Made by a program: the position numbers and the translations under genes
Notes under the pieces: model-generated
Seen by the model: only the letters and a program-made list of their open reading frames with translations
Databases searched by the model: none
What the model was told of the DNA's origin: nothing
Shown: in pieces, positions 1 to 64,000 of the stretch
Layout: each line of letters begins with the position of its first letter
How positions within the stretch are numbered: position 1 is the stretch's first letter
NCBI RefSeq assembly: GCF_035084215.1
Contig: NW_027139453.1
Location: forward strand, 8,618,001 to 8,682,000
From: Heptranchias perlo
Lineage: Eukaryota
Direction: 5' to 3'
DNA length: 64,000 nt

Positions 1-2144
1 TAAATTAACTATAAGGAAGCGAAATAAAGATTGAAGTTCTAGAACAAGCTGTGACCCTCTGTGAACAATAATAAAATCTCTGGAACCAACTATAAATACG
101 AGTAAAGTCTCTGGATCCCCTGAAAATATTAGTGCAGTCTCTGGATCGCCTGTAAATATTGGTACCGTCTCTGGATCCCCTGTAAACATTAGTACACTCT
201 CTGGATTCCCTGTAAATATTAGTACAGACTCTGGATCCCTGTAAATATCAGTACAGTCTCTGGATCCCCTGTAAATATCAGTACAGTCTCTCGATCCGCT
301 GTAAATATCAGTAGAGCCTCTGGATCCCCTATAAATATCAGTACAGCTTCTGGATTCCCTGTAAATAGTATTAAAGTATTTGGATCCACTGTAAATATTT
401 GCACAATATCTGGATTGTCTGTAAATATTAGTAGGGTTTGTGGACCTCTTGTAATATTTGTACCATCTCAGGATGTCCTGTAAATGTTTGTACCATCTCA
501 GGACGCCCTCTAAATATTAATACTATCTCTGGCACACTTTAATAATAGTACCGTCACGGGAACCCGTGCAAAAAAAGGTACAGCCTCTGGACCACGTGTA
601 AATATCAGCAACGTCTCTGGAACATGTGTAAATATTAGCACCGTCTCTGCAACATGTGTAAATATTAGAACCGTCTCTGGAACATATGTGAATATTAGAA
701 CCGTCTCTGGACCACGTGTAAATATTAGCACCGTCTCTGGGACATGTGTAATTATTAGCACCATCTCTGGACCACGTGTAAATATTAGCACCGTCTCTGC
801 AACATGTGTATATATTAGAACCGTCTCTGGAACATGTGTAAATATTAGAACCGTCTCTGGAACATTTGTAAATATTAGCACCGTCACTGGAACATGTGTA
901 AATATTAGAATCGTCTCTGGACCACGTTTAAATATTATTACCGTCTCTGGCTCCCCTGTAATTATTAGTACAGGCTCTGGATCCCCTGTAATTATTTGCA
1001 CAAGCTCTCGATCCCCTGTAAATATTAGCACCGTCACTGGATCCCCTGTAATTATTAGTACAGGCTCTGGATCCGCTGTAATTATTAGTACAGGCTCTGG
1101 ATCCACTGTAATTATTAGTACAGGCTCTGGATCCCCTGTAGTTATTAGTACAGGCTCTGGATCTACTGTAATTATTAGTACAGGCTCTGGATCCCCTGTA
1201 GTTATTAGTACAGGCTCTGGATCCACTGTAATTATTAGTACAGGCTATGGATCCCCTGAAAATATTCCTACCGTCTCTGGATCCCCTGTAAATGTTAATA
1301 CAGTCTCTGGATCCCCTGTGAATATTGGAACCGTATCTGCATCCTCTGTAAATATTAGTACTGTATCTGGATCGCCTGTAATTATTAGTACCATCTCTGG
1401 ATCCCCTGTAAATATTAGTACCATCTCTGGATCGCCTGTGAATATTAATACAGTCTCTGGATCCCCTGTAAATTTTACGATGGCCCCTGGATCCATGGAA
1501 ATATTAGTAGCAACGCTGGCCACTTTGTAAATCCTGACACACCCTAATGGCTCCGTAAAAATAGGTTCATGCTGGAGCTCCCTGAACATACAAACTCACT
1601 CCCAGGGACCCATCCTAAATTAAACCTATCACCTAGAAAACCCCCCCGTAAATATATATTCCCAACAATGTTCCCCCTATCGCTATATTTCCCATCCCAC
1701 GTTAACACTTTAATTATGACGGTGGCTATAGATGCTTACCGGAAACTCGAACAGCAGAGAGTATGGCACAGGGAATGAGAAGAACAGGAATACAGTGGAA
1801 CACGTTTTATAGAATTAACATTTGGATATAGAGACTTACCAGGAACACCGACAGCAGCGAGGAGGGGATAGTAAATAATAAGAACAGTAATACAGTGGAA
1901 CACGGTTTATGGAATTAATTGTTGGATATTGAGACTTACCAGGAACACCGACAGTAGCGAGGAGCGGATAGTATATTAGTTGTATACTCCGAAGCATAAA
2001 ATATGTCCGCCCCACAAATGACGTTGAACCATAATATGCAAACAGATATTGTAACACCCAGAATGAACTGTCCCAATCGATCGTTCTAAGATTCCGACCC
2101 ATTGCTGTAACATTCCAATCGATTGTTCGAAAATTCTGACCCAT
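1..2144 (-). CDS. GPR139-like: GPR139/GPR142-like GPCR copy A (partial): exon 1 2144..1940, intron 1939..9, exon 2 starts at 8 and leaves the window
   Basis: Exon 1 encodes MGQNFRTIDWNVTA...LIYYPLLATVGVP and ends at a CCTG|GTAAGT phase-1 donor (205 nt). Positions 1-100 match the acceptor region of copies B and C (...ccttatAG|TTAATTTA = V-N-L). Integrity of exon 2 cannot be seen. Confidence 0.8.
105..1500. repeat. 30-bp intronic minisatellite (tgtaaatattagtacagtctctggatcccc) in the intron of GPCR-A
   Basis: Visible 30-bp period. It generates the GDPETVLIFT 10-aa repeat ORFs. Confidence 0.95.
1731..1990 (-). repeat. Three 100-bp tandem units, each ending in a copy of the exon-1 3' end plus a splice donor (exon ends at 1940, 1840, 1740)
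   Basis: gagacttacc at 1931 and 1831, gatgcttacc at 1731. On the minus strand these read cctg|gtaagt, cctg|gtaagt and ccg|gtaagc. Confidence 0.85.
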
Positions 2145-2672
2145 TGTTTAACATTCCAATCTTTTGTTCCCAGGTTCCGATCTATTCTCTCCCTCTCTGC
2201 AGAGCCGCTAATCCCTGTTAGGGCCGGAGGTGATGCTCCCACTGACAATATGGGATAACACATTGAATGTAGTCGCTTACTTATAGCACAGGAAAACATT
2301 CCAGTGAGACAATTAGGGCCCATGGAGACTGACATTAATTTCAGTCACTGAACAAACCGAGTCGGTTAGCAACTTTAAACTGAACGAATATGACATCAAA
2401 ACATATATTTAATCAAATATTAAACAGATGGAAAGCCCAAAGCCCAGTTTATAATATTAATAAATATATGGAATAACAGAAACTATGAGACCCGCGGTCT
2501 GGCAGCATTGAAGCTGGATTATTGCTTCTGGCTTCTGGTACAATTGTACTTTATTGTTGAAGCTTCCTATACTTGGACAGAGTTGCTACAGTATATAAAG
2601 AGCGGCGGTTTGGCAGGTCTTACATTGTTGGTGTCATTTACAACAGTGCGCTGAACAAGATTCCTGGCAGGC

Positions 2673-3742
2673 ATGGGTGCCCTGCTGGGGCTCTCCTTGG
2701 CCAGAAAAGATGACTGGGAGCACGCAGAGAGGTCACACAGAGCAGATCAAGCTGCGAGGAGAAGGAAGAGGAGGAGGTGCAGGGCACTGAGCAGGAGGCC
2801 GTATTTCATGAAGGCCTTCAGGGAACAATACTCTTACCTCAACATAAGCAAAGGTCAGTGCATCCGATGGCTGCAGTTCACGGAAGAGCTCGTGCCGGAG
2901 ATTTGTCAACTGCTGCAGCCACAACTGCAGCCTCAAAGCAGAGCAATTACAGCATTGTCTGTGGCTGTCAAGGTAACCGTGGTGCTGATCTTTTAGGCTC
3001 TGGATCCTTTCAGGCCTCGACTGGCGATGTGAGCAACATCTCACAGTTTGAAGTACACTGCCGCATAAGGGAGGTCACTGATGCACTGTACGAGCTGTGT
3101 AAAAGGTCCATCACATTCCATCTTGACCGTGATAAGCAGAATAAACGAGTTCGAGGGTTTGCTCGCGTTGCTTCCCCATGGTGCCATTGACTGCAAGCAT
3201 ATTGGCACGTGTGGTCGACATATCAACTCGGACATCTTCATGATCAGAAAGTGGTGTCACTCCTTCGATATACAACTGTTGTGCGACCACGCGCAACTCA
3301 TCATACAGGTCAATGCCCGCTATCCTAGCAGCAGCCAGGACGCTTTCATTACACGGCAGTCCAACCAGCACGGCAGGTCAAAGGCTTGCTATTAGGCGCG
3401 CACATCTATCCCCACATGAGGTGGCCCGTGACTCCGGTCAGGAATGCACGCACACACCCAGAGAAGGCCTACAGAGGGAGCCATGCAGCCACACAAAATG
3501 TCATCGAGCACACCGCAGGTGTCCCAAAGCAATGCTTCCGTTGCCTGGTCCATTCTGGAGCAGCACTCCGCTTTGTGGGTGTCAAGATTCGGCGTTGCAT
3601 GCTGCACAATCTCGCCCTGATAAGGCAACAGCCCTGGCTGCCGCCGATCTGGCGAGAACCTGAGCAGCAGGCAGAGAAAGAGGATGGAGAGCAGGAAGAG
3701 GAGGAAGTGCAGGAAATGGAGGACGGGCAAAGGAGGCATTGA
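2673..3742 (+). pseudogene. HARBI1-like: Harbinger (PIF) DDE transposase, HARBI1-like, frameshifted (copy A)
   Basis: Motifs spread over shifting frames: EICQLLQPQLQP, VAVKVT, GSGSFQ, GAIDCKH, HSFDIQLLCD, NARYPSSSQDAF, HAATQNVIEHTAG..KQCFRCL, CMLHN. These fit the DDE_Tnp_4 family. Confidence 0.88.
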
Positions 3743-3939
3743 GATGCACAGGCCCTGTCTGCCAGGCGCTCTGCGTGCTCACCTTATTAATGAGTGATAT
3801 CAGTAACCTCAACAACACCGCCCAAGCCACCAAAAAAAGTCTGACATTCCCCACCTGTCCTCTCCCAATCGTATTCCTCATCATTACACATCGCTTCCTC
3901 ACGCAGCGCCGAAATAAAAACTACAATCAACCACCTTCA

Positions 3940-4715
3940 GGCTTGGGCTGATAAGTGGAAAGTAAAATACGCGCCAGACAAGTGCCACGCAATGACCATC
4001 ACCAACAAGAGAGAGTCTAACCACCTCCCCTTGACGTTCAACGGCATTACTATCACCAAATCCACTACCATCAACATCCTCGGGGTCATTAACACTGTGG
4101 CTAAAAGAGCAGGTCAGAGGCTGGGTATTCTGCAGTGAGTGACTCACTTCCTGACTCCCCAAAGCCATTCCACCATTTACAAGGCACAAATCAGGAGTGT
4201 GATGGAATACTCTCCACTTGCCTGGATGAGTGCAGCTCCAACAACACTCAAGAGGCTCGACGCCATCCAGGACAAAGCAACCCACTTGATCGGCTCCCCA
4301 TCCATCACCCTAAACATTCACTCCCTTCACCACCGCCGCAATTTGGCTGCAGTGTGTACCATCCACAGGATGTACTGCAGCAACTCGCCAAGTCTTCTTC
4401 GACAGCACCTCCCAAACCCGCGACCCTTACCACCAAGAAAGATAAGGGCAGCAGGTTCATGGGAACAACACCACCTGCATGTTCCCCTGCAAGTCACACA
4501 CTATCCCGACTTGGAAATATATCGCCAGTCCTTCATCGTCGCAGGATCAAAATCCTGGAACTCCCTTCCGAACAGCACTGTGGGAGAACCTTCACCACAC
4601 GGACTGCAGCGGTTCAAGAAGGCGGCTCACCACCACCTTCTCAAGGACAATTATGGATGGTCAATAATTGCTGGCCTTGCCAGCGACGCCCACATCACAT
4701 GAACGAATAAAAAGA
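3940..4715 (+). mobile_element. 5'-truncated non-LTR retrotransposon of the CR1/L2 group ('LINE-A'), ORF2 C-terminus plus tail
   Basis: WADKW, IYKAQIRSVMEYSPLAW, IQDKA, SWNSLP motifs; A-rich tail gaacgaataaaaag. Exact clade not resolved. Confidence 0.85.
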
Positions 4716-4779
4716 TACTGCGACTTCAAACACAAATTTGTAAACTAACACAGGAAATCATGTGAACACCATTATACTA

Positions 4780-6604
4780 TTTAACCTTGTGCATTAATTC
4801 AGAGCCTGTCACTCGTGTGCCTTTACCTATCCTAGTGCCCCTGAAGGTGCATCCCCAGGGACTGGAGCATGGGCGGTGGGAGGCTGCTCACCTTCAATGG
4901 AGGAGAGAGCAGATGGCTGTGGCGGTCGACCTCGAACATTTCTGGGTGAGAGGGCCCGGCTTCAGACTTTATTATCTCGGCATGGGCTGCAGCAGTCTGG
5001 CCTGGTTGGCTGACAGGCAACGGCAAGGGCACTGGCAAGGGGTGGGAGCAGGAATGCTGTCGCCCGGAGAGAGGACAGCAGGTTCGACTGCCATGGCACC
5101 ATTGCCACTCTCTCGGAGCAGCGCCTCAGCACTTCTCGTTGGAGAACAGATTGCTGGAGTGTTGTAACGCCTCGGAAGTCCCGTTCCACGGTGGTACCCA
5201 GAGCCTCGATAACAGCAGTCTGAGCATGGAACGCTGCAGTCTGGGCTTCCAAAGCAGCAGTCTGAGCTCCAGTGCAGACCTCCAGCACCGCCATTTGTCA
5301 TGGCCGCAGCGTTGGCCCATCCAATGATGGCCAGCACTGGCTCCTCCATGGGGGTAAGGACTTGTCGGCCTTGTCCTCCTCCAGTTCTTTCTTGCTACCT
5401 CCCGAAATGCGCCACCTTCTCCTGCAAGATAGAGGGAAGTGTGTCAGTGAGTGTCCTGCAAAATGTTTGGATGATGTGGTTGTTATGGTTGAATTGCTGG
5501 TAAGTGTGTGTGACCTGTGAGTTGGGGGTGTGCGGCTTGCAGCAGCGGTAATGTATGAGGGTGAGAGGAAGATTGGACGAGTTGAGTGCCGCTTGAAAAT
5601 TGTGTAGGTATGTGGGTGATGGGGGATTTCGTGCGTGGAACAGTGGATGAGGCGAATGGTACAGTTCCTAGAATCATCAAAAGATATGGCACAGAAGGAG
5701 GCCTTTCGGCCCATCGTGTTGGTAGCTGAAGTTGGTTAAAATGGTAGGCAGTTCCTTGTCTTGCCTTTATTTCAATGTTACTGTGCGATAAGCAAGATAC
5801 AGTGAAGCCTAGGCACGAACTATTCAGTCAGTACCCACCACAACACCCAAAGCGTGGTACTGGTCCCTTTATGCTACCTTTGCTCACACCTTGGACACGC
5901 CCACCGAACCCATCTTAATATACACAGACTTAGTATCTTTGTCTGTCACTCAAACATCACTTAAAACCAACTGGCTTTGGAACAGTCATTTCCCCCACAA
6001 AGACGAGTCTGTCTTTTATCACCACAATTAGTTTTGAGGTTTCTCCCATCAAACTCAATCTTGCCCCGATTGCTGTGTCCTGTTTAGAGTAACGTGTGCC
6101 TTCCCTGTATTTGACTGGTGTTTGTTTCCTAGACTGATTGTCTCCGTTCATCGTTCACCAGGCAGCAAGTTCAATCTTATGTATATTTTCCTCGGGCTTT
6201 GAGTAATACCTAATTTCCATCGGTACAACAGGAATTCAGTTGTTGGGCAAGGACATGGTCTCGACTTGACTTTGGTTGGGTGGCTGTTCAACCCTCGCAG
6301 TCTTCATTGTTTCTCTTTCCCTCATTCATGTCTCAACAGTACGAGACGCCACTTGACAGTTGACGTCACTCAACTTGATTGGTCGTGTCAAATCATTGAA
6401 CTTCTTCCTGCACTGCTTCCATGTTCTTGGTGCTGCACTCCTTGCATTGACCTCGTTCACTATTTCCTCCCACTCCCATTTGAGTATATGCCTGGAGGGC
6501 CTCTTGCCCAAAACCCCGACCAGCGGATACAGGATGCCCCTCCTCCTCTCCAACTCTTCCACCAGAGAACCTTGGTGCACGCTATCACAGGCGCAGCCAT
6601 TCAT
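4780..6604 (-). pseudogene. Harbinger Myb/SANT DNA-binding gene remnant, convergent with the transposase (copy A)
   Basis: Exon about 6370-6604 reads LVEELERRRGILYP...WEEIVNEVNARS..RTWKQCRKKFNDL (Myb_DNA-bind_5-like). Downstream Ala/Gln-rich coding remnants at 4780-5350. Confidence 0.75.
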
Positions 6605-6609
6605 AGTGT

Positions 6610-7065
6610 CAGCTGGGGCTTAGTGGGTCGCCGCCTCATCAGAGTCAGAAGATCGTGGGTTCAAGACACACTCCAGAAACTTCAACACAATATCTAGACT
6701 GATACTCCATTGCAGTACTGTGGGAGTGCAGCATTGTTGGAGGAGCCGTCTTTCGGATGAGAGGTGAAACGGAGGCCCCGTTCTGCCCTCTCAGATGCAC
6801 ATAAAATATCCCATGGCACTATTTCAAAGAAGAGCAGGGGCGTTCTCCTCGGTGTCCTGGGGCAATATTAATCCCTCAACCAACATCACAAAAGAACAGA
6901 TTAGCTGCTCATTATTAAACTGCTGTTTGTGGGAGCTTGCTGTGATAAATTTGCTGCCAGGTTACCTACATTACAATAGTAACTACACTTAATTGGCTGG
7001 AAAGCTCTTTGGTATGTCCTCAGGTTGTGAAAAGCGCTATATAAACGGAAATCTTTCGTTTCGTT
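6610..7065 (+). mobile_element. tRNA-headed DeuSINE-type SINE (SacSINE1/AmnSINE1-like), inserted at the 5' end of the Myb exon
   Basis: A/B-box-like head (ggcttagtgg...gggttcaag), core gccgtctttcggatgag...atcccatggcact, tail aagcgctatataaa. Family name from recalled consensus. Confidence 0.75.
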
Positions 7066-7376
7066 TTTAAGATATTCCAACATAGATTTACTTCCCAATG
7101 GGCTTCCACCAATTCCTGCAGCCACATTGCACCTCCCCTTTAAGAGGTGCAGGCTGCATTCAAGTCGAACGAACCACTCCCGATATTGGGAAACCCTGCT
7201 GGTGCCTGCAGCTAATCAACAGCGTAGGTAGCACAGGCTGCACGCAGCAATCATTGATATCATCAGGCAGCAAGTGTGTTTGGTCCCGCCTCTATCGCAA
7301 CCAACCGGTGCAGGTTAATTGTGCACCACAATCCCAGTGAATGTTTTCTGTGGTTATCCAATGAAAGCACCTCTGT

Positions 7377-7682
7377 GTTTAGAATCACCTCAATATATTT
7401 CACCCAGTGTCCAGAATTGTGAAGTCTCACCCGATGTGACAGCTTTCTGTGTTTATAAAAACCTCAGTGTATTTCACCCAGTGTCCAGAATTATGAAGTC
7501 TCACCCGATGTGACAGCTTTCTGTGTTTATAAACACCTCAGTGTATTTCACCCAGTGTCCGGAACTGTAAGGTCTCACCCGATGTGACAGCTTCTTGTGT
7601 TTATAAACACCTCAGTGTATTTCACCCAGTGTCCTGAACTTTGAGGTCTCTCCTGATGTGACAGCTTTCTGTGTTTATAAAC
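7377..7682. repeat. 74-bp tandem repeat, about 4 copies, just upstream of the second Myb gene
   Basis: Unit start gttt(at/ag) recurs at 7377, 7451, 7525, 7599, 7673. Confidence 0.92.
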
Positions 7683-7693
7683 AATTCTGTAGT

Positions 7694-8880
7694 AATGGCT
7701 GCGCCTCCGTGCAACAAGTTTCTCAGACCACGCACTGGAGGCCTTGGTGCAGGAGATGGACGCACAGAGGGGCATCCTGTATCCGCGGAGGGCGGGGGGC
7801 AAGATGCCCACCAGACACATTCTGCGCTAGGATTCAATGCCAGGAGCATTGCATCAGACACATGGATGCAGTGCAGGAAAAAGTTCAACGATTTGACACG
7901 AGTGGTCAAGGTGAGTGAATTCACCTGTCAAGTGGCGTCTCCTACCAACTGCGCCATTAACTACTACTACCATGACAGCCACATCTCCCAAACATCTTGT
8001 CGGACAATTTCTGCAGTAGACAGTGCTGGCCATTGTTGGAGGTGGGGTGGGGGGGGGGGGGGGGCGTCGCTTCGGCCGTGGCCTTTGGGGGTGCTGGATG
8101 TATCGACGAAGGGGGTCCCGACAATGGATATCTCATGCTCCTTCTCGCTTCCCACTTCTCCCTCACCCCAAAAGCTGTTCTGCCTCACGTGCTGCAGATG
8201 TTGTCAGCACACACATCATACTGTCTCCTCTCCCCGCACCACAACTCAATCCGTGTCCCGTTATCATTGCAGATACCCGAGAACCGGAACCTGCCCAGTC
8301 GGAGGAGGCAGAGGAAGATGAGAGTGATGTTATAGACACATCGTCACTCGATCTTATATTCCAAGTCACCAACTCAGAGACTCACACTGTGTGTAGTTTG
8401 GAGGACGCTTCGGCACATGGTGAGACACTGGGCACAAGTGCGCAGGAGCCGGGGCAGGATGAACAGGTACTACAGATGCCAGTTCGCCAGGGGGCGCTTG
8501 TTCTGCTGCCGAGGAGTCAGATGAGGACTTCAATGGGCCAGGCTACAGAAGGTGGCTGATGGGCGTACAAAACCGATTGCTTGGTGCACTGGAAAGCCTG
8601 AACAAAATATGAAGGGGCATGGAGGAGTCCACCGGGAACTTGGCACAGGGATTTGTACAGAGCTTGGAGCCCATCCCTTCCTACACAGAACGGGTGGTCA
8701 CCTCCAACAGCACACCTGTGGAACCAACCATGATGCAGAACCTCTTGACCAATGTCACAGCTTCCATTGCAGCAAAAAACAATGTCAAAGGTGTGTATGC
8801 TTCATTTGGAAGCTCAGACTGCTGCGTTGCAGGCTTCATTCTCCAGCAGATCTCCAGGATTGCTGAGGCGCTTCCAGCCA
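7694..8880 (+). pseudogene. Second Harbinger Myb/SANT gene (spliced, decayed): exon 1 to 7910, next exon from about 8273
   Basis: TWMQCRKKFNDLTRVVK|gtgagt donor at 7910/7911; cattgcag| acceptor followed by acidic DTREPEPAQSEEAEEDESD; frameshifts present. Confidence 0.75.
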
Positions 8881-9199
8881 TTTGTACGCCGGACGCCATC
8901 GTGGTAAAGGGTTTCGCGTTCCCGCAGATAACGAACGCCGGCAACATGTAAAGTTGGGAGAAGATGCGTTAGATCAGTGTGCAACGCTGATTTAAAGTGA
9001 TAGACACCATTTTGAGAATAACGCTCAACTCAACGCACAGTCTTAACCCCAACCATCTGAACGTGCCTTAGAGTGACTGAAGGACCCCCACCAGCGCTAT
9101 TTAAAGGGACCATGCAGGATTTACAGATTAGTTGCTGGATTATTGTTTCTGGCTACTGATGCATTTGTACCAGTTTTTGGAGGTCTCCAAAAATTGAAT

Positions 9200-9472
9200 A
9201 CTCGGACATGGGGACATGTCCTAACATTAAGAGCCAGCACGTGCAGGAGTGAAGTGAGGAAACGCTTCTGCACGCAAAGTGTGGGAGAAGTTTGGAACGC
9301 TCTTCTGCAAACAGCAGTTGAAGCTAGCTCAATTGTGAATTGTAAATCTGAGGTTGATAGATTTCTGTGAACCAAAGATATTAAGGAATAAGGGACTAAG
9401 ACGGGTATATGGAGTTCGGTCATAGATCCACCATGATCTCATTGAATGGCGGAACAGGCTCGAGGGGCTAAA
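9200..9472 (+). mobile_element. CR1 LINE 3' end
   Basis: RKRFCTQSVGEVWNAL...KSEVDRFL plus ccatgatctcattgaatggcggaacaggctcgagggg tail; paralogous copy at about 30715-30990. Confidence 0.8.
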
Positions 9473-9479
9473 TGTCACT

Positions 9480-10002
9480 GACACTCGCTTTTTCCTGTTA
9501 TGCACCACCTTCTCCAGCAAGAAAGCGAGAATTGTGTCGGTGATCGTCCACCGGAATGTCTGGGTGATGTGGCTTTCAAGGATGAATAGCTGCCAGTTTG
9601 TGTGACCTTGCAGCAGTGGTAATGTGTGAATGTGAGGGGAAGCATCTGATAGGAAGAGTTGAGTAATGCTTGAAAGAGTTTGTTGGTAGGTGAGTGATGG
9701 CGGGTGTAGTGCGTGGAACAGTGGATGAGGCGAGTGATGCATTTGGTAGGAGATGCCACTTGACAGTTGACCTCACTCACCTTGACCACTCAGATCAAAT
9801 CATTGAAATTCTTCCTGCACTGCATCCATGTTCGTGTTGCTATGCTCCTGTCTTCCGTTGCCTCCCACTGCCTTGGGAGCATATGCCTGGAGGGCCTCTT
9901 GCCCCCCTGCGTATATAGGATGCCACTCATTCTGTCCACCTCTTGCACCAAAGTCTCCAGTGCATCATCAGAGAACCTTCGTGCACGCTCTCTCGCATGC
10001 AT
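9480..10002 (-). pseudogene. Third Harbinger Myb/SANT exon and adjacent intron remnant
   Basis: RERARRFSDDALETLVQEV...RTWMQCRKNFNDL; donor gtcaag|gtgagt at 9781. Confidence 0.75.
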
Positions 10003-10529
10003 GGTACAAACTCAAATCGGCAGATTGTTGAGGTCTGGCGTGCAGATTGGAGAATGTGGGGTTTAGTCTTGTGCAGCCTTTATTTAATGATTTAACAGAG
10101 CTCATCAGTTTGTAAACAAGGACGGGACCGGCCTCTCTGATGTCCGTGTGCGATTTCTGATCTCCGTTCAGACTCTGTGCCGTTAAGAGGTGCAGCCTGC
10201 CTTTAAGAGGTGAGAGCAAACCATGCTATTCGGGACATATTCAATTTAACCCCCATTCTCCTTACTTTACATAATTCCGGTGTTCGTTATCCGCACGTGC
10301 GCAAACGCCTTTATTAAAGTCGCGTCCAGCGCATATCACACGAGAAACGTGCACGCTCATTCCAGATGCCATTTTGAGGTCTGAGGAGGCCGCATAGCGC
10401 CTGAAAAATTGGCGCTGCACGTCCCAATTCCTGGATATATTATATCTATCGCTTGGAATACAGCACGGCACAGGTATTGGCCGTTCGGCCCAACTGGGTA
10501 ACACAATTTCCCTGAAATCATAATTGACA

Positions 10530-10725
10530 ACAACAAAATATTGACCAGAGAGGCAGAAACCCACAACTCATTTGAAAATACCTGGATGTGCATCTGAGGT
10601 GCTGCAACCTACAGTTCTGCGGACCAAGTGCTGGAAAGTGGGATGAAGCTGGACAGCTCTCTTTCGGCCAGCACGGACACGATGGGCCTAATGGCCTCCT
10701 TCTGTGCGGTAACTTTCTATGATCA
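10530..10725 (+). mobile_element. CR1 3' tail fragment
   Basis: aatacctggatgtgca...gatgggcctaatggcctccttctgtgc...ttctatgat; paralog at about 32090-32260. Confidence 0.7.
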
Positions 10726-10949
10726 ATGTGTAATTCTATTATATTATGTATATTTTGCATCGAATGCACAATGCAGCACAGAGGCCATTCGGACCAACTG
10801 CTATTTCTATTTTACAACTTCTTGTATATAGAATATCCCTTTATATATTGTTAGAGTCCGACCATCTCATAACCTTCCTCATACAACCAACAATAGAGTT
10901 TGACTAATTCATACTTCAGACCACGTTTCTGTTAATTCACTCCAATCAA

Positions 10950-11315
10950 ATTCACACTACAGTCCCCTTGGCGATGCCGAGTACATTTTTCAATACTCCG
11001 TACTTTGGCGATGCCGAGTACACTTTCCAATTCACCTTCCCTTTGGTGACGCCGAGTACACCTTCCCAAATACACCGTCACTTTGGCAATGCCTTGTCCG
11101 CTTTCCCTAATAAACCGTCCCCTTGGTGACGCCGCGTACACGTTCCCCAATGCACCATCCGTTTGGCAATGCCTTGTAAACTTTACAATTCACCGTCCCT
11201 TTGGAGACGCCGAGTACACTTTCCTAAATACACCGTCCCTCTGGAGACGCCGAGTACACTTCTCCAAATACACCGTCAATTTGGCGATGCCGAGTACACT
11301 TTACAATACACCGTA
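10950..11315. repeat. 40-bp satellite, short degenerate array (about 9 units), paralog of 32490-34720
   Basis: Repeated ccctttggcgatgccgagtacacttt. Confidence 0.9.
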
Positions 11316-11569
11316 ACCCAACTACTTTCCAGCGTCCTCTCTGGGCTTTGACAGGTGGCTGTCTCTCAGCAACAGCAGCAGCCTTCTTTCTCTTGTGCCT
11401 CACCCTTTTAACTCTCACCTGTCTCGGAAAGGTTTCCACCCACTCCAGCCTTAATTACTTCTTAAAGGTGACGTCCCTTAAAAGAGCCACACCTTTCCTC
11501 TGAAAGGCGAGGTTCCTTTAAAGGGCTACATCATTGCTCGGGGATTAGGGCCCTCAGTTACTCTGCTAA

Positions 11570-12400
11570 ATGGGGCATAAACGACAGAGTGGGGAATGAG
11601 AGAAGTCCTTATAAAGTGGGATAAGGGGCTGTTTGGGGAATGCGAGGGGTCCTTATAGAGGGGTATAAGGGTTCAATGCGTAATGCGAGGGGTCCGTATA
11701 GAGGGGTAAAATGGACTGTGTGTGCAATGAGAGGGTTCCTTATAAAAGGGTTTAACGGACTGAGTAGAGAATGGGACAGATCATTATGGAGGAGCATAAG
11801 GGACTGAGTGGGGAATCAGCGGCATTCTTATGGAGAGGTATAAGGGACTGAGTGGGGAATGAGAGAGGTCCTTATAGAGGGGTATAAGGAATTGAGTGGA
11901 GAATGAGCCACGTCAAAATAAAGGGGTTCAAGGGACTGAGTTGGGATTGAGATGGATCCTTATTGAGGGGCATAAAGGACTGAGGGGGGAATGAGAGGGG
12001 CCCTTATTGAGGGGTATAAGGGAATGAGTAGGGAATGAGAGGGGTCCTTGTTGAGGGGTATAAGGGACTGAGTGGGGAATGAGATGGGTCCTTATAGGGG
12101 GTATAACGGACTGAGTGGGGAATGAGAGGGGTCATTACAGAGGGGTATAAGGAACTGACTGGGGAATGACTCGGGTACTTATAGAAATGTACGAGGGACT
12201 GAGTGGGGAATGAGAGGGATCCTTATAGAGGGGTATGTGGGAAAGTGTCGGGAATGAGAGAGGCCCTTATAAATGTGTATAAGGGTCTAAATGGGAATGG
12301 GAGAGGTCCTTTTGGAGTGGCATAAGAGATTGAGTGGGGAAATTTGAGGGGTTCTCATACAGGCGTATGATGGACTGAGTGAGGAATGAGAGGGTCCGCT
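11570..12400. repeat. 44-bp G-rich minisatellite (agggactgagtggggaatgagaggggtccttatagaggggtata), about 18 units
   Basis: Period of 44 seen at 11841, 11885, 11929. Confidence 0.9.
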
Positions 12401-12554
12401 TACAAATGCCTGTTCCACCCCTTCCCTAATAGAGACTCACCCCATCCACCCCGATATCTCGTGCCCTCCATAAACCCTCCCCCTCTCCTTCGCTCCATGT
12501 CCTAGCTTGGGTATTAGTCTTAATTACTGGTGAGATCAGTCTGCTTCCTGTTTT

Positions 12555-13660
12555 AGTGCGTTTGTGAGTGTGTGTGTCTGTGAGTGTGTGAATGTCGCTG
12601 TGAGTGTGCAGGTGTGTCTGCCAGTGTGTTTGTCAGTTTGCGAATGTGGCTGTGAGTGTGTAGGTGTGCCTGTTAGTGTGGCTGTGATTGTATCTGTGAG
12701 TATGGCATGTGTGTGTCTGTGAGTGTGGCTGTGTGTGTTTGTGAATGTGTCTGTGAGTGTGACTATGAGTGTGGCTGTGATTTTTCTGTGTGTGACTGTG
12801 ATTTTGTCTGTAAGTGTCGGTGATTGTGTCTGTGAGTGTGTTTGTGAGTTTGTCTGTGAGTGTGGATAAGTGTGACTGTGAATTTTTTCATTGAGTGTGT
12901 GTGTGTGTGTGTGTGTTTGTGGCTGTGAGTCTCCCTGTGTGTCTGTGAGTGTGGCTGCGTGTGTGGCTGTGAGTATTGCTGTGATTGTGTATGTGATTGT
13001 CCATGTCCGGGAGTGTGTCTGAGTGTGTCTTTGATTTTGTCTGTGTGTGGCTGAGTGTGAATGTGAGTTTTTACATGAGTTTGTCTGTGAGTGTGGTTGT
13101 GTGTGCAGGGCTGTGAGTGTGTCTGTGATTGTGACTGCGAATGTCCATGTGTGTGTCTGTGTGTGTGGCAGTTATTGTGTCTGTGAGTGTGGCTGCGTGT
13201 GTGGCTGTGAATTTGGTCGTGAGTGTGTCTGTGAGTGTGTCTGTTAGTGTGTCTGTGGCTGTGAGTTTAGCTGTGATTGTGTCTGTGCGTGGCTGTGAGC
13301 GTGACTGTAACTTTGTCTGTGAATTTGTCTGTGAGTTGGTCTGTGAGTGTGTCTGTAAGCGTGGTTGTGTATGCGTAGCTTTGAGTGTGTCCGTGATTGT
13401 GACTGTGAGTGTCCCTGTTTGTGTCTGTGAGCAAGGCAGTGATTGTGTCTGTGTGAGTGTCTGTGTGTGTGTCTGAGTGTGTCTGTGTGTGTATGTGAGT
13501 GTTTCTGTGAGTACGGCTGTGTTTCTGTCTGAGTGGCTGTGAGTGTGTCTGTGAGTGTGTCTGTGAGTTTGTCGGTGTGAGTATCTGTGAGTGTGTCGGT
13601 GAGTGTGTCTGTAATTGTGTCTGTGAGTGTGGCTGTGTGTGTGTTTGTGAGTGTGGGAGA
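12555..13660. repeat. TG-rich cryptic simple repeat (gtgtctgtga-like)
   Basis: Low-complexity TG composition. Confidence 0.95.
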
Positions 13661-13699
13661 CAGAGTGAGGGAGAGACACGAGGCTCATCGATCAACACG

Positions 13700-13819
13700 T
13701 TTATTGTGAGGCTCGGTTCCAGGTCAGACGTTAATCTCGGGCCTGGTCCAAGGTGGAGAATCTGGTGACGCTCTACCCCTATGGCTCTGTTGCCGGCGAT
13801 CTCTCAGAGCGATAGTTCA
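13700..13819 (-). other. Candidate terminal exon with poly(A) signal, possibly the last exon of the A2M-like gene
   Basis: ttttttgcacAG|TG AAC TAT CGC...CCA TAG (phase 1, stop 13779-13781); AATAAA at 13705-13700; unique island between repeats. Confidence 0.4.
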
Positions 13820-14164
13820 CTGTGCAAAAAAACACCAGACAATAAAACACGGAATCTGAGCTGAGGGGAACAGTTCGATTGGATGGGCTGAATGGCCTCT
13901 TCCTGTTCCTATGAATAAACAGGGAATATTTTAGTCTTTAATTGTGGATGAAATGACCACCTTTCCAGATAATGAGACAATAGTTAAAAGGAGCCTGTAC
14001 AGATTTAAAAAGTAACGATCGTGTGTGACAAACCTCTACGAATTAATTTGAGGACGAAACAGAGAGGGTAGATTGAGAATGCAGTGGATGTAGAATACAT
14101 GAACTTCAGGACAAGGTAGCTCACAGCGTATTAATAGAGAGGATTAGGGGGTATTAAGGTAATC

Positions 14165-15110
14165 AGGGAGATACAGATGCCGAGAGACAGCGAGAGAGAT
14201 ACAGAGAGCCAGAGTGAGAGAGGGAGAGAGTGAGAGACGGAGACAGCGGCAGACAGAGTGAGCGACAAAGGGAGAGAGGGTGTGAGAGAAACGGAGAGGG
14301 TCAGGTAGAGAGAGATGGAGGGAGAGACAAAGAGCGAGAGGGACAGGCAGAGACGGGGAGAGAGACAGGCAGAGAGATACAGTAAGACAGGCACACGGGA
14401 AGATGGAGAGAGATCAAGAGAGAAAGAGAGAGAGAAAGAGGGAGAGAGAGAGACAGACAGAGAGAGAGAGAGCGACAGAGAGTGAGAGAGAGAGTTATAG
14501 AGAGGGGGAGAAAGCTAGAGAGAGGGAGAGATAGGGAGGGAAAGAGAGAGAAAGAGAGAGAGACAGAGAGAGGCAGAGAGTGAGACGGAGTGAGACAGAC
14601 GGAGAGAGTGAACGAGTCACCGAGAGAAAGGGTGAGATAGAGAGAGACAGACAGAGGGAGAGAGCGAAAAAAGAGATAGAGAGGGGAGTGAGAGAGAGAG
14701 GGAGGAGGATGGAGAGAGGGAGTTAGAGTGCATTCTGTGGACAGGGAGAGAGGGAGTGAGAGTGGAATCAGTGGACAAGGAGAGAGGGAGTGAGAGTGGA
14801 ATCAGTGGACAATGAGAGAGGGAGTGAGAGTGGATTCTGTGGACAGGGAGAGAGGGAGTGACAGTGGAACCTATGGACAGAGAGAGGGAGTGAAACTGGG
14901 TTCTGTGGACAGTGAGATAGGGAGTGAGAGTGGATTCTGTGGACAGGGAAAGAGGGAGTGAGAGTGGATTCTGTGGACAGAGAGAGGGAGTGAGAGTGGA
15001 TTCTGTGGACAGGGAGAGAGGGAGTGAGAGTGGATTCTGTGGACAGGGAGAGAGGGAGTGAGAGTGGATTCTGTGGACAGGGAGAGAGGGAGTGAGAGTG
15101 GATTCTGTGG
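14165..15110. repeat. GA-rich simple repeat (14165-14720) followed by a 32-34-bp minisatellite (ggattctgtggacagggagagagggagtgagagt)
   Basis: Direct inspection. Confidence 0.92.
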
Positions 15111-15130
15111 CAAGTGAAAATGCTCAAAAT

Positions 15131-15219
15131 TCAATTGAGGTTTTCTCGTCTCGTGACAGTGATTCGAGACACACTTTCCGTTCTGATTGGTCTGTGGTAT
15201 TCAGCGATGGCCGAGTCAC
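15131..15219 (-). pseudogene. A2M-like: Alpha-2-macroglobulin-family exon remnant (GDSAIAEYHRP...)
   Basis: Resembles A2M DEFAIAEYNAP (from memory). Pyrimidine tract present, but the in-frame acceptor reads AA instead of AG at 15221-15220. Confidence 0.6.
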
Positions 15220-15254
15220 TTGAAGGGGAAAGGGAGAGCAGGAAGTGAATAAAA

Positions 15255-17615
15255 ACTTCGGAATGAACAACCGGGAATAAACACCCGAGAATAAACACGC
15301 ATGTGCAGACATCTGGGAATAAATAATTGGGAAATAAAGAATGGGATATAATTCTGGGAATAAACACCAGGAAATAAAAGCCGTGGAATAAACACCCGAG
15401 AATTAACGCGATTGAATACACATGAGGGAATAAACTCCTGGGAATATACACCCAGGGATAATTCGGGAATGGGACAGGGAGCGATCAGTGGAAATGAACA
15501 CAAGAATTGCACGGAGCGAGGTCAATGGGAATAAATGCCCAGGAATTTATTAGGGAGAGATGAAAGTAATCAAAAATCGTGAATTTGACAGGGAGTGATT
15601 GAAGAGAATAAATGACCGGGAAACAGACAGGGAGCGATGGATGGGAATAAACACCCAGAATTTGGACAGGGTAAGATGGAAAGGAATAAACACCCAGGAA
15701 TTGGACAGGGTGAGATGGAAGGGAGTAAACACTCGGGAATTGAACACGGAGAGATAAAAGGGATTAAACACCCGGGAATTGGACAAGGAGTGATATAAGT
15801 GATTAAAAACCTGGGAATTGGCAAGTGGATATACAAGCGAAAAACGCAGGGGAATTTGAGAAGGAGAGATCTAAGGGATTAAACCCCTCTGGATTGGATA
15901 GAGAGAGATCGAACGGAATAAACCCCTCGGGATTGGATAGAGAGAGATCGAAGGGAATAAACCCATGGGGATTGGATAGAGAGAGATCAAAGGGAATAAA
16001 CCCCTGGGGATTGGATAGAGAGAGATCAAAGGGAATAAACCCCTGGGGATTGGATAGAGAGAAATCGAAGGGAATAAACACCGATAACTGAAAAGGGAGA
16101 AATCGAAGTGAATAAACACCCGCATATTGTACAGAGAGAAATCGAATGCAATAAACACCCGGGAATTGGACAGGAAGAGATCGAAGGGAAGAAACATCCG
16201 GGAATTGGACAGGGAGAGATCGAAGGGAATAAACTCGCGGGAATTAGACAGTGAGAGGTGTGGTGCAATAAAGACTCAAAGATTGGAGTGGGAGAGTTGG
16301 ATGGGCAAAATCACCCGGGAATGGAAAGGGAGAGATCGAAGAGAGTAAATACCCTGGGATTTTGAAAGGGAGAGATGGAAGGGAAAAGGGCCAGCGAATG
16401 AAACATGAACAGATCGAACGGAATAAACACCGAAAATTTGGATAGGGAGAGATGGAAGCGATTAAACACCCGGGGATTGGACAGGGAGAGTTCGAAGTGA
16501 ATGAACACCCGAGGATTGGATAGGGAGAGTTCGAAGGGAATAAACATCGGAGATTGGACACAGGGAGAAAAAAAGGGAGAAAACTGCCATGAATTGGACA
16601 GGGAGACATCGAAGGGAATAGACACCCAGCAAGTTGATTTTAAGAGATAGAAGAGATTAAACCCTCGGGGATTGGACACGGGGATATCGAAGGAACGACG
16701 CCAGGGAATTGTACAGGGAGCGGTCGAAAGGAATATTTACCCAGTGATTGGACACGGAGAGATCAAATTGAATTATCACCCGGAAATTGGACAAGTAGAG
16801 ATGGAAGGGAGAAAATACCTGGGAATTGTTCAGACAGACATGGAAGTGATAACATACCTGGGAATTGGACAGTGAAACGTGGAAGGGAGAAAACACCTGG
16901 GAATTGGACCGTGAAATAACGAAGGCAATGTACACAGGAATTGGACAGAGAGAAACAGTAAGGAAAAAACACCCAGTAATTGGACAGGGAGAGGTCGAAG
17001 TGAATAAATACGCTGGAATTGTACAGGGAGAGATGGAAGGGAATAAACACACGGGAAGTGGACAGAGAGAAGTGGCCGGGAATTATAACCACGAATTGGA
17101 CACGATTAATGCAAGGGATTAAACACTCGGGATTGGACCGGGAGAGAATGAAGAGAATGAGCATCCCGGCATTGGCAACGAGAGGTGGAGGGGAATAAAC
17201 AACTGGGAATTGGACAGAGAGAGATCGAACAAAATAAACACCCAGGGATTGCAGAGAGATATATCGAAAGGAATAATCACTCAGGGATTGCACAGGGGGA
17301 GATGGAACGGAATAAACACCCAGGGATGGCAGAGAGATATATCGAACGGAATAATCACTCAGGGATTGCACAGGGGGAGATCGAACGGAATAATCACTCA
17401 GGGATTGCACAGAGAGAAATCGAACGGAATAAACACCAGTGGATTGCACAGAGAGAAATCGACCGGAATAAACACCCAGGGATTGCACAGAGAGAGATGG
17501 AACTGAATGAACACACGAGGATTGGACAGGGAGAGATCGAGCGTAATAAACATCCAGAGATTGGACCGAGAGAGATGGAAGGGAAAAAACACCCGAACAT
17601 TTGACAGGGAGATGT
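15255..17615. repeat. 39-bp degenerate satellite (ggaataaacacccgggaattggacagggagagatcgaag-like) filling an A2M-like intron
   Basis: 13-aa periodic ORFs (FIPFDLSLSNPQG); 39-bp period at 15881/15920. Confidence 0.92.
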
Positions 17616-17642
17616 GGAAGTGTACTGTTCGAGGGGCCCGAC

Positions 17643-17748
17643 CTGTCTCGTAGTAATCATAGACTTCAACATCTGCCGGCTGCAAATTCTCCACCTCAAA
17701 ATTATGCATGGCGTGAAAGGATAATTGTAGGAGACGATTCGATTCCAT
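17643..17748 (-). pseudogene. A2M-like: Alpha-2-macroglobulin-family receptor-binding-domain exon (106 nt)
   Basis: AG|MESNRLLQLSFHAMHNFEVENLQPADVEVYDYYET-G|GT. The LxPAxVxVYDYYET signature and phase 0/1 boundaries are typical of A2M/ovostatin C-terminal exons. Confidence 0.8.
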
Positions 17749-19544
17749 CTCAAATGCACATCACAACTTACATCACAAACCCACAGCATCACAACCCACA
17801 TCACAACCACACATCGCAACACCACATCTCACTGACATCACGACCCCACATCCCAACAGCACATCACAAACCCACATCTCTTCCCCAGAAAGGCGCCGAG
17901 GCAGCAGGAGCAGTTGTGGAAGCCAAGCCCGTGCACGACCAGTTAGGACCTGGCACAGGCCAAGGTGGAGTCGCAATATCGATATTTATTCGGAGATACC
18001 ATCAACCCGAGTCTCAGGCCTGGTTGTAAAATGGCCCATGTACGATGGAGGCTTTACAAGAGGCAACACCTCAACCCGAGTTGTCAGAGCTGCTTTCTCA
18101 CTTCCCTAAACAAACAAAAAACGGTGCTCTCTCTGCAGAGAGAGAGAGAGGGAAGGAAATGAGGGAAGGAGAGTGGGTATTTGAAAAAGTCGGGAACGGT
18201 GGGCTGGGTGGGATACACTTTCCCGTTGGCCGATGATGTCTTCTTGTGGGGACTGGACGGGTGGAGGAGATCTCATCACCTCAGACAGCTGGAACAATCC
18301 AGGCTCAGTACTCCACAGGATGTGTTTTGCAGGAAAAAAAATCGGCCAGGCAATGGGGGTGTTTGTTAAATATGATTCATCCTCGCTTTTTAGTCCTTTT
18401 TGTGTCTTATTTGCTCCCCCTACCCCTCTTCAACCACTTCGTTGTTCTTTTCTTTTCAAGGCGAAGGAAAAAAGTCCAAGAGAAGACACAGAAAATTTCA
18501 TCAAACACAGGCCTCTTCTTCCACCTCCTGTGATGTGTTTATAGATACATCCACCCCAATGCAATCGAGGTTAGGATGAATCTGAATGAGTCTGTCAATC
18601 TCCCTCCTTCCAGGTAGATGTAGTTTTCCTTTATCCTTTCACTTCCCTCTCCCCTCTCCCCCAATCTTGAGAGCAAAAAGACCGCTCTCCTTAAACCCAT
18701 CTCTTTGACCGAGCTTTTGGTCACCCCTCCTAATATCTCCTTCCTTGGCTTATCTTTTTTCCTCGCCCCACCTGGAAGCCCCTCAGGATGTTTTTTTTCC
18801 CACATTTAAGGCGTTGTATTATTCAAGTTGGTGTTGCTGTTATAGTAACTAGGCCTGAATGGCTGCACACAGTATTTGGGCAGGTGGTGGGAACAGAATG
18901 TGGTTGAATTCTGACTGATATCCTCGTGTCAAGGTGCATTTCACCCTTTCAATGGCAGCATCCCTTCTCTGGCAAATTGTTAAACATTTCACCTCACACG
19001 CTAAATCTCAAGAAATAATTAATATTTAAAATGGTACTGGGAAATTCGGAGTTGTATTAGTACTCTAATATTAATAGAATATAGTTAATCGATTTAAATA
19101 TAGTTGTAAAACATTACTTAGCCTCCCCCTCAGCTTTCATCCATATTCTCTAATTAATCTGTTTCTCTCTTTCATTTTTTTTGTGTCTGTGCCATCCATT
19201 TTAGGCCACATTGCTTTAAATCTCTACCTCATTGGCTGCTTCAGCTAAGCAATGAACAAGCTGATTGGCAGCTTTCTAAAAGAGCTGGGATTGGTGGGGA
19301 TGGTTTCTTTGTTTGATATCAGAATGGTTTGCTGTGTGGATCGAGCGCTCGCTGAACTGCGAGGGTAACGAAGGGTTATTACAGGGAAGGAGGGTGGTGC
19401 AGGATGTCTAAAGCCGAAATAATCCGAGCAAAAGTACTGGGAAACTTTACTCAATTTAGGTTTGGGTGTTGAAGAAAAAAGTTTCAGGCCTCTTACTCCC
19501 CCCTCAAAATAATACCATTTAGATTAGGTGTTGGAGCAACTTCC

Positions 19545-20905
19545 TTGCTTTTGTAATAATAAAGCCCAGTGTCCCATATGTTTTTTTTAAAACAGACTTC
19601 TCAACTTCTCCTTCCACCTTCAAAGATTAGTCCACATACTGCTCCAGGTGTCTCTGTCCCTGCACCCACTTCAAACTTGTCCCATTTAGTTGATATTGCC
19701 TCTCCTCATAGCACCGACCAAAATGCATCACTTCACACTTCTCCATGTAAAATTTCAGCTGCCATCTGTCTGCCCATTTCCCCAGTCTGTCGATGTCCTC
19801 CTGAATCTGTTACTATCGTCGACATTATTTACTACATTTCCGATTTTCGTATTCTGCAAACTTTGAACAGATTCGGAAAATAGACGTGCATGCGATTAAA
19901 GGGACGTGGTTATTTGAGCACATTATTGGCTACGGGATAAGGTGCAGAAAGTAACAGTGAATGGATATTGTTCTGACTGGAGAGAAGCAGTGGGGTCCCC
20001 CAAGCATCGGTATTAGGAAAATTGCTTTTCTTGTTACATAGAAATAACCTGCACTTGTGTTTCAGACGTACAATTCCCAAGTTTGCGGGTAATACAAAAC
20101 TTGGCAACGTAGTAAATAGTGAGGACGATAGTAGCGGACATCATGAGGACACAGACAGACTGGTGAAATGGGCAGACAAATGGCAGATGCAATTTAATGA
20201 GTATGAATTGATGCACTTTGGGAGTAACAACTTGGCGAGGCAGTATAATCTAAATGGGACTATTTTAAGGGGGGAGCAAGAGCAGGGTGCGGGGGCGGAT
20301 ATTCCAAATCTTTCAACGTGGGAGGGCAAGTTGATAAGGCAGTTAAGAAAGAGTATTGGATCTTTGGTTTTGTAACTGGAGGCATTTCGTAAAAAACAAG
20401 GAAGTCAAGCAGAACCTTTATAAATCACTAATTCGGCCTCAGTTGGAGTATTGTGTCCAATTCTGGGCACCTCACTTCAGGAAGGATGTCAAGGCCTTGG
20501 AGAGAGTACAGAGGAGGACAGACTAGGGAAGCTAGGGTTGTTCTCTTTCGAGCAGAGAAGGTTAAAGGGGAGACAAAACAAAGGCATTCAAAATGATGAA
20601 GGGTCTTGATAGAGCAAGTAGGTAGGAGCTGTTTCCTGTGTCAAGTGGGTCATTTAAAAAGGTCACAGATTTCAAAGGATTGGCAAAAGAACGAGAGGGG
20701 AAAAGAGGAGATTTTTTTTCACCAGCTGAAAGGCCGATGGAAACAGGTGCCGGAGGATGTTTGAAAAGGCATTTGGACATTTAGTCCAAGCCAACAAAAT
20801 TGCTGAGATCGGGTTGTGGGAGTAAATTAGACGGCTCTTTCAATGAACAGGTACAGGCACGAAGGCGCCGAATGGCCAACAGCTCTGCTGTTAGAATCTA
20901 AGATT
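19545..20905. mobile_element. CR1 LINE fragments (minus about 19545-19870; plus about 19890-20905)
   Basis: KFAGNTKLG, DRLVKWADKWQMQFN and [13 protein letters not shown] motifs. Confidence 0.85.
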
Positions 20906-20939
20906 CCATTGTTCTATTATCTCCTCTATCACCGGCCTA

Positions 20940-21470
20940 ATTAACACACTGATCACTGTCGCATCCATGCCGGGAGCTGCTCGACCTCCCGCCCCATTAA
21001 CAAGCTGATCACTGACACCGACAGTCCCGGGTTCTCCTCCACCTCATGACCCAATAAGACACTGATCACTGACAGCTACCGTTCCGGGATCTCCTCTCGC
21101 TCCCGTCCCATTAACACACTGATCACTGACACCTGCAGTCCCGGGATCTCCTCTGCTTCCCGCACCATTAACACACTGATCACTGACACCTGCATTCCCG
21201 GGATCTTCTCCACCTCCCGTCCCATTAACACACTGATCACCGACACCGACAGTCCTGGGATCTCCTGTACCTCCCTCCCCATTAAGACACTGATCACTGA
21301 CACCTACAGTCCTGGGATCTCATCTAACGCCCGTCCCCTTAACACACTGATCACCGACACCTACAGTCCTGGGATCTCCTCTACCTCCCGTCCCATTAAC
21401 ACACTGATCACCGACACCTACAGTCCCGGGATCTCCTCTACCTCCCGCCCCATTAACACACTGATCACCA
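20940..21470. repeat. 57-bp minisatellite downstream of GPCR-B (about 9 units)
   Basis: cccattaacacactgatcaccgacacctacagtcctgggatctcctctacctcccgt; inverse of 45960-47300. Confidence 0.92.
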
Positions 21471-21726
21471 TCAGCCTGTATTGCTGTTTACTTGATGACC
21501 TTTAAATTTCTCCAAAAATGGTCAAACATTTGGTGCAATTAGTGACCACATTTTAATTTGCAACTTGTCCTGGCATGTGATGCACACTTTGACAAGATCT
21601 ATAAAATGAGTCTATCAAAGTCTCAGGTTATAAACGTTTCAGCGATTACATAAACACCCATTGTTTGCAGCACCGCAGCCTGTCGGAATAACACAGATCT
21701 CACTCTGCAGCCTTCGGATCTTCGCA

Positions 21727-24438
21727 CTATTTAATGAATTTAACAATTACAGTAAAGGGATGTTTCACCACATTCTTCAACTGCTCTCTGAATTTCGCCT
21801 GGGTCACGGCATAAATACAGGTGTTTGTGCAGCAACTCAGGAGTTGGAGCATAAATCCCAGTTCTTGTAAAAGTGGATGTAGAATTACAGGCGTTCGCTC
21901 CAAATACAACAATCGTCGATTCAAAGAATACAACATGAACACCACCCATAACACGATAAAGTTTCCTGAGATAACAAAGAGTAAAATCATTGATTTCCTG
22001 CGACTCTCCATCTCTGGGTCTCTGGGACTCTCCCCACTGCTGTGACCCCGGAGTCTCCTGCGGGCTCTGCTGGCCACGAAAATGTGTCTGACTGTTAAAA
22101 CTTTGAGGAACAGAATCAGAATAAATGGTACACACGGGGTGAGGATATAATGAAGGAATTCGATAACTGCCCATACCGGTGATCCTGAAACACCCGTTAC
22201 ATCAATGCAAAATCAAGGGTTATTGGAAAGAAGATATTCACCTGTGAACATAAAGTACCAGCAAATATTCTTTAAACAGCTCAGCACACTCACTGTTCCG
22301 AGAACCACAGCCGCCGTTTTCTTGGTGCAATAATTAGTTTTCAGCTTCTGGGAACAAATGGCCACAAATCGGTCGAAGGTGAAAGTGACGGTGAACCAGA
22401 CAGAACAGTCTGTGACTGCGTAAAGCAGGACGGCGTGGATATTACACACGGGAAAGTGGTCTAGAAAAGGGAACAGTGAACGATAAATAATGGGAATCTG
22501 CCTCAATATCAGATCGATGATAACGACCAGTAGATCCGCCGCTGCCATGGACACCAGGTAGCGAGTGACACATTTGGAGAGACCGCACTTTCCACCAGAC
22601 AGGATCACAATTGTCAATAAATTCACTGTAAGGAAGCGAAATAAAGATGGGAATTCTCGATCAAGCTGGGACTCTCTGTAAACAATAAAAACGTCTCTGG
22701 AACCACATGTATATATTGGTGCAATCGCTGGATTCTCTGTAAATATTAGTACAGCCTTTGGATCCCCTGTAAATATTAGTACAGTCTCTGGATCATCTGT
22801 AAATATTAGTACAGTCTCTGGATCCCCTGTGAATATTAATACAGTCTCTGGATCCCCAGCAAATATTAGGACAGTCTCTGGATCCCCTGTGAATATTAAT
22901 ACAGTCTCTGGATCCCCTGCAAATATTAGGACAGTCTCTGGATCACCTCTAAATATTAGTACAGTCTCTGGATCCCATGTAAATATTAGTACAGTCTCTG
23001 GATCACATGTAAGTATTCGTACAGTCTCTGGATCCCCTGTAAATATTAGTACAGTCTCTGGATCATCTGTAAATATTAGTACAGTCTCTGGATCCCCTGT
23101 GAATATTAATGCAGTCTCTGGATCCCCTGCAAATATTAGGACAGTCTCTGGATCCCCTGTGAATATTAATACAGTCTCTGGATCCCCTGCAAATATTAGG
23201 ACAGTTTTTGGATCACCTCTAAATATTAGTACAGTCTCTGGATCCCATGTAAATATTAGTACAGTCTCTGGATCCCCTGTAATTATTAGTACAGTCTCTG
23301 GATCCCATGTAAATATTAGTACAGTCTCTGGATCCCCTGTAATTATTAGTACAGTCTCTGGATCCCATGTAAATATTAGTACAGTCTCTGGATCACATGT
23401 AAATATTCGTACAGTCTCTGGATCCCCTGTAAATATTAGTACAGTCTCTGGTCCCCTGTAAATATTACTGCAGTATCTTGATTTCCGGTATATATTAGTA
23501 CTGTGTATGTATCCACCTGTAAATATAATTACCATCTCTGGTTCTCCTGTGAAAATAGTTGCCTCCCTGTATCCACTTATAATTATTAGTACCACCTTCG
23601 GATCAACTGTAAATATTAATACAGTCTCTGAATCCCCCTGTAAATATTAGTGCTGTCTCTGGACCCACTGTATATATTAGTACAGTTTCTGGGTCCCCCT
23701 TTAAATCATAGTACCATTTCTGGTTCCCCTGTAAATATTCGTTGCCTCCCTCTATTGCACTGTAAATATTAGTGCCACCTCCGGATCCACTGTAAATATT
23801 AGTATTGTCTCTGAATTACCTCTAAATTTTACTATCGGCCCTGGACTCCCAGCAAATATTAGCATCATCTCTGGACCACCCTGTAAATACTGACACACTC
23901 CAAGGCCCCATAAAAACAGGCTCATTCCAGGGCTCCCTGAACATACAAACTCACTCCCAGGGTCCCATTGTAAATGAACCCTAACACATAGAAAGCCGCT
24001 TTAAATATATTTCCCATCCATGTTCACCCTATCGCAATAGTTCCCATCCCACGTTAAAACTTTATTTTTTACGGTGGATATTAAGACTCACCAGGAACAC
24101 CGACAGCAGCGAGGAGGGGCTAATAAATAATGAGAACAGTAATACAGTGGAACATGGTGTATAGAATTAATAGTTGGATATAGAGACTTACCAGGAACAC
24201 CGACAGCAGCGAGTAGCGGATAGTATATTAATTGTATACTCTGAAGCATACAATATGTCCGCCCCGCAAATGACATTGAACCATAATATACATGCAGATA
24301 TTGAAATATCCAGAATGGACTGTCCCAATCTATTGTTCTAAGATTCCGACCCATTGCTGTAACATTCCAATCTATTGTTCTAAGATTCCGACCCATTGCT
24401 GTAACATTCCAATCTATTGTTCTAAGATTCTGACCCAT
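21727..24438 (-). pseudogene. GPR139-like: GPR139/GPR142-like GPCR copy B: exon 1 24438..24192, exon 2 22625..21727; single in-frame TGA at 22215-22213
   Basis: Same exon sizes as intact copy C (247+899 nt); GT/AG intact; TFDRFVAIC and SCCTNTCIYA motifs. The Trp codon of C (NTPWFC) is TGA here and the frame continues afterwards. Confidence 0.9.
22725..23880. repeat. 30-bp intronic minisatellite in the intron of GPCR-B
   Basis: Same unit as 105-1500, more homogeneous. Confidence 0.95.
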
Positions 24439-24959
24439 TGTTTGACATTCGAATCTATTGTTCCCGGGTTCCGATCTATTCTCTCCCACTCTGTAGAGCC
24501 GCTGTTCCCTGTTAGTACCGGAGGTGATGCTCCCACTGACACGATGGGATAACACATTGAAAGTAGTCGCTTATTTATGTCACAGGAAAACATTCCAGTG
24601 AGACAATTAGGACCCATGGAGACTGACATTAATTCCAGTCACTGAACAAACAGATTCGGTCAAAACTTTAAACTCAAGGCATATGACATCAAAACATTTA
24701 TTTAATCAAATATTAGACAGATGGAAAGCCCAAAGCCCAGTATATTATTTCAATAAATATTTGGAACAACAGAAGCGATGAGACCCGCAGTCTGACAGCA
24801 TTGAAGCTGGATTTTTGCTTCTGTCTGCTGGTACAATTGTAATTGTTTGTTGAAGCTCCCTATACTTGGATAGAATTGCTACAGTATATAAAGAGCGGTT
24901 TGGCAGGTCTTACATTGTTGGTTTCGTTTACAACAGTGCGCTGAACAATATTCCTGTCA

Positions 24960-26030
24960 GCAATTGGTGGCCTGCTGGGGCTCCCGCTGGGCATAGAAGA
25001 AGACTCGCAGCACGCAGGGAGGTCACGCAGAGCAGATCAAGCTGCGGGGAGAGGGAGGAGGAGGAGGTGCAGGACACTGAGCAGGAGGCCGTATCTCATG
25101 AAGGCCTTCAGGGAACAATACTCTTCCCTCAACATAAGCGGAGGTCAGTGCATCCGATGGCTGCAGTTCACGAATTAGTTCGTGACGGAGATTTGTCAAC
25201 TGCTGCAGCCACAACTGCAGCCTCAGAGCAGGGCAAGGACAACATGGCCTGTGGCTGTCAAGGTAACCATGGCGCTGAACGTTTACGGTTCTGGATCCTT
25301 TCAGGCCTTTGCTGGCGATGTGAGCAACATCTCACAGTTTGCAGTAAACTGCTGTTTAAGGGAGGTCACTGAGGCATTGTACGAGCTGTGTAAAAGGTTC
25401 ATCACATTCCCTCTTGACAGAGAGAAGCAGAATGAGCGAGAGCGAGGCATTGCTCGCATTGCTTCACCATGGTGCCATTGACTGCAAGCATACTGCCATG
25501 TTTGCTCCAAATATCAACTCGGCCACCTTCATGAATGGAAAGGGGTTCCACTCCTTCAATACACACCTGGTGTGCGACCACACGCAACGCACCATACAGA
25601 TCAATGCCCGCTACCCTGGCAGCAGTCATGACACAGCATTCCTACCAGCATGGCAGGTCAAAGTATAGCTATTGGGCGACCAGATCTATCCATTCATGAG
25701 GTGGCTCACGACTCCGGTCAGGAAAGCACGCATACATGGAGAGTCGGCCTACAGAGTGAGCCATGCAGCCACACCAAACATCATGGAGCACACCGTAACT
25801 GTCCTAAAGCAATGCTTCCACTGCGTGGTCCATACTGGAGCAGCACTCGGTTGATTTGGTGTCAAGATTCGGCGTTGCATGCTGCACAACCTCGCCCTTA
25901 GAAGGGAACAACCCTGGCCACTGCCGATCCGGCGAGAATCTGAGCAGCAGGCAGAGGAAGAGGAGAGAGAGGAGGAAGAGGAGGAAGTGGAGGAAATGGA
26001 GGAAGGGCCCAAGAGGCAATAAGGTGCACA
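24960..26030 (+). pseudogene. HARBI1-like: Harbinger transposase, HARBI1-like, frameshifted (copy B)
   Basis: VAVKVTMALNVYGSGSFQ, GAIDCKH, NGKGFHSFN, NARYPGSSHD, LGDQIYP motifs. Confidence 0.88.
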
Positions 26031-26220
26031 GGCCATGTCTGCCAGGGCTCTGCGTGCTCACCTTATTAATGAGTGAAATCAGAAACCTCCACAACACCGC
26101 CCAAGCCACCAACAAAAGTCATACACTCCCCACCCGTCCTCTCACAATCACCCTCCTCATGACTACGCATTGCTTCCAACCGCAGCGCATAATGAAAAAA
26201 AACACCATCAACCAACTTCA

Positions 26221-27385
26221 GGCTTGGGCTGATAAGTGGCAAGTTACATTCACTCCAGACAAATGCCAGACAATGACCATCTCCAACAAGAGAGGGTCCA
26301 ACCAACTCGCCTTGACATTCAACAGCAATACCATCGCCAAATCCCCACCATTAACATCCTGGGGGCCACCATTGAACAGGAACATAACTGAGCCGGCCAC
26401 ATAAATAATGTGGCTACAAGAGCCGGTCAGAGGCTGGTTATTCTGCCGTGAATGACTCACCTCCTGACTCCCCAAAGCCTTTCCACCATCTGCAAGGCAC
26501 AAGTCAGGAGTGTGATGGAATACTCTCCACTTGCCTGGACGAGTGCAGCTCCAACAACACTCAAGAAGCTCCACACCATCCAGGACAAAGCAGTCCGCTT
26601 GTTTGGTACCCCATCCAACACCCGAAACACTCACTATCTTCACCACCGGTGCTCAAACCAGCGACCCCTACCACCTAGAAGGAAAAGGGCAGCAGGCACA
26701 TGGGAACAACACCACCTGCACTTTCCCCTCCAAGTCACACATCATCCCGACTTCGAAATACATGGCCGTTCCTTCATCGCGGCTGGGTCAAAATCTGGAA
26801 CTCCCTCCCTAACAGCTCTGTGGGAGAACCTTCACCACACGGACTGCAGTGGTTCTAGAATCATAGAATCATAGAAGTTTACAACATGGAAACAGGCCCT
26901 TCGGCCCAACATGTCCATGTCGCCCAGTTTATACCACTAAGCTAGTCCCAGTTGCCTGCACTTGGCCCATATCCCTCTATACCCATCTTACCCATGCAAC
27001 TGTCCAAATGCTATTTAAAAGACAAAATTGTACCCGCCTCTACTACTGCCTCTGGCAGCTCGTTCCAGACACTCACCACCCTTTGAGTGAAAAAATTGCC
27101 CCTCTGGACCCTTTTGTATCTCCCCCTCTCACCTTAATTCTATGCCCCCTCGTTATAGACTCCCCTACCTTTGGGAAAAGATTTAGACTATCGACCTTAT
27201 CTATGCCCCTCATTATTTTATCGACTTCTATAAGATCACCCCTAAACCTCCTACTCTCCAGGGAAAAAAGTCTCAGTCTATCCAACCTCTCCCTGTAAGT
27301 CAACCTTCTCAAGGGCAGTTAGGGATGGGCAATAAATGCTCGCCTCGCCAGCGACGCCCACATCCCGTGAACGAAATAAAAAATA
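26221..27385 (+). mobile_element. LINE-A copy orthologous to 3940-4715, interrupted by a CR1
   Basis: KAQVRSVMEYSPLAW; same flanks as in copy A. Confidence 0.85.
26858..27302 (-). mobile_element. CR1 3' end nested in LINE-A (specific to copy B)
   Basis: ERLDRLRLFSLESRRFRGDLIEV; (agaatcat)n tail on the plus strand. Confidence 0.88.
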
Positions 27386-27429
27386 GTGCGGCTTCAAACA
27401 CAAATTTGTAAACGAACACATGATATCAT

Positions 27430-29245
27430 GTGAACACCTTTACCGTATTTACCCTTGTGCATTATTTCAATGCCTGTCACTCGTGTGCCTTTACGTATCC
27501 TAGTGCTCCTCCAAGGTGCATCCCCAGAAGCTGCAGCATGGGTGGTGGGAGGCTGCTGACCTTCAATGGAGGAGAGTGCCGTGGAGGTCGACCTCAAGCA
27601 TTTCTGGGTGAGAGGGCACGGCTTCAGACTCCACCATCCCGGCATGGGCTGCAGCAATCTGACCTGGTTGGCTGACAGGCAACGGGAAGGGCACTGGCAG
27701 AGTGGAAGGGATGGGAGCAGGAATGCTGTCGCCCGAAGAGAGGACAGCAGGTTCGACTGCCATGGCACCATTGCCACTCTCTCGGAGCAGGGCCTCAGCA
27801 CTCCTCGTTGGAGAACAGATTGCTGGAGTGCTGTAACGCCCTGGAAGTCCCGTTCCACGTTGGTAAAGAGAGCCTCGATAACAGCAGTCTGAGCCTGGAA
27901 CGCTGCAGTGTGGGCTTCCAAAGCAGAAATCTGAGCTCCACTGCAGACGTCCAGCACTGCCAGTATCCAGGGCCGCAGCTACGGCCCATCCTATCATGGC
28001 CAGCACTGGATCCTCCATGGGAGTAAGGACGTGTCAGCGTGCTTCTCCTCCTCCATTTCTTTCTTGCTGCCTCCCGAAATGCGCCATCGTCTCCTTCAAG
28101 ATTGAGGGAAGTGTCACAGTGAGTGTCCTGCAAAATGTTTGGATAATGTGGCTGATGTGGTTGAATAGTTGGCAAGTGTGTGTGACCTGTGAGTTGGGGG
28201 TGTGCGGCTTGCAGCAGTGGTCATGTGTGAGGGTGAGAGGAGGATTGCAAGAGTTGACTGCTACTTGAAACAATGTGTTGGTATGTGGGTGATGGAGGTT
28301 TTACTGTGTCGAACAGTGGATGAGGCGAATGGTACAGTTCATAGAATCATAGAAAGTTACGGCACAGAAGGAGGCCATTCGGCCCATCGTTTTGGGTGAA
28401 ATGATCGGCAGACTCGTTCCTTGTCTTGCCTTTCTTTCAATGTTACAGTGCGATAAGCAGGATACAGTCAAGCCCAGTCACGACCTCTTTAGACAGTACT
28501 CCCCAAATCAGCCAATGCGTGGTCCTCGTCCCTTTCTGCTGCCATTGCTCATACCTTGGTCACGCCCACCGAACCCCACTTAATACACACAGACTGGGTA
28601 TGTGGTTCTGCCACTCAAACACCACTTAAAACCAACTGGCTTTGGAACAGTCATTTCCCCCACAAAGACTAGTCTGTCTTTGTTCACCTCAATTAGGTGT
28701 GTGTTTTCTCCCATCAAACTCAATCCTGCCCCGATTGCTGTGTCCTGTTTAGAGTAACATGTGACTTCCCTGTATTTGACTGGTTGTCTCCGTTCATCGT
28801 TCACCAGGCAGCACGTTCAATCTTATGTATATTTTCCCCGGGCTTTGAGTAATACCCAATTTGCATCTGTACAACAAGAATTCAATTGTTAGGCAAGGAC
28901 ATGGTCTCGAATTGACTTTGGTTGGATGGCTGTTCAACCCTCTCAGTCTTCATTGTTTCTCTTTCCCTCATTCATGTTTCAACAGTAGGAGACGCCACTT
29001 GACAGTTGTCCTCACTCACCTTGGCTAGTCGTGTCAAATCATAGAACTTCTTCCTGCACTGCATCCATGTTCTTGGTGCTTCACTCCTGGCATTGACCTC
29101 GTTCACGACTTCCTCCCACTGCCACTTGAGCATATGCCTGGAGGGCCCCTTGACCAACCTCCCACCAACCCAGCAGATACAGGATGACCCTCCTCCTCTT
29201 CACCTCTTCAATCAGAGAACCTTCGTGCACGCTCTCACAGGCGCA
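27430..29245 (-). pseudogene. Harbinger Myb/SANT gene remnant (copy B)
   Basis: WEEVVNEVNARSEAPRTWMQCRKKFYDL..K|gtgagt; paralog of 4780-6604. Confidence 0.75.
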
Positions 29246-29261
29246 TCCATTCACAGCGTCA

Positions 29262-29708
29262 GCTGGGGCTCAGTGGGTCGCCCTCTCTTCATTCAGAAGG
29301 TCGTGGATTCAAGACCCACTCCAGAAACTTGAGCACCAAATCTAGGCTGACACTCCAGTGCAGTACTGAGGGAGTGCAACATTGTTGGAAGAGTCGTTTT
29401 TCGCATGAGACGGAAAACCATGTCCCCGTTCTGCCCTCTCATTTGGATAAAAAAGGTTCCATGGCACAAGATCGAAGAAGAGCAGGGGAGTACTCCCCGA
29501 TGTCCTGGGGTCATTATTTATCCCTCAACCAGCATCACTAAAACATAGATTATGTGGTCATTATCAAATTGCTGCTTGTGGGAGCGTGCTTTGCGCAAAT
29601 TGGTTGCCAGGTCACCGACATTACAACAGTGACACTTCATTGGCTGTGAAGCGATTTGGTACGTCCTGAGGTTGTGAAAAGTGCTATATAAATGCAAGTC
29701 TTTTTTTT
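29262..29708 (+). mobile_element. DeuSINE-type SINE (copy B ortholog of 6610-7065)
   Basis: Same head, core, tail and flanks. Confidence 0.75.
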
Positions 29709-29996
29709 CGCTTCAATATATTCCAGCATAGATTTACTTCCCAATGGGCGTCCACCAATTCCTGCTGCCACATTGTACCTCTCCTTTAAGAGGGGCAGGC
29801 TGCCTTTCAGTCGAACTAGCCACTCCCGGGATCTGGACAAACTGCTGGTGCCTGCAGCTAATCAACGCACCAATCATTGAAATCATCAGGCAGCAAGAAT
29901 GTTCGGTGCTGCCTCCATCGCCACTAACGGCTGCGGGTTAATCGCGCACTGCGATGCCAGCGTCCGTTTTTGATGGTTATCCAACAAAAGCACCAC

Positions 29997-30400
29997 TGTG
30001 TTTATAAACACCTCAGTGTAATTCACCCAATGTACAGAACTGTGAGGTTTCCGCCGATGTGACAGCTTTCTGTGTTTATAAAAACCTCAGTGTATTTCAC
30101 TCAGTGTCCAGAACTGTGAGGTCTCCCCTGATGTGACAGCTTTCTGTGTTTATAAACTTCTGTAGTAATGGCGAGGCCGACGTGCACCAAGTTTCTCAGA
30201 CTACGCACTGGAGGCCTGGATGGAGGAGCACAACTGTGGAGCCAACCATGACGCAGAGCCTGTTGACCAATGTCACATCTTCCATTGCAGCACAAATCAA
30301 TGTCAAAGGTGTTTATGATTCATTTGGAAGCTCAGATTGTTGCGTTACAGGCTCCATTCTCCACCAGATCTCCAGATTGCTGAGGCGCTTCCAGCCTTAG
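29997..30400 (+). pseudogene. 74-bp repeat (about 2 units) plus internally deleted second Myb gene
   Basis: Sequence homologous to about 7750 is joined directly to sequence homologous to about 8710 near 30226. Confidence 0.7.
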
Positions 30401-30999
30401 GTGCGCCGGACGCCATCTTGGTGAAGGGTTTTGCGTGCCCGCAGATAACGAAAGCCTGCAACATGTCAAGTAGGGATAATATGCGTTAGATCAGTGTGCA
30501 ACGCGGATTTAAAGTGATGGACAATATTTTGGGACTTAACGCTCTACTCAAAGACCAGTCTTAACCCCAACCATCAGCACGTATCTTAGAGTGAATGATG
30601 GACCCCCACCAGCCCTATTTAAAGGGACCATGCAGGATTTAAAGTTTAGTTGCTGAATTATTGCTTCTGGCCACTGATGCATTTGTACCACTTTTGGAGG
30701 TCTCCTATAATTGAATACTCGGACATGGGGAAATAGCCTAACATTTAGAGCCAGGACATGCAGGTGTGAACTGAGGAAACGCTTCTACACGCAAAGGTAG
30801 GGAAAAGTTTGGATCGCTCTTCCGCAAACTGAAGTTGATGCTCGCTCAATTGTGAATTGTAAATCTAAGATTGATAGATTTCTGTGAACCAAGGATATTA
30901 AGGGATATGGGACTAAGACGGGTATATGTGGTTAGGTCAGAGGTCCACCATGATCTCAGTGAATGGCGGAACAGGGTCGAGGGGCTAAATGTAACTGCC

Positions 31000-31530
31000 G
31001 CTCGCTATCCCCTGTTATGCATCACCTCCTCTTGCAAGAACGCGAGAATTGTGTCGGTGAGTGTCCTGCAGGATGTTGGGTGATGTGCCTGTCATGGTTG
31101 AATGGCTGCCAGTGTGTGTGACCTTGCAGCAGTGGTAATGTGTGATCGTGAGTGGAAGCATCTGGTAAGAAGAGTTGAATACTGCTTGAAAGAGTTTGTT
31201 GGTAGGTGGTTGATGGTGGGTGTAGTGCGTGGAGCAGTTTAAGTGGCGAGTGGTGCAGTTGGTAGGAGAAGCCAGTTGACAGTTGACCTCAATCACCTTG
31301 GCCACTCAAGACAAAGCATTGAACTTCTTCCTGCATTGCATCCATGTTCATGGTGCTATGCTCCTGGCATTGACTTCGTCCCACGTTGCCTCCGACTGCC
31401 TTGGGAGCATTTGCCTGCAGGGCCTCGTGCCCCTCTGCGGATACAGGATGCCCCTCATTCTGTCCACCTCTTGCACCAAGGCTTTAGTGCATCATCAGAG
31501 AACCTTGGTGCACGCTCCCTCGCAGGCCTG
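31000..31530 (-). pseudogene. Third Myb/SANT exon remnant (copy B)
   Basis: Paralog of 9480-10002 (WMQCRKKFN). Confidence 0.7.
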
Positions 31531-32489
31531 GTACAAATTCAGATCGGCAGATTGGTGAGGTCTGGTGTGCAGATTGAAGGATGTGTGATTTAGTGGTGTG
31601 CAACCTTTATTTAATGATTCAACATAACTCATCAGTTTGTAAACAGGGACGGTACCTGTATCTATGTTTCACGTGTGTGATTTCTGATCTCCGCTTAGAT
31701 TCTCTGCAAATAAGAGATGCAGAATGTCGCCAAGAGGTGCAGCCTGCCTTTAAGAGGTGGGAGTAAATCATGCCATTCGGGCCATATTCAATTTAACTCC
31801 CATCCTCCTTACTTTACATGATGCTAGTGTTTGTTATCCGCACGTGCGCAAACGACTTTGTCAAAATGGCATCGAGTGCTCGTCACACGAGATGCGTGCA
31901 TTCCGGACTCCATTTTGAGAACTGAAGAGGCCGTATTGTGGCTGAAAATTGGGCGCTGCACGGGCCAATTCCTGGATGCATTGTGCCTGTTGCATGGAAT
32001 ACAGCACGGCACAGACAATGGCCATTCGGCCCATATGGGTAAAAAGTTCCCATGAAAACGTTATTAAACAACAACAACTTGACTAAAGTGGCAGAAAACC
32101 TCAACTCATTCAAAAAGTACCTGGATGTGCACTTTAGGTTCCGAAAACGACAGGGCTACCGACCAAGTGCTGGAAAGTGGGATTAAGCTGGACAGATCTT
32201 TTTCGGCCAGCAGACACGATGGGCCGAAAGGCCTCCTTCTGTGCCATAACTTTCTTTGATAAATATGTAATTGTATTAGATTATGGATATTTTGCATCGA
32301 ATGCACACTACAGCACAGAAGCCATTCGGCCCAGCTGCTATTTCTATTTTACAACTTCGTGTCCACAGAATATCCCTTTTTATATTGTCAGAGTCCGACC
32401 ATCTCATAACCTTCCTCATACAAACAATCATAGAGTTTGACGAATTCATACTTTAGAGCACGTTTCTGTTAATTCACTCCAAACAAATT

Positions 32490-34720
32490 CACACTACAGG
32501 CCCTTTGGCGACGCCATTACAGTTTTCAATACTTCGTACCATTGCTGATGCCAATTACACTTTCCCCAGTACACAGTCCCTTTGGCAACGACTGGCATAA
32601 TTTTCAATACACCGTTCCTTTGGCGATGCCTAGTACACTTTCCCCAATACACCGTCCCTTTGGCGATGCCGAGTACACTTTCCCCAATACACCGTCCCTT
32701 TGGCAACGGCTGACATAATTTTCAATACACCGTCCCTTTGGCGATGCCGAGTACACTTTCCCCAATACACTGTCCCTTTGGCGATGCCGAGTACACTTTC
32801 CCCAATACACCTTCCCTTTGGCGATGCCGAGTACACTTTCCCCAATACACCGTCCCTTTGGCGATGCCGAGTGCACTTTCCCCAATACACCGTCCCTTTG
32901 GCGATGCCGAGTACACTTTCCCCAAATACACCGTCCCTTTGGTGAAGCCGAGTGCACTTTCCCCAATACACCGTCCCTTTGGTGAAGCCGAGTACACTTT
33001 CCCCAATACACCGTCCCTTTGGTGAAGCCGAGTACACTTTCCCCAATACACCGTCCCTTTGGTGAAGCCGAGTACACTTTCCCCAATACACCTTCCCTTT
33101 GGTGAAGCCGAGTACACTTTCCCCAATACACCGTCCCTTTGGTGACGCCGAGTACACTTTCCCCAATACAACGTCCCTTTGGCGATGCCGAGTACACTTT
33201 CCCCAATACACCGTCCCTTTGGTGACGCCGAGTACACTTTCCCCAATACACCGTCCCTTTGGCGATGCCGAGTACACTTTCCCCAATACACCGTCCCTTT
33301 GGCGACGCCGAGTACACTTTCCCCAATACACTGTCCCTTTGGCGATGCCAAGTACACTTTCCCCAGTACACCCTCTCTTTGGCGATGCCGAGTACACTTT
33401 CCCCAATACTCCGTCCCTTTGGCGATGCCGAGTACACTTTCCCCAATACACCGTCCCTTTGGCGACGCCGAGTACACTTTCCCCAATACACTGCCCTTTG
33501 GCGACGCCGAGTACACTTTCCCCAGTACACCCTCTCTTTGGCGATGCCGAGTACACTTTCCCCAATACACCGTCCCTTTGGCGATGCCGAGTACACTTTC
33601 CCCAATACACCGTCCCTTTGGCGATGCCGAGTACACTTTCCCCAATACACCGTCCCTTTGGCGATGCCGAGTGCACTTTCCCCAATACACCGTCCCTTTG
33701 CCGATGCCGAGTACACTTTCCCCAATACACCCTCCCTTTGGCGACGCCGAGTACACTTTCCCCAATACTCCCTCCCTTTGGCGACGCATCGTACACTTTC
33801 CCCAATACACCCTCCCTTTGGCGATGCCGAGTACACTTTCCCCAATACACCCTCCCTTTGGCGATGCCGAGTATACTTTCCCCAATACACCGTCCCTTTG
33901 GGCACGCCGAGTACACTTTCCCCAATACACCCTCCCTTTGGCGACGCATCGTACACTTTCCCCAATACACCGTCCCTTTGGCGATGCCGAGTACACTTTC
34001 CCCAATACACCCTCCCTTTGGCGATGCCGAGTACACTTTCCCCAATACACCCTCCCTTTGGCGATGCCGAGTACACTTTCCCCAATACACCGTCCCTTTG
34101 GCGATGCCGAGTACACTTTCCCCAATACACCGTCCCTTTGGCGATGCCGAGTGCACTTTCCCCAATACACCGTCCCTTTGGCGATGCCGAGTACACTTTC
34201 CCCAATACACCCTCCCTTTGGCGACGCCGAGTACACTTTCCCCAATACACCCTCCCTTTGGCGACGCATCGTACACTTTCCCCAATACACCCTCCCTTTG
34301 GCGATGCCGAGTACACTTTCCCCAATACACCGTCCCTTTGGCGATGCCGAGTACACTTTCACCAATACACCGTCCCTTTGGGCACGCCGAGTACACTTTC
34401 CCCAATACCCCCTCCCTTTGGCGACGCATCGTACACTTTCCCCAATACACCGTCCCTTTGGCGATGCCGAGTACACTTTCCCCAATACACCCTCCCTTTG
34501 TCGATGCCGAGTACACTTTCCCCAATACACCCTCCCTTTGGCGATGCCGAGTACACTTTCCCCAATACACCCTCCCTTTGGCGATGCCGAGTACACTTTC
34601 CCCAATACACCCTCCCTTTGGCGATGCCGAGTACACTTTCCCCAATACACCCTCCCTTTGGCGATGCCGAGTACACTTTCCCCAATACACCTTCCCTTTG
34701 GCGATGCCTACTACATTTTA
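32490..34720. repeat. 40-bp satellite (ccccaatacaccgtccctttggcgatgccgagtacacttt), about 55 homogeneous units
   Basis: Exact 40-bp period with no unique spacers. Confidence 0.97.
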
Positions 34721-35274
34721 CAATACTCCGTACCCCATGCCAGCCCCAGATACTTTCCAGCGTCCTCTCTGGGCTGTTTTCAGGGAGCTGTATCTCAGCA
34801 AAAGCAGTATCCTTCTTTCCCTTGTGCCTCACCCTTATAACTCTCAGCTGACTGGGGAAGGTCTTCACCCACTCCAGACTTCATTACTTCCTAAAGGTGA
34901 GGTCCATTAAAAGAACCATACCTCTCCTCTTAAAGTGGAGGTTTCTTAAAAGGGCCAAACACTTACTTGGGGATCACAGCCCTCAGATACCGTGCTACGA
35001 GGGGCATAAAAGACTGAAACGAGTCCATATAGGGGTACAAGGGACTGAGTGGTGAATGAGAGGAGTCCTTATAGAGGGGTATACGGAACTTAGTGAGGAA
35101 TGAGGGGGGCCCTTACAAATGGCTGTTCCATCCCATCCCTTATGGAGACTCAACCCCTCCACCCCTATTGCTCGCACCCACATGAACACTGCCCCTCTCC
35201 TTCCCTCCATGTCTTAGTTTGGTTATCAGTGCTCAGGTACTGTTGAGATCAGTCTGCCCTCTGTTATAGTGCGT

Positions 35275-36440
35275 GAGGTTGAGTGTGTTTGTGAGTGTCA
35301 GTGTCTGTGTGTGTGTCGGTGAATCTAGGTGTGAGTGTGTGGGTGTGTCTGTGAGTTTTTATCTGTGAGTGTGTGAATGTAGCTGTGATTATTTCTGAAA
35401 TTGTGACTATGATGGTGTCTGTGAGCGTCTCTGTGAGTGTGGCTGCGATTGTGCCTGTTAGTGCCGCAGTGATTGTGTCTGTGAATGCGGCTGTGTGCGC
35501 GTCTGCAAGTGTGGCTGTGTGTGTGAGACTGTTTGTGGCTGTGACTGTGTCTGTGTGTGTGGTTGTGAGTGTAGCAGTGTGAGTGTCTTAGTGTGACTGT
35601 GATTGTGTCTGTGTGTGACTGTGATTGTGTCTATGAGTCTGGCTGTGTGTGTGGCTGTGTGTGGCTGTGAGTGTGTCTGTGAGTGTGGCTTTGAATGTGT
35701 CTGTGTGTGACTGTGATTGTGTCTGTGTGTGTCTGCGAGCGTGTCTGTGAGTGTGGTTATGAGTGTGGCTGTGTGCGTGTTTGTGAGTGTGGCTGTGAGT
35801 ATGGCTGTGTGACTGTGTTTATGTCTGCTGGTGTATCTGAGAGTGTGGCTGTGTGTGTGCCTGTGTGTGGCTGTGAGTGTGGCTGTGAGTGTGCCTGATA
35901 GTGTGACTGTGAGTGTGAATGTGATTGTGTCTGCGAGTTTGTCTGTGAGTGCGGCTGTGTGTGTGGTTATGAGCGTGTCTGCGAGTGTGCCTGTACGTGT
36001 GGCTGTGTGTGACTATAGGTGTGGCTGTTTGTTGCTTTAAGCATGACTGTGATTGTGACTGTGAGTGTGTCTGTGAGTGTGACTGTGTGTGGCTGTGAGT
36101 GTGGCCGTGAGTGTGTCTGTGAGTATGAGTGTGATTGCGTCTGTGTGTGACGGTGATTGTGTCTGTTAGTGTGTCTGTGTATGTGTCTGCGAGTGTGTCT
36201 GTGAGTGTGGCTCTGTGTGGCTGTATGTGTGGTTGTGCGTGGCTGTGAGTGTTGCTGTGGCTGTGACCCTGAGTGTGTCTGTGAGTTTGTCTATGAGTGT
36301 GTCTGTGAGTGTGTCTGCGAGTGTGTCGGGGAACGTGTCTGCTTGTGTGTCTGCGAGTGTTTCTGTGAGTGTGGCTGTGAGTGTGTCTGTTAGTGTGACT
36401 GTGATTGTGTCAGTGATTGACTGTGATTGTGTCTGTGAGT
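35275..36440. repeat. TG-rich cryptic repeat, left part (copy B)
   Basis: Paralog of 12555-13660; resumes at 38730. Confidence 0.95.
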
Positions 36441-38728
36441 CCAAAAACAGCCATGGACAACGAAAGAGGCAAGTGACAGCATAAGACATCAGGAAAGGGC
36501 ATACAAAAAGGCAAAACATGGCACAGATCTTGGCGAACGGGAAAGATACAAAGATCAACAAAGGGTCATAAAACAGATAGTAAGAGCTAAAGAAAGAGAG
36601 TATGAAAAGAAACTTGCAAAGGATGTCAAAACCAATACGAAGAACTTTTATAGTTATATTAGGAAAAAGAGGGTGGTCAGTAGCAGCGTGGGCCCCTGAA
36701 AAACTGAAAGTGGGGAGATTGTCATTGGCAATGGGGAAATGGCGATTTTTTTTTTATTCGTTCATGGGATGTGGGCGTCGCTGGCGAGGCCGGCATTTAA
36801 TGTCCATCCCTAATTGCCCTTGAGAAGGTGGTGGTGAGCCGCCATCTTGAACCGCTGCAGTCCGTGTGGTGAAGGTTCTCCCACAGTGCTTTTAGGAAGG
36901 GAGTTGAATCATTACTTTGCTTCAGAATTTACAGTAGAAAAAGAGGATAGCGTCCAGGAAATCCCAATAAAACTAATATTGAATCGGAGACAGGGATTCA
37001 TTAAAATTAACAGAAGTAAATCAACTGTAATGAAGAAAATAATAGCACTAAAGGGTGACCAATCCCCAGGACCAGATGGTTTCCATCCCAGAGTATTAAA
37101 GGAAGTAGGTGAGCACATTGCGGATGCCCTAACTATAATCCTTCAAAGTTCCCTAGATTCAGGAACTGTCCCTCTAGATTGGAAAATTGCACATGTCACT
37201 CCACTTTTTAAGAAAGGAGAAAGGGAAACCAGCGAATTATAGACCAGTTAGCCTAACATCTGTTGTGGGAAAAATGCTGGAGTCCATAATTAAAGATAGG
37301 GTGACTGAACACCTCGTGAATTTTCAGTTAATCAGAGAGAGCCAGCATGGATTTGTGAAACGTAGGTCGTGCCTGACAAACCTGATTGAATTTTTGAAGA
37401 GGTGACGAAAGCAGTGAACAGGGGAATGTCAATGGATGTTATTTATATGGACTTCCAAGAGGCATTTCATAAAGTCTCACCTAAGAGACTGTTAGTTCAG
37501 ATAGAAGCCCACGGAATCGAGGGAAAACTACGGACTTGGAGAGGAAGTTGGCTGAGCGAAAGGCGACAGAGTGTAGGGATAATGGGTAGGTACTCACATT
37601 GGCAGGGTGTCACCAGTGGAGTCCAGCAGGGATCTGTCTTGGGGACTCAATTATTCACAATATTTATTAATGACTCAGATGAAAGCATATAAAGTCTCAC
37701 ATCGAAGTTTGACGATGACACAAAGATTGGTGGCATTGTAAGCAGTGTAGATCAGCCATGATCTTATTGAATGGCGGAGCAGGCTCGAGAGGCCGATTGG
37801 CCTACTCCTGCTCCAATTTCTTATGTTCTTATGTAGATGAAAACATAAAATTACAACGGGATATTGATAGATTAGATGAATGGGCAAAACTGTGGCAAAT
37901 GGAATTCAAAGTAGGCAAATGTGAAATCATCCACTTTGGAACAAAAAAGGATAGAACAGGGTACTTTCTAAATGGTAAAGTGTTAAAAACAGTGGATGTC
38001 CAAAGGGACTTAGGGGTTCAGGTACATAGATCATTAAAGTGTCATGAATAGGTGCAGAAAATAATCAATAAGGCTAATGGAATGCTGGCCTTTATATCGA
38101 GAGGACTAGATTACAGGGGGGCAGAAGTTATGCTGAAGCTGTACAAAACCCAGTTTCAACCGCACCTGGAGCGCTGTGAGCAGTTCTGGGCACCGCAACT
38201 TCGGAAAGTCATATTGGCCTTGGAGTGTGTGCAGCGTAGGTTTACCCGATACCCGAACTTCAAGGGTTAAGTTACGAGGAGAGATTATACCAATTTGTGT
38301 TGTATTGTCTCGAGTTTAGAAGTGAAGGGGTGATCTGATTGAAGTTTATAAGGTGTTAAGGAGAACAGATAGGGTGGATAGAGAGAAACTATTTCCGCTG
38401 GTTGGGGATTCGAGGAGTTGGGGGCACAGTCCAAAAATTAGAGCCAGAGCTTTCTGGAGTGAGATTCGAAAACATTTCTGCACATATAGGGTGGTAGTAG
38501 TTTGGAACTCTCTTCTGCAAACGGCAATCGGCGCTCGTTCAATTGCTAAATTTAAATCTGAGATAGATAGCTTTTTGTCAACCAAAGGTATTCAGGGATA
38601 CGGGCCATAGGCAGATATCTGGAGTTAGATCACAGATCAGCCATGATCTAATCAAATGGCGGAACTGGCTCGAGGGGTTGAATAGGCCTACTCCTGTTCC
38701 TACATTCCTATGTTCTTATGTTCCTATA
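36440..38728 (+). mobile_element. CR1 LINE ORF2 (RT) decayed copy inserted in the TG repeat, with nested short inserts at about 36745-36905 and 37750-37833
   Basis: SPGPDGFHPRVLKE, NYRPVSLTSVVGK, QHGF..RSCLTNL, YMDF, GVQQGSVLG, KFDDDTK motifs; tail (ttcttatg)n. Confidence 0.92.
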
Positions 38729-38729
38729 A

Positions 38730-39140
38730 GTGCGTCTGTGTGTGTGTGTGTCTCTGAGTGTGTCTCTGAGTCTATCTGTGGGTGTGTCTGTGATTGTGTC
38801 TGTGCGTGGCTGTGTGTGGCTATGTTTGTGAATGTCAGTGTGAGTGTGAGTTTGTCCGAGTGTGTCGGTGAGTGTGGCAGTGATTGTGTCTGTGAGTGTG
38901 GTTGTGTGTGTCTGTGAGTGTGTCTGTGAGTGTGTCTGCTAGTATGTCTGCGAGTGCCCCTGTGTATGTGGCGGTGTGCGCGTCTGTGAGTGTGTCTGTG
39001 AGAGTAGTCTGTGATTGTGTCCGTGAGTGTGTCTGTGATTGTGTTTCTTTGTGTGTCTGGCTGTGACCGCGACTCTGTGTGTGGTTGTGTGTGTGTCTGT
39101 GAGTGTGTCTGTGACACTGTCTGTGTGTGTGTCTGTGAGT
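38730..39140. repeat. TG-rich cryptic repeat, right part; abuts inverted unit C
   Basis: Direct inspection. Confidence 0.92.
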
Positions 39141-39142
39141 AT

Positions 39143-40395
39143 GGCTGCAATGGAAGCTGTGACATTGGTCAACAGTCTCTGCATCATGTTTGGTTCCACA
39201 GGTGTGCTGTTGGAGGTGACCACCCGTTCTGAGTAGGAAATGATGGGCTCCACGCTCTGTGCAAAGCCCTGTGCCAAGTTTTTGGTGGTCTCCTCCATGC
39301 CCCTTGATGTTGTGTGCAAGCTTTCCAGTGCACCAAGCAATTTGTTTTGTACACCCATCAGCCATCCTCTGTAGCCTGGCACATTGAAGTCCTTATCTTA
39401 CTCCTCGGCAGCAGAACCAGTGCTCTCCGGTGAGCTGGCACCTGTGGTATCCGTTCCCCCTGCCCCGGCTCCTGCGCACTTGTGCCCGGTCTCTCACCAT
39501 GTGCCAATGCCTCCACTAAACTACGCACCGTGGGAGTCTCTGAATTGGTGGCTGGGAATATAAGATCGAGTGACGGTGTGTCTATATCATCACTGTCATC
39601 TTCGTCTGCCTCCACCCACTGGGCAGGTTCCGGTTCTTGGGCATCTGCAATGACAACGGGACACGGGTAGAGTTGTGGTGCGGGGAGAGGAGACAGAAAG
39701 ATGTGCGTGCTTACATCATTTGCAGCACGTGAGCCAGAACAGCTTGTGGGATGAGGGAGAAGTGGGAAGCAAGAAGGAGCATGACGTGTGCATTGTCGAG
39801 ACCCACTTCGTCGTTGTTGCCAGCAACCCTAGTGGCCATGGCCGCAGCGACAACCCGCCCAATGATGGCCAGCACTGTCTCCTCCACTGAGAGTCCTGCA
39901 AGATGTTTGTGTGATGTGGCTGTCATGGTTGTGATTAATGGTGCATTTGGTAGGAGACACCACTTGACAGTTGAATTTACTCACCTTGAGCACTCGTGTC
40001 AAAAGGTTGAACTTCTTCGTGCAATGCATCCGTGTGTGTGGTGCCATGCTCCTGGTATTGAATCCAATCTCAGTATGTGTCTGGTGGGCCCATTGCACAC
40101 AACCAACAACCTCCCCCAACCCGGCCCTGCGGATACTTGATGCCCCTCTGTGTGTCACTCTCCTCCACTAAATCCTCCAATGCGTAGCCTGAGAAACTTG
40201 TTGCACGCAGGCCCCGCAATTACGACAGAAGTGTTTTTAAATCAGAAAGGTGTCACATCAGGGGACACCTCACAGTTCTGGACACTGGGTGAAATACACT
40301 GAGGTGATTATAAACACAGAAAGCTGTCAAATCAGGGGACACCTCACAGTTCTGGACACTGGGTGAAATACACTGAGGTATTTATAAACACAGAG
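39143..40395 (-). pseudogene. Second Myb gene and 74-bp repeat (about 2 units), inverted (copy C)
   Basis: Reverse complement of about 7370-8772; RMHCTKKFNLLTRVLK|gtgagt. Confidence 0.75.
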
Positions 40396-40704
40396 GTGCT
40401 TTTATTGGAGAACCACCAAAAATGGACGCTGGCATCGCGGTAAGGAATGAAACCACACCCTTTGGTTGTAATGCAGGCAGCACAAAACATTCTTGCTGTC
40501 TGATGATTTCAATGATTGCTGCTTGCAGCCAGTGCTACCTCCGCTGTTGATTAGCTGCAGGCACCAGCAGGCTGTCCAGATCCCGGGTGTGGCTCGTTCC
40601 ACTTAAATGCAGCCTGCACCTCTTAAACGGGAGGAACAATGTGGCTGCAGGAAGTGGTGGAAGCCCATTGGGAAGTAAATCTGTGCTGGAAAATACTGAA
40701 GGAT

Positions 40705-41145
40705 AAAAACAAAAGATTTGAATTTATATAGCTCTTTTCACAATCTCAGGACATACCAAAGCGCTTTAAAGCCAATGAAGTGCAGTCACGATTGAAATGA
40801 AGTTAACTGGCAGCCAATTTGCGCACAGCACGCTCCCATAAACAGCAGTTTCATAATGAGCAGATAATCCGTGTTTTCGTGATGTTGGTTGAGGGATAAA
40901 TATTGGCCTCAGGACACCGGGGAGGACTCCCGTGCTCTTCTTCGCAATAGTGCCATTTTGTCTTTAATGTCCACCTGAGAGGGCAGATCGAGCGACGGTT
41001 TCATGTGTCATCGGAAAGACGGCTCCTCCAACAATGCTGTACTCCCTCAGTACTGCACTGGAGTGTAAGCCGAGATTTTATGCTGAAGTTTCTGGGTTGG
41101 GTCTCGACATTCTGACTCACGAGAGGTCGACCCACTGAGCCCCAG
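40705..41145 (-). mobile_element. DeuSINE-type SINE (copy C, inverted)
   Basis: Reverse complement of 6610-7065. Confidence 0.75.
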
Positions 41146-41159
41146 CTGACACTGTGAAT

Positions 41160-42000
41160 GGCTGCGTCTGTGGGAGCTTGCACCAGGTTCTCTGCTGGAA
41201 GAGGTAGAGAGGAGGAGGGGAATCCTATGTCCGCGCGGGTAGGGGGCGAGGGGACGGTGATGGGTGGGCATGAGGCCTTCCAGGTATATGCTCAAGTGGC
41301 AGTGGGAGGAAGTAATGAAAGAGGTCAATGCCAGTAGTGGTAGCACCAAGAACAGGAAGGAGTTCAATGATTTGACACGACTGGTTAAGGTGAATGAGGT
41401 CAACTGTCAAGTGGCGTCTCCTACTGTTTAGACATGAATGAGGGAAAGTGAAACAATGAAGACTGAGAGAGTTGAACAGCCACCCAACCAAAGTCAAGTC
41501 GAGGCCATGTCCTTGCCTAACAATTGACTTCCTGTTGTACGGATGGAAATTGGGTATTATTCAAAGCCCGGGGAAAATATACATAAGATTGAACTTGCTG
41601 CCTGTTGAACGATCAACGGAGACAACCAGTCAAATACATGGAAGTCACATGTTCCTCTGAACAGGACACAGCAATCGGGGCAAGATTGAGTTTGATGGGA
41701 GAAAACTCACACCTAATTGAGGTGGACAAAGACAGACTAGTCTTTGTGGGGGAAATGACTTTTCCAAAGCCAGTTGGTTTTAAGTGGTGTTTGAGTGGCT
41801 GACAAAGATACCCAGTCTGTGTGTATTAAGTGCTCGAGGTCGACCTCTATGGCCATCTGCACTCTCCTCCACTGAAGGTCAGCAGCCTCCCACCACCCAT
41901 GCTCCAGCCACTGCGGATGCACCTTGTCGGAGCACTAAGATAGGTAAAGGCACAGGAGTGGCAGGCACTAAAATAATGCACAAGGGTAAATCGGGTAATG
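41160..42000 (+). pseudogene. Harbinger Myb/SANT gene remnant with internal deletion (copy C)
   Basis: LLEEVERRRGILCP...WQWEEVMKEVNA..RKEFNDLTRLVK|gtgaat; deletion junction near 41830. Confidence 0.7.
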
Positions 42001-42239
42001 GTGTTCACATGATTTCACGTGTTAGTTTATAAATTTGTATTTGAAGTGTTTGATGTTGGATATATTAATGTGCTGCGGGAGGAAGCAATGTTTAATCACG
42101 AGGAGGACGATTGGGATGTGGGAGAGGACAGGTGGGGAATGCAAGAGTGTTGGTGACTTGGCAGGTGTTGTTGAGGTTACTGATATCACTCATTAATAAT
42201 GTGAGCACGTAGAGCCCTTGCAGACGGGATCTGTACAAC

Positions 42240-43317
42240 TTATTGCCTCCTTGCCTCCTCCTCCAGTTCCTCCTCGCCCTCCTCTTCCTCCGCTCCCTCC
42301 TTTTCCTCTGCCTGTAGCTCAGGATCACGCCAGATAGACAGTGGCCAGGGCTGTTGCGTTATGAGGGCGAGGTGGTGCAGCATACATCGACGAATCTTGA
42401 CACCCGCTAAGCGGAGTGCTGCAGGGTTCCACCAGAATGGACCAGGCAGCGGAAGCGTATCTTGAGGACACCAACAGTGCGCTCGGTGACGTTTTGTGTG
42501 GCTGCATGACTCCCTCTGTCGGCCTGCTCTGCGTGTGTGCGTGTGTTCCTGACCGGAGTCGTGAGCCAACTCATGAGGGGATAGATCTGGTCGCCCAATA
42601 GGCAGCCGTTGACCTGCCATGCTGACAGGACTGACGCATAATGAAGGTGTCATACTGCTGACAAGGTAGCGGGCATTGACCTGTATGATGCGTTGCATAT
42701 GGTCGCACACCAGGTGTATATTGAAGGAGTGGAAGAACTTTCTGTTCATGAACATGGCCAAGTTGATATTTGGAGCACACATGGCAATGTGCTTGCAGTC
42801 AATGGCACCATGGGGAAGCAATGCGAGCAAAGCCTCGCTCTCGCTCATTCTGCTTCTCTCTGTCAAGTGGGAATGTGATGAACCTTTTACACAGCTCGTA
42901 CAGTGCCTCAGTGACCTCCCTTATACAGCAGTGCACTGCAAACTGTGAGATGTTGCTCACATCACCAGCAGAGGCCTGAAAGGATCCAGAGCCGTAAATT
43001 TTCAGCGCCATGGTTACCTTGACAGCAACAGACAAAGCTGTCCTTGCCCTGCTCTGAGGCTGCAGTTGTGGCTGCAGAAGTTGACAAATCTATGTTGGGA
43101 ACTGTTTCGTGAACTACAGCCATCGGATGCACTGACCTCCGCTTATGTTGAGGTAAGAGTATTGTTCACTGAAGGCCTTCATGAGATACAGCCTCCTGCT
43201 CAGTGCACTGCACCTCCTCCTCCTCCCTCTCCTCGCAGCTTGATCTGCTCCTCCTGACCTCTCTGCTTGTTCCATGTCGTCTTCTACACTCGGCGGGAGC
43301 TCCAGCAGGTCACCCAT
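42240..43317 (-). pseudogene. HARBI1-like: Harbinger transposase, HARBI1-like, frameshifted (copy C)
   Basis: GSGSFQ, GAIDCKH, NRKFFHSFN, HAATQNVTERTVGVLKIRFRCL motifs. Confidence 0.88.
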
Positions 43318-43588
43318 GGCTGGCAGAAATCTTGTTCAGCGCACTGTTGTAAATGACACCAACAATGTAAGACCTGCCAAACCGCTCTTTATTTAGTGTA
43401 GCAACTCTATCCATAAATAGGAAGCATGAAGAAACAAGTAAAATTTTACCAGCAGCCAGAAGCAATAATCCAGCTTCAATGCTGTCAGACTGCGGGTCTC
43501 AAAGTTTCTGTTGTTCCAAATATTTATTGAAGGAATAAACTGGGCTTTGTGCTTTCCATCTAAGTAATACTTGATTAAATATATGTTT

Positions 43589-43709
43589 TGATGTCATATT
43601 CGTTGAATTTAAAGTTGTTAACCGAATCTGTTTGTTCAGTGACTGGAATTAATATCAGTCTCCGTGGGCCCTAATTGTCTCAATGGAATTTTTTCGTGTG
43701 CTATAAATA
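43589..43709 (+). promoter_or_regulatory. Putative GPCR-C promoter: CRE-like TGATGTCA (43589-43596) and TATAAATA (43702-43709)
   Basis: The octamer is conserved in all three copies (2391-2398, 24684-24691); the TATA lies about 135 bp before the ATG. Confidence 0.45.
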
Positions 43710-43842
43710 AGCGAATACATTCAATTTGTTATCCAATAGTGTCAGTGAGAGCATCACCTCTGGCACTAACAGGGATCAGCGGATCTACAGAGTGGGAGAG
43801 AATAGATCGGAACCCGGGAACAATAGAAAGGAATTTTAAACA

Positions 43843-45893
43843 ATGTGTCGGAATCTTAGAACAATAGATTGGAATGTTACAGCAATGGGTCGGAATCTTA
43901 GAACAATAGATTGGAATGTTACAACAATGGGTCAGAATCTTAGAACAATAGATTGGGACAGTCCATTCTGGATATTTCAATATCTGTATGTATATTATGC
44001 TTCAATGTCATTAGAGGGGAGGACACATTTTGTGCTTTTGAGCACACAATTAATATACTATCCGCTCCTCGCTGCTGTCGGTGTTCCAGGTAAGTCTCAA
44101 TATCCAACTATTAATTCTATAAACCATGTTCCACTGTATTACTGTCCTTGTCATTCCCTGTGCCATACTCTCTGCTGTTCGAGTTTCCGGGAAGACTCTG
44201 TATTCCCTGTAAAAATTAAAATGTTAACTTGGGATGGAAAATATAGCGATAGGGGGAACATAGATGGGAAATATATTTATGGGGGTTTTCTAGGTGTGAG
44301 GGTTAATTTACAATGGATCCATGGGAGTGAGTTTGTCTATTCAGGGAGCCCTCGCATGAGCCTGTTTTTACTGGGACCTGAGGGTGTGTCAGCATTTACA
44401 GGGGGTTCAGAGATGCTACTATTATTTGCAGGGAATCCAGGAACGAAAGTAAAATTTGCAGGGGGATGAAGAGACAGCACGAATATTTAAAGGCGATCAA
44501 GAAACTGTACTAATATTTAAAGGTGGATCCAGGGACTGTACTAATATGTACAGGGGGATCCAGAGACTGTACTAATATTTAGTGGGGATCCAGTGACGGT
44601 ACTAATGTTCACAGTTGATCCGGAGGTGGAATTAATACTTACAGGAGGATCCACGGAGGCATCTAATATTTACAGGAGACCCAGATACTGTGCTAATACT
44701 TGGAGGGCATCCAGAGATTGTACTATACTTACAGGGGTCCAGAGACTGTACAAATATTTTCAGGGGATCAAGAGAATGTGCTCATATTTACAGTTGATCC
44801 AGAGACTGTACTAATATTTACCGGGTATCCGGAGACTGTACTAATATTTACAGGAGAACCAGAGATTCTATTAATATTTACAGGACATCCAGAGACTGCA
44901 TGAGTATTTATAGGTGGTTCCAGAGATGTTATTATTGTTCAAAGAGGGTGCCAGCTTGATCTAGAATTTTCATTTTTATTTCCCTTCCTTGCAGTTAATT
45001 TATTGACAATTGTGATCCTATCTCGTGGAAAGTGCGGTCTCTCCAAATGTGTCACTCGCTACCTGGTGTCCATGGCAGCGGCGGATCTACTGGTCATTAT
45101 CATCGATCTGATATTGAGGCAGATTCCCATTCTTTATCGTTCACTGTTCACTTTTCTATACCAACTTCCCTTGTGTAATATCCACGCCGCCCTGCTTTAT
45201 GCAGTCACGGACTGTTCTGTCTGGTTCACCGTCACATTCACCTTTGATCGATTTGTGGCCATTTGTTGCCAGAAGCTGAAAACTAAATATTGCAACGAGA
45301 AAACGGCGGCTGTGGTTCTGGGAACAGTGAGTCTGCTGAGCTGTTTGAAGAACATTTTCTGGTACTTTATTTTCGAAGGTCCATATCAGCTTTCCAATAC
45401 CCCTTGGTTTTGTTTTCCAGTGATAGGTGTTGTATCATCACCGGTATGGGCAGTAATCGAACTCCTTCATTATGTCCTGAATCCATGTGTCCCATTTATT
45501 CTGATTCTGTTCCTCAATGTTTTAACAGTCAGACACATTTTAGTGGCCAGCAGAGCCCGAAGGAGACTCCGGGGTCACAGCAGTGGGGAGAGTCCCAGAG
45601 ACCCAGAGATGGAGAGTCGCAGGAAATCAATGATTTTACTGTTTGTTATATCAGGAAACTTTATCGTGTTATGGGTGGTGTTCATGTTTTATTCTATTAA
45701 TCGACGATTGTTGTATTTGGACTCTACGTCTGTAATTCCACCTCCACTTGTACAAGAGCTGGGATTTATGCTCCAGCTCCTGAGTTGCTGCACAAACACC
45801 TGTTTTTATGCCGTGACCCAGGCGAAATTCAGAGAGCAGTTGAAGAACGTGGTGAAATATCCCTTTACTGTAATTGTTCAATTCATTAAATAG
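43843..45893 (+). CDS. GPR139-like: GPR139/GPR142-like GPCR copy C, intact: exon 1 43843..44089, exon 2 44995..45893, 381 aa
   Basis: CCAG|GTAAGT donor and ttgcAG|TTAAT acceptor give YYPLLAAVGVP-VNLLTIVILS, with the intron in TM1 as recalled for GPR139. Seven hydrophobic segments; MAAADLL, SVWFTV, FDRFVAIC motifs; 1146 nt open to TAG. Confidence 0.93.
44470..44930. repeat. 30-bp intronic minisatellite in GPCR-C (short, degenerate)
   Basis: gatccagagactgtactaatatttacagg units. Confidence 0.9.
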
Positions 45894-45959
45894 TGCGAAG
45901 AGCTGAGACTGCAGAGTGAGTTCTCTTTCATTCCGACAGGCTGCGGTGCTGCAAACACT

Positions 45960-47300
45960 GGGGAGAGCCCGGGACTGAAGGTGTCGGTGATCAGTGTGTT
46001 ATTGGGACGGGAGGTAGAGGAGATCCCAGGACTGCAGGTATCGTTGATCAGTGTGCTAATGGGGCGGGAGGTAGAGGAGATATCCAGACTGGAGGTTTTG
46101 ATAATCAGTGTGTTAATGTGGCAGGAGGTAGAGGAGATCCAGGGACTGTAGGTGTCGGTATTCAGTGTGTTAATGGGACGGTAGGTAGAGGAGATCCAGG
46201 GACTGTAGGTGTCGGTAATCAGTGTGTTAATGGGGCGGGAGGTAGAGGAGATTCGGGGAGTGTAAGTCTCGGTGAGCAGTGTGGTAATGGGGCGGGAGGT
46301 AGAGGAAATTCCAGGACTGTAGGTGTCGGTGATCAGTGTGTTAATGGGACGGGAGGTAGAGGAGATCCCGGGACTGTAGGTGTCGGTGATCAGTGTGTTA
46401 ATGGGTCGGGAGGTAGAGGAGATCCCGGGACTGTCGGTGTCGGTGATCAGTGTGTTAATGGGACGGGAGGTAGAGGAGATCCCAGGACTGTAAGTGTCAG
46501 TTAGCAGTGTGGTAATGGGACGGGAGGTAGAGGAGATCCCAGGACTGTAAGTGTCAGTTAGCAGTGTGGTAATGGGACGGGAGGTAGAGGAGATCCCGGG
46601 ACTGCAGGTGTCGGTAATCAGTTTGTTACTGGGACGGGATGTAGAGGAGATCGCGGGACTGTAAGTGTCTGTGATCATTGAGTTAATGGGGCGGGAGGTC
46701 GAGGAGATCTCAGGACTCTAGGTGTCTGTGATCATTGGGTTAATGGGACGGGAGGTAGAGGAGATCCCAGGACTGTAGGTGTCGGTGATCAGTGTGTTAA
46801 TGAGGCGGGAGGTAGAGGAGAACCCAGGACTGTAGGTGGCGGTGATCAATGTGTTAATGGTGAGGGAGCTAGAGGAGATCCCGGGACTGTAAGTGTCGGT
46901 GATTAGTGTGGAATTGGAGCGGAATGTGGATGAGATCCCAGGAATTTAGGTGTCCGTGATCAGTGTGTTAATCGGGCGGGAGTTAGAGGACATCCCGGGA
47001 CTGTAAGTATCGGTGATTAATTTGGTAATGGCGGGTGTCTGGGGGGGGGGGGGGGGAGGTAGAGGAGTTTCCTGGACTGTAGGTGTCGATGATCAGTTCG
47101 TTAATGGGGCGGGAGGTCAAGGAGATCCCAGGACTGTAGGTATCGGTGATCAGTGTGTAAATGGAGCGGGGGGTGGAGGAGATTCCAGAACTCTATGTAT
47201 CAGTGATCAGTTTGTTACTGGGACGGGATATAGAGGAGATTCCGTGACTGTCGGCGTCGGTGATCAGTGTGCTAATGGGGCGGGAGGTAGAGGAGATGGC
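45960..47300. repeat. 57-bp minisatellite downstream of GPCR-C (about 23 units)
   Basis: 19-aa periodic antisense ORF ITDTYSPGISSTSRPINTL. Confidence 0.95.
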
Positions 47301-47804
47301 CGTACAGGAGGTCGGGAAATTGACAGGATCGGATGCAAAGCTGGTTTGACATCCATCCTGATAAACCTTCAGTGGGGAGTACAATTGGGTGGGATGTTAA
47401 ACCAGCGTTGCACCTAATCCGATCAGTTTCCTGATTGCTGGGTTAGGTTAAAATCGCCCTCATGTCTTCGATGTATGAACCCCGATTTTAACCGAACGAG
47501 CCTGGTGGAAAACTGGCGTGTTCAGTTCAGATGCTAAGATCGAACGGGGTATAAAAAGTGTGTCCTAGCCCCAAACCCATCTATTTCATGCCTGGTGGGT
47601 GCGGTTAACATTTCACCCACTTAGTGGGTCGGTCGGATTATAACAGGCCCTTTGATATTTCAATTATAAAATGTAGATCTAAATGTGCGGTATCAGGGGC
47701 TTTCTCCCCAAACGTGTCCTTACTTTATGAAATAAACATGGAGTTGAATACATTCTGGGAGAGATCACCTCACTCCAGGGCGTGCTGTATGTAGCTGCTA
47801 AATA

Positions 47805-48415
47805 ACAATAACAACAATAACTTGCATTTATTTAGCGCCTATAACGTAGTAAAACGTCCCAAGGGACTTCACAGGAGCGATTTTCATACAACATTTGAGA
47901 CCGAGCCATATAAGGAGATATTAAGAGAGGTCGAATGGGGTAAATTTTAAGGAGCATTTTTATGGAGGAGAGAGTTGGAGAGGCTGGGCAGGGGGTAGAT
48001 TCCAGAGCTTATGGCCTTACCAGCTAAAGGAACAGCCGCCATTGGTGGGGCGGAGATGCACAAAGGACAAAAATTGGAGAAGGGAGGGGGTGAGAGTCAT
48101 GGAGGGATTTCGAGACGAGGATGAGAATTTTAAAGTCGAGGCGCTCCTGGACCGGGAGCCAATGTCGGTCAGCGAGCAGAGGGGTGATGGGAGAACGGTA
48201 CATTGTGCGAGTTAAGATACGGGCAGCAGGGTTTTGGATGAGCTCAAGATTATGGAGAGTGGAAAATGGGAGGCCGGCCAGGAGAGCATTAGAATAGACC
48301 AGTCTAGAGGTGACAGAGGCATGGATGAGGCTTTTAGCAGCAGATGAGCTGAGGAAGGGCTGGAGACGGGCGATGTTACGGAGGTGGAAGTAAGGGGTCT
48401 TGGTGATGGAGTGGA
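47805..48415 (-). mobile_element. L2 LINE 3' fragment
   Basis: YFHLRNIARL...LIHASVTSRLVYSNALLAGLP...IQNPAARIL...HWLPV, typical of the L2 ORF2 C-terminus; (aac)n tail. Confidence 0.88.
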
Positions 48416-48889
48416 TACTCCAAACAATGCGGTTCCCCAAGGGGCTTGGCTGAGGGACACTGAGAGCTCGCAATCCACCAGGAGATGGAGATGGTTTGCA
48501 CAAATTGACCAACAGGGGATATTTGGCAGTTCATGTAGTTGTATTGAGATTATCAAAGTACGACCTGGCCTGAATCTAAGAATGGAAACAGAATGCTCGT
48601 TACTTTCAAAAAATCAATTTCTCTTCACATAAAACTCAACATCATGTCTCTTGATCATCTTCAGGATAAGTGATCTCACCTTACAATCTCTCCGCTCTGC
48701 CTGCCGCCCATGATTGACTTTCGATTCCTACCTAACAGCGCTGTGAGAGCACCTTTCCCTCATGGACTACAGAGTTTCAAGAAGAAGACCCACCACCACC
48801 TTCTCAGGGGCAATTAGGGGATGGGCAATCAATGTCGGCCTTGCCAGCGGCGCTCACATCCCGTGGAGGAATAAAAAATACAATATTTT

Positions 48890-49485
48890 CTCTCTCACAC
48901 TCAGTGCCAATTAACCGTCCAATATACACAGCCTATTATCCAATGCGACCCATTACCTGATATGGATGGGAATTATCCTGTGAACATACTCACTCTAACA
49001 TCCAGTGCTCATTAGTTTCTTAATATGCACAGCCCTTGCCCAATACTGACACAATACGGATATGGGAGGGATTTATCCGGTGAATATTCTCTCCCCAACC
49101 CTCAGTATCCATTAATTTACCAATATAAACTGTCCATTGACCAGTACTGACAGATGGCTTCTGTTTGAGGGAATTATCCTGTGAATATTCACTTTCTAAC
49201 AGTGCGCATTAAAATTTCAATACACACGGTCCATTTCTCAATACAGACACATTACAGATATGGGAGGGATTTATCCTGGGAATATTATCAGTATAACACT
49301 CGGTTCTCATTAAATATGCTGCATATCAGCAACACAAGATATGAAGACATGTCTTATTTGGAACTTTAATAGACACTTGATGTTAGGGAGAGAATACCCA
49401 ATAATGTGTAAATATTGGGGAATGGGCTGTGTATATTGGAACTATAATGGCACTGAGTGTCAGAGAGAGAATATTCACAGGATCA
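48890..49485. repeat. About 100-bp AT-rich repeat, four direct units followed by inverted units
   Basis: ttatcc(t/g)gtgaa motif near 48970, 49070, 49170, 49270; 49420-49470 is the reverse complement of 48893-48945. Confidence 0.65.
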
Positions 49486-49589
49486 ATCCAATGAAGCACA
49501 TCTGTCAGCCGTGGCTCAGTTGGCAGCATTCAAGCCTTTGGCTCCTAAATTTGTCGCTGTTTTATGCCCCAAAGACTTTCCCGCTGGTG

Positions 49590-50240
49590 GGTGACGACGA
49601 CGACGACGACGACGATAACAACAACAACAACAACAACGAGGTTGCATTTGTACCGCGCCATTAACGTAGTAAAACTCCCTAAAGCACTTCACAGGAGCGT
49701 AAATCAACCATAAAATCGACGCCGAGCCACATAAGGAGGAATTAGGATTGGTGACCAAAAGCTCGGTCAAAGTGGTCCGTTTCAAGCAGCGTATCAAAGG
49801 AGGAGAGAGATCAAGGGAGGGAATTCCAGAGCTTGGGGCCTCCGCAGTCGAAGGCACGGCCGCCAGTGATGGTGCGAAGGAAATTGGGAATGTGCAAGAG
49901 ACCAGAATTGGATGAGTGCAGAGATCTCGAAGGGTTGAAGGAGCTGCAGGAGGTTCCAGAGATAGGGCGGGGGCGAGACCAATCGGAGATCTCGGAGAGT
50001 TGTAGGTCTGGAGGAGCTAAGAGATGGGGGGGGTGCGGGTGCGGGGGGGGATGGCCATGCAGAGATCCCGGAGGGTTGTAGGGCTGGAGGAGGTTCGAGA
50101 TAGGGGGTCGAGGGCCATGCAGCGATTTGAGAGGGCTGTAGGGGCTGGAGGAGGTTCCAGAGATAGGGAAGAGGTGCGTGGGCCTTGGAGGGTTATGAGA
50201 ACAAGTTTTCGAATTTTAAATTCGATGTGTTGGTGGAGCG
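49590..50240 (-). mobile_element. L2-type 3' end with (GAC)n(AAC)n microsatellite tail
   Basis: Similar to 47805-48170; ggaattccagagcttggggcct motif. Confidence 0.75.
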
Positions 50241-50320
50241 GGAATCTTACCTTTTCTGAGCTCAGGTTTCATTCCTGTGACTCTTATTTCTAATCTCTCT
50301 TGCCTTCCCTTTTTTTGCAG

Positions 50321-51223
50321 CCAACTTAGTCGCACTCCTGACCCTCTACCGTAGGGACTGCGGTCTATCCAAGAGCACCTCCACCTACCTGGTAGCCATG
50401 GCCACAGCCGACCTCCTGGTCCTCCTCTTCTACGTCTTGGTCAACCGCATTGTGGCCCCTCGTTTCCCTCAGTTGTTCGCCGTTTACACTTGGTGTGTCG
50501 ACTCAACACCATCATCAGCGCCGCCGTGATCGACTGCTCTGTCTGGTCAACAGGGTCTTTCACCTTGGACCGTTTCGTGGCCATCTATTTCCAGGGGTTC
50601 AGAAGGAGGTACTGTAACCCAAGAACCGCTGCCCTGGTAGTTGGTTGGGTTTTCCTGCTTACTTACTCTAGGAACCTCCCCTATTATTTCGCAATCCGAC
50701 CCTACTTTGTACATAACAACCTGCAGATAGGTTGCAAGACCAGTCCCGACATCTACTCAGCTCCGGCCTGGTGAGCTTTCTACTGTCTCCACACCATTTT
50801 ACCGCCTTTGCTTCCCTACGTCTCCGTGGCTCTGCTCAATGTTTTGACCATCAGACACATCCTGGCAGCCAGTCGGGTCCGCCGGGGATTCGGCGGAGAT
50901 GGCGGGCACAGGGGGACCCCGAGATGCAAAGTCGGAGAAAAGCCATGGTCTTGCTCTTCGCCGCCTCGGCTAGTTTCATATCGCTGTGGATGGCGACAAT
51001 CGGGCTCTTCCTGTTCTCACGGATCACCAACACGTACATTTACCGGGGCTTCAATGACCCGTTCGCTATCGTTAATGAAACTGCCCGCATGCTGAGGGTT
51101 CTGAACTGTTGTACGTGCATCTGTATGTACGCTCTAACCCAGTCCAAGTTCAGGGGAGAGCTGAAGAGGGCAGTGAGATATGGCACCAATCTAATCGTTA
51201 CATTTACTGCAGTGATAAAGTGA
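50321..51223 (+). pseudogene. GPR139-like: Divergent GPR139-like GPCR copy D, exon 2 only; two frameshifts (about 50485 and about 50900) and TGA at 50772
   Basis: ttttgcAG|CC AAC TTA (phase 1): NLVALLTL..CGLSKSTSTYLVAMATADLL, DCSVW..TLDRFVAI, DPEMQSRRK, NCCTCICMYALTQSKFR. Confidence 0.9.
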
Positions 51224-51271
51224 CTGAACTCAACCCTAAGTCAAGTTTGCAGGATCCCATTACTTCTTTGT

Positions 51272-52725
51272 AATCATAGAATCATAGAATCATAGAAGGT
51301 TACAGCACGGAATTAGGCCATTCTGACCATCGAGTCTACGCCGGCTCTATGCATGGGCAATCCAGCTAGTCCCACTGACCCGCCCTATCCCTGTATCCCT
51401 GCAAATTGTTTCCCTTCAAGTATTTATCCAGTACCCTATTGAAAGCCATGATTGAATCTGCCTCCACCACCCCCTTGGGCGGTGCATTCCAGATCCTAAC
51501 CACTCGCTGTATAAAATAGTTTTTCCTCATGTCACCTTTGGTCCTATTGCCAATCACCTTAAATCTATGCCCTTTGGTTCTTGATTCTTCCACCAATCGG
51601 AACAGTTTATCTCTATCTGCTCTGTCTGGACCCTTCATGATTTTGAATACCTCTATCACATCTCCTCGCAACCGTCTCTGTTCCAAGGAGAACAATTTCA
51701 AATTATCCAGCCTATCCACGTAACTAAAGTCCCTCATCCCTGGAATCATTCCAGTAAATCTCTTCTGCACACTCTCTAAAGCCTTTGCATCCTTCCTAAA
51801 GTGCGGTGCCTTGAACGGGACACAATACTCCAGTTGTGTCTGAACCGGTGTTTTATCATGACTTCCCTGCAATTGTACTCTATGCCTCTATTTATAAAGC
51901 CCAGGATCCCGTATGCTTTGTCAACCGCTTTCTCAACCTGCCATGCCACTTTCAAGGATTTGTGCACATACACCCCCAGATCGCTCTGTTCCTCTACCCC
52001 TTTTGGAATTGTGCCCTTTAATTTATATTGCCTCTTCTCATTTGCCCTACCGAAATGCATCACCTTGCATTTTTACTCGTTCAACTTCATCTGCCTTGTG
52101 ACCGCCTGTGCCACCAGTGTGTCAATAGCCTCTTGATGTCTATCACTATCCTCCTCCCTGGTCACGACCCTTTCAAGTTTCGTGTCATCTGCATTTTTTT
52201 GAAATTGTGCCCTGTACACCCAAGTCCAAGTCATTAATGTATATCAAGAAAAGCAGTGGTCCCAGTACTGACCCCTGAGGAACAACACTTTACACCTCCC
52301 TCCAGTCTGAAAAACAGCCGTTCACCACTATACTCTGTTTCCTGTCATTTAGCCAATTCTGTATCCATTTACTACTGCCCCCTTTATTCCATGGGCCTCA
52401 ATCTTGATGATAAGCCTACCATGCGGCACTTTATCAAACGCTTTTTGAAAATCCATATGCACCACATCAACTACATTGCCCTCATCTACCCTCTCCGTTA
52501 GCTCATCAAAAATCTCTATCAAGTTTGGTAAACACGATTGGCCTTCAACCAATCCTTGCTGGCTTTCCCTGATCAATCCACGTCCAAATGACTGTTAATT
52601 CTGTCCCGGATGATCGTTTTCTAAAGTTTACCCACCACCGAGATTAAACTGACTGGCCTATAGTTGCTGGGTTTACCTTTACACACTTTTTTGAACAAGG
52701 GTGTAACATTTTCATTTCTCCAGTA
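51272..52725 (-). mobile_element. CR1 LINE ORF2 fragment with 3' tail
   Basis: MDFQKAFDKVPH, QLEYCV, LFSLEQRRLRGD motifs; (aatcatag)n tail. Confidence 0.92.
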
Positions 52726-53479
52726 TAATAAATCCACAATATTAATAACACATGTTTCAAATCCCATTTTTGGTTCAGGGTAATTTTCACTGAATCTTTT
52801 CAGTAGTAATTAGATGTACGGAGTAGGTTAAAGAAAATTATATATTTTATGGCCCCAGAAATGAATCAGTTGGTTGTTTGTATTAAAATCGACACAAACT
52901 ACAAACAACTTTCTACATCTATAGATTTACAAGTTGGATATCCATCGGGGTATGGCAAATGCTAAAAAATCTAAACTAGTTCGAAACACGGACTACCAAA
53001 GAATTACTGAAAGTGAGCCTCGATGTTCATCGAGATAGACACCGCCACGTGACTAACGCTGAATCTAGCCATTCTTTTCATGTCACAACTACATACATTC
53101 CATTCTCACTGGAATCTGGGCAGCGTTTGTGTAGAAGATAAGTTAATTGTGCACGGTTATAAACATCACACATTACAAAACAATAACGGTTGAAACATTT
53201 TGGCTCCAGACTAGGCTATAATTCATTACGCAATCCCTCTGATGCTCCTTAATTTTTTTCAACCTGAAACCTCCGTGCTACTCTGGCATTGATTCTTTGA
53301 TTCTACTCAGCATTCTCCTGCGGAACCCTAACCACCTAATCTAAATCATGCATTAGCCTTTATCTCACAGATACATTCTCATAATGTAATGATATTAATC
53401 CAAATATCTGTACAACGAAGCCATTGTTCCTAATATACATCATCCTACACAAAGAAAATTATACTTTGAGTTAGTGCAT

Positions 53480-54835
53480 ACAGCCTGACGTCGGTGGTAG
53501 GGAAACCTTTTGAGACAGTAATCCGCGACAAAGTAAATTGGCATTCGGAAAAGTATGGGCCAATAAATCAAAGTCAGCACGGATTTGTTAAAGGACAATC
53601 GTGTTTGATTTACTTGATTGAGTTATTTGATAAATAACGGAGAGGGTTGATGAGGGCAGTGCGGTTGCTGCTGTGTATATGGACTTTCAAAAGGCGTTTG
53701 TTAAAGTGCCACATAATAGACTTGTTAGCAAAATTAAAGCCGGTGAGGTTAAAGGGTCAGTGGCAGCATGGATATAAAATAGGCTAGGAGACGGAAAACA
53801 GAGAGTAGTGGTGAACGGTTGTTTTTCAAACTGGAGGGGAGGAAGCAGTAGTCTTCCCCAGAGGTCAGTACTAGAATATTCGATATAATAATGACCTGGA
53901 TTTGGGTATAGAGGGCATAATTTTATAGTTTACAGGTGACACTAAACTCGGAAATGTAGTGAACAATGTAGAGGATAGTAACAGACTTCAGGAGGACGTA
54001 GACAGACTGGTGAAAAGGGCAGACACATGGCAGATGAAATTTAACGCAGAGAACAGTGAAGTGATGCATTTAGTAGGAAGGATGTGGCGAGGCAATTTGA
54101 ACTAAATGGTACAATTTTAAAATAGGTGCAGGAACAGAGACTTGGGGGTTTATGTGCACAAATCTTTGAGGGTGGCAGAAGAAGTTGAGAAGGCTGTTAA
54201 AAAAGTTTACTGTTTCCTGGGCTTTATTAATATAGGCATAAAGTGCAAAAGCAAGGAAGTTATGCTAAACCTTTATAAAACAATTGTTAGGCCTCAGCTG
54301 GAGTATTGCATTCAATTCTGGGCACCACACCTTAGGAAGGATCTCAAGGCCTTAGAGAGGGTGCAGAGGAGATTTATTAGATTGGTGCCACGGATGAGGG
54401 AATTCACTTACGTGGAGAGACTGGAGAAGCTGCGATTGTTCTCCTTGGAGCAGAGAAATTTAAGGGGAGATTTGGTAGAGGTGTTCAAAATCATGAACGG
54501 TTTTGACAGGGTAAATAAGGAAAAACTGTTCCCAATGGCAGAGAGTCGGTAACCAGAGGACACAGATTTAAGGTGATTGAAAAAAGAACCAGAGGTGACA
54601 TGAGGAAACATGTTTTTTTCGCAGCGAGTTGTAATGATCTGAAATGAGCTGCCTGAAAGGGCGGTGGAAGCAGATTCAATGGTAAATTTCAAAAGGGAAT
54701 TGGATAAATACTTGAAGGGATAAAATTCACAGGGCTATGGGGAAAGAACAGCGGAATGGGACATTTTGGATAGCTCTTTCCAAGTGCCGCAGGCATAATG
54801 GGCCGAATGCCCTCCTCCCGTAGCTAATATCATAC
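53480..54835 (+). mobile_element. CR1 LINE ORF2 fragment with 3' tail
   Basis: SQHGF, YMDFQKAF, RPQLEYCIQFWAP motifs. Confidence 0.92.
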
Positions 54836-54929
54836 CATGATATTGTGATAATTCTTGTCATGTGATGTCAAATTGAATCTATCTGTTGAATGAACAGTTA
54901 AAACATTCTGAATCACGTTGCATTTATAA

Positions 54930-55600
54930 GGAACTCGCCTCTGAGTCAGAAGGTTGTGTCCCACTCCAGAGACTTGAGCAGAAAATCCAGGCTGACACAC
55001 CTGGTATTGAGGGATCACTGCACTTTCAGAGGGGCAGAACTGAAACAGCGCTGCAGTGTCAGAGCGGCAGTACAGATGGAGCGCTGCACTGTCAAAGGAG
55101 CACTACTGAGGGAGTGCTGCACTGTCAAAGGAGCACTACTGAGGGAGTGCTGCACTGTCGGAGGGTCAGTACTGAGGGAGTGCTGCACTGTCGGAGGGAC
55201 AGCACTGAGGGAGTGCTGCACTGTCGGAGGGCAGAACTAAGGGAGTGCTTCATTGTCTGAGGGGCAAGTCTGAGGATGCGCTGCACTGTTGGAAATGCCG
55301 TCTTTCGGATGGGAAGTTAAGCGAGGCCCCGTCTACCCTCTCAGTGCACATAAACGATCCCCTGGACATTATTTCAAAGAAGAGTATGGGGAGTTCTCCC
55401 CTGGTAACGTGGGGCCAATATTTATCTCTGAACCAACATCACTTAAAAACAGATTATCTGGTTATTTATCACATCGCTGTTTATGGGCGCTTGCTGTGCG
55501 AAATTGCTGCCGCATTTTCTACATTACCACAGTGACTATAAATCAAAAAATACTTCATAGGTTGTAAAGTGCTTTGTGATGTCCTGAGGTCGTGAATGGA
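54930..55600 (+). mobile_element. DeuSINE-type SINE with internal 33-bp tandem amplification (about 55005-55290)
   Basis: gccgtctttcggatg core; repeated ctgagggagtgctgcactgtc. Confidence 0.78.
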
Positions 55601-55689
55601 GGTCTATCTTTCCATTTTCCTCCGGCCCCAAACCTTCCCTCCCTCCCTTCCTTCCTTTCTCAAGGCATTTAGCGACGGCCAACGTTTCT

Positions 55690-56330
55690 CTTTTTTATTC
55701 CTTCATGCGATGTGTGCGTCGCTGGCGAGGCCGGCATTTATTGCCCATCGCAGGTTGCCCTTGAGAAGGTGGTGGTGAGCCGCGTACTTGAACCGCTGCA
55801 GTCCGGGTGGTGAAGGTACTCCGGCAGTGCTGTTAGGTAGGGAGTTCCAGGATTTTGACGTAGTGATGATGAAGGAATAGCGATATATTTCCAAGTTGGG
55901 ATGGTGTGTGACTTGAAGCGGAACGTGCAGGCGGTGTTGTTCCCATGTGCCTGCTGCCTTTGTCCTACAAGATGCCAAAGGTCGCGGGTTTGGGAGGTGC
56001 TGTCGAAGAAGCCTTGGCGAGTTGCTGCAGTGCATCCTGTGGATGGTACACACTGCAGCCACGGTGCGCCGGTGGTGAAGGGAGTGAATGTTTAGGGTGG
56101 TGGATGGGGTGCCAATCAAGCGAGCTGCATTGTCCTGGATGATGTCGAGCTTCTTGAGTGTTGTTGGAGCTGCAAGTGGAGAGTATTCCATCACACTCCT
56201 GACTTATGCCTTGTAGATGGTGGAGAGGCTTTGGAGAGTCAGGAGTTGATTCACTCACAGGAGAATACCCAGTCTCTGACCTGCTCTTGTAGCCACGACA
56301 ATAATATAGTTAGCCCAGTTGAGTTTCTGC
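55690..56330 (-). mobile_element. LINE-A 3' fragment
   Basis: MEYSPLA..TTLKKLDIIQD, SWNSLP motifs. Confidence 0.85.
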
Positions 56331-57109
56331 AGCTGCCCTGTTTGATGGGACAGTGTAGAGCAAGCTTTACTCTGTATCTCTCCTTATTTGGCTCGCTGTG
56401 CATTTTTAACTCAATACTCTCCTGTAAGGCATCTCAGGACGTTTTACTACTTTAAAGGTGCTACATAAATGCATTGTGGTTGTTATCAAGGTCTCTTTAT
56501 TTAAATTTAAAATCAAGTATCCCTCCACCATTGCCATCTACCATCTTGCCTATGCCCTGTTGTGCATATGTTAGCAAACACGACAGACCCCAGCACTGAC
56601 CCCGCTCGCTCAGCGGGTGACGGGGTCACCCACCCAGTGCAGAGCGGCCGGAGCTGGTGATCCGATGGGGCGTCTCTCCGCCGCGCTGCATTGTGGGAAG
56701 GCAGGACGGCCATTAGCCTCTCTGCCATTACCGGGCGGTGCGAAGGAGCCCTGGGACGGTTGGTGTCAGATGCTGCGGGAAATCCGTCAGAGGTACATTC
56801 AGGGTCGAGAGCCCCGACAGGAACACTTCCCTTCTCCCGGTCCCTGCCCAGGCCGGCAGTTCCATGCCGGCCCATCGGCTCCAGGACCTGTTCCTTTCCC
56901 TTAAATCGATAACACGCGGACCACAGGACAGGGAAACCTCGCCTGCCGAGCGCGGTCCCCAGAGTTGGTGGTTGAGGTTGGCGGCTTGGCCCCTGAAAAA
57001 TCTTCCCGACTCATCAATAACCTGCAATTTAACGTCATAAAAATATTCAAAGAATTAGCAGAGGGCAAGACACTGACCTGGGCTCTGTGGAGCAACTATT
57101 TTGTTTCTA

Positions 57110-57545
57110 ACATCCACCCGCCCATTTATCTCCCCTTTCCCCACATTTTGTTACTCTTCAAACCATTTCTTGCCCTTTCTCCCCATTTATTCCCCTTCTG
57201 GCCAATTACTTCCTCCTTTCTCGCCATTTGTTTCCCCATCCCCATTTAACCCCACATTTATTTCTTTCTTGGCCACAATTTTTCCTCTTTCCTCTCCATT
57301 TTGTTCCCCCTCCCGCCATTTCTTTCCCCTTCTCCGACTTCATACCCCTTCCGCATTTCGTTCACCCCTCCGCCCATCGATTTCCCTTCCCCATTTCTCC
57401 ACATTTCTTACCTTCCTCCATTACATTCCACCTCCCTCATGTATCTCCTCCTCCCCCATTCCCCTCCCCCAATTTATTACCCTCTTCCTCCATTGATTTC
57501 CCCATCTCTTTGCCCCGGAATCCTCCTCTATCACCCACTGACATT
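57110..57545. repeat. CT-rich low-complexity tract
   Basis: Composition. Confidence 0.85.
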
Positions 57546-57724
57546 CCACAACTCGTTTCCCCCTTTAACGGGCATTAATAAATGAAGTTGCAGGACCATG
57601 AATCTCAGCACGACTCCGCTTTACGGGGCGCTGTCACACCTCCGCCATCACCGTGATTTCTTAGAAGTTGAGGCACCCAGCCAATAACATCACAACATGT
57701 AGCTCTGTGGCTCTTGATGCTGTC

Positions 57725-58520
57725 AAAAGCAGGCAATTAGGAAAGCAAATGGAATGTTGGCCTTTTTTGCAAGGGTGTTGGAGTATAACAGTGAAGAAGT
57801 CTTGGTACAATGGTACGGGGCTTTTGTGAGAGCTCACCTGGAGCACTGTATACAGTTTTGGTCTCCTTATCTAAGGAAGGATATGCTTGCCTTAGAGGGG
57901 GTGCAACGAAGATTCACGAAAATATTTCCTAGGATGAGACGTTTTTCTTATGAGGCGAGGTTTAGTAGAATGGAACAATTCTCTCTGGAGTTTCGATAAA
58001 ATAGAGGTGATCTCATTGCAATATATCAGATTATTTGGGGGGCTTGACAGAGTAGACGCTGAGAGATTGTTTTCCCTGACTAGAGAGTCTATAACTAGGG
58101 GGCATAGTCGCAGGATAAGGGGTTGGCCATTCAAGACTGAGATGAGGACGAATTTCTTCACTCAGAGGGTTGTGAATCATTGGAATTCTGTACACCGGAG
58201 AGCAGTCGATGCTGAGTCCATGAATATATTCGAGGCTGAGAGCTTGGTCTCCAAACAACCACATCTCAGTAACGGCTACAAGATCAAACCCATTCATCTC
58301 TATTTCTGCCATTAATTCTTCTTTCTTCTTACAAACGCTTCGTGCATTCAGATACAGCGCCTTTAATTTTAACTTTTTACTATATTTTCCTGATGTGACC
58401 TTAGTCACTGATGCCCTATCACCTTTGTTAAGCTCTCTGTCCCTTCCCGACACACTCCATTTGTCTTTACCCAAAACGCTACTCTGCTCAATAGCCTTGT
58501 CTTTTCTCTATAGACTTATA
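57725..58520. mobile_element. CR1 fragments: RT C-terminus (+, to about 58235) and APE endonuclease start (-, about 58240-58520)
   Basis: HLEHCIQFWSP on plus; LYLNARS...DLVAVTEMWL on minus. Confidence 0.85.
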
Positions 58521-58669
58521 ACTTTAAACTAACCTAAACTTTCCCCCCCCCTCTTATTCATTTAAAACCTTCTGTTACAGAGGAACAGTAGGAAGCCATT
58601 CAGCCCTTCAAGCCTGATACACAAGAACGGGAGAAGATAATTCGCCCCCCTCGAGCCTGTTACATAACA

Positions 58670-59535
58670 GCAGAAGAGGCCTTGTCGAGCTGCTGCAGTG
58701 CATCCTATAGATGATCCACACTACAGCCACGATGCAACAGTGGTGGAGGGACTGAATGTCGATAGGGTGGCAATTAAGCGGGCTACTTTGTCCTGGATAG
58801 CGTCGAGATTCTTGAGTGTTACTGGAGCTGCACTCATCCAGGCAAGTGGAGAATATTCCATCACAATCCTGACTTGTGCCTTGTAGATGGTGCAAATGCT
58901 TTGGGGAGTCAGAAGATGAGTCACTCACCGCAGATTACTCAGCCTCTGACCTGCACTTGTAGCCACAATATTTATGTGGCTAGTCCAGTTAAGTTTCTGA
59001 TCAATGGTGACCCCCAGGATGTTGATGGTGGGGGATTCGGCAATGGTAATGCCGTTAAATGTCATGGGGAGGTGGTTAGACTCTCTCTGGTTGGAAGTGG
59101 TCACTGCCTGGCACTTGGCTGTTGCGAATGTTACTTGCCACGTATCAGCCCAAGACTGGGTGTTGTCCAGTTCTTGCTGCATGCGGGCACGGAATGCTTC
59201 ATTATCTAAGGGGTTGCGAATGGAAGTGAACACTGTGCAATCATCAGTGAACATCCCCAATTCTGACGTTATAATGCAGGGAACGACATTGATGAAGCAG
59301 CTGAAGATGGTTCGACCTGGGACACTGCCCTGCTGAACTCCTGCAGCGATGTCCTGGGGCTGAGATGTTTGGCCTCCAACAACCACTACCATTTTCCTTT
59401 TTGCTAGGTATGACTCCAGCTACTTGAGAGTTTTCCCCTGATTCCCATTGACTTCAATTTTACTAGGGCTCCTTGAAGCCACACTGGGTCAAATGCTGCC
59501 TTGATATCAAGAGTAGTCACTCTCACCTCATCTCT
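58670..59535 (-). mobile_element. LINE-A RT fragment
   Basis: GVQQGSVPG, MFTDD, WADTWQVTF, IYKAQVR motifs. Confidence 0.85.
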
Positions 59536-59539
59536 GCCT

Positions 59540-60520
59540 AAAGGAGCCCCAGAGGCATGTTATCCATTCCACCCTTGCAGCAGTTTTCAACGTCAGGGCC
59601 CCTTTAATGGCAGCTCTCTGTTCGTGGTACCACCCACACCACACTCTGAAGGTTGGGTCTGGCCACGCTGTCGGAACAGTCACAGGACGTCCCGTCCAGC
59701 TGGTTCGTAACCCACCACCTGTCCCAGGTGGAGAAGTTCCTGAGGATGAACTCCTTCGACAAAAAGGACATCAGAAAGTGGTCGGCATGGAACTTTCTTG
59801 GAGTCCTGCAGGGAAAGGAAAGGTTGAATCGGAGCGGGCAGTTCCCTGACCAAACGGGCGAAGCCATTTTGCAGAACCTTTCATCGCCAGAACTAATCAA
59901 CAGACACCAGGATGTAACCTGGATGGTGGTGAGAAGGGCCCTCCCAATGCGGTCCTCCCAGCACACACAGAACCTCAGCGCCATCGCGAGCTGCTCTCGA
60001 GGCTGCAGCGGGGAAGAGACCGCCGTCAACCTCCTGATATGCTGCCTCTTCACGCAGTAGGTGTGGAGAGAGATGAGTTGGTATCTGTCCCGGTTTATCT
60101 CCAACATCTTGGTAACACAGGACGCTGAGTTCTACGGGTTGCACACTGAGACAGATATCAACTGCTGCTGGAAGACCATCAACTCGGTGAAAGAGGCCCT
60201 TTGTTCCCCCTGAAACCTGCTGGACTTCCAGCTGAAGGATCTGTCCAGCAACGTGTGTTGCCGACTGGCACATTCCAGGGTCCAGTTGCAAGTGATGCGA
60301 GACGCACAGAAGCGAGGTGCGGCCTACGCAAAGGATCTATGGGGAAAGGCCACCTTGTCAGGCCACCTCACCTTGTAATGTTCACCGTGTATTAAAAGAT
60401 ATAGACTGTTCCTGAATTGTAATATTGGGATCGTAATTTGTACGACCTGCATTGTATTGCTTTGAAATTGTGATATTTAAATCGAACTATGGGTAACCTT
60501 AAATATTATGAAATAAAATG
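59540..60520 (+). mobile_element. Tx1/L1-like LINE ORF2 C-terminus (zf-RVT region)
   Basis: RHQDVTWMVVRRALP...CSRGCSGEETAVNLLICC...VW resembles the zinc-finger region of L1/Tx1 elements; aataaa tail. Confidence 0.75.
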
Positions 60521-61004
60521 TATTTTGAATTTTTAACAAAGTTCCTTGTCTTGAGCTGAGGTGTTGTGTATTGTCCCGGAAACAAGGGAAATGACCGTGA
60601 GCTGCAGGGTCCAATAGTTCTAGGGTCATTCCCTTATGCTGTGTTCTCAACTCTTCACTGGGCGTCAGACAATTACCCCCTCTCTCTTCCTGATATAAAA
60701 TGCACAATCGGCAGTTTTACTGGTGAGATTTGTAAGGTGTGAAAAATTTCAGGGAGAAGGAGATGGGTAACTAAGCCCAACCCCAGGCTGGTGGTGGTGG
60801 AGGGGTGGTGCTGATCACGCTGATCAGAAACCGACTGGGCCCAGCCCAGTGTGTGGAGGATTCCAGTCCATCATTCCTGCCATATTTATTTGTCAGGGTG
60901 GACTTGTCACATCAGCTAAAACACAAATTAATGCAGGATTTAGAATAACAAATTTAAATTCGCTCCAAGAATTAACAATTTTGCTTCATGGTATCGATTT
61001 GTGA

Positions 61005-61430
61005 CAGAGACAGAGTTTGAGGAATAAATAGAGAGTGAATGAGAGATAGGGAGAGAGAGGGCATGAGAAATAGGGAGAGGGAATGAGAGAGACAGTGAAA
61101 AATAGGGAGTGGCAAAGATAATGAGAGAGGGAAATAGTGATTGAGAGATATAGAGAGATTGAGAAATAGGGAGAGGAAACGAGAGAGAGGGAGTGAGAAA
61201 TAGAGATAGGGAACGATAGAGTGAGTGAGAGATAAGGAGAGACAGTGAGAAATAGGGAGAGAGAACGAGAGAGCGAGGTTTAAGGAGAGGTGACGAGAGA
61301 GACACAAAATAGGCAGAGGGAAAGAGTGAGTGACTGAGAGATAGGGAGAGTGAGAAATACGGAAAGGGAACAAGAGAGAGAGTGTGAAATGCGGAGAGGG
61401 AACGAGAGAATGTAAGAGGTAGAGATTAAG
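61005..61430. repeat. GA-rich simple repeat
   Basis: Composition. Confidence 0.9.
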
Positions 61431-61507
61431 CTGAAAAGGTTGAGTGAGTGAATCATTCCCTTTTACCCACTGTGTACTGTACATGCACAGGAGCTGACAC
61501 TGAGATA

Positions 61508-61624
61508 TTTGTAAACAATTTTACAACACCAAGTTATAGTCCAGCAACTTGCTGGAATATAACTTGGTGCTGTAAAATTGTTTACAATTGTCAACCCCAG
61601 TCCATCACCGGCATCTCCACATCA
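61508..61624. mobile_element. 117-bp insertion with a 79-bp near-perfect palindrome and 13-bp target-site duplication; probably Penelope-like-derived
   Basis: TSD tgacactgagata at 61495-61507 and 61625-61637; arms 61509-61547 and 61549-61587. Family assignment is from memory only. Confidence 0.75.
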
Positions 61625-61804
61625 TGACACTGAGATAGATACGGGCCATGAGATTTCATAGGATCCAGAAACAATGTTGAGGACTCCCAGGGCCACTCCC
61701 TCCTGACTGTATATCACTGTACCGTCACCTCTGATAAGTATGTCCTGCCGGTGGGACAGGACATGGCCAGCGATAATATCCTCCTCTCCCCGTCTCTTTC
61801 GCAG

Positions 61805-62100
61805 ACGTGAATTCGAAGAGGATTCACCAGATGCCCATCGCTGTTTCCAAATTCCCTGGGGAGGGAGTGGAACTGAAGTGCACGGTGGAGGGCACCAGTA
61901 ACCCTGACATGAATTGGTACAGACAACACCCGGGGAAGGAGCTAGAGTTAATGTTTTACTCCACAGCTACTGATATCGTGAGCCCAGAGGGGACGGTGGA
62001 TGGTTTCACCGCCAATCGAACGAATGACCACCAGTTCAACCTGGAGACCTCTGGCCTGCGGGCGAATCAGTCGGCCGTGTATTACTGCGCGTGGATTCTA
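61805..62100 (+). CDS. TRBV: TCR beta variable segment V1 (V exon), TRBV30-like; leader apparently defective
   Basis: ttcgcAG|AC GTG AAT TCG; CTVEGTSNP, WYRQ, YYCAW motifs; followed directly by an RSS. Confidence 0.85.
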
Positions 62101-62139
62101 CACAGTGACTCAGAGAGATCGAGCAGTTTAACAAAAAAA
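62101..62139 (+). promoter_or_regulatory. 23-bp-spacer recombination signal sequence of V1
   Basis: CACAGTG + 23 nt + ACAAAAAAA (last two nonamer bases non-consensus). Confidence 0.92.
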
Positions 62140-62209
62140 CCCAAACTGGCAGGAAACACGCTGGAGACACAAAACCGCGCGTCGCCTCGGCACCTGTTTT
62201 TTTTTTTGC

Positions 62210-62670
62210 AGAGCAAACGTGTATTGGACAAGAAGATGAGACGAGTTAGAATGAAGTGAGAGATTAGATATTGAGGCACTGGAGAACGTGCGATAAAGAT
62301 TTACCGGCGTGATGCTAGATCTGAGAGGTTAAAACTATCAGGAAAGCTTGAACAGACTGGTGCTAAGTGATGACCTGATAGAGCTCGTTAAAATTATGAA
62401 AGGCACTGATAGGGTATACGCAGGGAACATGTTTATACTTGTGGGGGGACCAGAAGTAGCGACCAAAGATATAAAATAGCCATTAATTAATCCAAAGGGA
62501 ATTCAGGAGAAACGTCTTTACCCAGAGACTGATTGGAATGTGGATCTCGCCACAAAAGGGAGTGGTTGAGGCGAACAGCATAAATGCTTTTCAACTGAAG
62601 GTGGAAGGCAGGAATCGACGGACATGCTGATAGGGTGAAATTAAATAATGTGGGAGGACTCTCGTGTGCA
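62210..62670 (+). mobile_element. Decayed CR1 3' fragment co-duplicated with the V segment
   Basis: Paralog of 63650-64000. Confidence 0.7.
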
Positions 62671-62868
62671 GCTTAAACACAAGCATGTTTATCTAACGGG
62701 CTTGGTTGAGGCCATCGTTGTCCAATAGCTACTAGACACATGTGGCAAATTGGGGATCCAGATGTGGTTAATTTCATAACTGATTGTAAATACAAAATAT
62801 TTAATTTCCCCATTAGCAACCACATTGATTCTAATTGGTTGAACGGGGAAATTGGGCGTGTCCAACCC

Positions 62869-62877
62869 TGCGTCACT
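62869..62877 (-). promoter_or_regulatory. CRE-like V-beta promoter element (AGTGACGCA)
   Basis: About 120 bp upstream of the V2 leader ATG; resembles the TCR V-beta decamer AGTGAYRTCA. Confidence 0.45.
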
Positions 62878-62994
62878 TGCTTATTCTCTTCATGCTTTCC
62901 TGAATGATTTGAAAAGGGCGGGTTGGCTCCTCAAAAGACTCACCGCTGCTGTTCTCGCTCCTTTCCTTATTAAGAGCGAAGCTTAAAGTAAAAG

Positions 62995-63543
62995 ATGAAT
63001 CTGTTCCTGGGCCTGATCATCTTGATTCACCGTAAATTATGTTTTCAAACCATAATCCTTGTTGATAACATTTCATAACGTTTCATTTCTTTATTTATTT
63101 ATTTCTAACTTTCGCTCTATTTGTTCTACACTCTATCTATTTTTATTTCTCTCTTTCTTTCTTTCTCCCTTTCTCTCTTTCTCCCTTTTCCCATTTCCTC
63201 GAATGTCCCTATTTAATGATATCCTCCTCTCCCTTCATCTTTCTCAGACGTGAACTCGCAGACGATCAACCAGACGCCCTTCGCTGTCTCCAAATTCCCT
63301 GAGGACGGAGTGAAACTGAAGTGCACGGTGGAGGGCACCAGTAACCCTGACATGTATTGGTACAGACAATACCCGGGGAAGAAGCCAGAGTTTATGTTTC
63401 ACTCCGGGGGTACCAATCACGTGAGACCAGAGGAGAAGGCGGACGGTTTTACCGCTAAGCGACCAAATGGCGACAAGTTATACCTGGAGAGCTCCAGCCT
63501 GCGGGCGAATCACTCAGCCGTGTATTACTGCGCCTGGAGTCTG
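62995..63543 (+). CDS. TRBV: TCR beta variable segment V2, TRBV30-like, apparently functional: leader exon 62995..63031, V exon 63248..63543
   Basis: MNLFLGLIILIH-C|gtaaat (phase 1), ctcAG|AC GTG AAC TCG CAG; QTINQ, CTVEGTSNPDMYWYRQ and YYCAWS motifs. Confidence 0.9.
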
Positions 63544-63582
63544 CACAGTGACTCAGAGAGATCGAGGAGTTTAACAAAAACC
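63544..63582 (+). promoter_or_regulatory. Perfect 23-bp-spacer RSS of V2
   Basis: CACAGTG + 23 nt + ACAAAAACC. Confidence 0.96.
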
Positions 63583-63649
63583 CCAAAGTGGCAGAAAACA
63601 CGCTTGTGACACAAAAACGCGCGTCGCCTCGACCTGTTGTTTTATTTTG

Positions 63650-64000
63650 CAGAGCAAACGTGCATTTGAAAGAATATGAGACAAGTTAGAATAAACGTGA
63701 GAAATTAGACATAGAGACACTGGAGAAGGTGCGATATAGATTTACAGGTATGATACGAGAACTGGGAGTTTATAATTATCAGGAAAGCTTGAACAGGCTG
63801 GGGCTCTATTCTTTAGAGAAGCGAAGGCTGAGAGATGGCCTGGTAGAGTTCATTAAAAATATGAAAGGGACTGATAGGGTAGACGAAGAGAACTTGTTTC
63901 CAAATATGGGGGAGACCAGAAGTAGAGACCAAATACGTCATATAGTCATTAATTAATCCAAAGGGATTTAAGGAGAAACTTTTTGACCCAAAGAGATGTT
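63650..64000 (+). mobile_element. CR1 3' fragment
   Basis: YQESLNRLGLYSLEKRRLRDGL. Confidence 0.8.

Follow-up and report, generated by a model that had tools for sequence, protein, structure and literature searches.

Receptor gene copies in the window

The window, a 64-kb stretch of Heptranchias perlo DNA, contains three segmental-duplicate copies (A, B and C) of a two-exon class A GPCR gene together with a fourth copy (D), so that four copies, two of them broken, are spread across 51 kb (Table 1). Exon 2 is broken in two (B and D) of the three copies that have this exon inside the window. Copy A has an exon 1 with two N-terminal repeat units, the pre-TM1 segment and the start of TM1 in an open frame ending at a GT donor, and its exon 2 begins at position 8 and is truncated by the window edge. 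The unit carrying A also matches part of the C unit (39144-44203), in inverted orientation and again with 82-84% identity.

Table 1. Positions of receptor exons, duplicated units and tandem repeats within the 64-kb window
Feature	Position	Strand	Remarks
Copy A exon 1	1940..2144	-	74% to exon 1 of C by tblastn; scanned for donor and acceptor sites
Copy B exon 1	24192..24438	-	three ATG-led repeat units of 14 aa, then pre-TM1 and TM1 start
Copy B exon 2	21727..22625	-	TM1 end through C-terminus
Copy C exon 1	43843..44089	+	three 14-aa repeat units, two NVT sequons, pre-TM1, TM1 start
Copy C exon 2	44995..45893	+	Pfam 7tm_1, E=1.8e-19
Copy D exon 2	50321..51223	+	deep-branching family member; pseudogene, two frameshifts and one stop
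Upstream part of duplicated unit carrying A	1823..11314		matches B unit 24075-32853, direct, 82-84% identity
30-bp tandem repeat, copy A intron	77..1509		also 22693-23889 (B), 44394-44926 (C)
57-bp tandem repeat on the 3' side of copy B	20919..21468		also 45962-47297, 3' of copy C

The genes in the window are class A (rhodopsin-like) GPCRs. Exons 1 and 2 of copy C form an intact receptor of 381 amino acids that scores 70.7 bits against Pfam (cut-off 30.5), folds in an AlphaFold model into a helix bundle with helix 8, and keeps the class A switches D2.50, DRF, P5.50, W6.48, N7.49 and Y7.53. The introns of B (1566 nt) and C (905 nt) have GT-AG borders in phase 1, and each of these two genes comprises 381 codons. 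In copy B a single TGA interrupts ECL2 at codon 220 (22213-22215), and the substitution N257K falls in a column that is otherwise invariant among 99 relatives; this copy is a young pseudogene or null allele.

Copy D is 56% identical to a Scyliorhinus torazame protein with which it groups in the tree (support 100), and its exon 1 was searched for in 47301-50320 and not found there. This copy is much older than A-C and lies beyond positions 21727..45893, the interval covered by an earlier sequence-only reading of this DNA. Four runs of one sample and study, presumed to be of RNA origin and consisting of contigs only, yielded 101, 68, 58 and 43 matching contigs, mostly less than 99% alike. No contig joint skipped the 905-nt intron among the 15 listed of 18, and acceptor sequence of the intron type was present in several contigs; these contigs bear on transcription in neither direction.

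Divergence of loops, pocket and inner face

All motifs quoted by the sequence-only reading were found in the sequence. That reading had described dense B/C differences in the extracellular loops and a variable pre-TM1 segment, and both descriptions hold: with loop borders taken from the AlphaFold model, 19 of the 43 ECL codons are different between B and C, compared with 22 of the 254 other codons of exon 2 (Fisher p=6e-8), as are 9 of 30 residues in the pre-TM1 segment. The ICL3/TM6 identity that it reported is also real, extending over 48 amino acids (residues 266-313) with 3 synonymous changes, though its synonymous rate of about 0.09 is ordinary and the stretch is conserved family-wide, and thus it is nothing special to this pair. 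Gene conversion as the source of the identity was ruled out, since of about 32 synonymous sites 3 have changed.

In the same comparison, loop pN (0.28) exceeds both whole-gene pS (0.11; p=1.6e-4) and the divergence of flanking non-coding DNA (307/2186=0.14; p=7.6e-4), and exon 2 outside the loops has a pN of 0.04, with a TM dN/dS of 0.17. The loop pN/pS ratio is about 2.2-2.8, a value from a single codon-level pair of which one member, B, bears a stop. The excess is borderline when measured against the loops' own synonymous sites (p=0.061; p=0.038 with kappa 2), and has p=0.043 against an intron-only baseline.

A protein-level control in the wider family agrees strongly with faster loop change. 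The ECLs have diverged more than the ICLs in 46 of 50 disjoint shark pairs versus none of 10 amphibian pairs, with TM divergence matched at about 0.10. The earlier suggestion of a birth-and-death repertoire with faster extracellular divergence is supported. The 25 pocket positions differ by 1.2% between amphibian orthologues and by 19.6% between shark paralogues. Pockets vary between subfamilies and loops vary within them: positions such as 2.57, 2.61, 3.28, 3.29, 5.40 and 5.43 show less than 0.3 bits within the subfamily (99 sequences) and reach at least 3 bits across 67 family representatives, in all of which D2.50, R3.50, P5.50, W6.48, N7.49 and Y7.53 are fixed. Within a close clade, divergence is 0.04 in the pocket and 0.27 in the ECLs. 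The ECL/TM ratio is near 2 in the low-copy D lineage too.

Extent and relatives of the family

Of 3592 candidates, 2317 reached E<=1e-10. The chondrichthyan clade spans 20 species, including a chimaera, and H. perlo has at least 103 distinct clusters on many scaffolds, all 103 representatives of which span 270 or more of the 299 query residues. The shark and ray receptors are a birth-and-death repertoire with many tandem and dispersed copies plus pseudogenes. Trees, built from proteins that include neither GPR139 nor GPR142, contain sub-lineages common to sharks and rays and place as sister of this clade (98/93 support) a gene of amphibians and sturgeon that is apparently single-copy and has a near-invariant pocket. 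Paralogues are mosaic, with incompatibility in 66 of the 190 informative site pairs and one protein (P0010) switching affinity midway, and imported segments can therefore mimic selection. About 10 kb separate one cluster from T-cell-receptor-like V segments; as to a conserved linkage with TCR-beta, a GPR139-like gene is not named in the available portions of the TRB literature searched.

Judged by sequence, the closest characterised human receptor is GPR139, within a broad GPR139/142/210-related group. A profile search of the PDB ranked GPR139 chains best (E=3.3e-15), followed by the next receptor at 7.1e-9, with 3 sequences passing 1e-8. A fold search placed peptide and chemokine receptors on top, yet at least 500 matches had similar E-values, so this ranking does not discriminate. 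Like the shark genes, human GPR139 (and GPR142) has two exons, H5.43 and W6.48, with an aromatic residue at 3.33 in copy C. Unlike GPR139, which is single and conserved, the shark genes are multi-copy and fast-evolving, lack N7.38, and have a longer ICL3 and a TM3-ECL2 cysteine pair that is missing from human GPR139 in the alignment. The sequence-only reading had compared these genes with GPR139 and GPR142, but they are not expanded orthologues of these receptors: copy C is only about 27% identical to human GPR139 (E=1.6e-5), compared with 70% for the zebrafish GPR139 orthologue, and the F3.33/H5.43/W6.48/N7.38 site is incomplete, reading Y, H, W and F in copy C.

The nearest bony-vertebrate relative is instead the separate amphibian/sturgeon gene, annotated 'probable GPR139' (for example XP_069092602.1), which shares the ICL3-TM6 motif and the cysteine pair. 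Both features also occur in coelacanth and teleost GPR210-type orphans (Rinne 2019, PMC6504862), the next outgroup, in which P0252/P0259 are candidates for GPR210A or B. The amphibian gene forms one cluster per named species, and its inner loops vary more than its outer loops, the reverse of sharks.

More distant systems offer parallels. Some family members and look-alike clusters match Pfam Srw/Srx, and nematode srw chemoreceptors are expanded. The invertebrate Srw/FMRFamide/MIP-receptor-like group is at most about 27% identical, and its expansion is independent. According to the available part of PMC8514136, GPR139/142 share an origin with the MIP, FMRFa, proctolin and myosuppressin receptors of invertebrates. 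Vertebrate OR, TAAR, V1R/ORA as well as V2R/OlfC repertoires belong to an unrelated sequence clade and resemble the shark family in birth-and-death evolution, pseudogenes, a fixed signalling face and a variable ligand face. MRGPR and formyl-peptide receptors are lineage-specific class A expansions that act in sensory neurons or immune cells, recognise a variety of peptides and evolve rapidly on the extracellular side. Their homology to the shark family goes no further than class A, and excerpts of PMC8455134 report MAS1 relatives as missing from cartilaginous fishes, so the MRGPR likeness is that of a functional analogue only.

Candidate functions of the repertoire

On balance, we favour a reading in which cartilaginous fishes would have in these genes a diversified repertoire of ligand-sensing GPCRs, arising by amplification of an ancestral gene and two-tier diversification and serving varied peptide or small-protein ligands. 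The ancestral gene persists in amphibians and sturgeon, apparently as one copy with a fixed pocket. In chondrichthyans it was amplified through segmental duplication of multi-kb units, and copies are still being gained, lost and shuffled. The activation switches and intracellular face are retained by the copies, which are thus probably all coupled to the same G protein. In one tier, old subfamilies differ in the helical pocket; in the other, recent duplicates, B and C among them, retain the pocket as their loops and helix tips outrun neutral DNA. This two-tier pattern suggests ligands that anchor in the pocket and touch the loops, as varied peptides or small proteins might, and the wider group, with its invertebrate MIP/FMRFamide/proctolin receptors, is one of peptide receptors. 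Weighing against the reading are the single codon-level pair with its stop-bearing member, the borderline excess over the loops' own synonymous sites, the mosaic paralogues, the ECL/TM ratio near 2 in the D lineage, the largely kept Trp/Phe site of subfamily C and the two broken copies. The ligands would most likely be foreign or highly polymorphic, and the candidate cells would be either immune or chemosensory ones in nose, taste, skin or gut.

A bolder form of this proposal is tentative. The receptors might be an overlooked fifth chemosensory family, or an MRGPR/FPR-like system of innate peptide surveillance, expressed one or a few per cell. They would then be the largest class A repertoire of cartilaginous fishes, derived from a neuropeptide-receptor-like gene that, at the base of Chondrichthyes, was no longer bound to one ligand. 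If true, this would overturn the view of GPCR-poor sharks smelling almost only with V2Rs.

The accessible portion of PMC10116579 gives sharks only 6-13 OR, 3-5 TAAR, 2-4 V1R and 8-43 V2R genes, each set smaller than the 103 H. perlo clusters. More than 100 receptors in one species, mislabelled GPR139, exceed the published shark olfactory counts combined and alter the GPCR-poor picture of shark genomes presented in parts of PMC8455134. In the literature searched, with subscription journals and some supplements outside its scope, the expansion has no description beyond the automated label 'probable GPR139', and the main text of PMC10620051 does not mention it. The ancestral ligand could be approached through the conserved sister gene of amphibians.

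It is unlikely that the receptors are GPR139/GPR142-like chemosensors that hold free amino acids deep in the pocket, with subfamilies tuned to different side chains. The amino-acid ligand idea of the sequence-only reading derives from the GPR139 name. In its favour, the family profile matches GPR139 best among PDB entries, and between-subfamily pocket differences would suit small ligands. Where the GPR139 agonist site has F109, H187 and W241, copy C bears Y, H and W, so that two of the four Trp/Phe-site residues are retained and one is changed conservatively, and three of four are kept or nearly kept in subfamily C. However, F stands in place of N271, the family as a whole is hypervariable at three of the four positions (at least 3 bits), and its cysteine pair is absent from human GPR139. 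These residues support amino-acid sensing by the shark receptors weakly. A small buried ligand would also leave unexplained why young duplicates alter their loops and not their pocket, and the endogenous ligand of GPR139 is itself described as unsettled, with peptides also activating this receptor, in the available part of PMC7318219.

Two further explanations appear somewhat less probable still, and about equally so. In the first, the ligand is endogenous and conserved, and the receptor's outer surface is driven by an arms race in which pathogens, parasites or venoms bind it. The fixed pocket and hypervariable rim within a subfamily agree with this, as does the cluster near V segments, although the family is scattered over many scaffolds and this neighbourhood may therefore be due to chance. 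However, the pocket varies across the family, and evasion centred on one hormone receptor would not need 100 or more copies. In the second, a duplication-prone, repeat-rich unit multiplies and dies largely neutrally, with unconstrained loops whose differences are inflated by gene conversion. The repeat-laden units, the two broken copies in the window and the mosaic paralogues fit this scheme, but loop non-synonymous divergence in the B/C units is about twice that of flanking non-coding DNA, and the low TM dN/dS, the near-complete coverage in all H. perlo representatives and the sub-lineages common to sharks and rays argue against it.

Reproductive proteins typically evolve fast at their surface. 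Receptors for reproductive or social recognition, co-evolving with fast-evolving self ligands such as pheromones or seminal or egg peptides, nevertheless seem very improbable here, even though the wider group holds insect sex-peptide/MIP receptors, according to the accessible sections of PMC8514136.

Receptor copies in the window and the extent of the family

Translation and tblastn revealed four members of one GPCR family within the window: A, B and C, which are copies of a two-exon gene in duplicated units, and D, a more distant copy. Copy C encodes an intact 381-aa protein from two exons separated by a 905-nt GT-AG intron. Copy B is collinear with C without indels and carries a TGA at codon 220, in extracellular loop (ECL) 2, as well as N257K, a substitution at a position where 99 relatives show no variation. 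Copy D (~42% identity to C) is broken by two frameshifts and one stop. The A and B units are in direct orientation and the C unit is inverted; the three have tandem repeats in common, and their upstream non-coding sites are 13-15% divergent. Several LINE-like fragments are also common to the duplicated units. In A and B, the end of exon 1 and its splice donor recur ~100 bp inside the intron, giving a second GT donor from which alternative splicing is possible.

Features located in the window
Feature	Position	Strand	Basis or remark
Copy A exon 1	2144-1940	-	only exon visible; exon 2 starts at position 8
Copy B exon 1	24438-24192	-	translation, tblastn
Copy B exon 2	22625-21727	-	translation, tblastn
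Copy C exon 1	43843-44089	+	translation, tblastn
Copy C exon 2	44995-45893	+	translation, tblastn
Copy D	50321-51223	+	pseudogene, tblastn
42-bp coding tandem repeat	43843-43968	+	ATG starts each unit, NVT sequon in most
42-bp coding tandem repeat	24325-24463	-	as preceding
42-bp coding tandem repeat	2073-2169	-	as preceding
Repeated exon-1 end and donor	1780-1973; 24090-24200	-	copies A and B
Long minisatellite	32501-34719		40-bp x 56 at 91% match; long spurious ORFs
Long minisatellite	15527-17620		39-bp x 54; long spurious ORFs
LINE reverse-transcriptase-like remnants	4097-4713; 51366-52641; 53491-54746; 55692-56296; 58673-59419		presumed, from motifs
Open V segments	61807-62139; 63250-63582	+	heptamer, 23-bp spacer, nonamer

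With exon 2 of C as query, 2317 clusters (90% identity) were retrieved at E<=1e-10 among 3592 candidates, the closest database matches (up to 95%) being from Heptranchias perlo. The best 120 of the 2317 comprise 65 from H. perlo, 38 from Heterodontus francisci and 17 from Pristiophorus japonicus. At least 103 clusters are from H. perlo, a lower bound that allelic scaffolds and isoforms could nonetheless inflate; each covers at least 270 of the 299 query residues, and 93 of the 103 are still distinct at 95% core identity. Named members span 20 species (11 sharks, 8 rays and skates, and Callorhinchus milii), and in each species the matches are spread over many scaffolds. The sub-lineage of copy D is old and low-copy. 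Its full-length members come from catsharks, horn shark, zebra shark, whale shark, rays and skates, and the top matches listed include none of its proteins from H. perlo.

The copy C receptor is a class A GPCR whose best solved relative is human GPR139 (pairwise E=1.6e-5, profile E=3.3e-15), with an identity of only ~27% as counted on the printed alignment; zebrafish and human GPR139 share 70% (PMC7318219). In a 26-row maximum-likelihood tree, built without GPR139 and GPR142 and rooted on two long, invertebrate-like rows, the chondrichthyan sequences lie on one side of one branch with moderate support (81/95), an amphibian/sturgeon gene is their sister (98/93), and coelacanth and teleost 'GPR139-like' orphans fall outside this group. 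A 90-row quick tree, likewise lacking both receptors, is consistent with this arrangement. Extra GPR139/142 subtypes, GPR210A/B, are described in coelacanth and fishes by Rinne 2019 (PMC6504862), in the text of which the word 'shark' is absent, and the MIP, FMRFamide and proctolin receptors of invertebrates share their origin with GPR139/142 (PMC8514136). On these grounds, the database label 'GPR139' is a best-hit name.

The amphibian/sturgeon orphan bears the label 'probable GPR139' and has a nearly invariant pocket. It is not GPR139 (E=2.6e-13 to the human chain), and it is not obviously among the GPR210 sets in Rinne 2019.

Divergence of the extracellular face

The sequence-only reading held that the paralogs differ mainly on their extracellular face, and all the motifs it quoted are found in the window. 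The observation is real: when an AlphaFold model of exon 2 (pLDDT 73) is used to set the loop borders, 19 of the 43 ECL codons distinguish B from C, compared with 22 of the 254 exon-2 codons outside the ECLs (p=6e-8). At the codon level, for this one pair with one broken member, and with sites treated as independent in mosaic paralogues, non-synonymous divergence (pN) in the loops is 0.28. This value exceeds the whole-gene synonymous divergence (pS) of 0.11 (p=1.6e-4) and the 0.14 of flanking and intronic DNA of the two units (307/2186; p=7.6e-4); it compares with 0.18 for the unique intron alone (p=0.043), and set against synonymous sites within the loops themselves (pS 0.13) the excess is borderline (p=0.061, or 0.038 with kappa 2). 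With hand-set borders, omega is 2.8 in the loops and 0.17 in the helices. ECL1 and ECL3 alone hold 11 non-synonymous differences and 1 synonymous. That the paralogues are mosaic follows from the four-gamete test, failed by 66 of 190 informative site pairs among nine close copies. The affinity of one database protein, P0010, switches halfway along, which could also be an annotation artefact.

The nearest relative among bony vertebrates served as the control, represented by one sturgeon protein and 20 amphibian clusters that all take their names from separate species (P0242, P0280-P0299). Disjoint nearest-neighbour pairs were compared, with transmembrane (TM) divergence near 0.10 in shark and amphibian sets alike. 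Shark paralogue pairs diverge by 0.30 in the ECLs and 0.10 in the intracellular loops (ICLs), whereas amphibian orthologue pairs show 0.11 and 0.30; ECL divergence exceeds ICL divergence in 46 of 50 shark pairs versus 0 of 10 amphibian pairs. Because the control shows the opposite pattern, the shark loop variability goes beyond the ordinary GPCR norm. At 25 pocket-facing positions picked by generic numbering, divergence is 1.2% among amphibians versus 19.6% among shark paralogues. The low-copy lineage of copy D falls in between (ECL/TM 1.9; pocket 42% at TM 30%), and the release of the pocket is therefore clade-wide.

Within the family, the activation switches are invariant across 67 representatives at 37-70% identity (70 of 150 matches were long enough; four outgroups were set aside), and the inner loops are conserved among paralogues. 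Among the 99 sequences of the B/C subfamily, the pocket is nearly fixed at many positions, and ECL2, ECL3, ECL1 and the TM6/TM7 tips reach 3-4 bits; those near-invariant pocket positions reach at least 3 bits across subfamilies. In the predicted N-terminus, a 14-aa unit that begins with ATG and includes an N-glycosylation sequon is repeated, its copy number ranging from none to at least four among database paralogues. Such differences in unit number are predicted either to make the glycosylated N-terminus variable or to provide alternative start sites.

Candidate ligands, alternatives and genomic neighbours

Our literature search, with some supplements and subscription journals beyond its reach, returned no paper on this expansion, nor do the keyword passages of shark and ray genome papers and of the whale shark paper (PMC8455134) mention it. 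The latter describes a relative paucity of GPCRs in cartilaginous fishes and an absence of MAS1 relatives; Syed 2023 (PMC10116579) counts 6-13 OR, 3-5 TAAR, 2-4 V1R and 8-43 V2R genes. Birth-and-death receptor repertoires are already known, and this clade appears to be undescribed as one.

We somewhat favour a reading in which the copies would have a common G-protein output, the pocket would act as a subfamily-specific ligand anchor, and young copies would be tuned at the level of the loops; the ligands would therefore be varied and of peptide size. Of the four GPR139 residues required for activation by Trp/Phe (PMC5430874), copy C retains H187 and W241, whereas F109 is replaced by Y and N271 by F. 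In the alignment, the human GPR139 chain shows no counterpart of the family's TM3-ECL2 cysteine pair. Small amino acids as the ligands of these receptors seem unlikely to us. Pathogen evasion as the cause of the loop divergence is improbable, as is a neutral expansion of the copies, and reproductive recognition is very improbable.

Because the family is dispersed, we treat as unproven for function its adjacency to the two V segments, which probably mark the edge of a TRB locus ~10 kb from copy D. These segments are 66% identical to each other and may resemble the TRBV30 type, and their top-scoring single-V-domain PDB matches are T-cell receptor beta chains.
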